In this document: positions 1 to 64,000 of the stretch, one piece after another
Layout of the letters: each line of letters begins with the position of its first letter
Numbering within the stretch: the first letter of the stretch is position 1
Virus record (IMG/VR): IMGVR_UViG_3300031251_000005
Coordinates: 1 to 64,000 of that record
Strand: one strand, 5' to 3'
DNA length: 64,000 bases
Source: a virus
Notes under the pieces: model-generated
What the model was told of the DNA's origin: nothing
Database searches by the model: none
Seen by the model: the letters and a program-made list of their open reading frames with translations, nothing else
Position numbers and translations under genes: made by a program

Positions 1-2
1 TA

Positions 3-2774
3 GTTATTTGGTAAGAAACTAATTACATCAAAACCTTTTACACTAACTGGTTTATTAGCAGATAAATCTTCAATAAATTCAGATTTAGAAATAGTAGTAT
101 TAGATATATGTTTAGATATAATTGATCTAGTTAAAGATTCAATGTCTGTAGTAAGAGCATCATTCTTAAGATCTTCTTCAGTTAGATAGAATACTATATA
201 AGGAGATAGAGCGCCACTTACTTGAGTTGTTATATTATCACCTATATAAACCTCTAAAGTGTTAGGTTCACCCATAGGTGCATAGTATAAATTAACTCTT
301 TCATTTAAAGTACCTGCAATTGGATTTACTTCATCTTTTAAATAACCAATTATAATATCTGGTATATTAGCAGTATAACTAGCAGTAGTAATAGCTGTAG
401 CTAATTTATACTTAATATCTATCATAGTTATACCCACTACTTGTAAAGTAGAGTTAACATAATTAGTAACTGGTATAACATTTCCATTGCTATCTAATAT
501 ATAATCGCCTACATTATGTATTACAATTGGTTTTCCATCTCTATCTAATATGGTATCTCCAGCATTATGTTGTATTAGAAAATCTATAGTACCATCTGTA
601 TTAGTATTATATAAAAACCCATTAGGTCCAGATTGATATATATCTTCTTTATAAGTAGCATATACTACACTTGTATACTTTTGATATTCACCTACTGATA
701 GTATTTCTCTAGCTGGACAATATAATCCAGTCAAAGCTTTACCAAACTCTATGTTAATAGTTTCTTGAGTAGCTCCTATTACAGCAGGCATATCTTTACT
801 AATAAAATATAGATTATCAAAATTGGTTTCTAACCCAGTATTATCTCCAGCTACTAAGTAGAATATATTAAAATTACTATTTATATTTAAAAATATAGGA
901 GAAGTATTATTAATGATATTAAACATATTTAGTATTTCAGTCTCATCAAATTGATTAATATCAAAATTAGTATTAAAAGTAAAAGTAAAAGTAGCTACAC
1001 TATTTGATATACTAGAAACACTATTTAAATAGATAGTAGTCTTACTAGGTGCATCATAATAACTAAGTTGACATAATACATTTGATATACCTGGTGGTAT
1101 ACTAGCAGATAATACTAAAATATAATTATCATCTACTAGTGTAATATTAGCCCCTATTGTTCTTATATTATAATTTCTATTTAAATTAGTAGCTACATAT
1201 GTTCTACCTAACACATTAGGGGCAGATAAGTAATATGGTCTAGCTGTCATAATAGGTAAAGTATAATCTATTACATAATGAAATGGGCTATACATATATG
1301 TTTGATTATTAACATAATCACATAAATCCGAATTAGATAATCCATTTATATATAACAAATCATCATCACTTAAAATAGATATATTGCCATTAATATTTAA
1401 ATAGATAGCGTTAGGTAATATAGTAGTACGTCGTATTGAGTGAGTTACCATAGATTTATTATATCCACCACCAGATAAACCCCCACTAATATTAAATGCT
1501 ACTGAGCTATTAGCTGCTAATGGTGTAGATACTAATTTATTAATAGTTCTAGTGGGTAAACTCTTACTAGTTAGATAAATTTTATCAGTTACTGAATCTA
1601 CAATCTTTTGTGTAGAATAACCTAATAATACTAAATCCATTATTATATCAGATGGCCTAATAGGAGGTATTGTAGCGTTAATATGATAAATTGATCTTTG
1701 TCTAATTTCATCTATAGTAGCAGTATTACTACCACCAGATAATGTAGTGTTAGATAAGAATAAAATATCATTTATTTTACCTAATGTTGCAGCGCCTAGG
1801 TTTGGATTTAATGTATCAAAATCTACCCATTTAGCTGAAAAATTATTTATAGGGATTTGTGATAAATCTAAATTTAATACTCCTAATGTAGAATATATAT
1901 CTACTCGTATAGAAGTAGCTGAAGTGTTTATATTTTGATAAATATCAGGTAAATTAACTGTTAATGAATTAGTAGTATCATCTACTTGTAATAGTAATGT
2001 AGGTTTAGTAATATCATAGACCATAGGGCTATGTGTAGTTAATATTTCTACCCACTTACCTAAACCAGTATTAATATATGCTCTAGCATAATAGAAAGAA
2101 TTAGAATATGCTATTGTTTGTGAAAAAGCCGCAGCACTATTTAAAGTATATACTTTAGAAATATTAGTATATTGGATTACAGGAGCTGTAAATTGTAGAT
2201 ACTGTGTATTATTATATACTACTACCGCACTAGGTAATAGATTGTTAGATAAAGGTAATAATGGATTTGAAATTGTAGTATCATAAATTACTTGTATAAT
2301 GTTAGTATTCAAAATATTTATTTGAATAGGATAACATATACCTAAGTCTGTACCATTTACCGTAATTAATGTATCTCTAGGAAATACTACAGATTTAACA
2401 TTTGTACTATTATCTAAATAAACAGCATTAGCTAATAATTGTTGATAAGGTAACATCACTGTTATCTCACCTTTAGCGCCAGTTGCAAATATACCAATAA
2501 AGTCTTTATCAGACATATGACCGAATATATCTTGTTGTGTTTGAGCTAATTGTTTATATAATTTTCTAGTGCTAGAATTACTAGCAGAAATAGCAGCAGC
2601 TGTATTAGTAGCTGATACTTCTAATAAAAAACAAAAAGGACTAGTAGGGTCTACTACATCATCTCCATTTAATACATATTCTAATACATCTAAAGAAGCT
2701 TGTTGAATACTAGATGGATTAGAATTAAATGTGTTTATTTTACTCAATAATAGTTTAGTAGCTGTAGTAGTCAT
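3..2774 (-). CDS. Large virion structural protein, probable baseplate component (phiKZ gp87-like); runs off the left edge
   Basis: Missing from the ORF track. ATG at 2774 directly follows the upstream stop (TAAATG). Reads MTTTATKLLLSKINTFNSNPSSIQQASLDVLEYVLNGDDVVDPTSPFCFLLE..., and the same frame is open at the window edge (...VISFLPNN). The VDPTSPF motif and synteny fit phiKZ-like phages. Confidence 0.8.
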   Translation of the reverse strand, partial: MTTTATKLLLSKINTFNSNPSSIQQASLDVLEYVLNGDDVVDPTSPFCFLLEVSATNTAAAISASNSSTRKLYKQLAQTQQDIFGHMSDKDFIGIFATGAKGEITVMLPYQQLLANAVYLDNSTNVKSVVFPRDTLITVNGTDLGICYPIQINILNTNIIQVIYDTTISNPLLPLSNNLLPSAVVVYNNTQYLQFTAPVIQYTNISKVYTLNSAAAFSQTIAYSNSFYYARAYINTGLGKWVEILTTHSPMVYDITKPTLLLQVDDTTNSLTVNLPDIYQNINTSATSIRVDIYSTLGVLNLDLSQIPINNFSAKWVDFDTLNPNLGAATLGKINDILFLSNTTLSGGSNTATIDEIRQRSIYHINATIPPIRPSDIIMDLVLLGYSTQKIVDSVTDKIYLTSKSLPTRTINKLVSTPLAANSSVAFNISGGLSGGGYNKSMVTHSIRRTTILPNAIYLNINGNISILSDDDLLYINGLSNSDLCDYVNNQTYMYSPFHYVIDYTLPIMTARPYYLSAPNVLGRTYVATNLNRNYNIRTIGANITLVDDNYILVLSASIPPGISNVLCQLSYYDAPSKTTIYLNSVSSISNSVATFTFTFNTNFDINQFDETEILNMFNIINNTSPIFLNINSNFNIFYLVAGDNTGLETNFDNLYFISKDMPAVIGATQETINIEFGKALTGLYCPAREILSVGEYQKYTSVVYATYKEDIYQSGPNGFLYNTNTDGTIDFLIQHNAGDTILDRDGKPIVIHNVGDYILDSNGNVIPVTNYVNSTLQVVGITMIDIKYKLATAITTASYTANIPDIIIGYLKDEVNPIAGTLNERVNLYYAPMGEPNTLEVYIGDNITTQVSGALSPYIVFYLTEEDLKNDALTTDIESLTRSIISKHISNTTISKSEFIEDLSANKPVSVKGFDVISFLPNN

Positions 2775-3965
2775 TTATTTTCCTTTTGTATCTAATGGCA
2801 TTACTGGTGAACCAGACCAAGGTGATAGAGTAGCTGCTCCGGTAGGATTACTATTTGTATTATTCTTATTCTCATTTGCAGCATTGCCTACTATACTCAT
2901 AATTTCATTATATTCATCTATATAAGCGTACCACTCTAACTCCATAGTAGGACTAATGCGCGGATACATTCTAAAGTTCATTAAAGATTTTCTAGGTATT
3001 CCTAGACTAGTAATACCAGATACTTTTATTAGTTTAGTAATTACACCATTAGAATTGGGTACCATATCTGGATTGAAAGTAGCCACAGTTCTATTAAATT
3101 CTATTATTAAGATAGGATCATCATACGTAGCACCTTGACATCTTAGATTAATCTGAATTTGATCAGACTCTTGTGACATATGTGTACCTAGAGTATATCC
3201 ATGTGGAGCACCTAATGGTGCACTAGTAGGGAATGCTATTGTAGAAAATATTTTTTGTACAAAAGTTCTAGATCTATCTAAAACTAATCTCCAAATTCTA
3301 GTTTCATAGTCTTTTCTATTCTCTATTACATTAATAGGAAATGGTAACATAGAACCTTCAGTTACTCTAGTTCCATATTCTAACCAAGTAGAAAACATAG
3401 CATTAATTGGATCACCTTCCATATTAGCAAAAGTTGCAGTTAAATCATATGCATTATAGATACCAGGTTTGCCATCAATCATGCTAATCTGTTCTTTATT
3501 ATATCCCTCATTACTAGTATATGTATCTGCTACAAAATCAGGTGGTTGTGATAAAGATATTAATAAGTTTGATATAGGTATAAATGCACATTTATCATCT
3601 ATAATTTCTGATCTATTATTATCACCAACTACATTTGGTACATCATCTTTCCATGTTATAGAACCTTTATCAAAACCAATTGGATTTAACATACATCTTA
3701 TCAAAGCACCCATACTACGTGGGTTACTATTGGCTAGAAAGCTCATTTTACGTATACCTATTACATTATAGTATGATAGGTTTAAATGGGGTTTTGTGAA
3801 GAAAACTAAACCTTGGTTATCAGAATTGTGTGGTATAGCAGGTATCCCTCCGAGTGCATTTAGCCCTCGAAAAACAGAATAAGTAGATACACCAATTCCC
3901 CCAAAACCAGGACCTCTAGATGCTAAATCATCTAAGTCTAAATTTCTATTATTAATATCAACCAT
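2775..3965 (-). CDS. Virion structural protein (phiKZ gp88-like)
   Basis: 396-aa ORF with GLVFFTKPHLNLS and KDYETRIWRLVLD motifs typical of this jumbo-phage family; coupled to the downstream gene. Confidence 0.7.
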   Translation of the reverse strand: MVDINNRNLDLDDLASRGPGFGGIGVSTYSVFRGLNALGGIPAIPHNSDNQGLVFFTKPHLNLSYYNVIGIRKMSFLANSNPRSMGALIRCMLNPIGFDKGSITWKDDVPNVVGDNNRSEIIDDKCAFIPISNLLISLSQPPDFVADTYTSNEGYNKEQISMIDGKPGIYNAYDLTATFANMEGDPINAMFSTWLEYGTRVTEGSMLPFPINVIENRKDYETRIWRLVLDRSRTFVQKIFSTIAFPTSAPLGAPHGYTLGTHMSQESDQIQINLRCQGATYDDPILIIEFNRTVATFNPDMVPNSNGVITKLIKVSGITSLGIPRKSLMNFRMYPRISPTMELEWYAYIDEYNEIMSIVGNAANENKNNTNSNPTGAATLSPWSGSPVMPLDTKGK

Positions 3966-3998
3966 GTTTTTTATCCATTAAAGGTAAGGAAAGTAAAA

Positions 3999-5237
3999 AT
4001 GAAAATAGATTTAACACCCTTAGAAATTGCCCAGCAAGCTGCAGGAGCTATCAATGCTGCTAGATTTTCTTCTTTGCCTGAGTATACTGCATCCACGAGA
4101 TTAGCACCTATTGTTCTTATTGATAAACGTGTATTAGTCACTGATCCTAAATTAACCACTGCTTTATTACAGACTTTACTTTCAGTTTATTGCAGTTATT
4201 ATTTAACTGCAATAAACTTATCTATGCAAGTTGGTAATGTTAAAGTTATGCGCTTATTAGATCAATTCTCCACTAATAGAGATTTATTAACTGCTGCTAG
4301 TAACAATATCGCTTTTACACTAGAAGATATTGATGATGACTCAACCGTACTACCTAATTATAGTTTAGAGTCTGGTACTATATCAGATGATGGAAATGTT
4401 TATAAATATAATAAAAAATATAAAAAACCAAATTATGGAGGTAGTATAAAATATAGTAACACATCTACTACATCAAATAATAATAGTAACACATCTACTA
4501 CATCAAATAATAATGGAGCATATCAAGCTGGTTTAGATAAAGCCAGATCTAGTGAAAAACCTTATAGTGTTGATAAAACCATTCATAACATTATTGATGA
4601 AAGTAATTTAGCAGTGGGTAAATTACTAGAGGTACATTTAGTACAAGGTAATCAAAGTGTAACTATTCCAGTGCATGCTACTCTAGTACCTAAGTCTATT
4701 GAGCCTGAAGATTTTATTGATATAGCTAAAGCTAATTCAGTTGATAAATCAGCTTCAGGTAGATGGCATCAATGGCGCGCTGGTGAAATTAGATTTATTA
4801 AAGACTATCTATTAACTCAAGATTTAATTGAGGCAGATAAGAAAGCTCTACTAGCTGATAAAACTGGTACTCTTTTAAGCACTAGATCTAAACGCACCAA
4901 AGGTGTTTTTGCGGCTTTATTAAGCGGGTATGCATCGCCTAATGCTGTTTCTACTATGATTATTATTAGTAAACAGACAGCTAGTGATTTAGAACTAGCT
5001 ATTAAAGGTAGTTTAAAGAATGCTCATGTTAGACAACAATACTTTGAAAGTAATTCTACTATGATGTTAGTAGTTGTTGATGTGCGTATGGAAAGGTTCA
5101 CTATTTATCAACGTGGTATTGCTGATTATAAAGAACATACATTAGAAGATATTAAAGGGAATAATAGTAAGACAAATGGTACTGATCTCGAAGCTATATT
5201 AAAAGCATACCAATTAGGTAATGCTGCACCTATTTAA
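3999..5237 (+). CDS. Internal head / inner-body protein (phiKZ gp89-like)
   Basis: 412 aa; NLAVGKLLEV and RWHQWRAGEIRFIKDY motifs; TLE/SLE candidate processing sites; divergent from the gp88-like gene. Confidence 0.7.
   Translation: MKIDLTPLEIAQQAAGAINAARFSSLPEYTASTRLAPIVLIDKRVLVTDPKLTTALLQTLLSVYCSYYLTAINLSMQVGNVKVMRLLDQFSTNRDLLTAASNNIAFTLEDIDDDSTVLPNYSLESGTISDDGNVYKYNKKYKKPNYGGSIKYSNTSTTSNNNSNTSTTSNNNGAYQAGLDKARSSEKPYSVDKTIHNIIDESNLAVGKLLEVHLVQGNQSVTIPVHATLVPKSIEPEDFIDIAKANSVDKSASGRWHQWRAGEIRFIKDYLLTQDLIEADKKALLADKTGTLLSTRSKRTKGVFAALLSGYASPNAVSTMIIISKQTASDLELAIKGSLKNAHVRQQYFESNSTMMLVVVDVRMERFTIYQRGIADYKEHTLEDIKGNNSKTNGTDLEAILKAYQLGNAAPI
4453..4514 (+). repeat. 30-bp in-frame tandem duplication (SNTSTTSNNN x2)
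   Basis: atagtaacacatctactacatcaaataata occurs twice in tandem. Confidence 0.9.
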
Positions 5238-5281
5238 TTAAGATAAATATATTACTATTATTACTTTATAGGATTTAGAAA

Positions 5282-6190
5282 ATGGCAGTATCAATTTACA
5301 ATATGGGAAATTATTTTAAATCTTTATTACCATCTTTTAAAAGGAAAGATGTAATAACAGATGCATTGCATAGTTTTGAAGAACTTAGCACTACTATTCA
5401 GTCAGCTTATTCTTTAGCTATTCCTGAGTTAAAAGGTAAAACTTTAGATAATACTACAGTTCAATTTAAAAGACAAATAAATAGTTTTGATAAATCTACT
5501 TTTAAAACAATTGCTAAAGCTATTGATATTATCTTAGATAATCAAGATAAAATTACAGAAGTTATTCATAGTGAATTTACTGATGAGACTCTAAAAATAA
5601 ATGTAGATTATTATAAACTAAACTTACTAAAATATCTAGAAGCTATTAATCTATTTAATGACTACACTAGAATGTGGTTAAATGCAGTAGTATATGAAAC
5701 TCTAGTGGAAAAGAATATTTTAGTAGGGATTGATAGTCCTACTATTAAAAAAGATATTGCTCATGTAAATTCTTTAGATTTAATTTCTAGCTTTGCTACT
5801 GCTGTAAATATGTTAGCTATTCCTTTTAGTGAATTTTTAACTTCTATTAAGAGTTTAAAAGGACATTTATATAATGAGAGTGATTGGGATTCTGGGCACA
5901 ACATAATAAATAATAAATTAGATCCATTTAGATCTAATTTCTTGCCTGTAAATTGGAATCCTTTTTATCATCTTGGTTTAATGGTAAATGCGTGGCGCAT
6001 GGCTAAATATGAGCGTAATAAAGCAGAATTAGCAAGATTACAATTAATGTTATTATCATTAGATCAACAAAAAGAAGTAGCTACTAGTCAAGAAAAGAAA
6101 GATAATCTTGAAAAACAAATCAAGTATTATTCTAACCTAAGTAACAAGATCTCTGCTAAAATAGAAGACCTTGAAGAATCAGCTAGGTAA
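5282..6190 (+). CDS. Internal head protein (phiKZ gp90-like)
   Basis: 302 aa; N-terminal LLPSF, a NPFYHLGL motif and a C-terminal coiled coil; synteny. Confidence 0.65.
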   Translation: MAVSIYNMGNYFKSLLPSFKRKDVITDALHSFEELSTTIQSAYSLAIPELKGKTLDNTTVQFKRQINSFDKSTFKTIAKAIDIILDNQDKITEVIHSEFTDETLKINVDYYKLNLLKYLEAINLFNDYTRMWLNAVVYETLVEKNILVGIDSPTIKKDIAHVNSLDLISSFATAVNMLAIPFSEFLTSIKSLKGHLYNESDWDSGHNIINNKLDPFRSNFLPVNWNPFYHLGLMVNAWRMAKYERNKAELARLQLMLLSLDQQKEVATSQEKKDNLEKQIKYYSNLSNKISAKIEDLEESAR

Positions 6191-6830
6191 CAATATGATA
6201 GAATTTGATCAAAATGTATGTCTATTAGTTCATACTATCTTTAAGGATCAGTATAATACCCCTAATCGTAAGTTACCATTTTTAATGGAAATCTTAAAAC
6301 TAGTAAACACTTATAATGTTAATTTACCAGCATTTAATAAGAGTGTAGCTTATTGGGAATTTATGAATGCTTGTTTAAAGAATATTGAAATGGGCACATG
6401 GGTTACTTTACCTAGATTCTGGATAGAATATTGTTGCGCTTCTTCTCATTTGCCTTTAACAGAGTTAGAAGCTAAACTAGAATATAAGAAGTATTTAGCT
6501 AATAGAGAAACTATATTAAAAAGATTAGGATTACCTATCCAAGAACAAAATGACAAATATGTTATTTTATATTGGGCTAGAATTAAAAAGAATGATGAGA
6601 ATATAATGGGTATAGCACATGCTTTATTGAGAATATACTTATATTTTCAAAAAGGACATTTACATGGAATAGAGAATAATGGAGCAGTGGGTCCTAAACC
6701 ATTAGATCAATCTATTTGGCCTTCTTTTGATAGTGCTAATTTAAACTCTAACCCATTAGTTGGTAATAATAAATTTGAAGTATTAAAATATAATGCCTTT
6801 GGCAATGATGATAGAAATAGAATGATCTAA
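6171..6830 (+). CDS. Hypothetical conserved jumbo-phage protein (head cluster); ATG at 6195 is the likelier start
   Basis: 219-aa ORF in the head operon. Confidence 0.6.
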   Translation: MKNQLGNNMIEFDQNVCLLVHTIFKDQYNTPNRKLPFLMEILKLVNTYNVNLPAFNKSVAYWEFMNACLKNIEMGTWVTLPRFWIEYCCASSHLPLTELEAKLEYKKYLANRETILKRLGLPIQEQNDKYVILYWARIKKNDENIMGIAHALLRIYLYFQKGHLHGIENNGAVGPKPLDQSIWPSFDSANLNSNPLVGNNKFEVLKYNAFGNDDRNRMI

Positions 6831-6839
6831 GGAGTTTCT

Positions 6840-7052
6840 ATGAGTGATGCACTACCAATTGTTAGAGATTCTAAAGGTAGAATCTCACATGTACAAAAAA
6901 GAAAACTAATGTTAGCTATTGTTAGCCCTAAATTACCAGGGCCAGCTAAAAAGATAATTCAAAAATGGCTAACTACACGTACCCCAGTAGTGGGTAGTAC
7001 CAGTCTATATAACGCTTTAGTAGCAGCACAAAACATTAAAGCTATTTGGTAA
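6840..7052 (+). CDS. Small basic protein, homologous to the N-terminal domain of ORF 43119-43673
   Basis: Strong RBS (TAAGGAG); aligns by eye with the first ~70 aa of the 184-aa fibre-cluster protein. Confidence 0.75.
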   Translation: MSDALPIVRDSKGRISHVQKRKLMLAIVSPKLPGPAKKIIQKWLTTRTPVVGSTSLYNALVAAQNIKAIW

Positions 7053-7062
7053 ATAAATTTAG

Positions 7063-7105
7063 AATACATAAGGTTAGTATATTAAATATACTAATCTTAT
7101 GTATT
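7063..7105. terminator. Intergenic inverted repeat
   Basis: aatacataaggttagtatat-taa-atatactaatcttatgtatt (one G-T pair). Confidence 0.55.
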
Positions 7106-7160
7106 TAATACAACTGAAGTACTTTTAATTAATTAATTAAACATATTTAGGATATACAAA

Positions 7161-8501
7161 ATGAGAAGATTAGACTTAGGTTTAGAAGAAATTCAAGAAG
7201 TAATTGATTTTGGTGATGACAGTGAATTAACTGTATATGGAGAAAACGAATTCGAAAGTAGCGGTGCTACTGATGTTTTGGAATCTGCTATTGAAACTGC
7301 TTCTGAAGCAGCAGTTGGTTTGGAAGAAATTAAAGAAGCTTTGGAACTATCGTTGACCAATGGTGGATTGACTGAACAAGGTGCACTCTTTGCTAATATT
7401 GCTATTAAAAATACAGTAGCTGCTGGTTATGGCGTCGCTAAACCATTGCCATCAATGGAATCTATTAATAGTAATACTGGTCGTATGCAAATTACTGGTT
7501 TTGCTTTAGAGACTGTTAATAAAGAAGCAGAAGGTATTTTTGCGCGTATTAAAGCCTTTATTCAAAAATGGATTCAAAAAGTAGTAGAATTTTGGAATAA
7601 ATATATTAGTAATGTAGGCCGATTAGTTTTTAGTGCAAAAAAATTAGCAACCAAAGCCCGTGAACATAAAGGTGTGGTAAAAGAAAAAGAGATTGAACTA
7701 AGCGGCGCACTTTTAGAAAATTTACAAATTAATAGTGAAATTAATTTTTCAAAAATTATTGCTGGTATTAAAAGTTTAGAGACCACAGTAAACCCAAAAA
7801 ATTCAGAAACAATAGCTTTAATTCTTGAACAAACAGCAGAAAAACTAAGTAACTTTGATGTTTCTACCGTTGAAAAAGCTGAAGCACTGAAAACCATTTT
7901 AGATGGAGAAATATTTAGTTCAGATCACGAGATTGCTCAATGGAAATCCGGTGGTTGGACCGAATCTACTTATAAACAATTTTTATCTACCAACACGGTT
8001 ACATATTTAGTCACACCTAAACTCATTGGTGATAAGATCAATGTTGTTGAAATTAAAAATGATTTAAGTGGTCGTACTACTGGTATTAAAGTGGCATTAA
8101 AAGACATACCTGGGGTTGGAAGATTAATCAAAGCTCAAAAAGTTAAAGCTTTAACACCTGATGAAATTGAAACCGCAGCTAATGCCGTTGTCAGCATAGC
8201 AGGTCACATTGTATCATTTAAAAATGTTATTTCTGAAAGAGAAAAAATTGTTAATAACATTGTTAAGTCTGCTGAAAAACTTTCTTCTAAATTAGAAAAA
8301 ACTAACTTAGAAGCTTCTAAAACAGAAACATATGTTTTTCTGAAATTTTATTTATCTAGTATTCCAGCAATCGCTCAAGCTACTGTTGCACCAATTCTTG
8401 ATGCACAAAAAGTTGCAACTGGTTCTAGTAGAAGTTTGTATGATTATGCGGTATATTCTTACAAAAATCTAGGGGAAAAATCAACAGATAAAAAAGATTA
8501 A
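7161..8501 (+). CDS. Internal head protein (phiKZ gp93/gp95 paralog family-like)
   Basis: Acidic propeptide-like N-terminus with GLE/ALE/SME motifs, followed by the amphipathic helix IFARIKAFIQKWIQKVVEFWNK. Confidence 0.75.
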   Translation: MRRLDLGLEEIQEVIDFGDDSELTVYGENEFESSGATDVLESAIETASEAAVGLEEIKEALELSLTNGGLTEQGALFANIAIKNTVAAGYGVAKPLPSMESINSNTGRMQITGFALETVNKEAEGIFARIKAFIQKWIQKVVEFWNKYISNVGRLVFSAKKLATKAREHKGVVKEKEIELSGALLENLQINSEINFSKIIAGIKSLETTVNPKNSETIALILEQTAEKLSNFDVSTVEKAEALKTILDGEIFSSDHEIAQWKSGGWTESTYKQFLSTNTVTYLVTPKLIGDKINVVEIKNDLSGRTTGIKVALKDIPGVGRLIKAQKVKALTPDEIETAANAVVSIAGHIVSFKNVISEREKIVNNIVKSAEKLSSKLEKTNLEASKTETYVFLKFYLSSIPAIAQATVAPILDAQKVATGSSRSLYDYAVYSYKNLGEKSTDKKD

Positions 8502-8527
8502 TTAACTATTAGTTGATTAGCTATATT

Positions 8528-8557
8528 AGGAGAGTAGGGGATATCCCCTACTCTCCT
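8528..8557 (+). terminator. Rho-independent terminator (perfect 30-bp palindrome + T run)
   Basis: aggagagtaggggatatcccctactctcct followed by ttttt. Confidence 0.85.
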
Positions 8558-8630
8558 TTTTTATGCTGTTCTTTATTAATATGATCGATAATCGTATAGT
8601 AACCAAGAACATCTACTGAGGTAATAATAT

Positions 8631-10130
8631 ATGCCTAAATTAGTAATACCAGTAGCAGATACAGATAGTACTATTAGTAGACTAGTTGTTAAATCTGTTA
8701 TTGAACAACTTTTATATTCTACAGAGATAGAATATATTAAAGATATAGTTTATCATCAACGTGGTGATATCAATGCTACTTCACAATTATATAACAGCAA
8801 TGAAACTTTGAGATTGGAAGTGAATGATTTAATAGAAGTAGATTATAAGAGTACTCAAGATGAAGATACCTTCGATTTTACTAAGTATCAGTTTGAATAT
8901 CCACCTATATTTATAGCTAAAGAGTTAGGTATTAATATTCATCCAATGCATGCTAAAGAACAATTAACTATTAATTTCACATATAGATCTAAAAGTTACG
9001 ATAAATTAACTACTTGGTTAAACAGCTTTAGACGTAAAATTAATATATCCTCACCTAGTGCTTTTCATGATATACAATATAACTATAGTATACCATCTGA
9101 CTTATCTGCTTATTTACATCAGGTATATACATTACAAGAGACAGTAGCTCCATATGGAATTACATTAAGAGATTTCTTATTACAGAATTTTGCCAATAGT
9201 GGATTAGTAACTAGACGCAATCAAAGTGATACTAAACAAACCTTAGCTATGAATGTTAAGAATACTGGTTGTTTAGGTATGTTTACCGTATTACCTGAGA
9301 TACAAGAAACTGGACATGAACCACCTCTATCTATGGTTACTTTTACTTATGTTATTAGATATGATAGAGTAACCTCTTTATTATTGGAATATCAAAAGTA
9401 TATTCATAATCAAGTGATAGATTTACAGTTTATTAATAAATACCATGATCGTAGATATCATAATAACCCACATTCTGGTATCACTACTTTTTCTCAATCA
9501 GTTAATAAAGCCACAGCAAATCAATATGGTTTATTAGATTATCCAGACAATGGAGTATATACTGGAGATGGTTGGTATCCTAAGTTAAACTTTGAACATG
9601 TTAAATCTAGTCAGATTATCCCTATCCAAATGGATTTAACTAACTTAAGATCAGTTTTAGATTTAAATCTATTATCTACTGTAGGTTTTCCTCAGTGGTT
9701 ACTTACATTAATGGGTAGATTTTATTCTCATTTATGTACACCATATAAATGGCCTTATTTATTTGAAGTCTTTGAAGTAAATTCAAAAGATACATTATTA
9801 CCAGTTTTTGTAGATAGTAATTTTCATCTAGTATCTGAGATAGATATGAACCCTAGAAATAGGTATTATATTAGAATTACATTATTTACTTTTTTATTTA
9901 ATGTAGACTTTACTGATTTATATACTGAACCAGCTACTCTATTACAATTATTACAATATATAAATCCTAAAGTTACCCTAGATATAATAGGGAATGGTAG
10001 TTATGCTACTCCACAGAGTGTATTTAAAGCTCTAAATCTTATAAATAATAGTGACTCAATATTAATGGGGTTACCTACACAAATGTTTTCAAATTTAATT
10101 GTTAGGAGAATGACTGATGCCACTGTATAA
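8631..10130 (+). CDS. Virion structural protein (phiKZ gp98-like)
   Basis: 499-aa ORF with GAGG RBS; position in the conserved block. Confidence 0.55.
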   Translation: MPKLVIPVADTDSTISRLVVKSVIEQLLYSTEIEYIKDIVYHQRGDINATSQLYNSNETLRLEVNDLIEVDYKSTQDEDTFDFTKYQFEYPPIFIAKELGINIHPMHAKEQLTINFTYRSKSYDKLTTWLNSFRRKINISSPSAFHDIQYNYSIPSDLSAYLHQVYTLQETVAPYGITLRDFLLQNFANSGLVTRRNQSDTKQTLAMNVKNTGCLGMFTVLPEIQETGHEPPLSMVTFTYVIRYDRVTSLLLEYQKYIHNQVIDLQFINKYHDRRYHNNPHSGITTFSQSVNKATANQYGLLDYPDNGVYTGDGWYPKLNFEHVKSSQIIPIQMDLTNLRSVLDLNLLSTVGFPQWLLTLMGRFYSHLCTPYKWPYLFEVFEVNSKDTLLPVFVDSNFHLVSEIDMNPRNRYYIRITLFTFLFNVDFTDLYTEPATLLQLLQYINPKVTLDIIGNGSYATPQSVFKALNLINNSDSILMGLPTQMFSNLIVRRMTDATV

Positions 10131-11343
10131 TGATGAGCAAGTAGTACCACCTATTACTCCAGGGGCACCTACTGATACAATGCCCGTATATATAGATACA
10201 GCTAGTAATTATTCTAACTTACAATATAAAGATAACATAATAGCATATTTAGATGGTACTCCATGGCAAGTTACTTATTATGCTCAATATCTAGGTGAGG
10301 ATGATGTAGTAGTTAATAGTAATGACATAGATGATCCTACCTTAAGACAATATCTAAAAATTAATCAGTTTGAATTAAGGGTAACATCAGCTTTATCTAA
10401 TACTTTTAATATAGCTACCAATACTAATATAATAATAGGTGAATCAAATGTATATCCAGTAATTACACCTACTGTGGGTGATGTATTTATTGGTATGATA
10501 CAGGATGGAGCGTTTGGTATCTTTGAAGTAACTAGTATTACTAGATACTCTATGTTTAAACAGTCTGCATGGGCTATTAGTTATTCTCAAATAAATTTTA
10601 GTACTCCAGATAGAGTAGCGGTATATGATAGTTATGTGGTTAATGAATTAACATTTGATGTTTCTAAACTAGACTCTGGTAGTAACCCTTTATTCACTAC
10701 ATCTGAATATTATCAACTGAATCAAAAACAAGATATAATATTAAATCTGGTAGAACAATACTTTATTGATTACTTTGATTATGTGACTAATACTTTTATA
10801 GTACCTAATGATGGTAGTTATACTGGAAAGTTATATGATCCATTTATTGTAGAGTTTTGGAATAAATTTATTGATAGAGATTTATACCCTAAATATAAAT
10901 CCCCTACTGCTTATAATATAAAAAACAATATAAGTAACTCACCATTTATTACTATTTTTGATATATTGGAGCAACAATCTATTACACAATTAAAGAACTG
11001 TGTTAAATATATGTCAAATACTCCCGTAGGTGAGTTTAATGCAACATTTCAAAGACACACAGTGGTAGTTAGCCATATTGACTATGTAGTGTATCCTGAT
11101 GATTCTGATGTGGATTTAGATAATACTGATATACCTTCACTTTATTTATTTAGTAATAACTTTTATAATAATGTAACTGGATCACAAACATCTTTAGAGT
11201 TACAAGTTATTAAAGCTATTTCAAAACAAGTAATTGCTTTTAGTGATATTCAGCCTTTATTAACTAGTTTAGATTCAGCTACTCCTGTAAATAAATTTTA
11301 TCAAACCCCAATTATAATAGCTTTATTATTATTAGCTAGGTAA
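10117..11343 (+). CDS. Virion structural protein (phiKZ gp99-like)
   Basis: 408 aa; GTPWQVTYY, PTVGDVFI and YDPFIVEF motifs; synteny. Confidence 0.6.
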   Translation: MPLYNDEQVVPPITPGAPTDTMPVYIDTASNYSNLQYKDNIIAYLDGTPWQVTYYAQYLGEDDVVVNSNDIDDPTLRQYLKINQFELRVTSALSNTFNIATNTNIIIGESNVYPVITPTVGDVFIGMIQDGAFGIFEVTSITRYSMFKQSAWAISYSQINFSTPDRVAVYDSYVVNELTFDVSKLDSGSNPLFTTSEYYQLNQKQDIILNLVEQYFIDYFDYVTNTFIVPNDGSYTGKLYDPFIVEFWNKFIDRDLYPKYKSPTAYNIKNNISNSPFITIFDILEQQSITQLKNCVKYMSNTPVGEFNATFQRHTVVVSHIDYVVYPDDSDVDLDNTDIPSLYLFSNNFYNNVTGSQTSLELQVIKAISKQVIAFSDIQPLLTSLDSATPVNKFYQTPIIIALLLLAR

Positions 11344-11346
11344 GTT

Positions 11347-12048
11347 ATGTATAATTATAAAGAAGAATTAGTAGATCTTGTAAATATTCTATTTAGTAAG
11401 CCAATGGTAATAGAATCTACAAAAGTTAGTTTATCTTTATTAAATAAGGATATAGAAATTAAAGACTTATTTAAAGTGCCAGAAATGACTTCAGGCTCTT
11501 TTAAAACAATCAATGGAGTTACTATATCTGAAACTAATAGTAATATAGATGGATTAAAAGAACTATTAAGTGGCACTTCTAGAAATAGTCTAGGTGGTGA
11601 GTTCTATGAGAAATTTAATATAACATCTATTGAAACTGCTAGTTTACCCATTTCTGAAATAGCTCTATTGATATATAGAAAAGGTTCTGTTACTTTAGTA
11701 AATGTAGATGACTCTGTTTTTATTCACAAAACAGTTGGTAGATACTTAACTCTAGTAGAACAAAGAAAGTTATATGAATTACATTATCAAGCTCCACCAG
11801 AAGAAGATATATTAGCATTTCAAACTTTATATGACTTAATAACTGATATGGCTAGTTCTAGAGTTAGACAGGGTGAAGGCGGATCATTATTGTCTGAGTT
11901 AATTAGATTATCCTCAACTACAGCTAGTGGTGATATGTTTAAAAACGATAAAGTAGTTTTAAATGGTAAAAGAAGAACTGCATTACTAACTGAGAATAAT
12001 GAACCTAGATTATCTGGTTTGGAGAATGTAAAAGCTTTTAAAAAATAA
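11347..12048 (+). CDS. Conserved hypothetical jumbo-phage protein (gp100-like position)
   Basis: 233-aa ORF coupled to the upstream gene. Confidence 0.55.
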   Translation: MYNYKEELVDLVNILFSKPMVIESTKVSLSLLNKDIEIKDLFKVPEMTSGSFKTINGVTISETNSNIDGLKELLSGTSRNSLGGEFYEKFNITSIETASLPISEIALLIYRKGSVTLVNVDDSVFIHKTVGRYLTLVEQRKLYELHYQAPPEEDILAFQTLYDLITDMASSRVRQGEGGSLLSELIRLSSTTASGDMFKNDKVVLNGKRRTALLTENNEPRLSGLENVKAFKK

Positions 12049-12140
12049 AAGGGTTTATTAATTTCACTTTAATTTAGAATAAAAGAAAATGTAAAAATTG
12101 AAACATTAAAATGTATGATTGATAATAATTGGGAATTTAG

Positions 12141-13310
12141 ATGAGAAGATTAGATTTAGGTTTAGAAGAAATTCAAGATAATGTAGAAATTAGTATAGAA
12201 GAAATCTTTGATGAGATTGAAACTACTTGTTTAAAAAACTTAGGTTTATTAGAACAAGAGAATTATTCCATGGAAGGTTTGTTTGATAAACTAAAAGACT
12301 TTAAAGGAAAATTAATTGATCTCAAAGATTCAATAGATAAAAATATTAAAGAAAATAATATAATGACTAATAATAATTTAGATGTACTTGAAAAACATCT
12401 AATAAGCTTATTAGAAGAGATAGATTTATCTAAAAAACCAAAACTAGATAAAATAGAAATCCCAGGTAGAGCGCATGATTATTTAGAATTTGATAATTCT
12501 TATGATAACTATCTAGCTGGATTAAAACACACAAGTAATTTGATGTGTGATATAAATGCTATTACACCTGAACATTTTATTTTTAAAACAAGAATTCCAA
12601 AAGTAATAGAGTTATTAAATAAAAATAAATTAACAGAAGAAGGTTTATTAACTACATTTCAAGAGTTACATAAATCTAAAATATTTAATATAGATAGTCT
12701 TATGGATGAATATATTAAAACTACTAGTTTACCTTTAGAAAAAGTACTAGATAGAAGTAAATATAAATGGATGGAACAAAATAATGGGCAGAGATATGCT
12801 ATATCTAAGCACATTTATCCATTTGAGGAAATGGTTGTAATCCTGTTTACCCCAATTAATAATGAGAAAGTAACTACTGATACAACTTTTTGTGTTGGAG
12901 CTGGGGTATACTATTATTATCCTCATAAAAAAAGTAGACTTAAAAATGTAGAAGTAAAAGCTTTATCAGCTGCAGAATGTAAAATAGTACTAACTGAATG
13001 TATAACAGCTATTAATAAAGTAGATAGTTATTTTAAAATTCAAAAGCGTGCTGAAGAAGATAGAAATATTGATAATAGGTTAGCAATAGATTTATTAGAT
13101 GACATAACAACTATAATGAGAAACAATGATAAATTAAAAAAAGAAACAAAAGATGAAATATATATTCTTGGATATCTTTTATATCAATATGGTTATCAAG
13201 AAAATTCATCCTTTAAAGTTAATATAAATTATGAAATGCTGCATATAACGATACTCACAATTAAAGCTGCATATGTTTTAGCTAGTAAAAGTATACACAA
13301 TTTAAAGTGA
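12141..13310 (+). CDS. Putative internal head protein sharing the N-terminal MRRLDLGLEEIQ with ORF 7161
   Basis: Identical first 12 aa; YSME candidate cleavage site; a VKALS.EC segment resembling VKALT.EI of ORF 7161. Confidence 0.65.
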   Translation: MRRLDLGLEEIQDNVEISIEEIFDEIETTCLKNLGLLEQENYSMEGLFDKLKDFKGKLIDLKDSIDKNIKENNIMTNNNLDVLEKHLISLLEEIDLSKKPKLDKIEIPGRAHDYLEFDNSYDNYLAGLKHTSNLMCDINAITPEHFIFKTRIPKVIELLNKNKLTEEGLLTTFQELHKSKIFNIDSLMDEYIKTTSLPLEKVLDRSKYKWMEQNNGQRYAISKHIYPFEEMVVILFTPINNEKVTTDTTFCVGAGVYYYYPHKKSRLKNVEVKALSAAECKIVLTECITAINKVDSYFKIQKRAEEDRNIDNRLAIDLLDDITTIMRNNDKLKKETKDEIYILGYLLYQYGYQENSSFKVNINYEMLHITILTIKAAYVLASKSIHNLK

Positions 13311-13313
13311 AAG

Positions 13314-13341
13314 TATAGAGAGGAGTAATCTCCTCTCTATA
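13314..13341. terminator. Intergenic hairpin
   Basis: tatagagaggag-taat-ctcctctctata. Confidence 0.75.
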
Positions 13342-13402
13342 TGCCGTATTTATTAACTAAGCCTACTAATCGTATATGACCCATCACTATGAGTAAACTA
13401 TT

Positions 13403-14746
13403 ATGATCTTAGATGATATTGCGTTTAGAAAGCTATTTAGTAAAATAGATCCTAATAAAGTAAACCCTGTTAATTGGAAGTATAAAGCTATATTTACAGA
13501 TGAAAATAAAAATATTTTAGAAGTACATAACGTATTATCAGTTACTAAGATATCTAAATATAATACATCAGTTTCTGATTATATATTTGTTACTGTACAG
13601 TTGTATAAGAGTGTTTACTTTAAACTATTAAGAACTAATAGAAGAATGTTACAAATGCAGTTAACTAAAACCCCTAATTCAGTTACTGGTATTACACTAT
13701 CTAATAGTTTATCTATTATAGAAAACTATGATGCATATTTAACTGATAATACTTCTGAATCTATAGAGACTAGAACTGGTGGTAATTCTGGACTATATAC
13801 AGATGACATAGGTGAATTAGTTGAAGTAGATGTACATTTGATAGAAAGAGGCTTATCTGAATTTAGATTATGGGACATTGGTGGTGTTTATAGAAATTGT
13901 AGTATTACTGCTTTATTACAAGGTTTTATGTCACAGCCATTAAAATCATTAGGTGAAACCCAACCAGTTGGTTTTAATACAACAATATACCCAGTTGATA
14001 ATAAAGAAATATATTATCATTTATTAATCCCAAATGGTGTACATTTAGTTGACTTTCCTGGGTGGTTACAAAAGAGAAGAGGTATATACTCTACTGGGAT
14101 GGGATATTATTTAAATCAGGGTATGTGGTATATATATCCGTTGTATGATGTAACTAGATATGATAAATCTAAAAAAAGATTAACTATTATTAATGTACCT
14201 GTTAATGAAATGCAAGGGCTTACCAATAGTTATGTTACTGAAGATTTAGAAACTTATATATTTGCAACTGGTAATACTAAACATATAGATACTTCAGATA
14301 GATTAATAGATAGTCAAGGTGCTGGCTTTAGAGCAGCTAAGATGGCTAATATTTTTAATAAGTTTTCAGAAAGTAGTAAAGGTGAAACTACTGTACCTAT
14401 AGGTAGAAATATGATATCTCTTAGTTATGAACAAAGAGAAGGTGACTTAGATAATATTAAAGCAGTACCTGGATTATTCACTAGTAATATTTGGGAAGAC
14501 TCTAGTAAAGTGGTAGCTAATATGGGTAATATAGTAATATTAGATTGGCATTATAGCAATCCTAATATATTATACCCCGGTATGCCTTTACGCTTTATAT
14601 ATAAAGCCTCTGGTGTAGCACATAGTCTTACTGGTATATTACTAGCTGTAGAAACTGTAGTAAGTACTCCTATGTCATCTGTATTAGATACTAGATACGT
14701 TAGTAATAGTAGATTAACATTATATATTGAACGAGCTATTAATTAG
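13403..14746 (+). CDS. Virion structural protein, probable baseplate hub (phiKZ gp101-like)
   Basis: 447 aa; GIYSTGMGYY, WYIYPLYD and LYPGMP motifs. Confidence 0.65.
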   Translation: MILDDIAFRKLFSKIDPNKVNPVNWKYKAIFTDENKNILEVHNVLSVTKISKYNTSVSDYIFVTVQLYKSVYFKLLRTNRRMLQMQLTKTPNSVTGITLSNSLSIIENYDAYLTDNTSESIETRTGGNSGLYTDDIGELVEVDVHLIERGLSEFRLWDIGGVYRNCSITALLQGFMSQPLKSLGETQPVGFNTTIYPVDNKEIYYHLLIPNGVHLVDFPGWLQKRRGIYSTGMGYYLNQGMWYIYPLYDVTRYDKSKKRLTIINVPVNEMQGLTNSYVTEDLETYIFATGNTKHIDTSDRLIDSQGAGFRAAKMANIFNKFSESSKGETTVPIGRNMISLSYEQREGDLDNIKAVPGLFTSNIWEDSSKVVANMGNIVILDWHYSNPNILYPGMPLRFIYKASGVAHSLTGILLAVETVVSTPMSSVLDTRYVSNSRLTLYIERAIN

Positions 14747-14753
14747 GATTAAT

Positions 14754-16799
14754 ATGGGTATTTTTACATATGTGCGAAGGCACTTTAGTACTTGGTGTGA
14801 ACAAGATGATAAAAAAGGAATAATCACTATTCATAATGTTTCTACAAAAAAAATATTAAAAGATTTAAAAACAGTTTGGAAAACAGAAGCTATATCTAAA
14901 TATATGTTTTTGAATGTATCTTATTCATCTATTAGTTTCTATAAGTTTTATTGTCCTGATATATATTTTACTTTAACTAAAATATTAGAATATAAAAAGA
15001 GAATAAGTAAAAAATCAGAAATAAAATCTATATTAGAAGGATTAGAAAATGATACATGGTTTAAAAACTATTTTCAAGAACATGGTAATATTTTAGATTT
15101 TAGTCAATTAAAGACTTTAAAATATACTTTATTACCACCACAACGAGAAGCGGTTGAAGCATATAATAGATTAGTACCAAAAATGGGATTAAATGGGTTT
15201 CTATTATCTGCTGATGTGGGTACTGGGAAATCGGTGATGGCTATAGCAATTGGTGCTTGTCTAAAAGCTAATCCTTATATAGTTGTTTGTCCTAAGTTTT
15301 TGATAGATAGTGTCTGGGTAGATGCTATGGATGTACAATTTAATAAAACTAAAAAAATATGGAAATCAAATAGTGAGGAAATGCTATTACCTGGATATGA
15401 TGTTTATATTTTTCATTATGAATACTTAGAAAAAGCTTCTGATTTTTTTAAAGTAAACCCATGTCCAAACTCAATAGTAATTCTAGATGAATCTCACAAT
15501 ATGAATAACTTTAAGTCTGGTAGAACGGATGCTTATCTAGATATGTGTAAAAACTTACAAACTAAAAACATTTTACATACTAGTGGGACTAGTGTAAAGG
15601 CTTTAGCTACAGAAACAATTCCATTATTTAGAGCTATTGATCCATTATTTATTCCTGAAGTAGAAGTTAATTTTAAAAAACTATATAGTAAATCTGCTAC
15701 TAGGGCTTTGGAAGTAATAGCTAATAGATTAGGTTTAATATCATTTAAGATATCTAAAGATAAAGTAATGGGTGATGCTAGACCAATACAAATACAGATA
15801 AACGTAAAAATGCCTAATTCTGAAATATATACTTTACCATATATTAAAGAAGAGTTTGCTAAATTTTCAAAAGAAAAAACTGCACAATATTTAAAAGAGA
15901 TGCCTCATCATGAAAAAGTATATCAAGAAGCATTATCTATTTATAGAAAGACTATTACATCTTCTTCTGATATAAAAGAATATAATTTATATATATCTTA
16001 TCTTGCAACTATTAGAAGTGGGTTTGATGCTAGAACTATGGGGCCGCTGAGCACTTATTGTAATAAATTTGAAAAAGAGAAAATTATACCTAGATTACCT
16101 GCCTCTTTAAAAAAGGAGTTTCTTAATAGCAGAGCTGTTTATAAATACTACACCTTAAAAATAGTAGGAGAATATCTAGGGATATTAGGTAGAATGCGAG
16201 CTGAGCTAGCTTCTAAACTGATTGAGTATAGTAAAATAGATAAAATTGTAAATGAAGCTGAAAAGAAAACTATTTGTTTTACGGATTATGTAGATACAGC
16301 TTTAGCTTGTAATGAGTATTTTATAAAAAGAGGTTTTAAACCAGCACTTATATATGCGGAAACTAATAAAGATGTATTTCCTATTTTAGAAGATTTTAAA
16401 AAGAGTGATGTTAAAAATCCTTTAATAGCTACAATTAAATCTTTATCTGTTGGGGTTACTGTATTATCAGCTAATGTTATTATCTTTTTAAATCAACCAT
16501 TTCGTAGTGGTGAAAAGGAACAAGCAGCAGCTAGAGCATTTCGTTTCGGGCAGGATACCCAAGTATATATTTATGACATAATTTTAGACACTGGAGAGAT
16601 TCCAAACTTATCCACTAGAGCACAACAAATTTTACAATGGAGTGAAGATCAGGTTACTGCTATATTAAACTTAGATCGTAGTAAAACTGCACCAATTAAT
16701 GGTAACACAATAGCTTATAATCTATTAGGTAAAAATATATTATACTTAGATATAGTGTTGAGGGATGTAAAGAAATTTTTAGGTATTTTTAAATTATAG
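14754..16799 (+). CDS. SF2 (SNF2/DEAD-like) helicase
   Basis: Motif I (DVGTGKS), motif II (LDESHN), motif III (TSGT), motif VI (QAAARAFRFGQ). Start moved to the ATG at 14754 behind AGGA. Confidence 0.85.
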   Translation: MGIFTYVRRHFSTWCEQDDKKGIITIHNVSTKKILKDLKTVWKTEAISKYMFLNVSYSSISFYKFYCPDIYFTLTKILEYKKRISKKSEIKSILEGLENDTWFKNYFQEHGNILDFSQLKTLKYTLLPPQREAVEAYNRLVPKMGLNGFLLSADVGTGKSVMAIAIGACLKANPYIVVCPKFLIDSVWVDAMDVQFNKTKKIWKSNSEEMLLPGYDVYIFHYEYLEKASDFFKVNPCPNSIVILDESHNMNNFKSGRTDAYLDMCKNLQTKNILHTSGTSVKALATETIPLFRAIDPLFIPEVEVNFKKLYSKSATRALEVIANRLGLISFKISKDKVMGDARPIQIQINVKMPNSEIYTLPYIKEEFAKFSKEKTAQYLKEMPHHEKVYQEALSIYRKTITSSSDIKEYNLYISYLATIRSGFDARTMGPLSTYCNKFEKEKIIPRLPASLKKEFLNSRAVYKYYTLKIVGEYLGILGRMRAELASKLIEYSKIDKIVNEAEKKTICFTDYVDTALACNEYFIKRGFKPALIYAETNKDVFPILEDFKKSDVKNPLIATIKSLSVGVTVLSANVIIFLNQPFRSGEKEQAAARAFRFGQDTQVYIYDIILDTGEIPNLSTRAQQILQWSEDQVTAILNLDRSKTAPINGNTIAYNLLGKNILYLDIVLRDVKKFLGIFKL

Positions 16800-16807
16800 G
16801 TAATAAC

Positions 16808-17008
16808 ATGATAGAATTTATTGGGTTTATTTTGATAATCAGTGCTTTTGTATTATTTAAAGAGCAGGAAAAATTATTATCTAGCAAGATTAGAAGTATA
16901 ACTGATAGGAAGACTATGTTTAAATACCTCAGTTATAGCATTATAGACATATTTCTATTTTTTATGGGTACAATGCTACTACTTGATATTATTAAATATT
17001 TTAAATAA
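16808..17008 (+). CDS. Small membrane protein
   Basis: 66 aa with two hydrophobic segments. Confidence 0.55.
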   Translation: MIEFIGFILIISAFVLFKEQEKLLSSKIRSITDRKTMFKYLSYSIIDIFLFFMGTMLLLDIIKYFK

Positions 17009-17020
17009 TTAACATTAAAG

Positions 17021-17060
17021 AATAATCAATCTCTACTGTCATATGTAGAGATTGATTATT
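17021..17060. terminator. Intergenic hairpin
   Basis: aataatcaatctctac-tgtcatat-gtagagattgattatt. Confidence 0.7.
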
Positions 17061-17063
17061 TCT

Positions 17064-17100
17064 ATTCTAATTATTTTGATATATATATTATTAACTAGCT
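17064..17100 (+). promoter_or_regulatory. Putative early promoter (ATATATTATT core)
   Basis: attctaattattttgatatatatattatt matches the core of the leader repeats and resembles the phiKZ early-promoter motif TATATTAC. Confidence 0.5.
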
Positions 17101-17137
17101 ATAATATAAATATAACATTTTACATGGAAACTAAAAA

Positions 17138-17608
17138 GTGACTATTGAAATTAAAAAAGCAATGTTATTTGATAAAGATGTTCTTAGAGCACTACAAAAA
17201 ACACTTACTAAAGAAAGTAATTATCTACCATATGGTATAATAGAGGAAGAAAAAGATATTAGTATTTTAAAGAACACTAGAAAGACTAATAGTAGTTATT
17301 TTAAAATAATCAGAATAGATGGTAAAACTGTAGGATTTTCTTCATTAACAAAGACTAGTGTGGATAAAGGATATATTAAAATAGGGGTTTTAAAACAGTA
17401 TCAAAGAAATGGCTATGGAGAAATGCTATTAAGAAACATAATTGATGATGCTAGGAGTAATAACTTACACAGCTTGTTTTTATATGTGACTATTAATAAT
17501 GTCGCTGGTGTAGCATTGTTTCTTAAGAATAATTTTATTATAAAAGAAACAGTAAATCTAAAACCATTTGGTAATCACTATAGAATGGGAATAGAGTTAA
17601 CTAACTAA
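17138..17608 (+). CDS. GNAT-family N-acetyltransferase
   Basis: Motif A (IGVLKQYQRNGYGEMLL) and motif B (NVAGVALFLKNNF). Confidence 0.8.
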   Translation: MTIEIKKAMLFDKDVLRALQKTLTKESNYLPYGIIEEEKDISILKNTRKTNSSYFKIIRIDGKTVGFSSLTKTSVDKGYIKIGVLKQYQRNGYGEMLLRNIIDDARSNNLHSLFLYVTINNVAGVALFLKNNFIIKETVNLKPFGNHYRMGIELTN

Positions 17609-17687
17609 AGAATTAAAGAGATCTGGGGTTATGTCTATATTGGTAAGCCAAAGTATCAAAAACCGTATTCAAAAATAGGAGTTTATA

Positions 17688-17876
17688 ATGGAAGAATTAT
17701 TAGAAGAATTACCATCTTTATTACAAGAGGCTAGTATTAATAAATCACTAAATGAACTGGTAGCAATGGATAGACAAGAATTAATTGACATATTACAAAA
17801 AGTAGCTATTCTTCCGGCTGCTAAGATTTTACACATAGTAGATATATGCAGATCTACTATTCCTAAATATTTATAA
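17688..17876 (+). CDS. Small hypothetical protein
   Basis: 62 aa, TAGGAG RBS. Confidence 0.6.
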   Translation: MEELLEELPSLLQEASINKSLNELVAMDRQELIDILQKVAILPAAKILHIVDICRSTIPKYL

Positions 17877-17891
17877 CATTGGAGATAGAAG

Positions 17892-18014
17892 ATGGATATT
17901 AATAAAATAAAAGAACAAATACCTAAATTAGATACTATCATTAACTGGACTGATAGTTATCTTAAACCTAATCAAATTACATGGACAGTTAATAATAACT
18001 CTTTTTTTCTTTAA
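17892..18014 (+). CDS. Small hypothetical protein (40 aa, not in ORF track)
   Basis: GGAG RBS; MDINKIKEQIPKLDTIINWTDSYLKPNQITWTVNNNSFFL. Confidence 0.45.
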   Translation: MDINKIKEQIPKLDTIINWTDSYLKPNQITWTVNNNSFFL

Positions 18015-18034
18015 TTAACAATTTAATCTATTAC

Positions 18035-18247
18035 ATGACAAAATCTGAATTTTTACAATCTATATCTGATGCTGTAAAGTTACCTAATAATTTTCACCCT
18101 AAAGAAACTACTCTACATATGAAAGAAAGTTATAAAGGTGAACTATTTGGTGATATTACTAAAGGTACTATATATAGAGTATATAACACATTTGTAGTTA
18201 TTTTAAATGATAAATATAGAATAAAGGATAGAATTTTCTTTACTTAA
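18035..18247 (+). CDS. Small hypothetical protein
   Basis: 70-aa ORF in a co-oriented small-gene cluster. Confidence 0.5.
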   Translation: MTKSEFLQSISDAVKLPNNFHPKETTLHMKESYKGELFGDITKGTIYRVYNTFVVILNDKYRIKDRIFFT

Positions 18248-18275
18248 TAAAATTAATTAAATAGGAATAAATAAA

Positions 18276-18467
18276 ATGATAAAGGCTAAACTTAAAAAAA
18301 GTATTACTAACGCTATTATAGAATCTATTAGTAACTCCATTGATATTAATATTAGTAATCCTATATTGATGTATATTATTCATAGTAACATACTTCCTGG
18401 TGATTTTATTGATATTCCAGTTGAAGATGTTATTAGATCAAAAATATACAGTAAGGAGCAGACATGA
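18276..18467 (+). CDS. Small hypothetical protein
   Basis: 63 aa, TAGGA RBS, ATGA overlap with the next gene. Confidence 0.55.
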   Translation: MIKAKLKKSITNAIIESISNSIDINISNPILMYIIHSNILPGDFIDIPVEDVIRSKIYSKEQT

Positions 18468-18661
18468 GAACAATGGTAACATTAGAAGATCTGATTGATG
18501 ATAAAATGGGTATATATACCTATATACCTGCAACTATGGATGTTAAAGATATCATACAAGATAAAGTGTGTTTTCAACTGTCTAATACGGCAGCTATAGT
18601 TATTCCATGGGTTATTGACAATAAAATAGGAAACTCACATGAAAAGATCAAAAACAAGTAG
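18464..18661 (+). CDS. Small hypothetical protein
   Basis: 65 aa, AAGGAG RBS. Confidence 0.6.
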   Translation: MRTMVTLEDLIDDKMGIYTYIPATMDVKDIIQDKVCFQLSNTAAIVIPWVIDNKIGNSHEKIKNK

Positions 18662-18812
18662 TAAAATATATAATATTTTAGGCAATGATATACATCATAT
18701 ATTTTATAATAGTAATAAGTTAAATGAACATATACAGGACTCATTATATAAACATTTTACTAATATACCTCTTGATGAGGTATATAGTGTATTATATTTT
18801 AAATTAAGATAA
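18639..18812 (+). CDS. Small hypothetical protein (57 aa, not in ORF track)
   Basis: TAGGA RBS; MKRSKTSSKIYNILGNDIHH...LYFKLR; ends just before the terminator. Confidence 0.45.
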   Translation: MKRSKTSSKIYNILGNDIHHIFYNSNKLNEHIQDSLYKHFTNIPLDEVYSVLYFKLR

Positions 18813-18820
18813 ACTTTTTG

Positions 18821-18862
18821 TTTAATAGACTAGATTAGCATATGCTAATCTAGTCTATTAAA
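18821..18862. terminator. Bidirectional terminator: perfect 42-bp palindrome between convergent genes
   Basis: tttaatagactagattagcat|atgctaatctagtctattaaa. Confidence 0.8.
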
Positions 18863-18874
18863 TGTTATTATATT

Positions 18875-19090
18875 TTATTTTTTTAGTTCAAACTTATCAA
18901 AGAACTCTTCAAACTCTCTAACATGTAACTCATCATCATTTACTTTCTTATAAATAATTATCTTAGTTCCTTCTCTTATATTAGTTCTGTCATGACCTTT
19001 ACCTAATATAATATATTCATTACCAGATTTTTTATTTATCCAGATCTGATTTAATTTTACAGAATTATTTAGTTTTGATATTAACTCCAC
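18875..19090 (-). CDS. DUF1653-like small protein
   Basis: Pattern GNEYIILG...IIIYK...LHVREFEEFFDKFE. Confidence 0.6.
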   Translation of the reverse strand: MELISKLNNSVKLNQIWINKKSGNEYIILGKGHDRTNIREGTKIIIYKKVNDDELHVREFEEFFDKFELKK

Positions 19091-20608
19091 TTATTCTTCC
19101 CATTCTACTAAGTTACTTGAATCAATTACTTTTGGTAAATTATACAAAGCCCTAGGAGCTTCACCATAGTCTGGTATGATACCACCTATAGCTTCAAATT
19201 TATACATAAAGTGTTTTAACTTATGAGGTACTATAGCCCCTCTATGTTTTCCTTTAGATACCATTAGATATGAGAAACCATCAATATGATGATGAATATG
19301 TAAGAACAGCTCTATATCTAATTTAGTATGTAATGACTTACAATCCTTATACCAACCACCAACAGATACTTTTTGGGTTAAAGTAGAAGGATGTTCTCTA
19401 GCTAAAGTACCTGCTTCTGTACTTAACTGTGAACCAGTGAAAAAGGTAATTCCTTTTGGATAACAAAAATTCCTAACCATTTCATAGGTTTTTTGAATTT
19501 TTGAATCTGTTCTTTCACCAAAAGTATTATCAGCTATTAAGGTTAAATAATCTGTAAAGCACCCATGTATTTCAAATCCACTATCTAAATATTTATTTAA
19601 AATAGTAATTAAATCATAAACACAGAAAGCAGCTGGGTCATAATGTTCCATTTGGAAAGTATATCCACGCTGCTGAAAGAATTCTTTTATTTCTTTCTTA
19701 GCACTATTAATATCTATCTTTGATGTTTCTACTTTCTTATTATGAGTTAATTCATATATCTTACTATAAAGAATAACTATATTTTGATCTATAGTATTTT
19801 CAAAGGTAATAAATAATAATAAAGGTTTTTTAGTATTATCCCACATCCATGGATCATTAAATCTAGATATATTCATAGCTAAATCTATTAACATACCAGT
19901 TTTATAGTTATGGGTAATAGCACCTATATTAACCATAGCCCCTCTAAAAACACCACCCGCTAATGCATCATTTAATCCTATTAATCCAGTATTTAACATA
20001 CCTTCTACATTAGATAGTTCTACACCTTTAGTTAAAGCATTCTCAATATCTTCATCGTTAGAAAAATCTACTTTACCAACTAGACCTGAAATCTCTGTAG
20101 TAGTATTAGTATGCAGATCATCTAACTCCATTTTTAAATCATTAATAAATGGATTAATCTCAAAATATTGTCCACTGAAATTAACCATTGCGTTGGCTTT
20201 AGAAATTGTCTGCTTTAATGAATTACGTTTTTTTTCATATCGTAACTCATGCATAATTGTGTTTACACGTTTTCTAGCATCTACTGTTGTGATATTCTCA
20301 TCTAATAGAGACTTAGCTGTTTCTATATAGTCATTATTACCTTGTAGATTTATTGTAAGTCTTTGTAATAAATCTAATCTATTATAATTACCATCTTTAT
20401 TATATACCATCCATTCTGCAGTATATCTTAAAGCTTCAATAACACCATCATCACTACCTAATCCTGCACCTGCTCTAGGGTCTATCTTAATATCCTTTAA
20501 TATCGTATGTAACTCATCATATATTTGATGATTGCTATCCTCAGCTTTATCATTAAAATATAGAGCAGTAATTACTTTAATCAAGGTTAGTATTGTATTT
20601 TCTATCAT
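19091..20608 (-). CDS. dnaB: DnaB-like replicative helicase (phiKZ gp118-like)
   Basis: LNTGLIGLN...GG.FRG, Walker A-like AITHNYKT, TDYL and SQLS motifs, C-terminal GKHRG; divergent from the capsid operon as in phiKZ. Confidence 0.85.
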   Translation of the reverse strand: MIENTILTLIKVITALYFNDKAEDSNHQIYDELHTILKDIKIDPRAGAGLGSDDGVIEALRYTAEWMVYNKDGNYNRLDLLQRLTINLQGNNDYIETAKSLLDENITTVDARKRVNTIMHELRYEKKRNSLKQTISKANAMVNFSGQYFEINPFINDLKMELDDLHTNTTTEISGLVGKVDFSNDEDIENALTKGVELSNVEGMLNTGLIGLNDALAGGVFRGAMVNIGAITHNYKTGMLIDLAMNISRFNDPWMWDNTKKPLLLFITFENTIDQNIVILYSKIYELTHNKKVETSKIDINSAKKEIKEFFQQRGYTFQMEHYDPAAFCVYDLITILNKYLDSGFEIHGCFTDYLTLIADNTFGERTDSKIQKTYEMVRNFCYPKGITFFTGSQLSTEAGTLAREHPSTLTQKVSVGGWYKDCKSLHTKLDIELFLHIHHHIDGFSYLMVSKGKHRGAIVPHKLKHFMYKFEAIGGIIPDYGEAPRALYNLPKVIDSSNLVEWEE

Positions 20609-20698
20609 TTTTATTCCTTTTATTTAAATAAACCTTTTTAATATAGCTCTAAAAGTGCATTATTATTTGAATACTATAGTACACTGGGAGACACAAGA

Positions 20699-21154
20699 TT
20701 GGACTCATTAATTTTTTTAAATCTAAATCAAAAAAAGATTTTAGATCAAGCAGGAATTGGAGTAAAGTCACTTACTAAAGAAACTTTACAAGATTATTTA
20801 ACTGCTACAGATTGTTTTAATATTTTAAATAATTCTCAAGATTTACAATCAGAAGGAAAACTATTATATACCTTTGGTTTTACTGATGGGTTTCCTATAT
20901 GTGAAAATGACCGTGGTTTAACAATATCTTATGGTAAAAACATATTTAAAAATTTACCAACAGATATAGTTATCAATGCAGCTTGTCAAAATAAAAATGC
21001 GATAGTTTTATGGGAAGAAGAGTGCTGCAGCACAACCCCTAATGATATGTTTGGTAAAAGTTGCATGAACATATTAAAAGCTTTTCAATTGGTTATACCT
21101 TTTGAGCAACTAAAACAATTAAAATTATTTGAATTATATCTGCTGAATCAATAA
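20699..21154 (+). CDS. Conserved protein upstream of the major capsid gene (gp119-like position)
   Basis: 151 aa, TTG start behind GGGAG; synteny. Confidence 0.55.
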   Translation: MDSLIFLNLNQKKILDQAGIGVKSLTKETLQDYLTATDCFNILNNSQDLQSEGKLLYTFGFTDGFPICENDRGLTISYGKNIFKNLPTDIVINAACQNKNAIVLWEEECCSTTPNDMFGKSCMNILKAFQLVIPFEQLKQLKLFELYLLNQ

Positions 21155-21184
21155 TAAATTTATACCCTTAAGGATCATATTAAT

Positions 21185-23350
21185 ATGCGAAATCGTAAAC
21201 AAATTGGGCGTCATAGCACTCCTGCTGCAATTTATCAAAATGCTGTATCTAAAGTAGAAACAATTATTGCCACTAATGGCACCAAATACACAAGTAAAGA
21301 TTTGGCTGATTCTTTTATTGGTTTAGAAAGTATCAGTGATGATAGATTCCTATCCGTTGCTAGAACCCAAGAAGAATTAGTACAAGAATTGCGTGATAGC
21401 GATTTTACTAATTTATTTCCAGATAACATTTCTCCTGAAAAACTATCTTTGGGCTTAGAAGCAGCAGCGTATACTCTATTAGTAGGCGCAAGTCCTGCTG
21501 AATATTTTAAACGTGCAGCTGAAGGTGCTAATACTTTCTCTGGCACAGCTGGTGTTGTTATGACTCCAGCAGATGGTGGTCACTCTGCATTTGGTTTGGA
21601 ATCTTTTGAAGCTGGCTCTATTCAAAAATATCTGGCACAAACTGCTGTTGCAAATGCACAAGCAGCAGTACTAGGTGGTTTTGAAGATGTATGGTTTCCA
21701 CAACAATTAGTACCTGCTGGTCAAAATGGTGTAGATATTCTGGTAACTATTCCACAAGTATTTACTACTACTACTCACACTGAAACTACCGGTGCACCAT
21801 ATACTATTATTAAACAATCACTGATCTCTGCAGTTATTGATCCTAGTATCTTGGAAAGCAATGCAACTACTATTGTTCCTTGGGCTCAAGGTACTGATAG
21901 TACATCTGATCCACATTTGGTTCCAGCTGCACAAGTACCTACAACTACAGCTACTGTTGGTGGTTTGACTGTTAATACTCGTCCTATTGTCTTTGGTAGT
22001 AAAACCAGTTTGATTGGTATCTCCAATGCTACTAACCTGCTTAATGTTGGTATCTTTGATGAAACGGATGCACTTGATCCAATTATTAACATTGGCACTG
22101 TTTATTATAAACTAACAGTAACTACTGGTGCTAATACTCAGTCTCCTGTTACCAATTATGTATATCTGGCAACTGATGTTAGTAATCAAGCTGGTACCTT
22201 GCTGACTCAAGTACAAGCAGGTCGTATTCAAGCGCTGCAAACTACTGCTACAGTTAGTTTGCCTATTAACCATAGTATCGTCCCAGTTAATGGTTCAGCT
22301 GCTCCTTTGATTACCGCTTTGGAAGGTATTCTTGGTATTGGTGCTGGTGTTGCATTTACTATTGTTGCTACTGTTGATTTGTCTGCTACTGCCGATACCG
22401 AATATGGTAATATGACAGTTAATGCAAACTCACCAGTAATTGCTAAACTGTATGATGCTACAAACACAGCTGCTCCTTTGACACCATTTTCTGCTACTGG
22501 TGTTTCTGTTACTATTACTCCATTAGGTTTTACTCCATTGGCTCGTCGTACTAATAGCAACCTACGTCAAAATGGTACCATCATTGATAGCAACACAACT
22601 ATTACTTATCGTTACCCAGTAAACTTGCAAGCTCCTATTATCTCACAATCTCCAATCGGTGGTGCTACTAACACTACTCTGGAAGGTTTGGGTCATGCTA
22701 GTCGTATTCGTCAAAATGGTCGTGCGGTAACTGCATTGGCTAATGCTGAATCTTCATTGGCTACATATTCAGGTATTTCTGGTTCTTCACCATTTGTTGG
22801 TTCCTTGTTTGTAACTCCTACCTATGTAGCACATGGTGTAGATGTTTCAACTCTGGTAACTACAATGAACTCACAAGAAAACTTGATTAACTTGCGTGGT
22901 GCTTTAGTTTCTGCTATTACCAACACAGTTAATGAGTTGTTGATTAAATCTGGTTATCCAGCAGCTCTTGAGTTGACTAATGGTGATCCTGATGCATTTG
23001 AAATCATTGTTGCTACAGATCAAGAGATTGCTCCACATATCTGGGAGTCTGGTGATATTCGTACATTTGGTGATGCACGTAATTATAAAATTACTAAATC
23101 TAACAATAAATTCTTTAAAGGTAAAGTTTATATTTCCTTTAGAAGAACTACTCGTTCAGATGAAATTCATCCTTTGGACTTTGGCCGTATGTTGGTAACT
23201 CCACCATTGACTTATGATGTTGCTATTAATCGTAATGGTCGTACTACCAATGAGATTCATACCATTCCACGTGTGAATGCATATGTTACTCTACCAATTT
23301 TGGGTGTACTATCTATTACTAATCTTGAATCTATTTATATTAGTTCTTAA
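21185..23350 (+). CDS. Major capsid protein (phiKZ gp120-like)
   Basis: 721 aa with strongly biased codon usage; DETDALDP, RRTNSNLRQNG and LPILG motifs; GLE processing sites in the N-terminal region. Confidence 0.9.
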   Translation: MRNRKQIGRHSTPAAIYQNAVSKVETIIATNGTKYTSKDLADSFIGLESISDDRFLSVARTQEELVQELRDSDFTNLFPDNISPEKLSLGLEAAAYTLLVGASPAEYFKRAAEGANTFSGTAGVVMTPADGGHSAFGLESFEAGSIQKYLAQTAVANAQAAVLGGFEDVWFPQQLVPAGQNGVDILVTIPQVFTTTTHTETTGAPYTIIKQSLISAVIDPSILESNATTIVPWAQGTDSTSDPHLVPAAQVPTTTATVGGLTVNTRPIVFGSKTSLIGISNATNLLNVGIFDETDALDPIINIGTVYYKLTVTTGANTQSPVTNYVYLATDVSNQAGTLLTQVQAGRIQALQTTATVSLPINHSIVPVNGSAAPLITALEGILGIGAGVAFTIVATVDLSATADTEYGNMTVNANSPVIAKLYDATNTAAPLTPFSATGVSVTITPLGFTPLARRTNSNLRQNGTIIDSNTTITYRYPVNLQAPIISQSPIGGATNTTLEGLGHASRIRQNGRAVTALANAESSLATYSGISGSSPFVGSLFVTPTYVAHGVDVSTLVTTMNSQENLINLRGALVSAITNTVNELLIKSGYPAALELTNGDPDAFEIIVATDQEIAPHIWESGDIRTFGDARNYKITKSNNKFFKGKVYISFRRTTRSDEIHPLDFGRMLVTPPLTYDVAINRNGRTTNEIHTIPRVNAYVTLPILGVLSITNLESIYISS

Positions 23351-23358
23351 TTAAAATC

Positions 23359-23393
23359 ATTGATACTACTAGCATTACGCTAGTAGTATCAAT
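23359..23393 (+). terminator. Terminator hairpin, near-identical to 62688-62722
   Basis: attgatactactagc-attac-gctagtagtatcaat. Confidence 0.8.
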
Positions 23394-23401
23394 ATTACCC
23401 C

Positions 23402-23507
23402 TATTTTTTAAAGATTCTAATTTTTTGAAGATATATATTATTGTTGTAGTATTAGAATAGTATTGCATTATTCTAATCTTTTTAAATTAAATAGGAGTAA
23501 GAACATG
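23402..23507 (+). repeat. Leader repeat copy 1 (promoter + hairpin + RBS)
   Basis: tattttttaaagattctaattttttgaagatatatattattgttgtagtattagaatagtattgcattattctaatctttttaaattaaataggagtaagaacATG. Confidence 0.9.
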
Positions 23508-24356
23508 AAGAAAGAAGTAAATCCAAACGTATTCAATGAAATCTTGTCAGTGTTAACTAAAAACGGCCATCTGTTTCCACAGATTGGATCACGGTACTTT
23601 GGGTATGATCATGAGCTCTCGGATTACGATTTTATGACTACCCATAATGAGATGAAAAGTGGTCTAGTCACCACTTTTACTAGTATTAAAAATTTAAGTG
23701 GGGGTGCAGAGTATTCTAGTGATCAGTCCCTTCAGGGGACTCTGTATGAAATCATTGATACCGACGGACGCAAGATTCAAATATTAGCCTTCGACACGGA
23801 GGCGGATTGTCTTACCCAAATCCGTAGGAACAGGGAACTAAAGGGGTTCTTATTAAACAATGCAGATATACTACCTTATATAGCGCAGCAAAAAAGGAAG
23901 TATCATTCAGAGGAAAGTAACGGCAGTATATTTTTCAATGAAATGTTAGAATTTATAAAATTTGAACACATGGACAGATGGCAATTTACTGAATGGAGTG
24001 ATAGTTATCGCTCCATACAAGAGGCAAAAGGTAGAAAATGGGTGGCGAATATGATGCTACCTATATTTTCTATGGTTATGTCATCAGCATGTACTCCCAC
24101 TTTATTACCACCAAAGGTAAGAGTATTAACTATTAAGGCTGATGATTGTTTTGGTTTAGATGAGCAACTAATTATAAATGACCAACCATCCACAGTGGTT
24201 GGAGATGGGGTGTCTTATCAGTGGGTAAAAAACCACCACTTATTAGTAAAAGTATTTCAGAATGGTCAGCTTTCTGAAACATATCTATGTGATGTTGAAA
24301 ACAACCTCAAATATAAGTTAGCACCTGTCCAACCTACAGAGTTGATAGTTAGTTGA
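23505..24356 (+). CDS. Pol-beta-superfamily nucleotidyltransferase-like protein, paralog A
   Basis: IGSRYFG...SDYDF fits the hG[S]x(9-13)DxD motif. True start is the ATG behind TAGGAG; the ORF-track extension is the leader repeat. Confidence 0.65.
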   Translation: MKKEVNPNVFNEILSVLTKNGHLFPQIGSRYFGYDHELSDYDFMTTHNEMKSGLVTTFTSIKNLSGGAEYSSDQSLQGTLYEIIDTDGRKIQILAFDTEADCLTQIRRNRELKGFLLNNADILPYIAQQKRKYHSEESNGSIFFNEMLEFIKFEHMDRWQFTEWSDSYRSIQEAKGRKWVANMMLPIFSMVMSSACTPTLLPPKVRVLTIKADDCFGLDEQLIINDQPSTVVGDGVSYQWVKNHHLLVKVFQNGQLSETYLCDVENNLKYKLAPVQPTELIVS

Positions 24357-24364
24357 TAAAGCAG

Positions 24365-24396
24365 GTAGATGGATACGCATATGCGTATCCATCTAC
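24365..24396 (+). terminator. Perfect 32-bp palindrome terminator (duplicated at 25331-25362)
   Basis: gtagatggatacgcat|atgcgtatccatctac followed by a T-rich tail. Confidence 0.85.
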
Positions 24397-24410
24397 TATT
24401 TATTATCTTT

Positions 24411-24516
24411 TATTTTTTAAAGATTTGAATTTTTTGAAGATATATATTATTGTTGTAGTATTAGAATAGTATTGCATTATTCTAATCTTTTTAAATTAAA
24501 TAGGAGTAAGAACATG
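24411..24516 (+). repeat. Leader repeat copy 2
   Basis: Near-identical to 23402-23507. Confidence 0.9.
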
Positions 24517-25323
24517 AAGAAAGAAGTAAATCCAACAGAGTTTAATGAAATATTGGCTGTGTTAACGAAACACTGCCACGTATATTTAGAGATTGGCTCA
24601 AGGTACTTTGGGTACAATCACGATCTGTCGGACTATGATTTCATGACTTCCCAGAATGGGATAAAATGTGGTTTAGTAACCACGTTTACGAGCATTAAAG
24701 ACTTGTCGGGGGGGGCAGAGTATTCTAGTGATCAGTCCCTTCAGGGGACTTTGTATGAAATTGTTGCCACCGATGGCAGAAAGATTCAAATCTTGGCATT
24801 TGATAGGGATGAAGACTTGCATACCCAAGTCCGTAGGAACCGAGAGTTAAAGGGGTTTCTCTTAAACAATGAGTTTCTCTTACCTTATATAGCTAATCAA
24901 AAAAGGATGTTTAATTCGGAAAAAGGAAATGGATCAATATTTTTCAACGAAATACTGGAGTGGATACAGTTAGAACCCATGGACGGATGGCAATTTACTG
25001 TATGGTGTAATAACTATTACTCCATACAAGAGGCAAAAGGTAGAAAATGGGTGACTCGAATGATGTTACCTATATTTTCTATGGCCTCTGCCCAATCATC
25101 TAAACCAAAGGTAAGAGTATCATCTATTGGTTTTGATGAGCGACTAATAATCAATGACCAACCAACCACTATCCATGGTTCTGGGGTAGCTTATCATTGG
25201 GTAAAAAACCATCTGCTAGTAAAAGTAATTCTGAATGAGCGTTCTAAAACCTTTCTAGTTGATATTGAAAACAATATCAAATTTGATGCAGATTTTCACC
25301 ACACAGAGTTGATAGTTGAATAA
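24514..25323 (+). CDS. Pol-beta-superfamily nucleotidyltransferase-like protein, paralog B
   Basis: IGSRYFG...SDYDF; colinear with paralog A. Confidence 0.65.
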   Translation: MKKEVNPTEFNEILAVLTKHCHVYLEIGSRYFGYNHDLSDYDFMTSQNGIKCGLVTTFTSIKDLSGGAEYSSDQSLQGTLYEIVATDGRKIQILAFDRDEDLHTQVRRNRELKGFLLNNEFLLPYIANQKRMFNSEKGNGSIFFNEILEWIQLEPMDGWQFTVWCNNYYSIQEAKGRKWVTRMMLPIFSMASAQSSKPKVRVSSIGFDERLIINDQPTTIHGSGVAYHWVKNHLLVKVILNERSKTFLVDIENNIKFDADFHHTELIVE

Positions 25324-25330
25324 ATAGTAG

Positions 25331-25362
25331 GTAGATGGATACGCATATGCGTATCCATCTAC
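25331..25362 (+). terminator. Perfect 32-bp palindrome terminator
   Basis: Identical to 24365-24396, including the downstream tail. Confidence 0.85.
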
Positions 25363-25383
25363 TATTTATTATCTTTTATTTTT

Positions 25384-25420
25384 TCAAATTATTTTAATAC
25401 ATATATTATTTACTAGCTAT
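25384..25420 (+). promoter_or_regulatory. Putative early promoter for the gp122-like/RNAP operon
   Basis: tcaaattattttaatacatatattatttactagctat; shares ATATATTATT and ACTAGCTAT with the site at 17064. Confidence 0.5.
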
Positions 25421-25486
25421 TCCCTTTGATCCATTAATTAACTAAGATACAAGTCTTAGAAATAACCGTAACCTAACCTTTCCAAA

Positions 25487-26599
25487 ATGAGTAATGATAA
25501 TGTTTTAAATAATGCTAAACTAATTAATACCGATAAGATACTGGTCGGTGATAAATGTGCAGTATCTAATAACTATGCTAATTCTTTATCAACAAAATTA
25601 AAAATAGTTAATTTATCATCCCATCATTTAGTTGTATATTTTCGAGATGGATGTATTGCTGAATTACCTCCTTTAGAGGGTGGTCCATATCCTGATACAG
25701 TAATCATTGGTCATGCTAAACAAAATTCTTTAGGTAGAATAAACGCTATAGCTGGCATGGAGTGTGAAAAAACAAATACAATAAGAGTAGAGCTTGCTAA
25801 GAATAGAAATAAGCACCTTTACTATGAAGAAGTAATTGATGTTAATTCGATTATGAATAGTAGAAATGGGATATATGTTACGACTGCTGATATTATTATT
25901 ATAATGGCAGATAGGGTACAGAATATACCATTTCATCCATTTTGTACGCAGAGTATTCATAATTTATATCTTATTGCCACTGAGGGGTTTGATAGTACTA
26001 CAGATATAAATGTTGGTATTAGATTAATTAATAATGATGGATTACAATCTAGAGTATATATTATCTTTCATGATAGATTAATGGTGTTATGGCCTAAAAG
26101 ATCTACCACATTAAAAGATGGCTTATATATAACTGGGTTAACACATTTACACACTGAGGTAAGTAATGGTATTAGAAAAGATGAATATTTTACAATAGAA
26201 GAAGCATTAGATGGTAAGTGCCCTGTTAAAGTTTATTCAAATATAGTAGCTGCTAGAGATGCTTTAAATGCATCTAGAGTAGAGGAAGCTAAAGAGGTAA
26301 TATTATCAAGAGAACATGAAACTACAATAATAAACATGAAACGCCAAAAAGAAATATTGGAGAATGAAAATGTATTACTAAAAGCACAGCAAGTTAAAGA
26401 AAAAGAATTAGCAGCAGAGAGTGCTGCAAAAAGGGAAGCTGAAATAACAGCTGAGAAACATAGAATAGAAAAGGAGCTACTAATGTTAAAAGAAGAGGCT
26501 GCATTAAAAGCATTAGAACAAAAGAAGTGGACTGAAGCTGCTAAATTAGTTGGTACTGTCTGTGCAGTAGGTTTAACAATTTATAAAATACTAAAGTAA
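25487..26599 (+). CDS. Conserved hypothetical protein (phiKZ gp122-like)
   Basis: 370 aa; HPF motif, C-terminal coiled coil and hydrophobic tail; directly precedes the RNAP subunit gene. Confidence 0.6.
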   Translation: MSNDNVLNNAKLINTDKILVGDKCAVSNNYANSLSTKLKIVNLSSHHLVVYFRDGCIAELPPLEGGPYPDTVIIGHAKQNSLGRINAIAGMECEKTNTIRVELAKNRNKHLYYEEVIDVNSIMNSRNGIYVTTADIIIIMADRVQNIPFHPFCTQSIHNLYLIATEGFDSTTDINVGIRLINNDGLQSRVYIIFHDRLMVLWPKRSTTLKDGLYITGLTHLHTEVSNGIRKDEYFTIEEALDGKCPVKVYSNIVAARDALNASRVEEAKEVILSREHETTIINMKRQKEILENENVLLKAQQVKEKELAAESAAKREAEITAEKHRIEKELLMLKEEAALKALEQKKWTEAAKLVGTVCAVGLTIYKILK

Positions 26600-26654
26600 C
26601 TAATGATATACCTATTTGGTAACCATTATTTTAGTAATAGGAGGTATTAGTATC

Positions 26655-28241
26655 ATGATTGATACAAAATTGTTAAGCCTAGTCAGTAGCAAAATGCCCC
26701 AAATCAATAAGAAAGCCATGGAAGGTATAGCCATGTCTCAATTATCTGAAGTAGAAGAATATATTCATAATACTTTCAGATGTGCTGCAGAGAGTTTTCC
26801 ACCTGGTTTAAAATATATAGGTGGTAGAAGATGTACCCCTTTAGAACAATATAGAGAAATCATTAGGCCATTAAAACCAAAGAAAGCTTTTGAGATGTTA
26901 AGGTCAGATGTATATTTGATGAAATATCTTTTTACTTTTAATGGGATTGAATTAAGACCTTTCTATATATTCTTACCATTTGTTAGTGATGGTGGAATAA
27001 TGTTTCTCAAAGGCACGCAATATAAGGTAACACCAGTCTTAGGTGGTAAGGTATTTAATATTGAGCACAATAATATTTATATGCCTACCCCTAGAATGCG
27101 TATGGGGTTTAGTCAATATACAGTTAGTTGCATATTAAATGATAAGATAGTACATTCTAATTGTGTAGCTAGTTATTTATACAATATGAATAAAGTTGAT
27201 AGATCAGTTTTATATCCTACACTAATGCATTATATCTTAGCTAAGTATGGGTTACAAACCGCTTTATTAAAGTTATTTAATGTGCATATTACCGTTGGTA
27301 AGTATGAGTTAGATAAATTATCTCAACAAGGCTATAAGGTTTATCGTAGTAGACAGATTCCATATAGAAAAGTAATTTCTTATGAACCAAGTGAAGTAAG
27401 GATTGCTATTCCAGAAAATGAATATTATCCTCTATTGGATAATATCATTAGTACAGTTTTTTACATCATTGATAATTGTACAGATGCAACTAATGAAATT
27501 GAGGAATTAGAAAATCCTAAATTATGGTTACGTCTTTTGGATAGATTTATCTTTAAAGATCAAGGTACGGAAAAGAAAAGATTTGAAAAAATGGAGGAAC
27601 ATTTACAGAATACAGAAAATACCTATGATCCAGTGACTCGTAGGACATTAATGTCTGATTCAATTTTATGTAATGATATCTTTGAATTGTTTAGGTATAT
27701 ATGTTTAAACTATCAGGATATAGTAATTCATCATGATGTTGGCACAATGTATTATAAAGAATTAACTACTACTAAACATCTATTGTTTAATGTAGTATAT
27801 AATATATTTATAGCTATGTATGAATTACAGAAACTACCTGAGAATCTGTTAACTGTTGAAAAGATATCTAAAGTGTTAATAGATAATCTAAGAAAAGATA
27901 AAATCTTTTCCACATTAGGACATGGGGAATTAACATCAACTGGAATAGCTACTGATTGTAAATACTTTGGTGCTACTGGTAATATGATTTCTCATAGTAA
28001 GGCTACAGCAGTAGCTGGTAGTAAAAGATCTAAAAAGACTACTAATGATCCTGGATTATTATTACATGAATCTCAAGTAGAGGTAGCAACTTATGCTTGG
28101 ATTACTAACAGATGTCCACATGGAAGATCTAAGATTAACCCATTTATTAATTTTGGAGAGAAATTTCAGATATTACCATCCCCACAATTGGAACATACAC
28201 TAACTGGGCTTAGAGAGCTTTTAAGAAAGAATAAGCGTTAA
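26655..28241 (+). CDS. Non-virion RNA polymerase beta-type subunit (phiKZ gp123-like)
   Basis: FPPGLKYIG.RRCTP.E.Y, FLPFV..GG...L.G..Y...PV and C-terminal GRSKINPF motifs; AGGAGG RBS before ATG 26655. Confidence 0.8.
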   Translation: MIDTKLLSLVSSKMPQINKKAMEGIAMSQLSEVEEYIHNTFRCAAESFPPGLKYIGGRRCTPLEQYREIIRPLKPKKAFEMLRSDVYLMKYLFTFNGIELRPFYIFLPFVSDGGIMFLKGTQYKVTPVLGGKVFNIEHNNIYMPTPRMRMGFSQYTVSCILNDKIVHSNCVASYLYNMNKVDRSVLYPTLMHYILAKYGLQTALLKLFNVHITVGKYELDKLSQQGYKVYRSRQIPYRKVISYEPSEVRIAIPENEYYPLLDNIISTVFYIIDNCTDATNEIEELENPKLWLRLLDRFIFKDQGTEKKRFEKMEEHLQNTENTYDPVTRRTLMSDSILCNDIFELFRYICLNYQDIVIHHDVGTMYYKELTTTKHLLFNVVYNIFIAMYELQKLPENLLTVEKISKVLIDNLRKDKIFSTLGHGELTSTGIATDCKYFGATGNMISHSKATAVAGSKRSKKTTNDPGLLLHESQVEVATYAWITNRCPHGRSKINPFINFGEKFQILPSPQLEHTLTGLRELLRKNKR

Positions 28242-28370
28242 TTAATAATAGTAGCTACTATGTTAGCATAAATATGTTATCATGGCTTAAATAGCTTCTA
28301 TGTGCGTTTAATGATATGATTTATTACACCATATCAATAGATATAACTTTAATTTAAAATAGGAGAAGTA

Positions 28371-29918
28371 ATGTATACTCAGCAATATCAATATGCATCT
28401 CCCCCGATGGATATATGTCAACAGTATAGACCTTTTATAGATAATGTATTTGGGGCAGCAATTAATTCAATTTTACCAGTTGCTAGATTAGAACAAGGGT
28501 TAGCTAATTATGTTTATAACATTTTAGTTACAACAGGTTATGATTTAGTTCAGGATTTTTTATACTTTGAATTTAGTAATAAACAATTTCATGAAGGAAC
28601 TGCACAGAATACTATTGTTGCTACTATTGAATTTATAATTGCTAGAGAGATTTTTCAATATGGCATTCAAATCCCTGAATTTAATGAAGCAGTCAATTGG
28701 GTAAACAATAATATAGATCAAGTAATGAGGTTTGCTGGATCTAGAAATCAACCACAAATGCCACCTATTAATAACTTCCCAGTGAATAGAAATATATCTA
28801 ATTCATTCGGTGGTGGAAATGGTATGCCTGTGAATAATAACATGCGACCTAACAATATACCTTTAACATCAAATAATAGTAGTTTTTCATTTAATCAACC
28901 CACTAATGTAGTAAATAATCCTGTAACATTAGGTGGTGGCCTGGAGAGTATAGCAGTGAATAAAGCAAATCATCTTTTCCCAAATGCTGAAGCTCATGAT
29001 TTTAGAGCAGGGCAAGCTAGAACTACACCTAGTGTAACTCAGCCTCCTATAGTAAATCCCCCTGAAAAACCAAAACAGTCTGCTTTAAATATTACGGTTT
29101 ATGATATACGCGATAGAAATGCTATTGATAATTTAGATAATGCATCAAAAAGCGATAATCTTGAACATATTATTCTAGCAGATATTGCTATTCGTGCAAA
29201 TGATAGCATGAATCCATTTCTGTTAAATGTTGTTAAAGAAAAAATATTTCCAGTACCATTAAAATTATCTGAAGATTTTATCAATGCTATTGATAGAATA
29301 GAAGAAGCAGAAACAATATTCGATATCATTAGCATATTAAATGATTTAGAAGAAAATTATGACCTAGTTAAGTTTAGAGCTAACTTAAGTGCATTGATTA
29401 CCAATACAGCTTTAACAGCACTTAAGTATCGTTATGATATTAACAATATGAATGGTTTTCCATTTCTATCTAACCCAGATCTATGTATTAAATTTTTAAG
29501 GGAAAAAGGTATTCTAGAAGAAATAGAAACATTAGTGGTAAATAAAGTCAGACATATTTTTACTATGTATTCTTTTATTACTAGTAGTATTCCTGAATCT
29601 GATGATAAAAAGAATATTAAATTATTAAATACCTTTAAAGCTTTAAGTGAAGTAAAATTAATAGGTTGCTTATATGAAATACCTGTGGTAATTTTACCAT
29701 GGTTAACTGTATATCAATTTGCAAAGAAACAGTTAGCTATACATAATCTACAAGATGATTGTGCATTAGATGTGGCATATAATCAAACCTTTAAACTTTT
29801 AGATGAGGATGATCTATATTTTGATTTATATGATAATGCCTTAAATCATTATCGTGTTTACAGAATTGGTAAAAATACATTATCACCTTCTACCTTTACA
29901 GTTGAATATATAGAATAA
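28371..29918 (+). CDS. Hypothetical protein with N/P-rich linker
   Basis: 515-aa ORF, TAGGAG RBS. Confidence 0.65.
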   Translation: MYTQQYQYASPPMDICQQYRPFIDNVFGAAINSILPVARLEQGLANYVYNILVTTGYDLVQDFLYFEFSNKQFHEGTAQNTIVATIEFIIAREIFQYGIQIPEFNEAVNWVNNNIDQVMRFAGSRNQPQMPPINNFPVNRNISNSFGGGNGMPVNNNMRPNNIPLTSNNSSFSFNQPTNVVNNPVTLGGGLESIAVNKANHLFPNAEAHDFRAGQARTTPSVTQPPIVNPPEKPKQSALNITVYDIRDRNAIDNLDNASKSDNLEHIILADIAIRANDSMNPFLLNVVKEKIFPVPLKLSEDFINAIDRIEEAETIFDIISILNDLEENYDLVKFRANLSALITNTALTALKYRYDINNMNGFPFLSNPDLCIKFLREKGILEEIETLVVNKVRHIFTMYSFITSSIPESDDKKNIKLLNTFKALSEVKLIGCLYEIPVVILPWLTVYQFAKKQLAIHNLQDDCALDVAYNQTFKLLDEDDLYFDLYDNALNHYRVYRIGKNTLSPSTFTVEYIE

Positions 29919-29924
29919 TAAAAC

Positions 29925-29969
29925 GTAATAGATACAGATAACTCACAATGAGTTATCTGTATCTATTAC
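29925..29969. terminator. Bidirectional terminator between convergent genes
   Basis: gtaatagatacagataactca-caa-tgagttatctgtatctattac. Confidence 0.8.
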
Positions 29970-29971
29970 TA

Positions 29972-30304
29972 TCATTTTTCTTTTTTGTCTTTAGAAAATT
30001 TAGATAACTTAGCCAACATAGTCTGAGCTGTCTTTTTGTCTTTCCATTTTTTATAAAATAGATTAGTTACCTTATAAACATTATAAATATTATAGATAAC
30101 TACTAAAATAGCTGGAAAATGTTTTACTGTATAAATAATAAAAGAATCTATAACTAAATGAATATCATCTAATAGTGTAAGATTTTCAAATGCATCTTGT
30201 TTTATATGTAGTTCTTGAAATAGATCTATATATATACTAGCCTCTTTTATAAAAGTATTGACATCATTAGCATCAATCTTTTGTAAATATTCCATTAGAC
30301 TCAT
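29972..30304 (-). CDS. Hypothetical protein with one hydrophobic segment
   Basis: 110 aa, AGGTG RBS. Confidence 0.55.
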   Translation of the reverse strand: MSLMEYLQKIDANDVNTFIKEASIYIDLFQELHIKQDAFENLTLLDDIHLVIDSFIIYTVKHFPAILVVIYNIYNVYKVTNLFYKKWKDKKTAQTMLAKLSKFSKDKKEK

Positions 30305-30384
30305 TTATCACCTATTTATAGTTAGTTTTTAATATCAATTTCTGAACTACATATAGCGATACATCTATCTATCATGCTATTCAT

Positions 30385-30939
30385 TTAAGGGGTATTAAGT
30401 AAAATACATAGAGCTAATCCTGCAGCAATGGCATCTACTGTATGCTCATCAAAGGTTAAAGGGGATAAATACTCTTCATAAGATATATCTTTAAGTAATA
30501 AAGCATTTCTCATAAGTGACTTATCCCCACTAGTACCTTTAACTTTTAAAGCATTCTTAATAGTACTAGGATCAATAGTAGAAAAACTAGTAGAAGGGTT
30601 ATAATTAAATACTGTTGATCTAATTATACTAATTACTTCTACTAGTACTCCATAAGCTCCTGGTCTTAATCTATTATAAAAAGGGGATTCAGATATAACC
30701 ATATCTGGTTTATATAAATATAATAACTTTTCTATTTGTCTAGATATAGCAATTAATCTAGCATACTTATCACCATGGATAAATGCTACGTCTTTATAAT
30801 ATCTAGATAAATATTCAGCATCTATTGTTTCTGCATATATAACATGAGTTTTTTCTTCAGAATAATCTAGAATTGAGGTACCACACTTAGAACTACCTGG
30901 GTCTATACTAAGTACTCTCAATGTGGAATTATAAGTCAT
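30385..30939 (-). CDS. ruvC: RuvC-like Holliday junction resolvase
   Basis: VLSIDPGS, MVISESPF, DPSTIK and DEHTVDAIA catalytic motifs. Confidence 0.85.
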   Translation of the reverse strand: MTYNSTLRVLSIDPGSSKCGTSILDYSEEKTHVIYAETIDAEYLSRYYKDVAFIHGDKYARLIAISRQIEKLLYLYKPDMVISESPFYNRLRPGAYGVLVEVISIIRSTVFNYNPSTSFSTIDPSTIKNALKVKGTSGDKSLMRNALLLKDISYEEYLSPLTFDEHTVDAIAAGLALCILLNTP

Positions 30940-31778
30940 TAGGTAGCTACATATGGGCTAGAATTAGCCAATGAGAATTGCAAAGTAAGGGAGGATGGAT
31001 ATACTTGTAATTCTTGACTAGTAGCTGCATAAGCCATTACTTGTGCACATTGTAGATCTGTATAAACAGCTGAATTACCACCTAATGTGGTAGTGACTGT
31101 AACATCAAACCCACTAACCATCCCTACTTCAGAAATTGTAGCATATCTAATATCACCATACTTTGTTATACAAGCATCAATAATATTATTAATATCTACA
31201 GTGTTAAAATTAACAGGTAATATAGCTTGTGTAACAAAATGACTACCATTTGTTACATTAACTGTTGTATTACTAATATCAACTGGAGTTGGTGATAAAT
31301 TAATAGCTGATGGAATATAAGCTAAATCACTAGTCTGTGCTCCATTAGTAATAGTAATGATACGTCGATCTACACTAATACCTGTGGTTGGTAAAACCAT
31401 TAAGTAATAAGAATAATAATCAACTCCACCTATAGTTTCCAATATACGTAATCTAAATCTACTCCTTTCTGTAGGTTGTAAATCTGCAGTAGTAGGTACC
31501 ATGACAAACGGTATCTGTTCAAAGAAAGCCCCATCTGTTACATTATGTTGTAACATATCTACTAATGTATTATTACCAGAGCCTATTACATTAGTTTTAC
31601 CACCTCTACCTATTCCTATATAACCTATAGTAGGATAACCATCAGAAGGTGGATTAACATTACCTACATTAAATTTTTCATTTAATGTACTATATTGATC
31701 TGGTACAAATGGAAGATTTAAAGATCTTTGAATTTCCATTAGAGTAAAGTTTTTTGATTTTACAGCATTAATACTCAT
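30939..31778 (-). CDS. Virion structural protein (phiKZ gp127-like)
   Basis: STLNEKF, YIGIGRGG, IPFV and ISEVGMVSG motifs; synteny. Confidence 0.65.
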   Translation of the reverse strand: MSINAVKSKNFTLMEIQRSLNLPFVPDQYSTLNEKFNVGNVNPPSDGYPTIGYIGIGRGGKTNVIGSGNNTLVDMLQHNVTDGAFFEQIPFVMVPTTADLQPTERSRFRLRILETIGGVDYYSYYLMVLPTTGISVDRRIITITNGAQTSDLAYIPSAINLSPTPVDISNTTVNVTNGSHFVTQAILPVNFNTVDINNIIDACITKYGDIRYATISEVGMVSGFDVTVTTTLGGNSAVYTDLQCAQVMAYAATSQELQVYPSSLTLQFSLANSSPYVAT

Positions 31779-31824
31779 ATTACTTGTTCCTAAAAAATAA
31801 TGATAGATATAAAATAATGTTCTT

Positions 31825-33981
31825 TTATATTAATTTAAGAAATGCGCCTGCTTCAATTCGATATTCATCGTTACAAATAACACCACAACCTATATCTAAA
31901 CCTATATTTAAAGATCTAGTAATAATATCCATATAAGTGTTAGTAATATCAATAGAGCTATTAACAATAACTGGTATTCTAATATTACTCACTATACTAA
32001 GATTATCATTAACATCTAGACCGTGAGAAGTTTCTATTGGGGACAATACAGTGGCACCTTCCTTACTATTTACTATACTAAATTCCCAAGGAATAGGTTC
32101 TATGTCATTAGTAGGTGCGCCATTTACAAATTGTACCATATAACTACATAGAGTACGAAGAATACCCATCATTTCTATATATGGACTTTGTAATGTGCTT
32201 GTATTAGGTGAAATACCAATAAACACTTTAGCTAAAGTAGTAGCTATAGATATAAATGTAGTATCAGAGAAATAACTCACATCTACTTCTAATCTATGAA
32301 AGAAATCAGTATAAGTTGTTTCTTCTACAAAACTACAAGGTATATTTTGATAGAATAAATTAACTAAAGATTGTAACTCTGATCTACCTATAGGATTTTG
32401 TTCTAATGTAGGTAATAATCTATGTTGTACTTTATTACTTACTATTTGATCTATATAAATATTAAATTGATCTAAAGTAATCATATCATGCGGATATGTT
32501 TGTGCGCTTAATAAATCTTGAAATCTATTCCATGTAACTAATGGATTAGTATTTAATATTGAACCAGATACAAACCTAGATTCAATTATAGCTAATATCT
32601 CTTGATCAGTTAACTGTGGATGTACCATTATATCCCTAACTACTGGTGTAGGAATATCTATTAGTTTATTACCAGTATAAGCGGAAGCAGCATACATTAA
32701 GAATACAGCAGCATCAGCTGCAGATAAAGTTATATCAGGTATACCCTCAGATGGTAATTTCAATATATACTTATATCTAATCTTATTTTGATTAGTACTG
32801 GCTAAATATAACCAATTGTGTATTTGTTCAGAAACCCGACTAACTAAAGCAATAGTAGTATTTTGTATTATGCTACCTTCAATCACATTAGTTGGTATGT
32901 CAGTGGATGGTGTATGTAACAAAGCTTCTTCTAATTTTAAAACATCTATATCTATGTTTTGTGGATTTAAAGAAGCCTGTGATTCTAATTTATCTACTAA
33001 ATCTGGTATAGTAAAGAATTTAGTAGTATCTGTTACTTGAGTAGGCGTATTATAAGGGTACCTATTTACTTTTACTTCATTACCTAAATTCTTATAATCT
33101 TTATTATCTAAAGTTTTTAATGATTGCCCAATGTCTTGCCTTATATCATATTTATATAATTGTAAGCCAAATGGAAAAGCAAAGTTATCATTAAGAAAAT
33201 CTAATGTAGAAGATAAACCAGCATTAGCTACAATATACTCTATATTTCTATATAGAAAATAAGCTTGTTCATAAGGTATAACATTTTTATAAGAACCTAA
33301 ATCAAAATAGTTAGATAAATAATTCCATAAATGAAATTCATGTACTTGTGGTGTTTTACAATTATTTAATCTAATATTAATAATAACAGGTATTAAATTT
33401 TGATATAGTATACCTAAAAAAGCAGCTGTATATAAATTATCTGTAACAGCATATGCAACTACATCCCATCTAGTAGTATAATTAGTAATCCATTTTTGAA
33501 TATCACTAATTAATCTAGTTTCACCTGCACCAATAAAAGAAGGATCATAATCTAGTAAGATATAGTTATCAGCATCTATTGCTGTTTGTATATCTACTGG
33601 AGATAATACACCACGAATTAACATATCCTGGTTTGGATATTGAGTTATTAAATTATTATAAGAAGTACCATATGTTAATAGATCAGTTAATGTAATAGGG
33701 TGTTGTATAATTATATCTGGTAAGAAGTTTATTAACTCATTAGTATCTAATGAGTAAACTTGTATATTAGGATCATTTAAATATCCTGTAGTACCCACAT
33801 ATGGTAAGCCAGCTATATTCCTATAATATTTCCAGTCAGCAGGATTTATAGATAACTCATCTCCACCTGCTGCTAAATATGAATTAATAGTGTTTATCGT
33901 TTGTGTAGATTTAATTACAAAACTCCTTACAAGTTTTATTATATCTGAAACGTAAGCGTAATATGTATCACTTATGAGCAT
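31825..33981 (-). CDS. Virion structural protein, probable baseplate (phiKZ gp128-like)
   Basis: WKYYRNIAG, IRLNNCKT.QVH.FH and FLYRNI motifs. Confidence 0.7.
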   Translation of the reverse strand: MLISDTYYAYVSDIIKLVRSFVIKSTQTINTINSYLAAGGDELSINPADWKYYRNIAGLPYVGTTGYLNDPNIQVYSLDTNELINFLPDIIIQHPITLTDLLTYGTSYNNLITQYPNQDMLIRGVLSPVDIQTAIDADNYILLDYDPSFIGAGETRLISDIQKWITNYTTRWDVVAYAVTDNLYTAAFLGILYQNLIPVIINIRLNNCKTPQVHEFHLWNYLSNYFDLGSYKNVIPYEQAYFLYRNIEYIVANAGLSSTLDFLNDNFAFPFGLQLYKYDIRQDIGQSLKTLDNKDYKNLGNEVKVNRYPYNTPTQVTDTTKFFTIPDLVDKLESQASLNPQNIDIDVLKLEEALLHTPSTDIPTNVIEGSIIQNTTIALVSRVSEQIHNWLYLASTNQNKIRYKYILKLPSEGIPDITLSAADAAVFLMYAASAYTGNKLIDIPTPVVRDIMVHPQLTDQEILAIIESRFVSGSILNTNPLVTWNRFQDLLSAQTYPHDMITLDQFNIYIDQIVSNKVQHRLLPTLEQNPIGRSELQSLVNLFYQNIPCSFVEETTYTDFFHRLEVDVSYFSDTTFISIATTLAKVFIGISPNTSTLQSPYIEMMGILRTLCSYMVQFVNGAPTNDIEPIPWEFSIVNSKEGATVLSPIETSHGLDVNDNLSIVSNIRIPVIVNSSIDITNTYMDIITRSLNIGLDIGCGVICNDEYRIEAGAFLKLI

Positions 33982-34052
33982 AATGCTTCCTCTAAAAATA
34001 TTATAGTTCTATATAATATTTTAATCGATTTATTTTTTAAAGAGACTTTAGT

Positions 34053-36596
34053 ATGGCTAAAAAAGATGAAAATAAAAAACCAGTTGAAGATGATATCTCT
34101 ACCACTGAGAAAGTATGGAGAGTACCTAAGACTGATTTAGTAGCACCTACTAATAAAAAGAAATACACTAGCAATCTAGATATTGATTTTAGTAGATTAA
34201 AACGTATAGTACTAGACCACTCTGATAGACTGGATGATGCAGCTGGTATTATGGAAACTTTACCAGATCTAGAAATAGTCAAAGAGACTCTAGTAGCTAG
34301 CATATTATCACCCAAAGATTTAAAAGAAGTAAAACTAAATATAACAATTAATAAAAATGCTCCACCAGAAATAGCTGAATTAGTAAGAGATCACTTTACA
34401 TCAGAATTTAATCTAGAGAGTAAATTATCTGTAATATTAGAGGAGTCTCTTTTTACTAAAGGCAGTTATATTTTAATGACATTACCACCTAATGCTATTA
34501 GAAAGATTATTGTTGAAAATACATATGGATTAGAATCAGCTAAGTATAATATAACTAATTTAGATATTGATAACTTTAGCTTGCCTAATATTGGTTTATT
34601 ACATTCTAATCTAGATAATGTAAACTATAGTTTAGAAAGTATCACTGATGAACGTAATTCTAAATTCTCTTTAGAAGGCGTAAACTGTAGTTTTACTAAA
34701 GGTGAAGATTTTAATGAATATAAAAAGTATGTAGAAATTAGTGATAATTGTTTACATTTAATCAGACCTGCAATTAAATCTTATAGTGGTAAGAAAAAAG
34801 TAAGTGATATATTAAAGAATGCTTTTGGTATGGAAGCAGTTCAAAATACTGTTAATGTTGAATCTATTTATTTAAGTAGATCAGCTACTACTATTCCTTT
34901 GCTAACTATGTCAGAAGATGTAGAAAAAGAAACTGAATTTAATCCAGTGGTTTTAACATTACCACAAGAATCAGTTATTCCAGTGCATGTTCCAGGTGAG
35001 CCTACTAATCATGTTGGTTATTATGTCTTTTTAGATGAGGATGGTAATCCAATTAGATATACTAGTACTAGTAATAAATTTAAAGAATTAAACACTAGAT
35101 TAAATAATACTATTAAAAATCAAACTTTAATGAATAATATTGGCTTAGGTGTAACCTATGCTAATAATTCAGTATCTAAAAACGCTAATGCTATTAATAA
35201 TAGACTTTTATTAGAGGCTTATTATAAAAAGTTTGAAAATGATTTAAAAGAAAAGATAGCTAAAGGTGGAACTGGGCAAACTGTAGAAATCAGTAACCCT
35301 GGTGAATTATATAGAATTATGTTTGCTAGGCAACTAGAAAAACAAAAAACTAAAGTTATCTATGTTCCTAAAGAAATGATTAGTTATATAGCGTTTAATT
35401 ACAATGAAACCGGCACTGGTATCTCATTGATTGAAAAGACTAAATTAATATCTTCTTTTAGGGCTGTATTAATGTTTGCTACTTTAATGGCTCATGTTAA
35501 AAGTTCAGTAAATCTAAGAACTCTTAGTATTACTTTAGATCAAGATGATCCAGATCCAACAGCTACGGTAGAATCTATATTAAATGAAACAGTAGCCTTA
35601 AGTGCATCTGGTATGCCTTTAGGTAGAACAAATCCATTAGATATAGTAGACTCGTTACAAAAGTCTGGATTACAGATTAAAGTAGATGGTGGTACCAGAT
35701 ACCCTAATACTAACATTGATTTAGCAGAAACTAAAAGAAACATTACTCCCCCTTCTTTAGATTTATCTGATATGTTAAGAGATATGCATTATTCAGCTCT
35801 ATGGGTAAATCCTGAAACTATTACTAGATCTGCAGATATTGATTTTGCTTCTACTCTTACATCAATAAATTTATTACAAGCTAAACGTATTACTGAAGTG
35901 CAAACTAAATACACAGCAGCTCTAAGCGGTGTAATAAAGAACTATATCTATATGGGTGGACCTTTATACACTACAATTAAAGAAAAATATAATTCTGCTA
36001 AAAGCTCTTTAACTTTAGAAGAAGTAATTGACAGTATAGCTGTTACATTACCTAAACAAGACAATGCAGTTATTTTAACACAAGCTAAAGAATATGCAGA
36101 TTATTGTACATTTATAGAAACCGCTGTGGACTCTTATATATCAGATGGTATGATTAAAGATTTATTAACTGGTGAATATATTGGTTTAAGCATAGATGAT
36201 GTTAGAAATACTATTTTAGATAAATTAAAACGTGATTGGTTACGTGGTCAAAATATGTTACCTGAATTAGATACTATTATTATTAATGAAGATAATAATG
36301 CTACTAAAAATTTAGAATTACATAATGACAATGTAATTAAATTCATCAGCGAAATCTTAAGGCACGTTAAAAAAACTGAACATGATGAAGATGAAAAAAC
36401 TAAAGAAGAAATAGATAAGTTAAATCCTCCACCACCTGAAGAAGAAACTACAGATGTAGATAACCCATCTCCAAAAGAAGGTGAGGAAAATACAGATATA
36501 TCTGAAGATAACAATGAAAATGATCTAGATAAAGACTTAGATAATCCTGATGAGTCAGATAAACCAAAGGATGATGATAAGGATACCAAAAAGTAA
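34053..36596 (+). CDS. Portal protein (phiKZ gp129-like)
   Basis: 847 aa; SILSPKD and ESVIPVHVPGEP.NHVGYYVFLDE.GNP motifs; acidic C-terminal tail. Confidence 0.75.
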   Translation: MAKKDENKKPVEDDISTTEKVWRVPKTDLVAPTNKKKYTSNLDIDFSRLKRIVLDHSDRLDDAAGIMETLPDLEIVKETLVASILSPKDLKEVKLNITINKNAPPEIAELVRDHFTSEFNLESKLSVILEESLFTKGSYILMTLPPNAIRKIIVENTYGLESAKYNITNLDIDNFSLPNIGLLHSNLDNVNYSLESITDERNSKFSLEGVNCSFTKGEDFNEYKKYVEISDNCLHLIRPAIKSYSGKKKVSDILKNAFGMEAVQNTVNVESIYLSRSATTIPLLTMSEDVEKETEFNPVVLTLPQESVIPVHVPGEPTNHVGYYVFLDEDGNPIRYTSTSNKFKELNTRLNNTIKNQTLMNNIGLGVTYANNSVSKNANAINNRLLLEAYYKKFENDLKEKIAKGGTGQTVEISNPGELYRIMFARQLEKQKTKVIYVPKEMISYIAFNYNETGTGISLIEKTKLISSFRAVLMFATLMAHVKSSVNLRTLSITLDQDDPDPTATVESILNETVALSASGMPLGRTNPLDIVDSLQKSGLQIKVDGGTRYPNTNIDLAETKRNITPPSLDLSDMLRDMHYSALWVNPETITRSADIDFASTLTSINLLQAKRITEVQTKYTAALSGVIKNYIYMGGPLYTTIKEKYNSAKSSLTLEEVIDSIAVTLPKQDNAVILTQAKEYADYCTFIETAVDSYISDGMIKDLLTGEYIGLSIDDVRNTILDKLKRDWLRGQNMLPELDTIIINEDNNATKNLELHNDNVIKFISEILRHVKKTEHDEDEKTKEEIDKLNPPPPEEETTDVDNPSPKEGEENTDISEDNNENDLDKDLDNPDESDKPKDDDKDTKK

Positions 36597-36610
36597 GTAA
36601 ACAAGGAAAT

Positions 36611-36640
36611 ATATACTAGGTGCATTTGCACCTAGTATAT
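36611..36640 (+). terminator. Hairpin after the portal gene
   Basis: atatactaggtgca-tt-tgcacctagtatat. Confidence 0.75.
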
Positions 36641-36644
36641 GACC

Positions 36645-36750
36645 TATTTTTTAAAGATTCTAATTTTTTGAATATATATATAATAGAAATGGTATTAGAA
36701 TAGTATTGCATTATTCTAATCTTTTTAAATTAAATAGGAGTATTAAAATG
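36645..36750 (+). repeat. Leader repeat copy 3
   Basis: tattttttaaagattctaattttttgaatatatatataatagaaatggtattagaatagtattgcattattctaatctttttaaattaaataggagtattaaaATG. Confidence 0.9.
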
Positions 36751-37086
36751 AGTATCGTAGAAATTAATGAAGTACAAATGTCAGAATTAAACCTTGCATT
36801 AGAAGGTAAAGCATTTGCAAAAAAATGCCGGAGCCAACTAATGGAAGGCCGGGCCATCATTGGAAACGGGGGTGTTACTGGTTGTATAGAAGTACATCTT
36901 TGTGAAAGTAGTCATGGTGCTGTCGAGTGGCATGTATGTATCATGCCAGAAAGAAAACCTGAAGATCTTGCCAGAGGCAAACACTCTTACCCTGGTAGAC
37001 TAGAAATCAACCATGTGTCTACATTTACAGACTGGGACCCAATGGTGAAATTTGTTAAGGATACCGTTATATCTGACTATATCTAA
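36748..37086 (+). CDS. Hypothetical accessory protein (112 aa)
   Basis: Starts MSIVEINE behind the leader RBS; GC-richer than the core genes. Confidence 0.7.
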   Translation: MSIVEINEVQMSELNLALEGKAFAKKCRSQLMEGRAIIGNGGVTGCIEVHLCESSHGAVEWHVCIMPERKPEDLARGKHSYPGRLEINHVSTFTDWDPMVKFVKDTVISDYI

Positions 37087-37095
37087 ACCGAACAC

Positions 37096-37125
37096 CATTA
37101 TGGATGTCAAATGACATCCATAATG
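37096..37125. terminator. Hairpin terminator
   Basis: cattatggatgtca-aa-tgacatccataatg with a downstream T run. Confidence 0.75.
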
Positions 37126-37148
37126 CCCATCTTTAATTGTTTTTTTTT

Positions 37149-37329
37149 TCAATTGTAAACAGTTAACACTCTACTAACATAATTAGCTGTTTGAATTGAT
37201 CGTTGTCCAATAATAGTTGGTAAACATCGCATCATAGATTCATATAGGTTTGATTGGCATTTATTAACAGCACGCTGTATATTGCCTTGTCCAGCATTAT
37301 AACTCGCTAATAGCATTTTTGTTTTATTA
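37149..37329 (-). pseudogene. 3' remnant of a second lytic transglycosylase gene
   Basis: Minus frame reads NKTKMLLASYNAGQGNIQRAVNKCQSNLYESMMRCLPTIIGQRSIQTANYVSRVLTVYN*, aligning with the C-terminus of ORF 37501-38154; the catalytic ES motif is absent. Confidence 0.8.
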
Positions 37330-37417
37330 GCATTATATCTTAGCTAAGTATGGGTTACAAACCGCTTTATTAAAGTTATTTAATGTGCATATTACCGTTG
37401 GTAAGTATGAGTTAGAT
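37330..37417 (+). repeat. Exact 88-bp copy of RNAP gene segment 27227-27314
   Basis: gcattatatcttagctaagtatggg...gtaagtatgagttagat is identical at both places. Confidence 0.92.
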
Positions 37418-37463
37418 GATAATTCAGATAATTTAGATATACCTAAATAATAATTAGCATAGG

Positions 37464-37497
37464 CATAGATACTAGGACAATTGTCCTAGTATCTATG
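37464..37497. terminator. Perfect 34-bp palindrome
   Basis: catagatactaggacaa|ttgtcctagtatctatg. Confidence 0.8.
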
Positions 37498-37500
37498 TAT

Positions 37501-38154
37501 TTATGCAAAAGAATTATAAAGTGTTAAAACATTTTGAACATATATAATAGTTTCTGTAGAATTATTACCTGTTACTTTTTTTAAGCATGGCATAATATCT
37601 TCGTATTGAGATGACTTACATAATTTCTTAGCTTTATTGACATTACCTATACCAGCATTATAGGAAGCTAAGATAATTTTAACTTTATTTGAGTCATATG
37701 TATAATTATCCCAATAAGAGGATATTTGATTAAGATAAAAAGCAGCAGCATGAATAGAAGCATCAGGATTATTATGCCCTGTTTTAGCTTTTATATTTGC
37801 TCTCTTTTTAATAGCAGAAAATGTATTAGGCATTAATTGACAGAGTCCTAAAGCTCCTTCTTTTGATATAGCTTTAGGGTTTAAATTTGACTCAATAGTA
37901 CATAGTGCTTTTAATAATTTATAATCACTATATGGTAAATATTCTTTTGTATATTTTTTAAAGTTTTGATCATATTTTAATTCAGTTAAAAACTTACGTT
38001 TATATTGAACTAATTTCAATTGTTTAGCTGATATTTTACAGATATTTTTACTAGCATATCTATGTGATGTTGATGTATCTTTTATAGTGGTAGAAGCATA
38101 AGCATCCACAGATACTATAAATAACAACATTAAAAATACAAATAGATTTCTCAT
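37501..38154 (-). CDS. SLT-family lytic transglycosylase with N-terminal signal peptide
   Basis: IESNLNPKAIS, GALGLCQLMP, LASYNAG and ET..YV motifs; hydrophobic N-terminus ending AYA-S. Confidence 0.88.
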   Translation of the reverse strand: MRNLFVFLMLLFIVSVDAYASTTIKDTSTSHRYASKNICKISAKQLKLVQYKRKFLTELKYDQNFKKYTKEYLPYSDYKLLKALCTIESNLNPKAISKEGALGLCQLMPNTFSAIKKRANIKAKTGHNNPDASIHAAAFYLNQISSYWDNYTYDSNKVKIILASYNAGIGNVNKAKKLCKSSQYEDIMPCLKKVTGNNSTETIIYVQNVLTLYNSFA

Positions 38155-38184
38155 AATAGACCTTAAATATTAAATTAAACATAA

Positions 38185-38216
38185 TTAGATATACCTGGAT
38201 ATCCAGGTATATCTAA
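38185..38216. terminator. Perfect 32-bp palindrome
   Basis: ttagatatacctggat|atccaggtatatctaa. Confidence 0.75.
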
Positions 38217-38253
38217 AACAAAGTTTTTAAACATTTTAATTAACTTTGTACCT

Positions 38254-38721
38254 TTATCTAGGAGTAGCTATATTATCAAATTCATTTGATGTAATAACTA
38301 ATTTAATTGTTTCCTCCGGATGTATTTTATAAGTAATAGTATTTATAGACTTAATAATACCATAATCAGGTTCAGAAATATCTGCTGTAATAGTAATAGT
38401 AACAGTTTCACCATTATTACCTGGAACTCTTGTTACTACGCCATCACTACTTACAGTAGCAATTTTAGTATCAGAAGATACATATTTAATGTTAGTAATA
38501 TGTTGATTATTATTAGTACGAGCAATAGTAATTCTGTGTTTTTTCTTCAAAATAAAAACATCAGGTTCAGCAGGCACTACTGTATCTTCTACTTCTTTAG
38601 TTAATTCTTTAATAGCATTAGTAGTACTTTTAAGAGTATTATCTAATTTATCAAATTCTTCTTGTACATCATATAAAACATCATTATCAAAATGCTTTAC
38701 ATTATGTTCTTGATTACTCAT
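38254..38721 (-). CDS. Ig-like (Big_2-type) domain protein
   Basis: YVSSDTKIATVSSDGVVT...G.TVTITIT signature; start MSNQEH behind GGAGAGG. Confidence 0.65.
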   Translation of the reverse strand: MSNQEHNVKHFDNDVLYDVQEEFDKLDNTLKSTTNAIKELTKEVEDTVVPAEPDVFILKKKHRITIARTNNNQHITNIKYVSSDTKIATVSSDGVVTRVPGNNGETVTITITADISEPDYGIIKSINTITYKIHPEETIKLVITSNEFDNIATPR

Positions 38722-38784
38722 TGACCTCTCCTTTGTGAGATTAAAAAGTAACACATCCTTGTGTTATTTATTTTTAAGCTAAAC

Positions 38785-39486
38785 TTAACCAACAACACCA
38801 GTAGTAGCTTGAGCGCCAGCTACTGTATCTTGTGAAGTAGGTGCAACTGGAGTTTCTGCTGCACTAACAGGAGCAAAAGCGTCAACCGCTGGAGCTACTG
38901 CAGGTGCTGGATCAACAGCTGTTGGAGCTACTTGATCTGTGGGTGCAACAACAGGTGCAACAGGTGCTTCTGGAGCTGCGGTAGCAGCGCTATCAACCAC
39001 TGGTGTAGCTTCTACGGCAGCTGGCGCTACTGGGGTAGGTTCAACCACAGGAGCGGGTTGTTCAACTGGAGCTACCGGAGCAACATCGGCAACCGCTGGA
39101 GCTGCATCTTGTACCACAGGTTGTGCTGGTGCTTCTACAGGCGCAGCAGCAGGAGTACTATCTACCAACGCAGCTTGGCTTGCTTCAACTGCAGCAGCAG
39201 GAGCTGTAGCAATAGTTTGTGCTGCTTGTTCGGCTGCCAGATCCGCATTAGCAGAAGCAGTTGAGGTTTGAATAGCAGCATCAGCAGCGTCAATAGCAGC
39301 TTGTGTTTCTGGTGTGATTGCAGGTGCAACACTCAGAGCATTCAATTGATCTGTCAATGCAGTGATTTGTGCACCACGAGCATTATAACCAGAGATCAAA
39401 GTAGCAGTTTCAGCTTTATAAGCAGCCAGCGCTGCAACCAAAGCTTGTGAGTGAATAATAAGTTGAGCAAGGGTAGTTCCAGACAT
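38785..39486 (-). CDS. Ala/Pro/Val-rich protein with N-terminal coiled coil
   Basis: 233 aa, TAGGAG RBS, low-complexity C-terminal two thirds. Confidence 0.75.
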   Translation of the reverse strand: MSGTTLAQLIIHSQALVAALAAYKAETATLISGYNARGAQITALTDQLNALSVAPAITPETQAAIDAADAAIQTSTASANADLAAEQAAQTIATAPAAAVEASQAALVDSTPAAAPVEAPAQPVVQDAAPAVADVAPVAPVEQPAPVVEPTPVAPAAVEATPVVDSAATAAPEAPVAPVVAPTDQVAPTAVDPAPAVAPAVDAFAPVSAAETPVAPTSQDTVAGAQATTGVVG

Positions 39487-39590
39487 AAAATCTCCTAGGA
39501 TTATTTGATTTATAAAAAGTGATTAATCATTTTAATATAGAGTTAAGAAAACTTTTACTCTACACATTATATTTGGTTTTTAGTTTATTT

Positions 39591-39932
39591 TTATTTAGTT
39601 GAAGAAGAGGAAGTATCTAATACTGGTGTATTAGCTGGTACTGCTACCGATACCGCTGCTAATGCATTTAATTTTTCAGATACACTAGCTGATACTTTAG
39701 CAGCTTCTTTAATACCATCAACTAAAGATTGATTAGCACCAGCATCTTGCGCTACTTGTCCAGCAATAGGTGCTATTACTTTAACTGAATTAGAAACTAC
39801 TTCGATGGTAGCTTCAATGTTTTTTAAATCAGAATTAGCCTGAGCAATAATTTGCTCATGTGTTTGGTTTTGACAAGCTGATAATACAATGGACATAATT
39901 GCCATTAATAAAAATGATTTAGCTTTATACAT
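39591..39932 (-). CDS. Putative lipoprotein
   Basis: Signal peptide with LSAC lipobox; helical body; GGAG RBS. Confidence 0.7.
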   Translation of the reverse strand: MYKAKSFLLMAIMSIVLSACQNQTHEQIIAQANSDLKNIEATIEVVSNSVKVIAPIAGQVAQDAGANQSLVDGIKEAAKVSASVSEKLNALAAVSVAVPANTPVLDTSSSSTK

Positions 39933-40002
39933 GATAACTCCAAAAAAATAAGTAAAGGAAATAGAGCATAATATTACTTAGACTATTAATTAAAGATTTA
40001 AG

Positions 40003-40034
40003 ATAGAGATAGGAGATTAATCTCCTATCTCTAT
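40003..40034. terminator. Perfect 32-bp palindrome
   Basis: atagagataggagatt|aatctcctatctctat. Confidence 0.75.
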
Positions 40035-40052
40035 TATTACCTAGTTACTTAA

Positions 40053-43000
40053 TTAAGCACCATGTGGTACTCTAGGTTCCCAACAACCTGGTGTTGGTGG
40101 AGTACCAAAATATTGTCCATTAATATCAATATATCCATTACTTAATATTTCTCCAGCCCCAATAGCAGGGCTGTTTGGTGCTGGTCTAGGATCGCCATAT
40201 ACTGCCCCTGGAAACCATAGATTTAAGTCACTAGCAAGTACACCTGCCACTAATCCAGTGGAAGTGTGAGTAATATCTGTACTATTAACTTTTAATACAT
40301 TATTAATAACATTACTAAAACTAGTACCAGGTATAGTAGTTGTATTACCAAACCCTACTGTTATATTTCCTCTTACTAAATAGTTAGTAACATTACCAGC
40401 ATTTAATACAACTTTACTACCACCAAAGGCACCAGTAGCATCAATAGCAACATTATTAGCATATACAAAATTAGCAAAAGGATCGCCATTATAGGAATAA
40501 CTGTTATGTACCGCTGTTGCAGTTATGCCCATTGAAGGACCAATAGGTATTGAGCTTGGTGATACATTTCCAGTCCATATGTAAGTATTATGAATAATAA
40601 CCATATTTTGAGTTAAAGAACTAGTGATAGAACTAGTATCAAAGGTAGCTACAATACAGTCTATAAATAAGTTACCAACTGTTAATGAAATACCGGTACT
40701 ACAGTTATGTTGAATAGCTATACCACATTGCTCTATAATATTTCCATGATATATTGTATTCTGTGAACCTTGTTCACTATAGAAAGCAGAGCCATCGTTA
40801 GCATTACCACCAGTACCACATCTAGCTCTTAATACATAATTACCAAAACAGGTGTGTTTTGTACCAGCAGTACCTTGAATGTACAATAATGCACCACCAT
40901 TTGATGAACATAAATTACCATCAATAAGTATATTATTTTTAATCTCATAACTATATGTATTACCACCAGAAACTTTTTCATTGTCAATATGCACAGTATA
41001 AGTTGTGGTATTAGTAACATAGTTATTAAAGAACTCAAAACTACATTCAGCCGCTGGTGAACAATGATTAGTCAGATAAGTAGGTTGACACCAGTTAAAT
41101 GAACAATACTCAAATCGTAAACCAGTCATTGGTGTGCTAGTTGGTACAGATTCTACTACCCTACATTTTTCAAATTTAAGACCATGGAATATAACATTAG
41201 ATAACCCATTATTACTAGCCCTAAACATTGCAGTGGGCCCAAACACGCTAAAGTTTTGGTAAGTAGCAGACGGTGAGCTGGATGTAGATGAATGATAAAA
41301 TACAATATATGTGCTATCAAAAATAAAATCACCAAAATTTACAAGATCTGTATAATCATTACCAGCATTACCAGTACCATTAGTTTGGTTAACAGCTAAT
41401 ACTGCAGCTTTTGTAACACCACCAACATCATACGTAATATTTAATAACCAGATATCTGAGCCAGGATACCCGTTACCAACCCATGGTAGTCTCCATAATC
41501 CACCACCACTACTTCCATACGGTTGCCAATAAGACCAATCTGAATTAACCACTTTACCATAATAACGAATTATTGGTTGTGGGTTAGTTAAGTTAGTTAA
41601 ACGTCTAGGCATATATGGTTTGAAAACTATAGGTGCCCCAGTTGTACCTACCCAGTTGTTAGCATTATTACCAGTAAACCAAGTGCGCACAGGTGCACCA
41701 CTATTACCAGCATATGTTCCCCAAGCCTCTCCATAGTCATATACACCATCAGCTGCTATATAAATAGTATCACCAGGACTTAAAGTTTTTCCGCTTAGTT
41801 TATAAATACTCTGCCAAGGACCAGTGGTACTACCAGATGTTATAGTAGTAGGTGCTAAACCTGTATTACTATCATTACCAGCTACACTGTCAATGTAATA
41901 TGAAGTACCAGAATCAGTAGGAATACTAGTAGGTATATTAGGTATTACTCTTTGACCATCAGTTGCTAAAAGAGATCTATACTTAGAATGAATACCAAGT
42001 GTAGATGCTGCTAAATTACCTACAAATGTAGCTACCCCACTAGACACTGAATATCTAGTATTAATTACTTCATAAATACCATTAGGTAAACCATTAGTTA
42101 CATCAGTATTAAATGTGTATAAATTGGTATAGAAAGCTTTACCCATTAAGACGGTACCATTCCATGTGTATAGACCATTATTAACAGTACAATTATAAGT
42201 ACCATTTGGTAAATGAGCAGTAGCTACTGCTGTAGTTAAAGCTTGAAAGGTAGAAAATGTACCAGTTGCTGTTAAAGCAGTACCATCATAGGTAGCAGTT
42301 ACATTAACACTAGCATAAATTACAGTATATAGATTACTAGCTGTTTTAAAAGCACTAGCTAAGTTAGCAAATGAGCTAAAAGTAGTAGGTGCACCTGAAC
42401 CACCTGAACCGGGTGCACCAGTCCACCCGGTCCAACCAGTAGCACCAGTCCACCCGGTCCAACCAGTAGCACCCATAGGACCAGCAGTACCTTGAGCACC
42501 AGTAGGACCTGGAGCACCAGTAGCTCCTGGTACACCTTGAATACCTTGAGCACCTTGAGCACCAGTAGGACCAGTCCATCCAGTTCCTGAAGTACCACCA
42601 CCAGTGCCTAACTGTATTAAAGTAGTGCCATCATAAGTATATACTGCACCACTTACTCTATATGTTCCTGGGGGTAACACAGCTAAACCCTGAGCACCTG
42701 TTAATAGTGAATAAAGATTAAAATAACCATGTGCATCTAAGACACTACCATCAAATGAAACTTGTAATGCAAAACTACCCGCTGTATATACATGTGATAT
42801 ACCAATTGGTAATGTACCAGCTGTTTTAGCTGAGTATAAAGTTGATAAATTAGGGTATGCGTTTACAATAGATTTTGGTTGCCAGGTTACACCATCATAC
42901 TGAAATATGGATAGTGTATCCATTGTAATAGCTAACATACCTTTTCTTAATCTAAGAACAGGTATTGCTGATAATGCCGCTTGATTGACTACCTCTCGAT

Positions 43001-43109
43001 AGCCACCCACACCATATATTGCATCATGTGTAGCATATGGGTCTTGATCTGTAAAAGGTACAATCGGCCCTGGCAGATTAATACCTGATAATGGAATTGC
43101 TGTAGTCAT
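40053..43109 (-). CDS. Fibre / receptor-binding protein with collagen-like segment and right-handed beta-helix
   Basis: About 20 Gly-X-Y triplets; [14 protein letters not shown]...PWQSI...PGDTIYI beta-helix entry motif; C-terminal SPAIGAG...PTPGCWE. Confidence 0.75.
42415..42473 (-). repeat. 27-bp tandem repeat in the collagen segment (GATGWTGWT x2)
   Basis: gcaccagtccacccggtccaaccagta x2. Confidence 0.85.
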
Positions 43110-43118
43110 TTTATCTCC

Positions 43119-43673
43119 TTACAACCAATTAATAGTAATATCTTTTCCAGTTTCTAGATTATTAAATCTTAATACGTTATATATTACTGGGTTTTTATTT
43201 GAATCTGTGATAGTTAGAGTAGACAATGTATAATCATTAAATTGTAAAGTACCAGCCTCAGTAACTAAGGTTGGCATAGTAGGTAAACCAAAACTAGCTG
43301 GATATGCATAATAAGGATATTTACCACCAGCACAATTAAATATAGTAGTATTAACTAAACTAGTACTTAATAAATTACCAGATAGTTTTAATACCTGATC
43401 TGGCATTAAATATCGTAAAGGACTAGTGCCATAATAAACGGGTTTAGTATTACTATCTAGAACTAAAACTGGATGAATAGTATTAGCCTTTATTAATATC
43501 TTTTCTATGGTACTACCAGCAGTTACTATTGCTTCACTACTTAACCATTTTAATAAAGTTGGTTTTAATTTGGCATCTATTTTATTACTAGCTAAGGCTA
43601 ATTTAATTTGTTTAGCTTGATTACTAGTTAAACTACCATTTGCTGTTCTTTGTAAAGCTATTGAATCAGTCAT
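43119..43673 (-). CDS. Chimeric fibre-adaptor-like protein
   Basis: N-terminus similar to ORF 6840-7052; C-terminus similar to that of ORF 43692-44981 (GG.YPYYAYPASFGLPT...ITINW). Confidence 0.7.
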   Translation of the reverse strand: MTDSIALQRTANGSLTSNQAKQIKLALASNKIDAKLKPTLLKWLSSEAIVTAGSTIEKILIKANTIHPVLVLDSNTKPVYYGTSPLRYLMPDQVLKLSGNLLSTSLVNTTIFNCAGGKYPYYAYPASFGLPTMPTLVTEAGTLQFNDYTLSTLTITDSNKNPVIYNVLRFNNLETGKDITINWL

Positions 43674-43691
43674 TTTTATTATCCTTTTTTA

Positions 43692-44981
43692 TTACTGCCA
43701 GTTAATAGTAATAGCTGACCCAGTTTGTAAATTACTAAATCTAATTACATTATACAATTGAGTTACCTCAGCAGAATTAGTAATGTTAATAGTAGTAATT
43801 GTATAATCTGAGAATTTAAAATTACCAGCTGAAGTTGCTATAGTTGTATTAGTAGGTAACCCAAAACTAGCAGGATATGCATAATAAGGGTAAGTTCCAC
43901 CAGAACAATTATAAGTAACTGTTTTTGCAAAAGAACCAGACAAAGCAGTATTACCTAAGGCTTTAATTTGTAAAGCTGTTAATGAAGCTGCATTACTAAT
44001 ACCCCAATATAATGAAGAGGTAAACAATACAGTAACACTTTGTGAAGTAGTGTGAGTGCCATCACTAGCAGTTAAAGTATAAATAGTATTAGCTGTTAAA
44101 TTAGCATTACTAACCGTATATGAACCTAATGACGGGTCTATAGCACCAATACCATTATTTAAACTCAAAGAGGTAAATGCTGAGTTAGGATTCCAAGTAA
44201 GGGTTACAGAAGGAACTGTAGTGCCTATTTGTACATTAGTTACTGAACTAGCAAAGTTAGAAATCTTTAATGTATTAGCTGAATTACTCAACATTAATAC
44301 ACCATTAACAATAGCAAAGTCTGGACCTAGAGTATTAAATAAAGTACTAGAATTACTAAATTGATTAGCTAACTTATTTACATCTTTTCTTAGATTAGCT
44401 ATTAAAGCCAATACTTTATCTATTCTATCTGATAAATAAGCTCCAGATAATACAGGTACTCTAGTGCTAACTAAAGCTAAGTATATTTTATTCATAGCTA
44501 TTTGCAAAGCATTTAACCCTGTCAAATCAGTTAGAATATTGTGCGTGTGAGGACCTGTGGGATATACCTGTGGTTTATTTAATACTTCACTCCAAGTAAC
44601 TGGAGCCCCACCTAAAGTAGCAATAGCTGCTCGTAACTGAGTGGTTAAAGAAGAGTTCTCCCCTTCAGCTCCACCAACTGCTTGATAAGTTAAAGAGACA
44701 TTACCATTAATTGATTGATTCAGAATTTTAATAGCACCTGCTACTTCAAAACCAGTTAATGCTGTGATATCTGAATCTAATGATAGGAATACATAATCTA
44801 TTCCTAATGTTAAAAATTGTTGAGTTATTAAACCCTGAATTACTACAGACTTAGTATAAAATAACCCATATTCTGGTACTACAACTGAACCAATCGTGGC
44901 TGACAGTGTATGTACCTCATCTGGAATTAAATTATTAGGACTGACAGCAGTAGGGTCAAAAGCATGTGTATACACTGCCAT
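43692..44981 (-). CDS. Tail fibre / adaptor protein (phiKZ gp131-family N-terminal anchor)
   Basis: AFDPT..PNNLI.DEVH, GLFYT, YQAVGG and W.EV.NKP..YP..PHTH motifs. Confidence 0.75.
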   Translation of the reverse strand: MAVYTHAFDPTAVSPNNLIPDEVHTLSATIGSVVVPEYGLFYTKSVVIQGLITQQFLTLGIDYVFLSLDSDITALTGFEVAGAIKILNQSINGNVSLTYQAVGGAEGENSSLTTQLRAAIATLGGAPVTWSEVLNKPQVYPTGPHTHNILTDLTGLNALQIAMNKIYLALVSTRVPVLSGAYLSDRIDKVLALIANLRKDVNKLANQFSNSSTLFNTLGPDFAIVNGVLMLSNSANTLKISNFASSVTNVQIGTTVPSVTLTWNPNSAFTSLSLNNGIGAIDPSLGSYTVSNANLTANTIYTLTASDGTHTTSQSVTVLFTSSLYWGISNAASLTALQIKALGNTALSGSFAKTVTYNCSGGTYPYYAYPASFGLPTNTTIATSAGNFKFSDYTITTINITNSAEVTQLYNVIRFSNLQTGSAITINWQ

Positions 44982-45009
44982 TAATTTTCTCCCTATTTAT
45001 AGGCAAATA

Positions 45010-45039
45010 AGCAATTAGCCTTAATTAAGGCTAATTGCT
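45010..45039. terminator. Perfect 30-bp palindrome
   Basis: agcaattagccttaa|ttaaggctaattgct. Confidence 0.75.
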
Positions 45040-45064
45040 ATTTATTATTTTTTTGAAATAGTAT

Positions 45065-45448
45065 TTATGGCAAAGTAATAGGTATATTATTATTAGTCGC
45101 AGATGTTTTAATTTTTATTAAAGCTTCAGGATCTAATAAACCTTTTGTTACTGCATCCTCAATTAAAGCTGCTGCATCTACAAATTCACCTAATTCAATT
45201 GTACTAAAGAAAATAGGATATTCTTTAGCTAAATTATTAGAATTAACTATACCACCTATAGCTGCTTTAATATCTTGAATAAATGCAGTTATATTTGGGG
45301 TAGTAGATGGTGGTAATATTGCAGCAAGAGTAGCTGCTTCTTCATCTGTAATTTCTACTGAGCCGGATGGAAGTAAAGCCTCTCCACCGTTACTAATATC
45401 TTCATCAGATAAATAATGTACTACGTTATTTGTATCTTTATAATGCAT
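45065..45448 (-). CDS. Putative tail fibre assembly chaperone
   Basis: MHYKD.NN.VH...LLP.G.VEITDEEA pattern; lies immediately after a fibre gene. Confidence 0.55.
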   Translation of the reverse strand: MHYKDTNNVVHYLSDEDISNGGEALLPSGSVEITDEEAATLAAILPPSTTPNITAFIQDIKAAIGGIVNSNNLAKEYPIFFSTIELGEFVDAAALIEDAVTKGLLDPEALIKIKTSATNNNIPITLP

Positions 45449-45450
45449 TT

Positions 45451-47922
45451 TTAATTCCTCAACTCAGACCAGGTATTTACACCAGTAGTATTATTCATAT
45501 TAACTAAATACGATTTGCCATTTGGTACTGCAAAAGTTATAGATGCTGTGCTGAATGCAACTGAAGATAATGAACCTACATTTGTATATCCATCTACAGC
45601 TGCAGAAATACTACCACCAGCAGCCCCGTTATTTGCTGATACTGTTACTAATATATCTTGCCCAGTGGTATTATAATAGGTAGTATTAAGTGCTCTTATT
45701 AAAGTACCACCGGTACCAATATGTTGTAAAGTCCTACCAGAGGTAACATTAGCGATGTTAGTAATATCTTGACCACCAATAGGCTGTACTAAAGTGGGGC
45801 TACTATCCCAAGTACCAGCTGTTGTTTCTGCAATATCAAAATAACCAACTACACGATATTGTGAGTTAGCAACTACTGCTGCTTGTGAATAAACAACATT
45901 AGCTGATGTAGCAGCAGTAGAAATAATAGTAGGGGCAGTAGTTAATAAATTAGATTCATCTAATTTTAAACCACCACTAGCATTAGCAACACACAATACT
46001 GGTGAACCAGCATTATAAGCAATCAATACAATAAATCTATTAGAAGCTACTACACTACTATTTTGAGTACCTAGTGTTGCAGTAGATGGTATTACCAGAG
46101 GTGTTACATTTACAGATACATTAGGAATAGTAGAACCATCAGTAAGGGTACTTGATCTAAAATCTAACACTGTAGATGGCACTGAAATAGTTAAAGTATG
46201 TGTAGAACTATTCGCTGTTACAGATAGAGCAGTTAACTGACTAGATGGGGTAATAATACCATGACCAGGATTTTGTAAAACCCATTTATTAAGTGTACCA
46301 TCCCATTGTAACAATAATCTATGACCAGGTCCTGTAATATCCCCTAGTGCTAATGGTAAATTAGCACCTTTAACAATTGTGTGAGCTGTAGTAGCATTAG
46401 CAGCGAATGTAGGGGTAGTAGTAGTGTTTACTGCGCCTGCTCTAACAGCTAATAACATCCCATCATATAAGGTAGTAATTGCTGGTGTAAAGGTTGCAGT
46501 AATTGCATCTGAAGTACCACCAGCTGGTGCTGTAACAAGACTACCAGATTGTATTACAGAGTTAGTAGCATACCCAGTTAAAATGTTATTTAAACTAAGA
46601 GTATTAGTGTAATTACTTAATGCAGTAGCTAAAGCTGTATTTGTTATATAAGTATTTAAATAACTAGTTACCCAACTATACACAGAGGCTATAGTAGGAT
46701 AATGTGTATCACTAGGTGATCCACTATTATAATCTGCAGAATATGTTGCTGAGGTTACTTTATTACTCACATTCTCAGAAGTATAGTTAAGTGCAGATGG
46801 TATAACAAGCCAGTTTGTAGCTGTTTGACCAGGGGCATCGATAAGTGCTCTAATAACCGTACCAACTGGTTCTGTAACACTATTTAAAGTACCCGCTACT
46901 GTAAGAGTCCACATATCCCCCTTTTTAACAGTTCCAGTGGTACCACTACCACCTGTAACTGGAAAGAGATTAGTAGAAGCATTATATCCACCACGATCAT
47001 TAACCGTGTTAAGTCCAGCAGCATCAGTATAGGCTTTAGCAGCGTTGAGAGCAGCAGTAGCAGCAGCATTTGCTGCACCAGCTGCATCAAACGCACTAGC
47101 TGATTGAGAAGATGCTGTACCTAAACTTAAGCCAGAAATAGCATTAGTTAAAGCTGTTGGTGTAACATAATCTGTATTAGCTACCGCCGCTGAGAATGCC
47201 CCTGAACCATTGCCTTTAATAATACCAGAAATAGTATTAAAACTACCTACTGCATTATTTAACTGTGCGGTAACCCAAGTGGTAGTAGCAAAACTACCAG
47301 ATAAAATACCACTATTACTTAATGTAGTATTCCATGAATTAACTTGTGTTTTAAGAGTAGCAATATCTGTTTGTGCATTAGCAAAAGAACTATTAATAAA
47401 GGTAAGATACGTTGATGGAGTACCTAATGAATCTGCTATAGCTTGTAATTTATTTGTAAATAAATTAGTTACATTAGTATTATTTAGATCTAAATTTAAA
47501 GTTGGATTGTTTAATACTGCAGCATCACCAGTAAATAATAACCAATTATCAATCAAGGTTCTATCAAACACACCAGCTGCTGTAATTTCTGCAGCTAGAA
47601 TTGGATCATTACCACCACCTACTGCATGGTAAGTTAAAGTAATGTTACTCCAGTTTGTATAATTAGTTAATAAGATATAACTATATACTTCTTTACCGGT
47701 TTGTCCTGATCTTACAGAAAACAAAGGAGAATAAATAAAATCTGCATATTCAGTTAACTGTATTGGGGAACCACCAGAAACTGGTGATCCATATACAGTC
47801 AATCCTGAAGTATAAAATGGGCCTTGTGTAGGTACTATATCTGGTTCTGTAATGGAGTTAATTACTTCATTAGTTATCAGATTTGCCACAAGAACACCAG
47901 TGGGGTCAAATGCTACTGTCAT
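45451..47922 (-). CDS. Tail fibre protein (gp131-family anchor, mosaic C-terminus)
   Basis: AFDPTG...NLITNE, GPFYT and YHAVGG motifs; Thr/Ala/Gly-rich shaft; terminal RALNTTYYNTTG...VPNGKSY...WSELR domain. Confidence 0.8.
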   Translation of the reverse strand: MTVAFDPTGVLVANLITNEVINSITEPDIVPTQGPFYTSGLTVYGSPVSGGSPIQLTEYADFIYSPLFSVRSGQTGKEVYSYILLTNYTNWSNITLTYHAVGGGNDPILAAEITAAGVFDRTLIDNWLLFTGDAAVLNNPTLNLDLNNTNVTNLFTNKLQAIADSLGTPSTYLTFINSSFANAQTDIATLKTQVNSWNTTLSNSGILSGSFATTTWVTAQLNNAVGSFNTISGIIKGNGSGAFSAAVANTDYVTPTALTNAISGLSLGTASSQSASAFDAAGAANAAATAALNAAKAYTDAAGLNTVNDRGGYNASTNLFPVTGGSGTTGTVKKGDMWTLTVAGTLNSVTEPVGTVIRALIDAPGQTATNWLVIPSALNYTSENVSNKVTSATYSADYNSGSPSDTHYPTIASVYSWVTSYLNTYITNTALATALSNYTNTLSLNNILTGYATNSVIQSGSLVTAPAGGTSDAITATFTPAITTLYDGMLLAVRAGAVNTTTTPTFAANATTAHTIVKGANLPLALGDITGPGHRLLLQWDGTLNKWVLQNPGHGIITPSSQLTALSVTANSSTHTLTISVPSTVLDFRSSTLTDGSTIPNVSVNVTPLVIPSTATLGTQNSSVVASNRFIVLIAYNAGSPVLCVANASGGLKLDESNLLTTAPTIISTAATSANVVYSQAAVVANSQYRVVGYFDIAETTAGTWDSSPTLVQPIGGQDITNIANVTSGRTLQHIGTGGTLIRALNTTYYNTTGQDILVTVSANNGAAGGSISAAVDGYTNVGSLSSVAFSTASITFAVPNGKSYLVNMNNTTGVNTWSELRN

Positions 47923-47923
47923 A

Positions 47924-48907
47924 TTAGAATCCTATTGCGAAGTATGTAATTAAGCGATTATTAATTAGATTTGTAGTATCATAGGTAACAGCTACATCTA
48001 CACCACTTTTAGTAGGTATTTTGTTTTTTACTCTGTCATTACTAATACCAATTGAATTATCTGCAAAATAAATGCTAGGTATAAAAAATAAGCACTGATT
48101 GCCAAATGGTGGATCAACAAAATTAATATGACTAGGAGCATTACCATATGCAAACTGTATTGAACCAACTTTAATAGTTAATCCTTTAAAAATTGTAAAG
48201 CTATAATGCTGTAAATCAGGTGGTATTGTTTTTGCTTGATTTTCAGGTTTTAATGCTGCTATAAAATTAGTAATCATACTAGCCATTGTATTGTTATTAT
48301 CATTAACCGAGTTCATTAAACTCATAAATGGTTCTACAATAGTATTTAAATAGACTTGTGAGTAATCCTGAATATCATCTACATGTACACCACGAGCCGG
48401 TGATTGTAGTGCATTAGCTATATTATCTAATCCCTGATAGATTTGATTCATACCAGAAAATTGACTCAACGCTTCAGTATGTGGTGTAGGAGGAAATACT
48501 GTAGGTGCAGTACTCCAGTCTACATTTACATACTGAGCTGCTAATGCAATAAGACCATCTGTAATAGCTAGACTAGGTGCAGTAACATAATCACCACCTA
48601 TAGTTTGATAATTTACTTTATATACCCCAACTACCCAATTAGGTATTAGAGTAATAGTACCATAAATTTCTTTACCTACAGAATCACTGGCTTGTGCCCA
48701 GTGATGAGTTAGATAATAATCAACACCTTCAGTTAAAGTATTACCAGATGCATCAACTATATATAAACTATCACCATAAAATGGCGCTGCTTCTGGCACT
48801 ATTAGAAAAGCCTGCTGTCCAATACCAGCAGTAACACTGTGTGCTTCATTAATTATTTTATTTAACGGGTTAATTCCCGTACTATCAAAAGCTGGAATTG
48901 ATGGCAT
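47924..48907 (-). CDS. Tail-associated protein (gp130/gp131 family)
   Basis: FDSTG.NP.NKI.NE.H, APFYG, YQTIGG and FPPTPH motifs. Confidence 0.7.
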   Translation of the reverse strand: MPSIPAFDSTGINPLNKIINEAHSVTAGIGQQAFLIVPEAAPFYGDSLYIVDASGNTLTEGVDYYLTHHWAQASDSVGKEIYGTITLIPNWVVGVYKVNYQTIGGDYVTAPSLAITDGLIALAAQYVNVDWSTAPTVFPPTPHTEALSQFSGMNQIYQGLDNIANALQSPARGVHVDDIQDYSQVYLNTIVEPFMSLMNSVNDNNNTMASMITNFIAALKPENQAKTIPPDLQHYSFTIFKGLTIKVGSIQFAYGNAPSHINFVDPPFGNQCLFFIPSIYFADNSIGISNDRVKNKIPTKSGVDVAVTYDTTNLINNRLITYFAIGF

Positions 48908-49044
48908 GTTAATCCTCGTTTTTAAATAGGGATAAATCCTATTTTCATATGATTAAGCTTCTATGAAGTGTGATTCATACATTATTATAATAATGCAGCA
49001 AATGATATGACTACCAAAAAGCTACTATTTATCTAGGAGACCAT

Positions 49045-50253
49045 ATGTATAATATAAATGAAGTATTGGTTAGAAAGAATAGATCATGGTCTACTATTGA
49101 CTTTTCTACTATTACTGTACAGCAATTAATTAGTGACTATAATTTAGTATTGATTAAAATATCACCAAGTGATTCTACTTTATTACTTCAATATAATTTA
49201 ATTGAGTTTCCAGGTATCTATTTAGTTGATAACCTTACTACTATATCTAATTTTATTAGTAGTTTTAATGGGGAATTACCAGATGCTATTTATCCACAAA
49301 AAAGTTTATCTACCGCTAAGTATATAACTTATAGCGATTTATTTGGTTTTGGTTTAGATGCAAATAGAGTAGCATATTCTTCTTCTGTTTTAAATTACAA
49401 TGTAAATTATTTACCAGATATTTGTATATCTAAACCTGATTCATATCCAAATGAAATATCTACTCTACATAATAAAGTATTATATACTGTAAATGGTAAG
49501 ATTGTGTTTGAAGTTATTGAGAATGAGAAAGCTTATTTAGTAAAAGGAGCTAATATTTTAGATAGGTATAAGTCACAACATTTAGGAATTATAGATTTCT
49601 CAGCTTTAGGTGGTTTTACTAAAACTATATTGGATACTACTCATGTAAGTATCTTTTCAGCAGATGATAGAAAAGCAATAATGTATATTACTTTACCTGA
49701 ACCTATGGCTGGTAAAACACCTTTATTAGTAGTAAATGGTAATCTAAGAATTATGGAAGATATATATACAGTTATCAATAGTACACAGATTGCAATTAAA
49801 TTAGATTATTTACAAATGTTAAATGATGTATCTGGAATGAAAGCTTCTGATGTAAATTGGGTATCTGCTGTTAACGGTAATGATGATGGGTTTAATTTAG
49901 CTACTGTAAATCCAACTGCTTATTTAACTAGTGGCACTTCAGCTGTAATATTAGTAGATACTACAGAATTAAGTATGGATAAAATAAATCTATTGCCAAC
50001 TGGATTTGCAGAGAGATATGTTTCATCAGAAATTCCTACTGGAATTATGTTTCTACAAGATGGTACTATTGGAGATTATAATACAACTGCTATTACTTAT
50101 TATGGTAATGAAATATCTACTAGTAAACCTAAGTCTATAAATATGTTAAAAGATACAATACCATCAAATAAAGTAGTAGGTGTTAATAATGCTAATTTAA
50201 CTTTTGATAGTACTTTATCTTCAGCAGTTATAGTAGATTTATATATTCTATAA
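49045..50253 (+). CDS. Virion structural protein (phiKZ gp139-like)
   Basis: LYTVNG, GIIDFSALG and LLVVNG motifs; TAGGAG RBS. Confidence 0.6.
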   Translation: MYNINEVLVRKNRSWSTIDFSTITVQQLISDYNLVLIKISPSDSTLLLQYNLIEFPGIYLVDNLTTISNFISSFNGELPDAIYPQKSLSTAKYITYSDLFGFGLDANRVAYSSSVLNYNVNYLPDICISKPDSYPNEISTLHNKVLYTVNGKIVFEVIENEKAYLVKGANILDRYKSQHLGIIDFSALGGFTKTILDTTHVSIFSADDRKAIMYITLPEPMAGKTPLLVVNGNLRIMEDIYTVINSTQIAIKLDYLQMLNDVSGMKASDVNWVSAVNGNDDGFNLATVNPTAYLTSGTSAVILVDTTELSMDKINLLPTGFAERYVSSEIPTGIMFLQDGTIGDYNTTAITYYGNEISTSKPKSINMLKDTIPSNKVVGVNNANLTFDSTLSSAVIVDLYIL

Positions 50254-50306
50254 TTATATACTAAACAGTGATATTCTATGACTCATAAATCGTAGGAATA
50301 TATTCC

Positions 50307-51713
50307 ATGTTATATAATGACACTTTACCAACATCTATAGAAGCTTATACAGATGGTTCTACTATTCCAAACCCAGGCCCTAGTGGATATGGATTTTATG
50401 CAATAGATGATACTAAAATTGTATACCATGGGTATGGTAGTGCAGGTATTAATGCTACTAACAATATAGCTGAATTAACAGCTGTAATTAAATTTCTTAG
50501 GTTTATTAAAACCATACCTAGCATTGAAACTATCACTATTAATAGTGATAGTAAATATGTGGTAGATAATATACAATTTATTTCTAAATGGGAATCTAAA
50601 AATTGGGAATCTTCTACTGGCGAATTAATTAAGAATATTGTTCTATGGCAACAATTACAAGAAGAGTTAAAATATCTTAATAATAAGAAGATATCTTTTA
50701 AATGGGTAAGAGGGCATTCTGGAATATTAGGGAATGAAACTGCAGATATTAATGCTAATAAAGGTAGGATAGCATTAATGCATGGTGATATTAATGATAT
50801 TGTTATCACTGAGAATAGTGTACATCCTATTGAAGAAGAGTCTATAATAAAGGAAGGTAATAAAACTAAACCTGAAAAGAAAGTAAAAAAGAAAGCTATT
50901 ATTCCTTTAAATCCATTATTTACAGGTAAGCGTTGGTTCTTTATTTCTAATAAACCTATTCAACTTTCAGATGGTAGATTCTTTTACTTATCTTCTACTT
51001 ATAAAGAAGATGCTAAAAAACCTAATCAAAATTTAGGTAAGCGTAGTCCAGATACTAGTTATTCTATTTTACTTACTAAAAATAACATTAGTGAACTAGA
51101 TAGCTTAAGAGATAAATATAATATTAATTTTAGTAATATGCATTTACCAGTAATTGGTGATATGGCTACTATCACAAAAGCATCTAACTGGACTACTATT
51201 GTAGAATCACAGAATGCTTTAACAGTTATTAAAGGTGAATTGGCAGTAATGCCAGATAGTACAGTATTAGCTTATATAGTAAATCCTCCTAAATTAGTAT
51301 TTAGGTTAGAAGATATTTATAACTATGGTTTTACTTTATTAAGTAAATTTGAAAACAAAGACCCAAATATTGTATTTATTGATATAACTGATAATATTTT
51401 AACTAAAGTAAAAGATAAACAAACAATCAATTCAAACTTTATATTGGGTATGAATTCATATACTATACCTGATGTAGTAATATCTGATATATTAATTAGT
51501 GATGTTAAATTACAAATCGGTGTAGACTTACCAGTACGAAACACATTTACAGGTTTATTAAAACAAACTAAAGAACCTATTAAAGTAACTCTAGCTATAT
51601 TTGAAATAACGGGAAACAGCTTTAGAATAGTTACCATTATAGAAAATGAAGATAATTTAGGTATTTACTATAGCCCAGATTCAAACTATAGATTAGTATC
51701 AAATAACAAATAA
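50307..51713 (+). CDS. rnhA: Ribonuclease HI with C-terminal extension (phiKZ gp155-like)
   Basis: YTDGS, TNNIAEL, SDSKYV and WVRGHSG..GNETAD catalytic motifs. Confidence 0.88.
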   Translation: MLYNDTLPTSIEAYTDGSTIPNPGPSGYGFYAIDDTKIVYHGYGSAGINATNNIAELTAVIKFLRFIKTIPSIETITINSDSKYVVDNIQFISKWESKNWESSTGELIKNIVLWQQLQEELKYLNNKKISFKWVRGHSGILGNETADINANKGRIALMHGDINDIVITENSVHPIEEESIIKEGNKTKPEKKVKKKAIIPLNPLFTGKRWFFISNKPIQLSDGRFFYLSSTYKEDAKKPNQNLGKRSPDTSYSILLTKNNISELDSLRDKYNINFSNMHLPVIGDMATITKASNWTTIVESQNALTVIKGELAVMPDSTVLAYIVNPPKLVFRLEDIYNYGFTLLSKFENKDPNIVFIDITDNILTKVKDKQTINSNFILGMNSYTIPDVVISDILISDVKLQIGVDLPVRNTFTGLLKQTKEPIKVTLAIFEITGNSFRIVTIIENEDNLGIYYSPDSNYRLVSNNK

Positions 51714-51728
51714 CTTATAGGATTTTTT

Positions 51729-53009
51729 ATGTTAATTGGTTTTTATAATATAAATTCATTTATTAATAACAATATAGGAACAGTTAATCCTATTGGTGAA
51801 TTAAGTGAATTAGGAAATACTTACTCTAGAACTATATCTCAGTATGCAGGCACTAAAGGTAATCTATCTATTTTTGATGTAGGTGATTTAACTATTAGTC
51901 AAAGAGTATTAACTCAACAAGTTTGTACACAAATAGCTGGTATGTTAGATAATATAGTTAATTATAATACCAGCTCTGGTAATCTATTAGCTAACTTTCA
52001 AGCTGAATTAGGAAATACAGTAACTAACCTTTCTTTGGGTTTACCTATTTTAAACCCTGATGATAATCAATTATACCCAACTTGGATACAATTTGATACT
52101 GTACAACAAGGTTTAGTCTGGACATTTAAGATATGGTTATCAGACACTGATTTTAGAAACAATTATCCAGCAGGGCATATTCAGTTAATTTTTCCTATTT
52201 CTAATCTAGCACACTTATTCTCTGATTATACAGGGTCAGCTGCTATTGTAAATGCATTAAAACCCACTAGTCTAACTATACTAGCTGCTAATCAAGTAAC
52301 TGATGTAGTAACTGGTTATGATGAAATGACTATTAGAGTATACAATGCTAATGATATCACTCAGTTTTTTGATTTTCCAGTATTAGTAGCTTTCAATGGA
52401 GGTGATTTATTCTGTAATAGAGTTAATTACTTCAAAGCTTTTAAAGATGCTATATTAGCAGTGCCTGGTTTAACCTTAGCTCAATGGCTAACCGTAATAC
52501 CTAGTTTAGAGCCTTTAAATAAATATTATGTTTTACCTAATTGGATTAATACAGCTATAGTTAACTTAGCAGTTCAATCACCTATTTGTAGCCCTACTAT
52601 CTTAGTATCTGCACCTGATGCTTTTGCTGCTAAATATTTTCCAGATTACACTCTGCAACAAGTATCTGATTATTTAAATTATACAGTAGCAATGTATAAG
52701 TCACTTGGTTTATATATAGTGCCTGATTTATTAAATCTGGATGGTAGATTACCATGGAGAGTTAAACTACCTGATTATTTCTTAGTATCTTTGAATGATT
52801 TAAATATTCAACAAATGTCAGTAGCTACACAAAATGTAGTAGTGTTATTAGATAGAATGATTAGATTTGCAGAAACATACACGGTTGATACTGTTTTACC
52901 AGATACTATTACAATAGAAAAAAGAGGTACTTTACTATATGCTTGTTCTTCTATTGAGAATATACAACTCTGTGTATTAACACGCGCATCATCAATTGCC
53001 ACTGGATAG
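51729..53009 (+). CDS. Virion structural protein (phiKZ gp157-like)
   Basis: N-terminal GF......NN..G...PIGELS..G.TYSR and FKIWLSD..F motifs. Confidence 0.6.
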   Translation: MLIGFYNINSFINNNIGTVNPIGELSELGNTYSRTISQYAGTKGNLSIFDVGDLTISQRVLTQQVCTQIAGMLDNIVNYNTSSGNLLANFQAELGNTVTNLSLGLPILNPDDNQLYPTWIQFDTVQQGLVWTFKIWLSDTDFRNNYPAGHIQLIFPISNLAHLFSDYTGSAAIVNALKPTSLTILAANQVTDVVTGYDEMTIRVYNANDITQFFDFPVLVAFNGGDLFCNRVNYFKAFKDAILAVPGLTLAQWLTVIPSLEPLNKYYVLPNWINTAIVNLAVQSPICSPTILVSAPDAFAAKYFPDYTLQQVSDYLNYTVAMYKSLGLYIVPDLLNLDGRLPWRVKLPDYFLVSLNDLNIQQMSVATQNVVVLLDRMIRFAETYTVDTVLPDTITIEKRGTLLYACSSIENIQLCVLTRASSIATG

Positions 53010-53017
53010 ATATAATC

Positions 53018-53647
53018 ATGATATTACCTCAAATAAATACTTTCGGTGTATTTAACTTAAAAATACCATTTATTATTAGTAGTGTAAATTATAAAGTAAC
53101 TAGTATCTCTTTAATAACTAATTTATTAGAATCTGGCATTGATGTATATAGTGTATATTACTCCCCATTTAATTTAACTCAAGATCAATATCAAACTGAT
53201 TTAAATAATGGTGTTTCTATTATAACATTAGAAAGTGCTGATGGCCCTGAGATATTCGTACCTAGTAGTTATATAGATACAATGCCAGTAGCATTAGCTG
53301 TACCTTATAGTAGATTAGTGTTATCATTAGATTTGGGTGAATTACCAGATGATTTACCAATTACTAATTTACTAAATAATTTAAAGATGATGGCTGATGA
53401 TTATGTTGGCATATCATCTAACCCTAAGTTACATAAACTACCATCTATATACACTTATAGTAAATTACAATCTCAAATTAAAGAGCAGCAGCGTTTAATA
53501 AATATTCGGAATCAAACTTCAATATTAACTGGAAAAATAAATTCAGATGCTTTATTAAATAGTGCTAATCTAAAAATAATGATGTTAGAAGCAGCACTAG
53601 TTACTGCTAATAAGAAAATAACTGAGTTAGAAAATCTAGGTATTTAA
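53018..53647 (+). CDS. Conserved jumbo-phage hypothetical protein
   Basis: 209 aa; VPSSYI and LSLDLG.LPD motifs; C-terminal coiled coil. Confidence 0.6.
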   Translation: MILPQINTFGVFNLKIPFIISSVNYKVTSISLITNLLESGIDVYSVYYSPFNLTQDQYQTDLNNGVSIITLESADGPEIFVPSSYIDTMPVALAVPYSRLVLSLDLGELPDDLPITNLLNNLKMMADDYVGISSNPKLHKLPSIYTYSKLQSQIKEQQRLINIRNQTSILTGKINSDALLNSANLKIMMLEAALVTANKKITELENLGI

Positions 53648-53660
53648 AATAACAAATAAG

Positions 53661-53696
53661 ATAGATACTATAGGCACTAGTGCCTATAGTATCTAT
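53661..53696. terminator. Perfect 36-bp palindrome
   Basis: atagatactataggcact|agtgcctatagtatctat. Confidence 0.8.
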
Positions 53697-53718
53697 ACTT
53701 TTGCCTTTAAGGATAAAT

Positions 53719-54189
53719 ATGAAAATAATATTAGTTGTAGCTATGAGTGAAAACCAAGTAATTGGTGATAGTAATAAATTACCATGGCATTACCCTGGTG
53801 ATCTAAAACACTTTAAAGATATAACACTTAATAAAACTGTAGTAATGGGACGTAAGACTTATGAGTCTATAGGTAAACTTCTTACTAAAAGAAAGAATAT
53901 AATCTTAACTAAAAATAATAATTACATAGCTAAAGGTTGTTTAGTATACACCTGTTTAGATATGTTATTAAAATTCCATAAACATGAAGACTTGTATATT
54001 ATTGGTGGAGCTAAGATATATAAATTGTTTCTACCAATAGCCACTGAGATTCATTTAACCCTTATACATAGAAATGTAGAGGGGGATGCTATATTTCCAG
54101 ATATAAACACTAAAGAATGGAAATGCATACATGAATTCAATGAAGCACCTCACCCAGATTATGACTTCTACCACTTAACTAGAATATGA
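53719..54189 (+). CDS. folA: Dihydrofolate reductase
   Basis: VIG..NKLPWH.P.DLKHFK, VVMGRKTYESIG, IIGGA.IY and GDAIFP motifs; start moved to ATG 53719. Confidence 0.93.
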   Translation: MKIILVVAMSENQVIGDSNKLPWHYPGDLKHFKDITLNKTVVMGRKTYESIGKLLTKRKNIILTKNNNYIAKGCLVYTCLDMLLKFHKHEDLYIIGGAKIYKLFLPIATEIHLTLIHRNVEGDAIFPDINTKEWKCIHEFNEAPHPDYDFYHLTRI

Positions 54190-56666
54190 GAATCTTAAAT
54201 ATTTATCTAAAATACTTTAGTCCTATTTCTTTTATTAGTAATATAGAAGAAATACAGATAGATTTTGAAAATGTAATGACTTTAATCATTGGTACTAATG
54301 GGTGTGGAAAATCTAGTTTAATTAAAGAATTAACACCATTACCACCTAGTCCAGACTTATATAGATCTGGTGGTGAGAAAAGAATATGTATAGAATACAA
54401 TGGGGATCAATACTTACTAATATCGGTTATTAAAAAAGACTTTAAACACACCTTTATTAAAAATGGAGAAACTCTATATTCTAATATTACCACTACTCAA
54501 TTTAGAGAAATAGTAATCAATGAATTTAATTACTCTCCATTAATACATAAAGTCTTAACTGGTGAGTTAAAGTTTACTGAAATGACACCTGCTGCACGTA
54601 GAGAAATTCTAACGATTATAAGCCCTTTAAATTTGGACTATGGTATACAGCTATATAATTTAGTAAAAGAGGCTGTAAGAGACACCCATGGGGCTTTAAA
54701 GCATGTTATTACAAGGAGCACAGATATAAAAACTAAATTGGCAGATATGCATATACCTGAGGATACTGAAACTCGTAAAGTAGAAATAGAATCAGAATTA
54801 AATTCTTTGTTACCATATACAACACCTAACTTACCTAATTTAAGAGAGATCATATCAGATATAGAAATGGATTTTTCTAGACTATTACAAATAAAACAGA
54901 AGTTAGATAAATTTGATGACTTAAGATTACCTATAGATAATATAAACTCAGTAGAAGAGTTAAATGAATATATTGGTATCTGTGCTGGTAAGATTACTGC
55001 CATTCAAATGAATATAACTAATATCTCTAATGAAATAGAAAACTTAAGCGGTGTTACTAATTCTATTTTAGATAATAATTTATCTTTAGATGAATTAAAG
55101 TATAGAATATCTACTATTGAAGCTAGTCTATCTCATTATACAGAAACTAATTATGTTAATAGTAACTTTGATTCTTACTTAAATACTATAATAGAATTTG
55201 CAGTAGAGGTAGAGGTAATTCTAGGTAATTGTAGAAATATATCTTATTATCCAGTAGAACAAAGAGTTACTAAACTAAAAGAAGCTAATTTACTAAAAGA
55301 GTCTATACTGTTAGTTACTAACTCTTTAAAAAATATTGATAGTAAGATAGAGCATCTAACTAATTCTGACGTTAAAGCCACTTGCCCTAAATGCAAAATA
55401 GAATTTAGTATTAATAAAACTACACCTGAATCTAATCTAGAGAAATTAAAAGAATTAAGAAGTATTAAAGAAAGTGAATTACTTAAACTAAATAAAGAAT
55501 TAACTACTTATGATTTTGCTCTATCTAGTATCAATATAATAGAATTAGCTATAGCTAAGTTTAAAGTAATTAAGTCTAGTATTTATATGCCTTTTGAATT
55601 TTGGGAGAATATGCCAGATATAGAAGATATATTAGCTAATAATCATAAGCTACATAATTATCTTACTAAATGGAGAATGAATATAGAAGATAGTAAAGCT
55701 AAACAAGAATTAAAGATAGAACTAGACTCTTGTAATAAAGCGTTACAAATCTTTAATAAATATGGAAGAGAAATAGATGTTAAGTTAGTACACTTAGAAG
55801 ATTCTGTTGTTAAAGAACTAAATAATAAGAAGATTATAGAAACTCAATATGCTATTTGTAAAACTGTATTAAAGAATATTACTCAATATAATGAAATCTA
55901 TAATCAAGCGGATTCTATATTAAAGAATTTGAGTAATAAATTTAAAGTAGCTATTGAATCTGAAATACAAGTAAAAGCTAAATCTCATAGTGCTAATCTA
56001 TACGATGAATTAGCAGAAAGAAAGAATCTATTAAATATTGTTAATAATCTAACTAATACTATTACTGAATTAGAAGAAGATTATAATAATCTATCTACTG
56101 AAAAGAAATGTTTATCTATATTAGAAGAACAATTGTCTTATAATAAAGGTTTATTAGCTGAGCAGCTATTAGGCTATATAGGTAGTTTTGTTGAACATAT
56201 TAATATTATCTGTAAAGAGATATGGGGGTATCAAATAGAAGTAGGTATATGTAATGTAGATAATGGGGTGTTAGATTACTCTTTTCCATTACTAATTGAA
56301 GATGAAACTGTAAAGGATATTAAGTTTGCTAGTCAGGCACAATCTGACCTAATTAATCTAGCTTTTACTTTAGTAATGAGACAACATCTATCTCTTACTA
56401 ACTATCCATTATATCTAGATGAAACAGGTAATAGTTTTGATGAACAACATAGAATCAGAATTATCCAATATATTAAACAATTACAACATTCTAAACAATT
56501 TTCTCAGTTATTTATTATAAATCATTATATACAATTTATAGGTGGATTTACTGGACAAGACATAGTAGTATTAGATACTAGGAATATTACCCTACCGAAT
56601 AGTTATAATACTAGTGTAATAATCAAGCACAGAGGTGATGTATGCCAGAAAACAATAGTAACCTAA
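54186..56666 (+). CDS. sbcC: SbcC/Rad50-like SMC ATPase (phiKZ gp165-like)
   Basis: Walker A GTNGCGKSS, long coiled coil with central CPKC zinc hook, Walker B LYLDE and H-loop INH. Confidence 0.85.
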   Translation: MRILNIYLKYFSPISFISNIEEIQIDFENVMTLIIGTNGCGKSSLIKELTPLPPSPDLYRSGGEKRICIEYNGDQYLLISVIKKDFKHTFIKNGETLYSNITTTQFREIVINEFNYSPLIHKVLTGELKFTEMTPAARREILTIISPLNLDYGIQLYNLVKEAVRDTHGALKHVITRSTDIKTKLADMHIPEDTETRKVEIESELNSLLPYTTPNLPNLREIISDIEMDFSRLLQIKQKLDKFDDLRLPIDNINSVEELNEYIGICAGKITAIQMNITNISNEIENLSGVTNSILDNNLSLDELKYRISTIEASLSHYTETNYVNSNFDSYLNTIIEFAVEVEVILGNCRNISYYPVEQRVTKLKEANLLKESILLVTNSLKNIDSKIEHLTNSDVKATCPKCKIEFSINKTTPESNLEKLKELRSIKESELLKLNKELTTYDFALSSINIIELAIAKFKVIKSSIYMPFEFWENMPDIEDILANNHKLHNYLTKWRMNIEDSKAKQELKIELDSCNKALQIFNKYGREIDVKLVHLEDSVVKELNNKKIIETQYAICKTVLKNITQYNEIYNQADSILKNLSNKFKVAIESEIQVKAKSHSANLYDELAERKNLLNIVNNLTNTITELEEDYNNLSTEKKCLSILEEQLSYNKGLLAEQLLGYIGSFVEHINIICKEIWGYQIEVGICNVDNGVLDYSFPLLIEDETVKDIKFASQAQSDLINLAFTLVMRQHLSLTNYPLYLDETGNSFDEQHRIRIIQYIKQLQHSKQFSQLFIINHYIQFIGGFTGQDIVVLDTRNITLPNSYNTSVIIKHRGDVCQKTIVT

Positions 56667-57496
56667 GGTTTATATCCCTAGGTATAGTTTTAGCTGATAA
56701 AAATGACAATAGCCCCTTTGCTTTAGTAATGCCAAAAGAACATCTCCCTTTTCATGAGGGAGATGTGACTGCTGATATTACTACTATTAATAGAACAGGT
56801 ATAGATATAGATGGTAATGCCTATTCTATTAATCTACAAAAAGGATTAGGTGTAAAAGCAAAGTGGTATGGTAATGGAAATCGTAGGACTGCACCTAATG
56901 TAGTAAAAGGTGAGGAAGTAGAATTATATGAAATAAATAACACAGGCATTTATCTATGGAAGGAAATAGGTAATGATAATCACCTACGTAGACAGGAAGC
57001 TGTCACATGGGCTTTTAGAGCCTCATCAGCTCCAGTGGATACAGATATACCACCTACAGCTGATGATTGCTATACAGCAACTGTAGATGGCAAAAACGGC
57101 CATATTACAATAGCTACCTCTACCAATAATCAAGAGAGAGCAAAATATACAGCGCAATTAAACGGCAGAGATGGCCATCTCACCCTATCAGATAACAAAG
57201 GTAATCTAATCCAAATAGATTCTGAAACTGGCACAATAGTAGCTCTTAATAACTCTGGCAGCCATGTATCTATCCAAGGTACAGAGATAACAGCTCAAGC
57301 TAAAGATACTATCACTATTATTTCTACTAATGTAAATATAATAGCAAACACTACTACTATCTCAGGTGATGTAATAATACAAAAGTCATTAACTGTAGAT
57401 GGTGAATCTAATCTAAAAGGAAATATATCTGGTAATAATGCTAATATTACTAATGTAACTACACAAAATCTATCAGCAGCTAATAATCCAATTTAA
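56642..57496 (+). CDS. Baseplate central spike protein (phiKZ gp164-like)
   Basis: KAKW...NRRTAPNVVKGE.V OB-like N-terminus and a beta-strand-repeat C-terminus. Confidence 0.65.
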   Translation: MPENNSNLRFISLGIVLADKNDNSPFALVMPKEHLPFHEGDVTADITTINRTGIDIDGNAYSINLQKGLGVKAKWYGNGNRRTAPNVVKGEEVELYEINNTGIYLWKEIGNDNHLRRQEAVTWAFRASSAPVDTDIPPTADDCYTATVDGKNGHITIATSTNNQERAKYTAQLNGRDGHLTLSDNKGNLIQIDSETGTIVALNNSGSHVSIQGTEITAQAKDTITIISTNVNIIANTTTISGDVIIQKSLTVDGESNLKGNISGNNANITNVTTQNLSAANNPI

Positions 57497-57498
57497 TA

Positions 57499-57882
57499 AT
57501 GAATAAAGAAAAACAAGATATACTAAATCAATTAGAGGAATATAAGTTACTAAAACCGGAGTGGTATAACTCTAATACCATCAAACCCACTATAAACAAC
57601 ATTACCTCAATCATCTCTATAATTAATACTATTCCAGAAAATTATAATTATCCAAAACTAATGATATCTGGACCTAATAGTCAAATAGGTTTGTATTATG
57701 ATATTCCAGCTAATCTTTATATAGATATAGAGCTAGAAGAAAATAATACTATATCTATCTTTAAGAAGAACTATATAACAAATAAACAAACCTATATAGA
57801 TAACATTAAGATAGATGATCTTACTATAGACTGGTATAAAGATAATCTACCTGAGTTAAGTAAAGATATATTAATAATATAA
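57499..57882 (+). CDS. Hypothetical protein
   Basis: 127-aa ORF coupled to the upstream gene. Confidence 0.6.
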   Translation: MNKEKQDILNQLEEYKLLKPEWYNSNTIKPTINNITSIISIINTIPENYNYPKLMISGPNSQIGLYYDIPANLYIDIELEENNTISIFKKNYITNKQTYIDNIKIDDLTIDWYKDNLPELSKDILII

Positions 57883-57899
57883 TCAAATAACAAACATAG

Positions 57900-57938
57900 A
57901 CTATACTAGGAGAGCATTATTAGCTCTCCTAGTATAGT
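57900..57938 (+). terminator. Hairpin terminator
   Basis: actatactaggagagc-attatta-gctctcctagtatagt. Confidence 0.75.
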
Positions 57939-57939
57939 A

Positions 57940-58900
57940 TTACCACTTTTTCATTTTCAGCTCTCTATCACAATATATTACAGAATTTTTTATATTTAAT
58001 TCTATCTCTCTATATATACTATTGTTTTCTCTTATATATTAACTATAATGTTTTACTATATATAGTTTTGTTATCTTACTATATATAAACTATTATTACT
58101 TACATATATAGTTCATTATAATAACATTTATTAATAAAGGAGATTATAGAGGACTTAAGTCCTCTATAATACTTAGTTATATTTATTTTAAAGGAGACTA
58201 TATAATACATTAGTATTATATAGTACTATCTACTAGTAATGAACTATGTCATTACTAAAGGAGAGAGTAGAGGACTTAAGTCCTCTACTCTAGTATTATA
58301 TCTTGTTTATATATAAACATATATTTAATTAATTAAAATAAGAACCCCCTGGAGGAGTGGGGGTTAGTTTGACATAAAATAATGGATAATAAATATTTTT
58401 TTATTTAAATATTGAATCTGGATTCAGACTGTACATTAAAGAATATCGGCCTTCGTGGGCCGATATATTCATTTGTAGAAAAAATCACTCCGTAATTTTT
58501 TGAAAAGGAATACCCAAACAAGTTGTGTATGCTTTTGGATTATTTTTTTTGGGGTGCCCTCCAAAAAAAATTTAAATAAGGAGGTGGGGGTTCCCCCCAC
58601 ACCATTTTAATTACAAAAAATAAGAAACACAAGTATTTTTTTATTTAAATTGATTTTTTAACAGTTTACTAGTTAAAAAATTTATTAGTTTTTAATAGTA
58701 AAATTAAGAAAAAACTTATAAAAGAAAGAAAAACATAGAAGAAAATATCTCCACTAAATACGGTTAGGTAGTTAGTGGAGATATATTGAGAAACTAATTA
58801 CTGGAAGTTAGATTGAATAGTTTTACTATGATTACACACAAAAACACAGATAAGAGAAAGATTTAATATCGCGCATTTTTTTGGCGCGATTCTAATTGAT
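57940..58900. other. Structured non-coding locus (candidate replication origin and/or ncRNA)
   Basis: No ORF of 60 aa or more; at least 10 hairpins, repeated AAGGAG-hairpin units, a 17-bp direct repeat and a strand-composition flip. Confidence 0.5.
58136..58291 (+). repeat. Three AAAGGAG + 12-bp stem / 4-nt loop units
   Basis: Stems at 58143-58170, 58197-58224 and 58264-58291, each directly after AAAGGAG. Confidence 0.85.
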
Positions 58901-58938
58901 TGGTAAATTTCCATTATATGCTTATATTGGAAATAAAT

Positions 58939-58958
58939 GAATACATATATTATTTAAA
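58939..58958 (+). promoter_or_regulatory. Putative early promoter for dcd
   Basis: gaatacatatattattt shares aatacatatattattt with the site near 25396. Confidence 0.45.
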
Positions 58959-59018
58959 TGCTGAGAAAGACTGTGATGCTAATTTAATTTAAATAGGAAA
59001 AAAGAAGGGAAATGTATA

Positions 59019-59585
59019 ATGTCAATTTTAATAGATAGTCAAATAAAAGAATTGTGTATAATTAAGAATATGATAACACCATTTATTGATCAACCTGTTA
59101 GAGAGGTAAATGGTAAGAAAGTATTGTCATATGGGTTGAGTTCAGCTGGTTATGATGTGCGTATTGGTGATGAGTTTAAGATATTTACTAATATTAATTC
59201 AACAGTAATTGATCCATTAAACTTTGATGAAAGGTGCTTACACAGTTTTAAAGGTGAAGTTTGTGTTATACCACCACATAGTTATGTATTAGCTGTGACA
59301 TTAGAGTACTTTCATATCCCTAGGGATATAATGGTGGTGTGTTTAGGAAAGAGTACATTGGCTAGAGCTGGGTTAATAGTAAATGTTACACCTATTGAGC
59401 CTGAGTTTGAAGGTACTGTGGTTATAGAGATAGCTAATACAGCGCCATTACCTGCTATCATTAGGGCTAATGAAGGTGTTGCACAGTTTCTTTTCTTTAA
59501 AGCTACACAAGAGTGTGAGATGTCTTATTTAGATAAGAAAGGTAAGTACCAAGGTCAAATTGGTATGACTTATGCTAAAGGTTGA
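59019..59585 (+). CDS. dcd: dCTP deaminase
   Basis: [21 protein letters not shown]...[18 protein letters not shown] and KGKYQGQ motifs. Confidence 0.93.
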
Positions 59586-59775
59586 CGTTATAATGAGATC
59601 AATTAAAAAATTCATAGTTTACATCTTACTTTAACAAACTATTTTGATAGAGATATCTATTATTAGGTATGTATTAATAATATTTTTGGTAAGCCACTGA
59701 ATTCTATGCATAGTAATATTGATACTAGTGTTTATAATGTTATTAGCACAAAACCAATTAAATAGGAATTTAAAA

Positions 59776-60231
59776 ATGAAACAAACAATAGAAGAAAGAA
59801 GAAAAGAGTGTGGTAATAAAATAAAGGAATTTAGATTAGAGAGGGGATATAATCAAGTTGACTTTGGTAAAGCTTTGGGTTATAGCAATGTCTATCTATC
59901 TGTAATAGAGAATGGGCAACGTAGATTACCTAGGGTTATCTGTGATAGAATAAAAATAACCTTTGGGTTAGACTTATCTAATTACTTAGAGGAAATGGAT
60001 AAAGATGCTAATTTAACCCCTATGGGTAAATTAATCTTTAAGATTATAGCTGATAAAAAATTAGATGAGGAAACATTAGCTAAAGAGCTAAACACTCCAT
60101 GTGCAGTAATAAGAGCTATATTGTACAATATCAATGAAAAAGATGTAGCTATTAAATTACAAAGAAAGTTTCCTGAATACATAGAAGAGACTAAAGAATC
60201 TCTTAAGTATCTACAACCTAGTAAAGCATAG
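59776..60231 (+). CDS. XRE-family helix-turn-helix protein
   Basis: IKEFRLERGYNQVDFGKALGYSNVYLSVIENGQRR; ATG 59776 behind TAGGA. Confidence 0.8.
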   Translation: MKQTIEERRKECGNKIKEFRLERGYNQVDFGKALGYSNVYLSVIENGQRRLPRVICDRIKITFGLDLSNYLEEMDKDANLTPMGKLIFKIIADKKLDEETLAKELNTPCAVIRAILYNINEKDVAIKLQRKFPEYIEETKESLKYLQPSKA

Positions 60232-60320
60232 GGGTTTAAATGACAGTAACTATCTTTATTATCTTTAAAACTAAACAAATTGGAAAATTAAATAACTGAA
60301 GTAGTTAACAACTAGTATTA

Positions 60321-60350
60321 ATAGAGAGTAGCCAATTGGCTACTCTCTAT
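60321..60350. terminator. Perfect 30-bp palindrome
   Basis: atagagagtagccaa|ttggctactctctat. Confidence 0.78.
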
Positions 60351-60417
60351 AGTTTATTCTCTTTTTATTTTTTATTAAGTATTTCAATAGTATGTTATTA
60401 CTAATTGGATACCTATA

Positions 60418-61281
60418 ATGAAATCCTTTCTAAAAAAACATTTAATCTTATTTATTGTATTAGCTATTATATTAATATCATTTACAGCATGTACTCCCAC
60501 TTTTACTGGTAAACCAGAACCAGTAACAGATGAAGACACTATCTTAGAGCAATCTATTGTTGATACCACTCAAGATATTATCAATAAATGTAATATTGCT
60601 AATACTACTATATGTAGAAATAAAATTATCTATTCTAAAATGATAGGAATAGATATTAAGTATTTTGAATTTCAAACACAATTAGTAAACTCATACAGAG
60701 AACTTACTTTTGGCACAGCTATTACTACCATAGGTCTAAATGCAGCAGAGGTATATACAGGGTATCCTTTATTATCTGTTTTATCTACTGCTATAATAGG
60801 TAGTAAAGCTGCTTATGATAGTAATATATTAATGGATAAAGCTATTTCTGGTATACAAACAGAAATGATATCACAAAGAAATATAGTAAAGATTAGATTA
60901 ATCCAAGGTATGCAACAAGACGTTAATACATATCCATTAGAATTAGCTTTAATAGATTTAACTGATTACTATAATGCTGGTACTTTAATAGCTGCTTACA
61001 ATGGATTGTCTGAGTCTGCTAGTAATAAGTCTACTGAGGTAAATAAAAAACTCAGTCAAGTAATTACAGCTAAGTATACTAATACTAAATCTAGTGATAT
61101 AATTCATAACTATATATTAGATAAAGATAATAACCCTATTATTGCTAATATACATACTTTAGATAACTGGTTAAAGGGTAAAGGTATTCCTGAACATTCT
61201 TCTATGTTTATGAATGATAGTAATCCTGATATTGAATTAAAGAGACAAGAAGCTATCACTGAATTAAATATTAATAACTGA
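60418..61281 (+). CDS. Putative lipoprotein
   Basis: Basic N-terminus, hydrophobic core and FTAC lipobox; YPL..AL.DL.DYYNAGT motif. Confidence 0.7.
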   Translation: MKSFLKKHLILFIVLAIILISFTACTPTFTGKPEPVTDEDTILEQSIVDTTQDIINKCNIANTTICRNKIIYSKMIGIDIKYFEFQTQLVNSYRELTFGTAITTIGLNAAEVYTGYPLLSVLSTAIIGSKAAYDSNILMDKAISGIQTEMISQRNIVKIRLIQGMQQDVNTYPLELALIDLTDYYNAGTLIAAYNGLSESASNKSTEVNKKLSQVITAKYTNTKSSDIIHNYILDKDNNPIIANIHTLDNWLKGKGIPEHSSMFMNDSNPDIELKRQEAITELNINN

Positions 61282-61292
61282 GGTATTATATA

Positions 61293-61451
61293 ATGACTGA
61301 AATAGAAGTAAGAGAAGAAATAGAGGAAGATGTACCACCATCTAAACTCCATGAGAAATTATCTATCATAGAAGCTAGTGGTGGAACTCATGAAGTATCT
61401 TTACAAATCAATGGTAATTATACAATTACCGCTACTTATTCAATATCTTAA
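61293..61451 (+). CDS. Small acidic protein (52 aa, not in ORF track)
   Basis: GAGGT RBS; MTEIEVREEIEEDVPPSKLHEKLS...; fills the gap in the operon. Confidence 0.5.
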   Translation: MTEIEVREEIEEDVPPSKLHEKLSIIEASGGTHEVSLQINGNYTITATYSIS

Positions 61452-61456
61452 TAATT

Positions 61457-61678
61457 ATGGAAAATAAAGGTCAATCAATAAAATATAGTTTTCTAGAATC
61501 ATTTACTAATACTATACTTGGGTATATTATAGGGGTAATGGTACAAATGTGGATATTTCCTTTATATGGTGTTAATATATCAGTTTTTGATAATATGTTT
61601 ATAGTAGCCGTGTTTACAACTATATCTTTTATTAGGACATATCTTTTACGTAGATTTTTTAATTTACTTTCAAAATAA
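61457..61678 (+). CDS. Small two-TM phage membrane protein
   Basis: SFLES.TN...GY...FP..G...N......FT.IS..R.Y..RR.FN pattern. Confidence 0.7.
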   Translation: MENKGQSIKYSFLESFTNTILGYIIGVMVQMWIFPLYGVNISVFDNMFIVAVFTTISFIRTYLLRRFFNLLSK

Positions 61679-61696
61679 CATTTCATAGGTAATTGC

Positions 61697-62548
61697 ATGC
61701 AACAATATTTAAATTTATTAGAAGACATTTTAACTAATGGAGAGATAGTTAGTAATAGAACTGGGATTAATACAATTCGGGTTGAAGGAAGGATGTTAGA
61801 GTTTGATATGAATAAAGGGTTTCCTTTATTAACTATTAATAAAGTTTATTATAAAAAAGCTTTTGCAGAAATGTTGTGTTTTATGAAAGGCCCTACTGAT
61901 GCAGCTAAACTACGATTAGCTGGTTGTAATTGGTGGGATAAGAATGCTAATGAAAATAAACAATGGTTAGCTAATCCTAATAGAAAGGGCATAGATGATC
62001 TAGGTAGAGTATATGGTGCACAATGGCGAGATTATAGAGCACCAGATGGTAGAATAATTGATCAATTAAAAATAGCAGTAGAGACTATTATTAAAGATCC
62101 TGATAGTAGACGAATTATTGTTGAAACATGGAACCCTGGTGAGTTAGATAGAATGGCACTACCACCTTGTCATAAATCCTATCAATTTATTTGTAATAAA
62201 TTAACCAATGAGTTATCTCTTATAGTAGATATTCGTTCATCAGATGTAATTTTAGGGCTATCTACTAACATAGCTATGTATGCTCTATTACTTAAGATAG
62301 TTTGTTATGCAACTGCTTATAAATCAAAGAAATTAATATTTTCTTTAAAAGACACACATATTTATGAAAATCACTTAGAAGGAGTAAGAGAGTTATTAAC
62401 TAGAACTCCAACCGAATTACCCAAACTACAAATTCATATGGGTCAAGAGTATCATGGAATGAAAGTAATAGATAAAATAAAAACCACAGATATTAAGGTT
62501 TTAGATTATAAAGCACAAAAACATTTAAATTTTGAAATGGCTGTCTAA
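61697..62548 (+). CDS. thyA: Thymidylate synthase
   Basis: MQQYL, NRTG, GFPLL, LGRVYGAQWR, DSRR, MALPPCH, RSSD and DTHIYENH motifs. Confidence 0.92.
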   Translation: MQQYLNLLEDILTNGEIVSNRTGINTIRVEGRMLEFDMNKGFPLLTINKVYYKKAFAEMLCFMKGPTDAAKLRLAGCNWWDKNANENKQWLANPNRKGIDDLGRVYGAQWRDYRAPDGRIIDQLKIAVETIIKDPDSRRIIVETWNPGELDRMALPPCHKSYQFICNKLTNELSLIVDIRSSDVILGLSTNIAMYALLLKIVCYATAYKSKKLIFSLKDTHIYENHLEGVRELLTRTPTELPKLQIHMGQEYHGMKVIDKIKTTDIKVLDYKAQKHLNFEMAV

Positions 62549-62687
62549 ATATAGAGTTATATTTTATGAGAGAATTTTTATATAAACTATTTATTTGGTT
62601 CATAGTTATCAATGTAGCTTTAGGTGAACTAGTATATGAGAGATATCAAGATATAATAAAGTTTATTAAAAAATAATAATATATGAG

Positions 62688-62722
62688 ATTGATACTACTA
62701 GCATTGCGCTAGTAGTATCAAT
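62688..62722 (+). terminator. Terminator hairpin near-identical to 23359-23393
   Basis: attgatactactagc-attgc-gctagtagtatcaat followed by attaccc. Confidence 0.8.
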
Positions 62723-62730
62723 ATTACCCA

Positions 62731-62835
62731 TATTTTTAAAGATTAGAATTATTTGAATATATATATAATAGAAATGGTATTAGAATAGTATTGCATTATT
62801 CTAATCTTTTTAAATTAAATAGGAGTAAGAACATG
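62731..62835 (+). repeat. Leader repeat copy 4
   Basis: tatttttaaagattagaattatttgaatatatatataatagaaatggtattagaatagtattgcattattctaatctttttaaattaaataggagtaagaacATG. Confidence 0.9.
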
Positions 62836-63576
62836 AATTGGTTTACAAAAGCTTTTGTTAGCACACTTTCAATAGAAAGCAAAGCTAAAAAATGTTCACA
62901 GATGGATTGCTGTGAACACGTTGAGGCTGATAACTCACTGTTGTCGGTAATTAGCCGTGAGAATGACTCGTTCGGCAGTGAGGCATATGGCATGTGTGAT
63001 GCATGCAATGAATGGAGTATGGAAGAAGAAGGCAAGGAAGAAGTAGTCTGCCATGACTGCAAAGAAACAAAGGAAAAGAAGGACACATATGAATGGAAGT
63101 GGTATGATTTTTATGCACCACAAGGAGATGAACCTCTATGTATTTGCGATGCCTGTCGTAAATTACCTAAGCATATTGCTCGGGTAAAAAAGGATAGACA
63201 GGAAAGGGATGAAGAGTTGTATGGGAACCAAGACTGTGATAGTGATCAGGATGACTACTATAGCTATTATTTAACTGGTGAGGAGAAACAGGAATTGGGT
63301 AATAATTCCACTGTTTTGGAATTGCAAGAGGCAGATGTAGAGTTTTACACTTTCAGGATGAAAGAACTTGTAAGTAAATTCGAAAAAGACTTTATCCCAA
63401 AAGAAAATAGTCTTCCAGAATATGTCGAACTCTATAATCTTGTATTGGAATGGTTGTCACAACAGGTCCATCCATACTGGAAGTTAGGTGAATTTGAAGC
63501 CGTTTTCAGTAGATTTCCAAAGGCATGGTTGGCTGATATGGCGCCACTAATCACTGGTAAAACAAAACCATTTTAA
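62833..63576 (+). CDS. Cys-rich (probable Zn-binding) accessory protein
   Basis: CCEH, CDAC, CHDC and CICDAC motifs; true start MNWFTK; GC-richer than core genes. Confidence 0.7.
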   Translation: MNWFTKAFVSTLSIESKAKKCSQMDCCEHVEADNSLLSVISRENDSFGSEAYGMCDACNEWSMEEEGKEEVVCHDCKETKEKKDTYEWKWYDFYAPQGDEPLCICDACRKLPKHIARVKKDRQERDEELYGNQDCDSDQDDYYSYYLTGEEKQELGNNSTVLELQEADVEFYTFRMKELVSKFEKDFIPKENSLPEYVELYNLVLEWLSQQVHPYWKLGEFEAVFSRFPKAWLADMAPLITGKTKPF

Positions 63577-63589
63577 TTAACCACTATCG

Positions 63590-63621
63590 TTATTCTAGTG
63601 AGCATATGCTCACTAGAATAA
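63590..63621. terminator. Perfect 32-bp palindrome
   Basis: ttattctagtgagcat|atgctcactagaataa. Confidence 0.75.
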
Positions 63622-63647
63622 ATCTATTATTTTTTGGGAGTATTAGA

Positions 63648-64000
63648 ATGTACAATACATTTACCAATGAAGAAATTATTAAATCTTTACTATTGAAACA
63701 AACATTGGAGAATGATGGTAGGGAATTTAAATTTATACGAGCACTTCCCGATAAATGCAACCCATGGCTATATGTAGAATATTACGAGGTAGATAAATTC
63801 CATTATCATCGTTTTATTTATAATGAAGAGATCGGCCTTAAACCAGTAAGTGCATTACAAAGCCTTATATTCCTACCTACTGGTACCACTGCGTATACGG
63901 ATGAAGATGTTACTGTAAATGGTCATGGTTGGGAATCTACTAATGATCGTGCTTCTCTTAGTATTAAATCTACGTTTGGTTATCGGCATATTTGCCGACT
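63648..64000 (+). CDS. Hypothetical protein, partial (runs off the right edge)
   Basis: GGGAG RBS; MYNTFTNEEIIKSLLLKQ... open to the window end. Confidence 0.6.
   Translation, partial: MYNTFTNEEIIKSLLLKQTLENDGREFKFIRALPDKCNPWLYVEYYEVDKFHYHRFIYNEEIGLKPVSALQSLIFLPTGTTAYTDEDVTVNGHGWESTNDRASLSIKSTFGYRHICR

Follow-up and report, generated by a model that had tools for sequence, protein, structure and literature searches.

A repeated leader resembling promoter-early stem-loop cassettes precedes compositionally atypical genes in a phiKZ-like phage

Introduction

Promoter-early stem-loop (PeSL) cassettes are known from T4-like phages, as described by Arbiol et al. 2010 (PMC2839356) and Comeau et al. 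2014 (PMC4122927), and both exchange between close relatives and mini-circles have been shown for them in these reports. In phiKZ, moron-like single-gene transcription units have been described (PMC10914365, citing Juhala et al. 2000). The early promoters mapped in AR9 share the consensus AAATATATATTAT-(6N)-G+1 (PMC5312081) and, according to a review, the early genes of such phages use the virion RNA polymerase, vRNAP (PMC7598289).

Here we analysed a leader sequence that recurs in a window of 64,000 nt (positions 1-64,000 of the IMG/VR record IMGVR_UViG_3300031251_000005, 88 kb in full). The record is only 31% complete and its leader copy number and cargo list are therefore partial.

Results

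The phage and its relative

The phage is phiKZ-like, as expected from the original prediction. Its capsid protein matches the Pfam family PhiKZ_MCP (E 2e-130) and the gene at 26655-28241 matches PHIKZ123, an nvRNAP subunit of solved structure (E 5e-37), as well as proteins annotated as the nvRNAP beta subunit in many phiKZ-like phages. On the basis of this homolog, the phage encodes a phiKZ-type multisubunit RNA polymerase. A UvsX-like recombinase is also among its proteins. A search for a closely related genome found none, and comparisons were made with the sole relative found, which shares about 50% protein identity and in which gene order is kept.

The features of the window are as follows (strand in brackets).

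23359-23393 (+): hairpin T1, resembling a terminator, behind the gene of the major capsid protein, with 15-bp arms and a 5-nt loop; the same arms are found again at 62688-62722 and, outside the window, ahead of the sixth leader copy
23402-23448 (+): leader 1, predicted untranscribed part, with a T-tract, upstream element GATTCTAAT and type I early-type promoter ATATATATTAT-TGTTGT
A23448 or G23449 (+): leader 1, predicted start, from the match to the AR9 consensus
23449-23504 (+): leader 1, predicted 5′UTR, with the invariant 51-nt core, hairpin 23451-23461/23467-23477 and a U-tract
23493-23497 (+): leader 1, Shine-Dalgarno (SD) sequence AGGAG, 7 nt before the ATG at 23505
23505-24356 (+): cargo gene c1, 283 aa, ORFan, GC3 0.345
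24365-24396 (+): terminator-like perfect palindrome T2, after c1
24411-24513 (+): leader 2, core 24458-24508, hairpin 24460-24486; differs from leader 1 at 2/103 nt
24514-25323 (+): cargo gene c2, 269 aa, paralog of c1, GC3 0.381
25331-25362 (+): second copy of T2, after c2
ACATATATTAT-TTACTA-G25416, after the second T2: early-type promoter, present in a single copy, serving the core gene 25487
36611-36640 (+): terminator-like hairpin, after the gene of an 847-aa virion protein
36645-36747 (+): leader 3, type II promoter ATATATATAAT-AGAAAT-G36691, core 36692-36742, hairpin 36694-36720; the bases before the ATG are ttaaa, not agaac
36748-37086 (+): cargo gene c3, 112 aa, ORFan, GC3 0.31
37096-37125 (+): hairpin closing the c3 unit
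62688-62722 (+): second copy of T1, downstream of thymidylate synthase
62731-62832 (+): leader 4, upstream element GATTAGAAT, type II promoter, core 62777-62827, hairpin 62779-62805
G62776 (+): leader 4, predicted start
62833-63576 (+): cargo gene c4, 247 aa, GC3 0.355
63590-63621 (+): perfect palindrome closing the c4 unit

The leader is repeated, nearly uniform and mosaic

Four leader copies had been predicted at 23402, 24411, 36645 and 62731, each behind a terminator hairpin and with its gene closed by a hairpin. All were recovered, with upstream hairpins at 23359-23393, 24365-24396, 36611-36640 and 62688-62722 and downstream hairpins at 24365-24396, 25331-25362, 37096-37125 and 63590-63621. 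The 51-nt core is exact in the four copies (4/4, 0 mismatches, at 23449, 24458, 36692 and 62777, all on the + strand), for a chance expectation of 0 and matches in 0/100 shuffles. Homology among the copies starts around 23402, 24411, 36645 and 62731, and runs to the ATG. The family is larger than had been claimed, since a search of the whole record gave a fifth exact core at 64299, just beyond the window, and a diverged sixth copy (~65336-65464) outside it, upstream of 65465. In total, five exact cores and one diverged copy each terminate at an ATG, and a bare RBS module AAATAGGAGTAAGAACATGAA stands ahead of the gene at 66023. Inside this genome the leaders are 91-99% alike. Each leader has a terminator-like palindrome 8-25 nt upstream, and the conserved hairpin lies after the predicted start.

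The mosaic pairs were found as predicted. One 22-nt promoter block is common to copies 1 and 2 and another to copies 3 and 4; gattctaatttttt is common to copies 1 and 3; and the upstream hairpin is common to copies 1 and 4, with identical arms and one different loop base. The four-gamete pattern, a signal of recombination, is present within the homologous part, between column 71 (copies 1 and 3 alike) and the promoter block (copies 1 and 2 versus 3, 4 and 5), and again at the module level, where terminator T1 stands beside both promoter types.

The c1 and c2 proteins are 67% identical and their genes have diverged to a dS of 0.75 (dN 0.18, dN/dS 0.25), yet their leaders differ at 2/103 nt only and their 3′ terminator flanks at 0/56, T2 with its tail being the same at 24363-24418 and 25329-25384 (56/56 nt). 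The identity tracts around c1 and c2 stop close to the coding boundaries, which also fits strong selection on regulatory sequence. Copy 5 retains the first 9 nt of c4, giving a mini-ORF (MNWEKP*) that overlaps the start of a Nudix gene, and in the relative a 9-aa ORF directly follows one leader. These mini-ORFs are read as scars.

On either side of the copies, the record is matched by contigs of three runs. Recombinant junctions and circles were sought in public-run contigs and none was shown. Two apparent leader-to-leader joints correspond to copies 4 and 5, and the sixth copy also explains joints. The one contig that is a c1/c2 hybrid comes from run X2 at a depth of 2.2, with 34 nt shared, and may be a chimera of the assembly graph at low coverage. 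A 30.6-kb contig flagged with terminal repeats is the stretch between two leader copies and is ambiguous.

A predicted early-type promoter is followed by an invariant 5′UTR hairpin

The leaders carry ATATATATAAT-AGAAAT-G or ATATATATTAT-TGTTGT-A/G, that is, an AT-rich 13-mer, 6 nt and G+1. Over 11-13 nt, and with the G likewise 6 nt away, this motif agrees with the AR9 virion-polymerase consensus, and the AT-rich motif with a purine start 6 nt downstream is found in all 5 copies and in the sixth. The same motif and spacing occur at at least 7 further single-copy sites of the record, one of which heads the operon with the nvRNAP subunit homolog, as in AR9. The consensus match, from which class, timing and start are all taken, suggests that the leader promoter is of the early type read by a virion-packaged RNA polymerase.

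Because the variable part fits an AR9-like early promoter, the invariant core corresponds to almost the entire predicted 5′UTR. Folding confirmed the predicted hairpin in the core, with an 11-bp stem including one G-U pair and a 5-nt loop (-7.7 kcal/mol; z -3.46 for a 35-nt piece). It begins at about +3 of the predicted RNA and is followed by the U-tract and by AGGAG, 7 nt before the ATG. A hairpin starting at +1 to +3 was found in 3/3 multi-copy leader families (that of the window and families A and B of the relative, with z of -3.0, -3.0 and -2.2), and z was below -1 in 0/6 single-copy early-type 5′ ends. Judged from sequence, the most likely role of the hairpin is to protect or mark the 5′ end of leader mRNAs.

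The cargo genes are atypical in composition and mostly ORFans

As had been predicted, the genes behind the leaders are GC-richer: c1-c4 have a GC3 of 0.31-0.38 versus a genome mean of 0.169 (sd 0.064). The leader-unit genes rank 1-6 and 14 of 89 in GC3 (Mann-Whitney p 1e-5), in a set to which the sixth copy and gene 66023 were added post hoc, with the data already seen; the five exact copies alone give ranks 2, 3, 4, 5 and 14 of 89. The Nudix gene behind copy 5 has an ordinary GC3 (0.217). High GC3 could stem from codon selection in very early, highly expressed genes and not from foreign origin.

Most leader cargo genes are ORFans. No Pfam family was found for c1, c2 or c3, nor any PHROG match for c2 and c3. 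For c1, one weak match was obtained to a PHROG of unknown function (E 1e-4) together with a weak lead to a nucleotidyltransferase fold, and c2 is its sole homolog among 5.8 billion proteins. The N-terminal 130 aa of c4 form a Cys-rich domain whose phage family is widespread (phrog_8344; 192 clusters at E<=0.001).

The relative carries a parallel leader family

None of the leader-unit genes (0/7) has a homolog in the syntenic relative, and no homolog of either genome's leader cargo was found in the other. However, 39/89 ORFs are without a homolog there, so that the absence of cargo is not specific to leaders. At ~50% identity, the relative is too distant to separate cassette exchange from ordinary gene turnover. 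At the site of c1 and c2 it is empty: the capsid gene and its terminator run directly into the promoter of the core gene that follows.

The relative possesses its own multi-copy leader family, different in sequence and of the same build. Its members are 97-100% alike internally and, beyond the promoter, cannot be aligned to those of the window; one terminator is common to a type A and a type B leader. Its four leader cargos are ORFans with a GC3 of 0.38-0.54, versus 0.242 (sd 0.056). Leaders of the relative are found downstream of the ortholog of the 847-aa gene, ~1 kb beyond it past a further terminator, and within the interval after thyA, at the junctions of copy 3 and of copies 4-6. Two of the variable junctions are common to both families, and the cargo differs at both. 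In the relative's lineage, records G002 and G003 were 100% and 99.8-99.98% identical to G001 where compared, with no leader indel.

Discussion

We propose, with a probability of roughly 0.55, that the leader is an immediate-early expression cassette, analogous to PeSLs, which is kept uniform by recombination and provides portable homology for gene gain. Such a cassette would consist, in order, of a palindromic terminator, a T-tract with a GATTnnAAT element, an early promoter and an invariant 5′UTR, in which the 11-bp hairpin would begin no more than 3 nt from the 5′ end of the RNA and be followed by a U-rich spacer and then by a strong AGGAG. It would turn the gene behind it into an insulated, immediately expressed single-gene unit between core genes. 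Homologous recombination, by gene conversion or copy-and-paste, in a phage that has a UvsX-like recombinase of its own, would hold the copies near-identical within one genome; the cargo, by contrast, would be made of unrelated and compositionally foreign genes. With the leader common to the 5′ sides and terminators common to the 3′ sides, the units would thus offer portable homology, by which new genes, ready for expression from the outset, may be inserted, duplicated or swapped, in the way proposed for PeSLs. We infer that recombination causes both leader uniformity and gene gain. Of the capture and shuffling system originally predicted, the mosaic structure stood, and the cargo is absent from the relative; capture and shuffling themselves stay a proposal, the apparent joints in contigs being explained by other copies.

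The leaders could instead form a regulon only, in which a strong early promoter and its 5′UTR have been duplicated with no part in gene gain or exchange, every base being needed by a phage factor with sequence specificity, whose target would be the hairpin in RNA or, as an operator in DNA, the palindrome. We regard this as possible, at odds well below even. It is consistent with an invariant part that runs from +1 to the SD of the predicted transcript next to a promoter with two forms, with leader identity ending near coding boundaries, with the upstream element ATTCTAAT or ATTAGAAT, which equals one hairpin arm in 4/6 copies like extra operator half-sites, and with the lack of leader-to-leader junctions in the run contigs. 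However, it leaves unexplained the 56/56 identity of the terminator tail and spacer beside paralogs at a dS of 0.75, the coincidence of GC3 outliers with leader-unit genes in two genomes, the mini-ORF scars and the concerted change of the entire family between the two genomes. That the hairpin and U-tract act as a promoter-proximal terminator or attenuator, releasing an RNA of ~35 nt and gating read-through into the cargo, seems unlikely to us. CUUUUU directly follows the hairpin, and 42 termination sites within 5′UTRs are reported for phiKZ and five other Pseudomonas phages, most of which yield either a short RNA or, by read-through, a long one (PMC10914365). Nevertheless, the stem is AU-rich and weak at its -7.7 kcal/mol, it does not resemble the intergenic terminators of this phage, which are perfect palindromes of 14-16 bp, 5-7 of them G-C pairs, and the 5′ hairpins of the relative have no U-tract behind them.

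A host sigma-70/sigma-A promoter, which would make the cassette a true PeSL type, is improbable. By eye, -35-like hexamers (TTCTAA, TTAGAA or TTTGAA) lie 16-17 nt upstream of the -10 hexamers TATTAT or TATAAT, with the predicted start 6-7 nt after. Yet a sigma-70 consensus scan (>=9/12 matches) flagged no leader among copies 1-3 and found fewer promoter-like sites than in shuffles; in addition, the AR9 consensus is matched with its spacing, phiKZ-type polymerase genes are present in the phage, and vRNAP use for early genes in such phages is stated in the review cited above (PMC7598289). Dispersed near-identical copies, at which contigs break, could also point to an autonomous mobile element (a miniature transposon or homing element) or to an assembly artefact, but we consider both highly implausible: neither terminal inverted repeats nor target duplications were seen, nor any nuclease or transposase gene next to the copies, all copies have a single orientation and are fused to a start codon, the contigs of three runs agree with the record around the copies, and an independent family exists in another assembly.

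Comparison with known systems

The original prediction likened the leader to PeSLs. This stands for the terminator-promoter-hairpin-RBS composite, and as a functional analogy only. As PeSLs are described in the two reports cited above, each system repeats between genes a composite in which a stem-loop terminator is followed by an early promoter, AT-rich in its upstream part, and by an SD and a start codon. In each, most copies precede ORFans at variable places and a few stand inside conserved virion or replication modules, and for each a role as a source of homology in modular exchange has been proposed. On the other hand, the PeSL promoter is identical or close to the sigma-70 consensus whereas the leader matches the AR9 virion-polymerase class. 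The PeSL stem-loop, a terminator or attenuator, is placed in or just around the promoter, upstream of the start; here terminator-like palindromes precede the leaders, and the most conserved hairpin lies downstream of the predicted start site, where it would be transcribed. Here, 5-6 copies in 88 kb are 91-100% alike, compared to ~50 far less similar PeSLs per genome, and the host phage is phiKZ-like, not T4-like.

The 5′UTR terminators and small RNAs of phiKZ and other Pseudomonas phages likewise place a structured element directly after a phage promoter, but a repeated identical sequence is not part of what is reported on them in PMC10914365. Like morons, each of c1, c2, c3 and c4 is a lone gene of atypical GC3 that has a promoter and a terminator to itself, and the two genes that flank c1/c2 are neighbours in the relative. 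Unlike them, they share one common leader; as set out in PMC10914365, morons are known mainly from prophages and are expressed from the prophage, and the phiKZ units were recognised by their opposite strand and not by a repeated leader.

The early promoters described for AR9 have the same build, an AT-rich motif of ~11-13 nt centred near -10, a G 6 nt downstream and a T-rich stretch upstream, and in both phages they also stand upstream of nvRNAP subunit operons. However, the 34 annotated AR9 promoters have unrelated 5′UTRs, only one promoter pair sharing 37 nt, and no leader family of ~100 nt was found among them; here, the promoter is welded to an invariant 5′UTR in several copies.

In integrons, genes that are foreign or lack a promoter become expressed once joined to a common platform, which gives arrays of unrelated ORFan cassettes. 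The leader units are similar in that a common platform would give expression to foreign-looking, unrelated ORFan genes. They differ in that no integrase or attC-like site was seen and that the promoter is repeated with each gene instead of standing once at the platform; any exchange here would use general homologous recombination. The leader cassette of this giant phage resembles the gene-shuffling cassettes of T4-like phages, and a literature search returned no description of such a cassette for phiKZ-like phages, as the original prediction had supposed.

The leader repeat and its source phage

On sequence grounds, the virus is a phiKZ-like jumbo phage. The record (87,976 bp, 30% G+C, 31% complete by CheckV), of which the window is the first 64 kb, encodes at 21185-23350 a 721-aa protein matching the Pfam family PhiKZ_MCP (E 2e-130). 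The product of 26655-28241 resembles PHIKZ123, a chain of the non-virion RNA polymerase (nvRNAP) of phiKZ, whose structure has been solved (E 5e-37); it also aligns, at 25-28% identity, with nvRNAP beta subunits annotated in many phiKZ-like phages. A UvsX-like recombinase gene is located at 69433-70899 of the record.

The stretch is present in six rhizosphere metagenome DNA runs. Megablast of 23300-26600 against GenBank phages gave no match, and the capsid protein is at most 34% identical to those of GenBank phages. No match was obtained in a capsid protein search of IMG/VR, and alignments of the capsid (against IMG/VR, GTDB genomes and JGI metagenomes) or of the polymerase subunit (against IMG/VR) returned one relative lineage at most, or nothing; the collections used for close relatives may omit the window's own and very near records. 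The leader hairpin pattern was found neither in IMG/VR nor in JGI metagenomes. A protein search recovered an identical capsid protein on a 151,831-bp contig and further relatives at 58-62% identity. For comparison we used G001, a 220-kb IMG/VR record of the relative lineage; a further record of this lineage, G002, is 100% identical to it over 36,529 bp.

The original prediction described four mosaic copies of a promoter-hairpin-RBS leader. All four copies carry an exact 51-nt core, which gave no match in 100 shuffles, and the same record holds further copies:

Leader copies and examples of palindromes at gene boundaries
23449, exact core of copy 1, ahead of cargo gene c1 (283 aa)
24458, exact core of copy 2, ahead of c2 (269 aa)
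36692, exact core of copy 3, ahead of c3 (112 aa)
62777, exact core of copy 4, ahead of c4 (247 aa)
64299, fifth exact core, in the rest of the record, ahead of a Nudix hydrolase gene
Upstream of gene 65465, diverged sixth copy: promoter preceded by the hairpin shared with copies 1 and 4, then a different small hairpin
Ahead of gene 66023, just the last 21 nt of the leader (AAATAGGAGTAAGAACATGAA)
24365-24396, 38185-38216, 40003-40034, 53661-53696, 63590-63621, palindromes at gene boundaries (self-BLAST)

As predicted, a terminator-like palindrome precedes every copy and another closes every cargo gene, and the mosaic pattern of the copies was recovered exactly. The four-gamete pattern occurs within the homologous part of the leaders, and T1, the terminator-like hairpin upstream of copies 1 and 4, is found with both promoter types.

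Self-BLAST returned about 30 perfect or near-perfect palindromes of 24-45 nt at gene boundaries across the record, probably the terminators of this phage; the relative has a similar set. It also showed that the opening 38 nt of two genes (7161-7198 and 12141-12178) are 97% identical. An ATTnnAAT element lies upstream of the promoter (23412-23419, 24421-24428, 36655-36662 and 62742-62749). Its middle is CT in copies 1 and 3, which equals the 3′ arm of the leader hairpin, AG in copies 4 and 5, which equals the 5′ arm, TG in copy 2 and CG in the sixth copy. The element could be an extra operator half-site or a chance match, since the leader copies are not independent.

Promoter and 5′ hairpin

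Comparison of the 130 nt upstream of 50 ORFs revealed a motif, (A/T)A(C/T)ATATATTA(T/C), followed by 6 nt and then by G, or by A then G, which recurs ahead of at least seven other genes (17162, 25487, 59019, 66443, 77080, 80877 and 65465). The leaders carry it as ATATATATAAT-AGAAAT-G in copies 3-5 and as ATATATATTAT-TGTTGT-A/G in copies 1-2, a spacing which places the predicted start 0-1 nt before the invariant core. It is near-identical to the mapped early promoter of Bacillus phage AR9, reported as AAATATATATTAT-(6N)-G+1 (PMC5312081), a consensus upheld by the 34 annotated promoters of the AR9 genome (KU878088). According to a review, early genes of all RNAP-encoding jumbo phages carry an AT-rich motif, centred near -10, that the virion polymerase reads (PMC7598289); in phiKZ, an extended -10 is described together with a T-rich motif upstream (PMC8244752). 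One single-copy motif site lies at the head of the operon that includes the nvRNAP subunit homolog, and AR9 likewise has early promoters ahead of its nvRNAP subunit genes. A sigma-70 consensus scan of leader copies 1-3 flagged none. From these comparisons we infer the promoter class and the start site; consensus and context together give good support for assigning the repeat as an expression leader.

The invariant core would make up essentially the entire predicted 5′UTR. At about +3 it forms a hairpin of 11 bp with one G-U pair and a 5-nt loop (-7.7 kcal/mol, z -3.46), followed by CUUUUU, an A/U-rich spacer and AGGAG 7 nt before the ATG. When 40 nt were folded from each predicted start, a 5′-terminal hairpin was present in all three multi-copy leader families (z -3.0, -3.0 and -2.2), whereas none of the six single-copy early-type 5′ ends fell below z -1 and four were essentially unstructured. 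The 5′ hairpin thus appears as a trait of repeated leaders in two genomes, the window's and G001, in which its sequence is not the same. The diverged sixth copy has a weaker 5′ hairpin (z -0.7).

Cargo genes

GC3 and synteny counts were based on 89 ORFs, after two of the 91 listed were dropped: 23340-23468(-) (42 aa, overlapping leader 1) and 68345-68488(-) (47 aa); the list excluded the end-cut gene 3-2774. That the cargo is GC-richer was borne out. By GC3 the leader-unit genes, seven in all, occupy ranks 1-6 and 14 of 89 (Mann-Whitney p 1e-5), those behind the five exact cores ranking 2, 3, 4, 5 and 14, and first genes after single-copy early-type promoters rank from 11 to 48. High GC3 might reflect codon selection instead of foreign origin.

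Genes c1 and c2 are paralogs (67% protein identity) with no homolog beyond each other among 5.8 billion proteins. Pfam gave no match for any of c1-c4. In PHROGs, c1 has a weak match to phrog_13563, a function-unknown family, c3 falls in no family, and the Cys-rich N-terminal domain of c4 belongs to the widespread phage family phrog_8344, also function-unknown (192 clusters at E<=0.001). Nine further proteins were searched against Pfam and PHROGs, with nothing convincing for eight; the exception is the Nudix protein. Among the eight, the 63606 product has a single weak PHROG match, to a function-unknown family (E 0.004). Atlas leads for cargo proteins score below 0.9. By eye, c1 and c2 (23505-25323) contain a G-S...D-x-D stretch, and their weak Atlas leads are nucleotidyltransferase-fold proteins (score 0.8, TM about 0.4). 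The AlphaFold single-sequence model of c1 (pLDDT 43.5) is too poor to judge this fold.

A leader family in the relative genome

Gene order is kept in G001, where 50 of the 89 ORFs have tblastn matches, typically at 35-60% identity (range about 22-68%). None of the seven leader-unit genes, nor any part of the 62833-68269 block, has a tblastn match there. In G001 a terminator, an early-type promoter and the ortholog of gene 25487 come immediately after the capsid gene; c1 and c2 are therefore extra units of the window's lineage, or were lost from that of G001.

Self-comparison of G001 revealed dispersed repeats of 100-120 bp. These leaders are built like those of the window: on the coding strand, a terminator palindrome, GGATTCAAA-A/T tract and ATGTATATATTAT-TTTAAT-G, then a hairpin from +1, a small second hairpin, AGGAG and ATG. 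Type A comprises three copies, 97-100% alike, and type B another three; one terminator is common to a type A and a type B leader. Four of the leaders precede sizeable cargo, unrelated ORFans of 151-168 aa with GC3 of 0.38-0.54, compared with 0.242 (sd 0.056) for the 137 long ORFs of the genome; the remaining two have ORFs of just 9 and 28 aa downstream. One G001 leader lies about 1 kb downstream of the ortholog of the 847-aa gene, past a further terminator, at the junction that holds copy 3 in the window. A second, in the region of window copies 4-6, is found between the ortholog of thyA and the core gene that follows.

At orthologous sites, the prediction of differing cargo stands to the extent that no cargo gene of either genome has a homolog in the other (within the 88 kb available). 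Exchange cannot be separated here from ordinary turnover, G001 being too distant, with 39 of the 89 ORFs lacking a match in it.

Possible recombination at the leaders

The paralogs c1 and c2 differ with dS 0.75 and dN 0.18 (dN/dS 0.25), showing that both are old and under purifying selection. Their leaders differ at only 2 of 103 nt, and terminator and tail at 0 of 56, where dozens of flank differences are expected under neutral decay at the synonymous rate. Selection on each base of the terminator tail could also keep the flanks alike but is improbable; the flanks therefore postdate the genes. This points to gene conversion, or else to one paralog having been inserted between identical signals that were already in place. 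Past the promoter the leader families of the window and G001 are unalignable while each is uniform within its own genome, indicating concerted evolution.

In the stretch 64250-64375 of the record, copy 5, which shares 99% identity with copy 4 over 107 nt, carries the opening 9 nt of c4 and then enters a 6-codon mini-ORF, MNWEKP*, whose stop overlaps the Nudix ATG as ATGA. Directly upstream, an AGGAG..ATG start cut by the leader reads MSEFKD* into it. Both look like recombination scars.

Recombinant molecules had also been anticipated. Leader-to-leader junctions were sought in contigs of the sequencing runs X1-X4, aligned to 19000-38500, and no molecule proving exchange was obtained. Joints from 23403 to 36648 and from 36691 to 23449 were rejected as recombinants: they are the appearance that copies 4 and 5, which lie beyond the aligned stretch, take on against copies 1 and 3. 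Loose contig ends match the sixth copy and gene 66023; one carries a leader variant that the 88-kb record lacks, probably from a further copy elsewhere in the genome. A 271-nt X2 contig (depth 2.2) fusing c1 to c2 at a shared 34-mer is ambiguous, at best a weak hint. The IMG/VR record G003 (30,654 bp), of the same lineage as G001 and classed as having direct terminal repeats, starts and stops in a leader repeat. It is colinear with G001 159421-190073, and was rejected as an excised circle, being a plain G001 segment between two leader copies. Leader repeats thus break assemblies and can give false terminal-repeat calls of complete or circular genomes.

Directly downstream of the c3 unit, within 37149-37463, the minus strand encodes a 55-aa remnant of a transglycosylase C-terminus, 49% identical to the C-terminal end encoded by the intact SLT gene 37501-38154. 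The remnant runs into 37330-37417, an exact 88-bp copy of the interior of the nvRNAP subunit gene (27227-27314), and X1 contigs break at both copies of this piece. The arrangement looks like a recent illegitimate-recombination scar.

Four independent lines, namely the uniform flanks of diverged paralogs, the mosaic modules, the foreign-looking cargo in two genomes and the scars, lend indirect support to the plausible reading of the leader as a vehicle by which genes are gained and exchanged.

Significance and comparison with known systems

Genome transcription in jumbo phages of the phiKZ type relies on polymerases of their own; how these phages acquire genes and wire them in is, to our knowledge, little understood. 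A repeated early leader on compositionally foreign ORFans, observed separately in two divergent genomes, suggests a general way in which genes are acquired. Such leaders could allow accessory genes, which often prove to act in host takeover or anti-defence, to enter conserved cores while late operons stay undisturbed. At about 105 nt, the leader, with its promoter, 5′ hairpin and ribosome site, could also serve as a compact part for expressing genes of such phages.

A broader reading, to which we give roughly a one in eight chance, is that a clade of phiKZ-like soil phages uses a lineage-specific universal leader as a platform for gene capture and expression, with a reader of the hairpin and UvsX-type exchange. 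The leader may join a virion-polymerase promoter to a 5′-terminal hairpin tag. This hairpin would be an address label for a phage factor, which would pick out these immediate-early mRNAs to be protected, translated or handled at a stage when the phage's own compartment and second polymerase are not yet in place. Homology of leaders and terminators would allow foreign genes to be swapped in and out between co-infecting phages through UvsX-type recombination. If true, this would be an integron-like function without an integrase, and the leader family would evolve in concert with its reader.

In line with the suspected novelty, our literature search yielded no account of promoter-leader cassettes repeated in a phiKZ-like phage; a review that it returned cites the 2014 PeSL paper for a phage listed in a table. 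AR9 has no leader family: of its 241 repeat pairs of at least 30 nt, a single pair connects two annotated promoters, along 37 nt, and its 5′UTRs are unrelated to one another. The words stem-loop and hairpin are absent from the available portion of the phiKZ dRNA-seq paper. A phiKZ transcriptome study, in its available part, reports moron-like single-gene units and terminators inside 5′UTRs, and does not describe a shared leader (PMC10914365). The leader units of the window fit the definition of a moron. The PeSLs (promoter-early stem-loops) of T4-like phages are described as repeated intergenic cassettes in which a sigma-70-like early promoter is combined with a stem-loop terminator, an SD and a start codon; they mostly precede ORFans, bound differences between close relatives and form mini-circles (PMC2839356). 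Unlike them, the window's leader shows no sigma-70-like promoter in the copies scanned (1-3), and its conserved hairpin is predicted to be transcribed; in layout and genomic behaviour, as far as sequence can tell, it is similar to the PeSLs.

Follow-up and report, generated by a model that had tools for sequence, protein, structure and literature searches.

An array of ribosome-site boxes fused to perfect hairpins in the largest gene-free gap of a jumbo-phage contig, a candidate small non-coding RNA device

In Bacillus, a ribosome bound at a strong Shine-Dalgarno (SD) sequence is described as stabilising RNA without translation (PMC7509114, PMC12970973, which cite Agaisse and Lereclus 1996 and Hue et al. 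1995). The elements concerned, STAB-SD in the cry3A leader of B. thuringiensis and the SP82 stabiliser, are presented there as strong SD-like sequences heading no ORF, and the block to RNases that is proposed for the bound 30S subunit needs no start codon (PMC12970973, PMC7509114). Each, as these accounts have it, stands singly in the 5' leader that belongs to one particular gene, is not fused to a hairpin and has a measured effect. The locus described here shares with them the SD-like sequence without an ORF and an SD-dependent initiation system, and its box is predicted to be complementary to the 3' tail of 16S rRNA, with no start codon after it; it differs in that the element is present in three to four copies, each joined to a hairpin. 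The hairpins have a described counterpart of their own in phage terminators: PMC10914365 gives a conserved stem-loop followed by TTAT for 61 of the mapped termination sites of phiKZ, and 201phi2-1 is described in PMC11512511 as having intrinsic terminators of the phiKZ type.

The DNA analysed, a window of 64,000 nucleotides, belongs to an 88-kb contig from rhizosphere metagenomes that represents about 31% of the genome of an uncultivated giant soil phage, a jumbo phage of the phiKZ/AR9-like type. The largest gene-free gap of this contig, 1,136 nt long (57883..59018), is flanked by plus-strand genes only, its neighbours being a baseplate protein, a 127-aa ORF without a family match, a dCTP deaminase (dcd) and an XRE-type HTH protein. 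In the search for relatives of the phage, no homologue of the baseplate protein was found at word level; the best of 1,362 HMMER matches was 47% identical, and one viral locus was recovered, at 43% identity. The gap lies inside a block (57499-60417) that is missing from the nearest relative, a syntenic one of 220 kb, which has small membrane ORFs in its place and encodes a multisubunit-type RNAP beta-like piece. When the gap was compared with this relative by blastn and tblastn in search of coding relics, only chance-level matches were obtained, and ARAGORN found no tRNAs in the 64-kb window or in 63.9-83.9 kb of the contig. The same phage was present in four rhizosphere-metagenome DNA runs, in which the gap was invariant (a single C>T, at position 57097 of one contig of low depth, was the sole difference), so that these runs supply no covariation data; no RNA run was found to contain the stretch. 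On its plus strand the gap holds eight GGAG motifs, about one being expected from its composition. The features of the gap and its right-hand neighbours are listed in Table 1.

Table 1. Coordinates of the features in and beside the gene-free gap (positions in the window).
Feature	Position	Strand	Description
Terminator-class hairpin	57900..57938	.	Generic; 16-bp stem, 7-nt loop; directly after the 127-aa ORF
Tandem direct repeat	58005..58119	.	Period 23 nt, core TATATATA; ends 16 nt before U1
U1	58136..58170	+	Box AAAGGAG (58136-58142) abutting hairpin 58143-58170, a perfect 28-nt palindrome
U2	58190..58224	+	Box (58190-58196) abutting hairpin 58197-58224; loop ATTA
9-bp hairpin	58234..58257	.	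6-nt loop; between U2 and U3
U3	58257..58291	+	Box (58257-58263) abutting hairpin 58264-58291, a perfect 28-nt palindrome
GC-rich hairpin	58344..58366	-	9-nt loop, GGAGGAG (plus) / CUCCUCC (minus), unpaired probability 0.99-1.00
U4	58578..58600	+	AAGGAG at zero spacing from a GC-rich hairpin of unrelated sequence (7-bp stem, 3-nt loop)
TTCTATG	58734..58740	-	Putative late-type promoter, directed to the left, into the gap
AR9-like early promoter core	58943..58953	+	Precedes the dCTP deaminase gene; right end of the non-coding gap
dCTP deaminase gene	59019-59585	+	Gene at the right end of the gap
XRE-family protein (HTH_3)	59719-60231		1.4 kb downstream of the palindromes

A sequence-only reading of the window had proposed an array of AAAGGAG boxes joined to hairpins of fixed geometry, and the array was confirmed: U1, U2 and U3 have the same box, a fully paired 12-bp stem and a 4-nt loop. 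The conserved box is nine nucleotides long (TAAAGGAGA), identical in all three units and completed in U1 by T58135 and A58143. The palindromes of U1 and U3 extend over the whole hairpin because the TTAA loop on the 12-bp stem is self-complementary. All 36 pair cells of the three stems are Watson-Crick, with no G-U pairs and no one-sided changes, and two-sided changes affect six of the 12 pairs (seven cells). Between U1 and U2 four pairs differ, all compensated, and an arm of U2 resembles the core of the 23-nt repeat upstream; between U1 and U3 the inner 20 nt are identical and the outer three pairs are swapped on both arms as one block. Similarity among the copies is 74-82%, with the flanks of U1 and U3 partly alike, and the distances from unit to unit, 54 and 67 bp, do not keep the units in phase with the helix. 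The stems thus differ at three to four of 12 pairs and the flanks diverge, whereas the box is constant at nine of nine positions.

The two additional hairpins that the same reading had listed, U4 and the 9-bp hairpin, are real as well. U4 has TTATT together with a T run in its minus-strand tail and four consecutive T in its plus-strand tail, and the loop of the 9-bp hairpin holds ACTATG (58243-58248, plus strand), 8 nt before the U3 box, which from its sequence may be a start signal of the late type. None of the four units is followed by an ORF, and the statement that none of the hairpins heads one held: no plus-strand ORF of at least 30 aa starts in 58136-58330, and direct reading of the sequence revealed neither an ATG, GTG or TTG 4-12 nt after the boxes of U1-U3 nor a mini-ORF common to these units.

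Shuffled sequences did not reproduce the array, with none of 500 shuffles matching the pairing or the covariation score of U1-U3. The 211-nt stretch folds at -67.5 kcal/mol on the plus strand (z = -7.2; 0 of 200 shuffles as good), and the minus-strand fold has a z of -8.1. Perfect hairpins with stems of at least 12 bp are nevertheless found across both genomes, 37 in the contig (31 outside ORFs) and 59 in the relative (55 outside ORFs), against 0-2 in shuffled sequences, and the hairpins of U1-U3 are therefore members of the terminator-type class of the phage and not a private structure. The earlier proposal that the structure is under selection stands in so far as the compensation is real, and loses weight in so far as perfect hairpins of this size are a genome-wide trait of the lineage. 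The distinctive trait of this spot lies in the joining of box and hairpin at zero spacing, not in the compensated hairpins of fixed geometry. AAAGGAG occurs 13 times in the window, three of them in the array, and AGGAG lies 0-2 nt 5' of a perfect hairpin (at least 7 bp) in five of the 204 such hairpins of the contig; four of these five fall at 58136-58600, within 470 nt, on the plus strand and at offset 0. The 220 kb of the relative hold one weak case. That the box stays constant where the stems vary, together with a like box and spacing in the unrelated U4, is the stronger sign of selection, and one on which the sequence-only reading laid no stress. The symmetry of palindrome arms can be maintained by correction at the DNA level, and with no G-U pairs and with palindromic loops the symmetry seen here could also have been kept in that way.

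The generic members of the hairpin class resemble terminators of the phiKZ type. Within the first 10 nt of the tail, TTAT[GT] is present in 15 of 50 sense tails and in five of 50 antisense flanks, the sense tails being enriched for both TTAT[GT] and T runs, and in the relative the layout is a hairpin, then 2-4 nt, then TATG with a T run. U1-U3 resemble these terminators in their stable perfect stem-loops, the class lying between genes in both the contig and the relative, and the next-best matches to a covariance model of the units are the generic gene-end hairpins of the relative. They differ in being arranged three in tandem with no gene in front, as no ORF of at least 30 aa ends before U1-U3 in either strand reading, and in having long, AT-rich stems that are mostly loop-less palindromes instead of short GC stems. 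They differ also in the invariant SD or anti-SD box that adjoins each of them, which is absent from the generic members; these follow stop codons and have no CUCC.

The covariance-model search that had been suggested for related phages yielded no further member in 309,642 bases (contig plus relative), U1-U3 scoring 62-67 bits and the next full-length match 33 bits. Rfam gave no match in the 64-kb window at gathering scores, and with E up to 10 the gap had sub-threshold matches only (12.7-23.4 bits against cut-offs of 37-88). There was no blastn match of 57400-59100 among 50,697 phage records, no match in viral contigs to any of three patterns (exact or IUPAC) or in genome contigs to either of two, and no array in 58 viral loci with a relative of the dCTP deaminase. 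A 16-base stem pattern hit 97 stretches in metagenome contigs, all of them unrelated single hairpins in varied contexts; only two have AAGGAG nearby, and these lie inside an ORF.

Taken at the level of sequence, the array is probably a small non-coding RNA device. By analogy with STAB-SD, the reading that we put first, and hold only tentatively, is that the units are non-coding RNA modules whose box binds 30S subunits without initiation. The plus strand would give rise to short non-coding transcripts, or to a long leader, carrying the modules, each of which would consist of a single-stranded strong Shine-Dalgarno box (UAAAGGAGA) and, at zero spacing, a very stable terminator-type hairpin. Since there is no start codon and the hairpin fills its place, the box could base-pair to the 16S rRNA 3' tail and retain a 30S subunit that does not initiate. 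Together, this subunit and the hairpin would then shield the RNA against 5'-to-3' and endonucleolytic decay, which is how STAB-SD and the SP82 polypurine stabiliser work; alternatively the RNA might be a decoy that captures 30S subunits or some SD-binding factor. We infer the transcription of the array, the strand that is read, the 30S binding and the effect on RNA stability. A non-coding RNA with SD-like motifs was one of the options offered at the outset, and it is still the lead reading, drawn as before from sequence.

Several observations argue for reading the plus strand. The genes of the phage have AGGAG-type ribosome sites 6-9 nt before ATG, and three of the 13 TAAAGGAGA sites of the relative have an ATG 5-8 nt downstream, which shows that the 9-mer box is in use there as a real ribosome site. 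The plus strand carries every flanking gene and each of the 12 early promoters found, and ACTATG precedes the U3 box. Against it stand the absence of an early promoter before the array, boxes that are only moderately open (unpaired probability 0.34-0.59 in the predicted ensemble) and tests on the gap that lean to the minus strand. The early-promoter matrix, built on a motif derived from the contig that is linear and AT-rich like that of AR9, found these 12 as clear sites; a single one, at 58943, falls in the gap and does not serve the array, and upstream of the array the matrix found none, the TATATATA boxes scoring at most 2.1. As a stabiliser the array would lack an obvious cargo, since 730 nt and several hairpins separate it from the next plus-strand gene, which is served by an early promoter of its own.

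Nearly as likely as the plus-strand modules, and so itself no more than a possible account, is that the minus strand is read, in which case each unit would be a terminator-type hairpin followed by a pyrimidine tail, CUCCUUUA, an anti-SD sequence. The units could then be a row of terminators shielding the convergent baseplate operon, or the 3' ends of small RNAs with a free anti-SD tail, like the 3' end of 16S rRNA, that could pair with ribosome-binding sites. The terminator tails of the lineage lie 3' of a variable perfect hairpin, as the TTAT[GT] enrichment, the layout in the relative and the TTAT of phiKZ all indicate, and the strand-discriminating tests for the gap as a whole favour the minus strand. 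Among the 11 hairpins of the gap, TTAT[GT] tails are present on the minus strand in three (U1, U4 and 58344-58366, which have TTATT on that strand only) and on the plus strand in none, and TAT[GT] tails in six and one, respectively. A tail matrix, a weak strand classifier (39 of 50 correct on leave-one-out), scores the minus strand higher for nine of the 10 hairpins inside the gap and the plus strand only for the boundary terminator hairpin at 57900; this last may act bidirectionally, since it has a T-rich tail on the plus strand and a TATG-type tail on the minus strand. The CUCC boxes are also somewhat more open (0.51-0.77), and the minus-strand TTCTATG at 58740, which directly follows a 13-bp hairpin (58746-58785), points into the gap. 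Of its 22 occurrences in the contig five are intergenic, four of them before plus-strand genes on the same strand and the fifth being this one, but the other 17 lie outside intergenic DNA.

For U1-U3 themselves the strand tests tie, with TAT[GT] once on each strand (U3 plus, U1 minus), TTAT[GT] on the minus strand of U1 only, and neither motif in U2. Fold energy was discarded as a strand marker, the strands differing by 3-9 kcal/mol in either direction. There is no minus-strand gene nearby, the early promoters all point the other way, U2 and U3 have no TTAT[GT] tail, and termination alone leaves the invariant box unexplained because the generic terminators of the class have no CUCC.

It is unlikely, though less so than the readings below, that the array is a by-product, a piece made of a ribosome site and a terminator hairpin that was duplicated in a fast-changing accessory block, its symmetry being due to palindrome correction (template switching) and not to selection. 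The absence of the whole block from the syntenic relative would fit this, and U1 and U3 are clear duplicates by their identical inner 20 nt and box and partly similar flanks; the joint exchange of a 3-nt block in the two arms, free of G-U pairs and of one-sided changes, fits a single templated event. Repeated promoter-hairpin-leader cassettes elsewhere in the contig demonstrate that such pieces do move. A comparable case is that of the PeSL (promoter-early stem-loop) cassettes of T4-type phages, which flank ORFs and carry an early promoter: like the array they are repeated hairpin regulatory pieces, found where the genome of a large phage is hyperplastic and specific to its lineage, and unlike them the array has neither ORFs nor an early promoter. 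A mere by-product, however, would have to keep the box at nine of nine positions while a quarter to a third of the stem diverged, for which we roughly estimate a chance of a few percent, to keep the stems free of any decay, and to place a like box at zero spacing on the independent hairpin of U4.

Iteron-type origins are known from plasmids and lambdoid phages, and an origin of replication had been among the initial suggestions; we regard it as improbable here. The 23-nt repeats would be iterons for an initiator, with the palindromes either extruding hairpins or serving as the binding site of a dimer. In its favour, the gap has about five direct repeats of about 22-23 bp beside inverted repeats in an AT-rich, gene-free stretch that is the largest of the contig. 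They lie directly upstream of the array, at a period of about two helical turns (3.6-4.5 copies at 23 nt; 2.3 copies with 79% matches and a score of 124 at a 46-nt period), and U2 shares the likeness to their core noted above. U1 and U3 are loop-less perfect palindromes, and GC skew has a local minimum near 58.0-58.2 kb. The tandem repeat lends the suggestion weak support, but none of the genes next to the gap was identified as initiator-like, and DnaA-box matches number none in the gap and 27 in the window against 24 expected. The skew dip is local, like another at 60.2-60.8 kb, the skew over the 64 kb follows gene orientation, and the contig covers under a third of the genome. The repeat core is of low complexity, the units are out of helical phase, loop-less palindromes are not specific to origins because they occur genome-wide, and the box would be left unexplained.

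Least probable of all, and in our view very much so, is that the identical 20-bp palindromes of U1 and U3, which lie 121 bp apart, are operators for a dimeric protein such as the HTH_3 protein of the XRE family encoded nearby: the sites are not at the promoter of the XRE gene, another gene lies between, the stems of U2 and U4 differ yet carry a like box, and the palindromes fit the genome-wide hairpin class.

Other known systems match less well. The hairpin promoters of N4-type phages, read by a single-subunit virion RNAP, have a 5-7-bp stem and a 3-nt loop, and were ruled out by the 12-bp stems and 4-nt loops of the array and by the linear AR9-like early motif; the early suggestion of RNAP hairpin promoters was accordingly dropped, no such early motif preceding the array. 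CRISPR-like repeats and RNA anti-CRISPR units are near-identical, 28-37 nt long and short-stemmed, and were ruled out by copies that are only 74-82% alike and differ in their 12-bp stems. Sponge RNAs for CsrA/RsmA (CsrB/RsmZ type) carry many GGA motifs in hairpin loops; the gap is like them a non-coding stretch with several GGA motifs between and on hairpins, and differs from them in its far longer stems. A sponge, also raised initially, is a weak proposal because, of some seven GGA motifs, just one lies in a hairpin loop (58344-58366), and Rfam gave no match to this family either.

Jumbo phages run their own transcription, and the mapping of their small RNAs is only beginning; to our knowledge phiKZ and 201phi2-1 have yielded a handful of small-RNA candidates each, none with a known function. 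Should the units be functional RNAs, two ordinary parts, a terminator hairpin and a ribosome-binding sequence, would have been re-used as a new device, aimed at ribosome-mRNA docking or at RNA survival. The module is compact and has a clear biochemical partner in the 16S 3' tail or in SD sequences, and could be a portable RNA-stabilising or terminator part. Should it be a relic, it would document the duplication of such pieces in a hyperplastic block of a jumbo phage. A more speculative proposal from the sequence, which we consider doubtful, is that the phage makes mini-RNAs with a global effect on translation, each consisting of a stable hairpin and a ribosome-docking sequence. Read from the plus strand, they would be decoys without start codons that park 30S subunits; read from the minus strand, they would mimic the 3' end of 16S rRNA with a hairpin and a CUCCUUUA tail, masking strong host-type sites (AAAGGAG) and sparing those of the phage, which are mostly of the TAGGAG type. 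If true, this would be an RNA-based bias of translation by a jumbo phage.

The array is built as the sequence-only reading had described it. Each of the three box-hairpin units (U1, U2 and U3) carries a 9-nt box, TAAAGGAGA, which is invariant across them and runs with zero spacing into a 12-bp stem closed by a 4-nt loop. Watson-Crick pairing holds in every one of the 36 pair cells; there are no G-U pairs or one-sided changes, and 6 of the 12 pairs are changed on both sides. Two of the units, U1 and U3, form perfect palindromes of 28 nt; they share the inner 20 nt exactly, and the outer three pairs are replaced together as one block. The 9-bp hairpin and the fourth box-hairpin are also real, neither an ORF nor a start codon follows any box, and, on either strand, the array stretch folds far better than shuffled sequences (z = -7.2 for plus, -8.1 for minus).

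The source is a viral contig of 87,976 bp (30% G+C, about 31% complete according to CheckV); the window covers its first 64 kb, and identical DNA was present in four rhizosphere metagenome runs. Judged from its virion proteins, the phage belongs among the phiKZ/AR9-like jumbo phages: one of them, a structural protein of 847 aa, has matches in 282 jumbo-phage records at 27-29% identity, and PHROGs assignments include a major head protein of phiKZ size, a baseplate protein and an SbcC-like protein. No protein closer than 47% identity (the best match) was found among 1.8 billion representative proteins. The nearest relative reached was G001, an IMG/VR record of 220 kb (33% G+C, 75% complete), which has a 43% identical baseplate protein and encodes an RNA polymerase beta-like piece.

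Long hairpins are a general property of both genomes. The contig has 37 perfect hairpins with stems of at least 12 bp, 23 of them loop-less palindromes; ORFs cover 87% of its DNA, yet 31 of the 37 lie outside them. G001 has 59 (36 loop-less, 55 outside ORFs), and shuffled sequences gave 0-2. The majority of the intergenic hairpins come after stop codons, with purine-rich 5' arms of TAGAG type and T-rich sense tails; in G001, TATG comes 2-4 nt after the hairpin and is followed by a T run. At 50 hairpins separating tandem genes, the 10 nt next to the stem contained TTAT[GT] in 15 sense tails versus 5 antisense flanks. Mapped phiKZ terminators are described in PMC10914365 as a conserved stem-loop followed by TTAT, a design which the hairpins of both genomes share. 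A covariance model built on U1-U3 found no additional member in 309,642 bases (contig plus G001); its next-best full-length matches were generic gene-end palindromes (25-33 bits, versus 62-67 bits for U1-U3). Since the model picks such palindromes and the terminator design is class-wide, the fixed geometry and full pairing represent the look of this lineage's terminator-type hairpins; the array hairpins are members of that class, not private to the array. About 60% of the gene-end family is loop-less, with palindrome centres such as CTAG, TTAA and ATAT; a self-complementary loop is unnecessary for an RNA hairpin, so RNA folding does not account for this symmetry.

The box and the box-hairpin fusion, rather than the hairpins, are what set the array apart. 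In the 88 kb, five perfect hairpins of at least 7 bp have AGGAG on their 5' side at a distance of 0-2 nt. Four of them fall in the gene-free gap holding the array, where the motif is always plus-strand and at offset 0; the remaining one, inside a gene, has a weak AT-only stem. G001 has one weak case in 220 kb, and 58 other phage loci had no such fusions of note. As a sequence, the box is a real ribosome site in this lineage: contig genes carry AGGAG-type ribosome sites, mostly TAGGAG, 6-9 nt before the ATG, and of 13 TAAAGGAGA sites in G001 three have an ATG 5-8 nt downstream. Between U1, U2 and U3 the box is unchanged although 3-4 of the 12 stem pairs vary and the flanks diverge, which we take as the best sign of constraint. 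The earlier proposal of selection on structure holds only in part: box invariance suggests constraint, but stem compensation is weaker evidence, because DNA-level processes can restore the symmetry of a palindrome and U1 and U3 seem to differ by a single block event.

At 1.1 kb, the gap exceeds every other gene-free stretch of the contig. The block it belongs to, which also comprises a 127-aa ORF, dCTP deaminase and an XRE protein, is absent from G001, where synteny is kept on both sides (SbcC-like 40%, baseplate 43%, a 287-aa protein 42%). Three small membrane-like ORFs replace the block there (locus L001, 10820-11550), and a further set of small ORFs lies between the SbcC-like and baseplate genes. 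The gap's plus strand contains GGAG 8 times, versus about 1 expected from composition by our own arithmetic. Each copy of a 17-nt repeat lies about 30 nt upstream, on the minus strand, of a GC-rich CUCC-exposing hairpin; each pair may form a small minus-strand unit, the two being paralogous.

Twelve early-promoter-like sites, all on the plus strand, consist of a T-rich stretch followed by a ATATATAT[TA]AT core and closely resemble the AR9 early promoter consensus (PMC5312081). They score 21.8-47.6 bits, the next-best contig site 10.3, and one inside the gap serves the dCTP deaminase gene; the 23-nt repeat copies upstream of U1 score at most 2.1 and by this matrix are not early promoters. TTCTATG may act as a late promoter of the TATG type seen in phiKZ; two of the four gene-preceding sites share a longer context, and 17 further occurrences in the contig lie outside intergenic DNA. 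Terminator hairpins and promoter-hairpin-leader cassettes recur before unrelated genes, with a cassette core of 50 nt invariant in four aligned copies. Just past the window, contig ~64170-64250 (L169 ~270-350) is GC-richer and contains a T-arm-like GGTTCAATTCC that resembles part of a tRNA; ARAGORN called no tRNA there.

Features of the array, its gap and the wider genome (window positions unless marked)
Feature	Position	Strand	Remark
U1, U2, U3	58136-58170, 58190-58224, 58257-58291		
9-bp hairpin	58234-58257		
Fourth box-hairpin	58578-58600		
Gap	57883-59018		
Block	57499-60417		
Tandem repeat	58005-58119		23-nt (46-nt) period, TATATATA core; directly upstream of U1
Exact 17-nt repeat	58394-58410, 58634-58650		two copies 240 nt apart
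GC-rich gap hairpin	58344-58366		CUCC exposed on minus strand; GGAGGAG exposed in loop
GC-rich gap hairpin	58584-58600		CUCC exposed on minus strand
Family hairpins, examples	8528-8557, 24365-24396, 37464-37497, 53661-53696, 60321-60350		
Family hairpins, examples in G001	loci L002-L013		
Early-promoter-like sites	17081, 23431, 24440, 25399, 36674, 58943, 62759	+	
Early-promoter-like sites (contig coordinates)	64281, 65397, 66397, 77023, 80806	+	
TTCTATG before gene starts	28296, 48959, 50274, 59702	+	14-90 nt upstream of four genes
TTCTATG	58740	-	points leftwards
Repeated identical or near-identical terminator hairpins	23359-23393 and 62688-62722; 24365-24396 and 25331-25362		
Promoter-hairpin-leader cassettes	23395-23500, 24400-24510, 36640-36745, 62725-62830		~105 nt

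Either strand may be the transcribed one, and each has evidence in its favour. All neighbouring genes and all 12 early promoters are on the plus strand, the box serves this lineage as a ribosome site, and the U3 box is preceded, at 8 nt, by ACTATG. Pointing to the minus strand, TTAT[GT] tails occur at 3 of 11 gap hairpins versus 0 of 11 on the plus strand, TAT[GT] tails at 6 versus 1, and a matrix of the tails (leave-one-out accuracy 39 of 50) favours minus for 9 of 10 hairpins inside the gap and plus only for the boundary hairpin at 57900; moreover the leftward TTCTATG is the motif that precedes four plus-strand genes. In U1-U3 alone TAT[GT] is tied at one unit per strand (U3 plus, U1 minus) and TTAT[GT] occurs only at U1, on the minus strand. 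Folding energies do not discriminate between the strands.

We favour an RNA-level module and tentatively rank its plus-strand reading first, in which a single-stranded SD box beside a terminator-type hairpin, with no start codon, would hold a 30S subunit without initiation, and this would protect the RNA or titrate 30S. Such a module would act like STAB-SD, the cry3A leader stabiliser of Bacillus thuringiensis, or the polypurine 5' stabiliser of Bacillus phage SP82, as these are presented in PMC12970973 and PMC7509114. Read on the minus strand, each unit may instead be a terminator with an anti-SD tail, a reading nearly as probable. That the array is a relic of cassette turnover is unlikely. 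An iteron-type origin is improbable: phased repeats are present, but no initiator gene was identified beside the gap, the gap is without DnaA boxes and the skew dip is only local. The tests support the gap only weakly as a candidate origin. It is very improbable that the palindromes are operators for the XRE protein, and the hairpin promoters and CsrA sponge once suggested, as well as CRISPR-like repeats, were discarded because the array lacks their defining features.

Both parts of the fusion are of known kinds, a terminator hairpin and a non-initiating SD, and the joining of these two ordinary parts in a fast-changing jumbo-phage block is real, statistically unusual and apparently unique.
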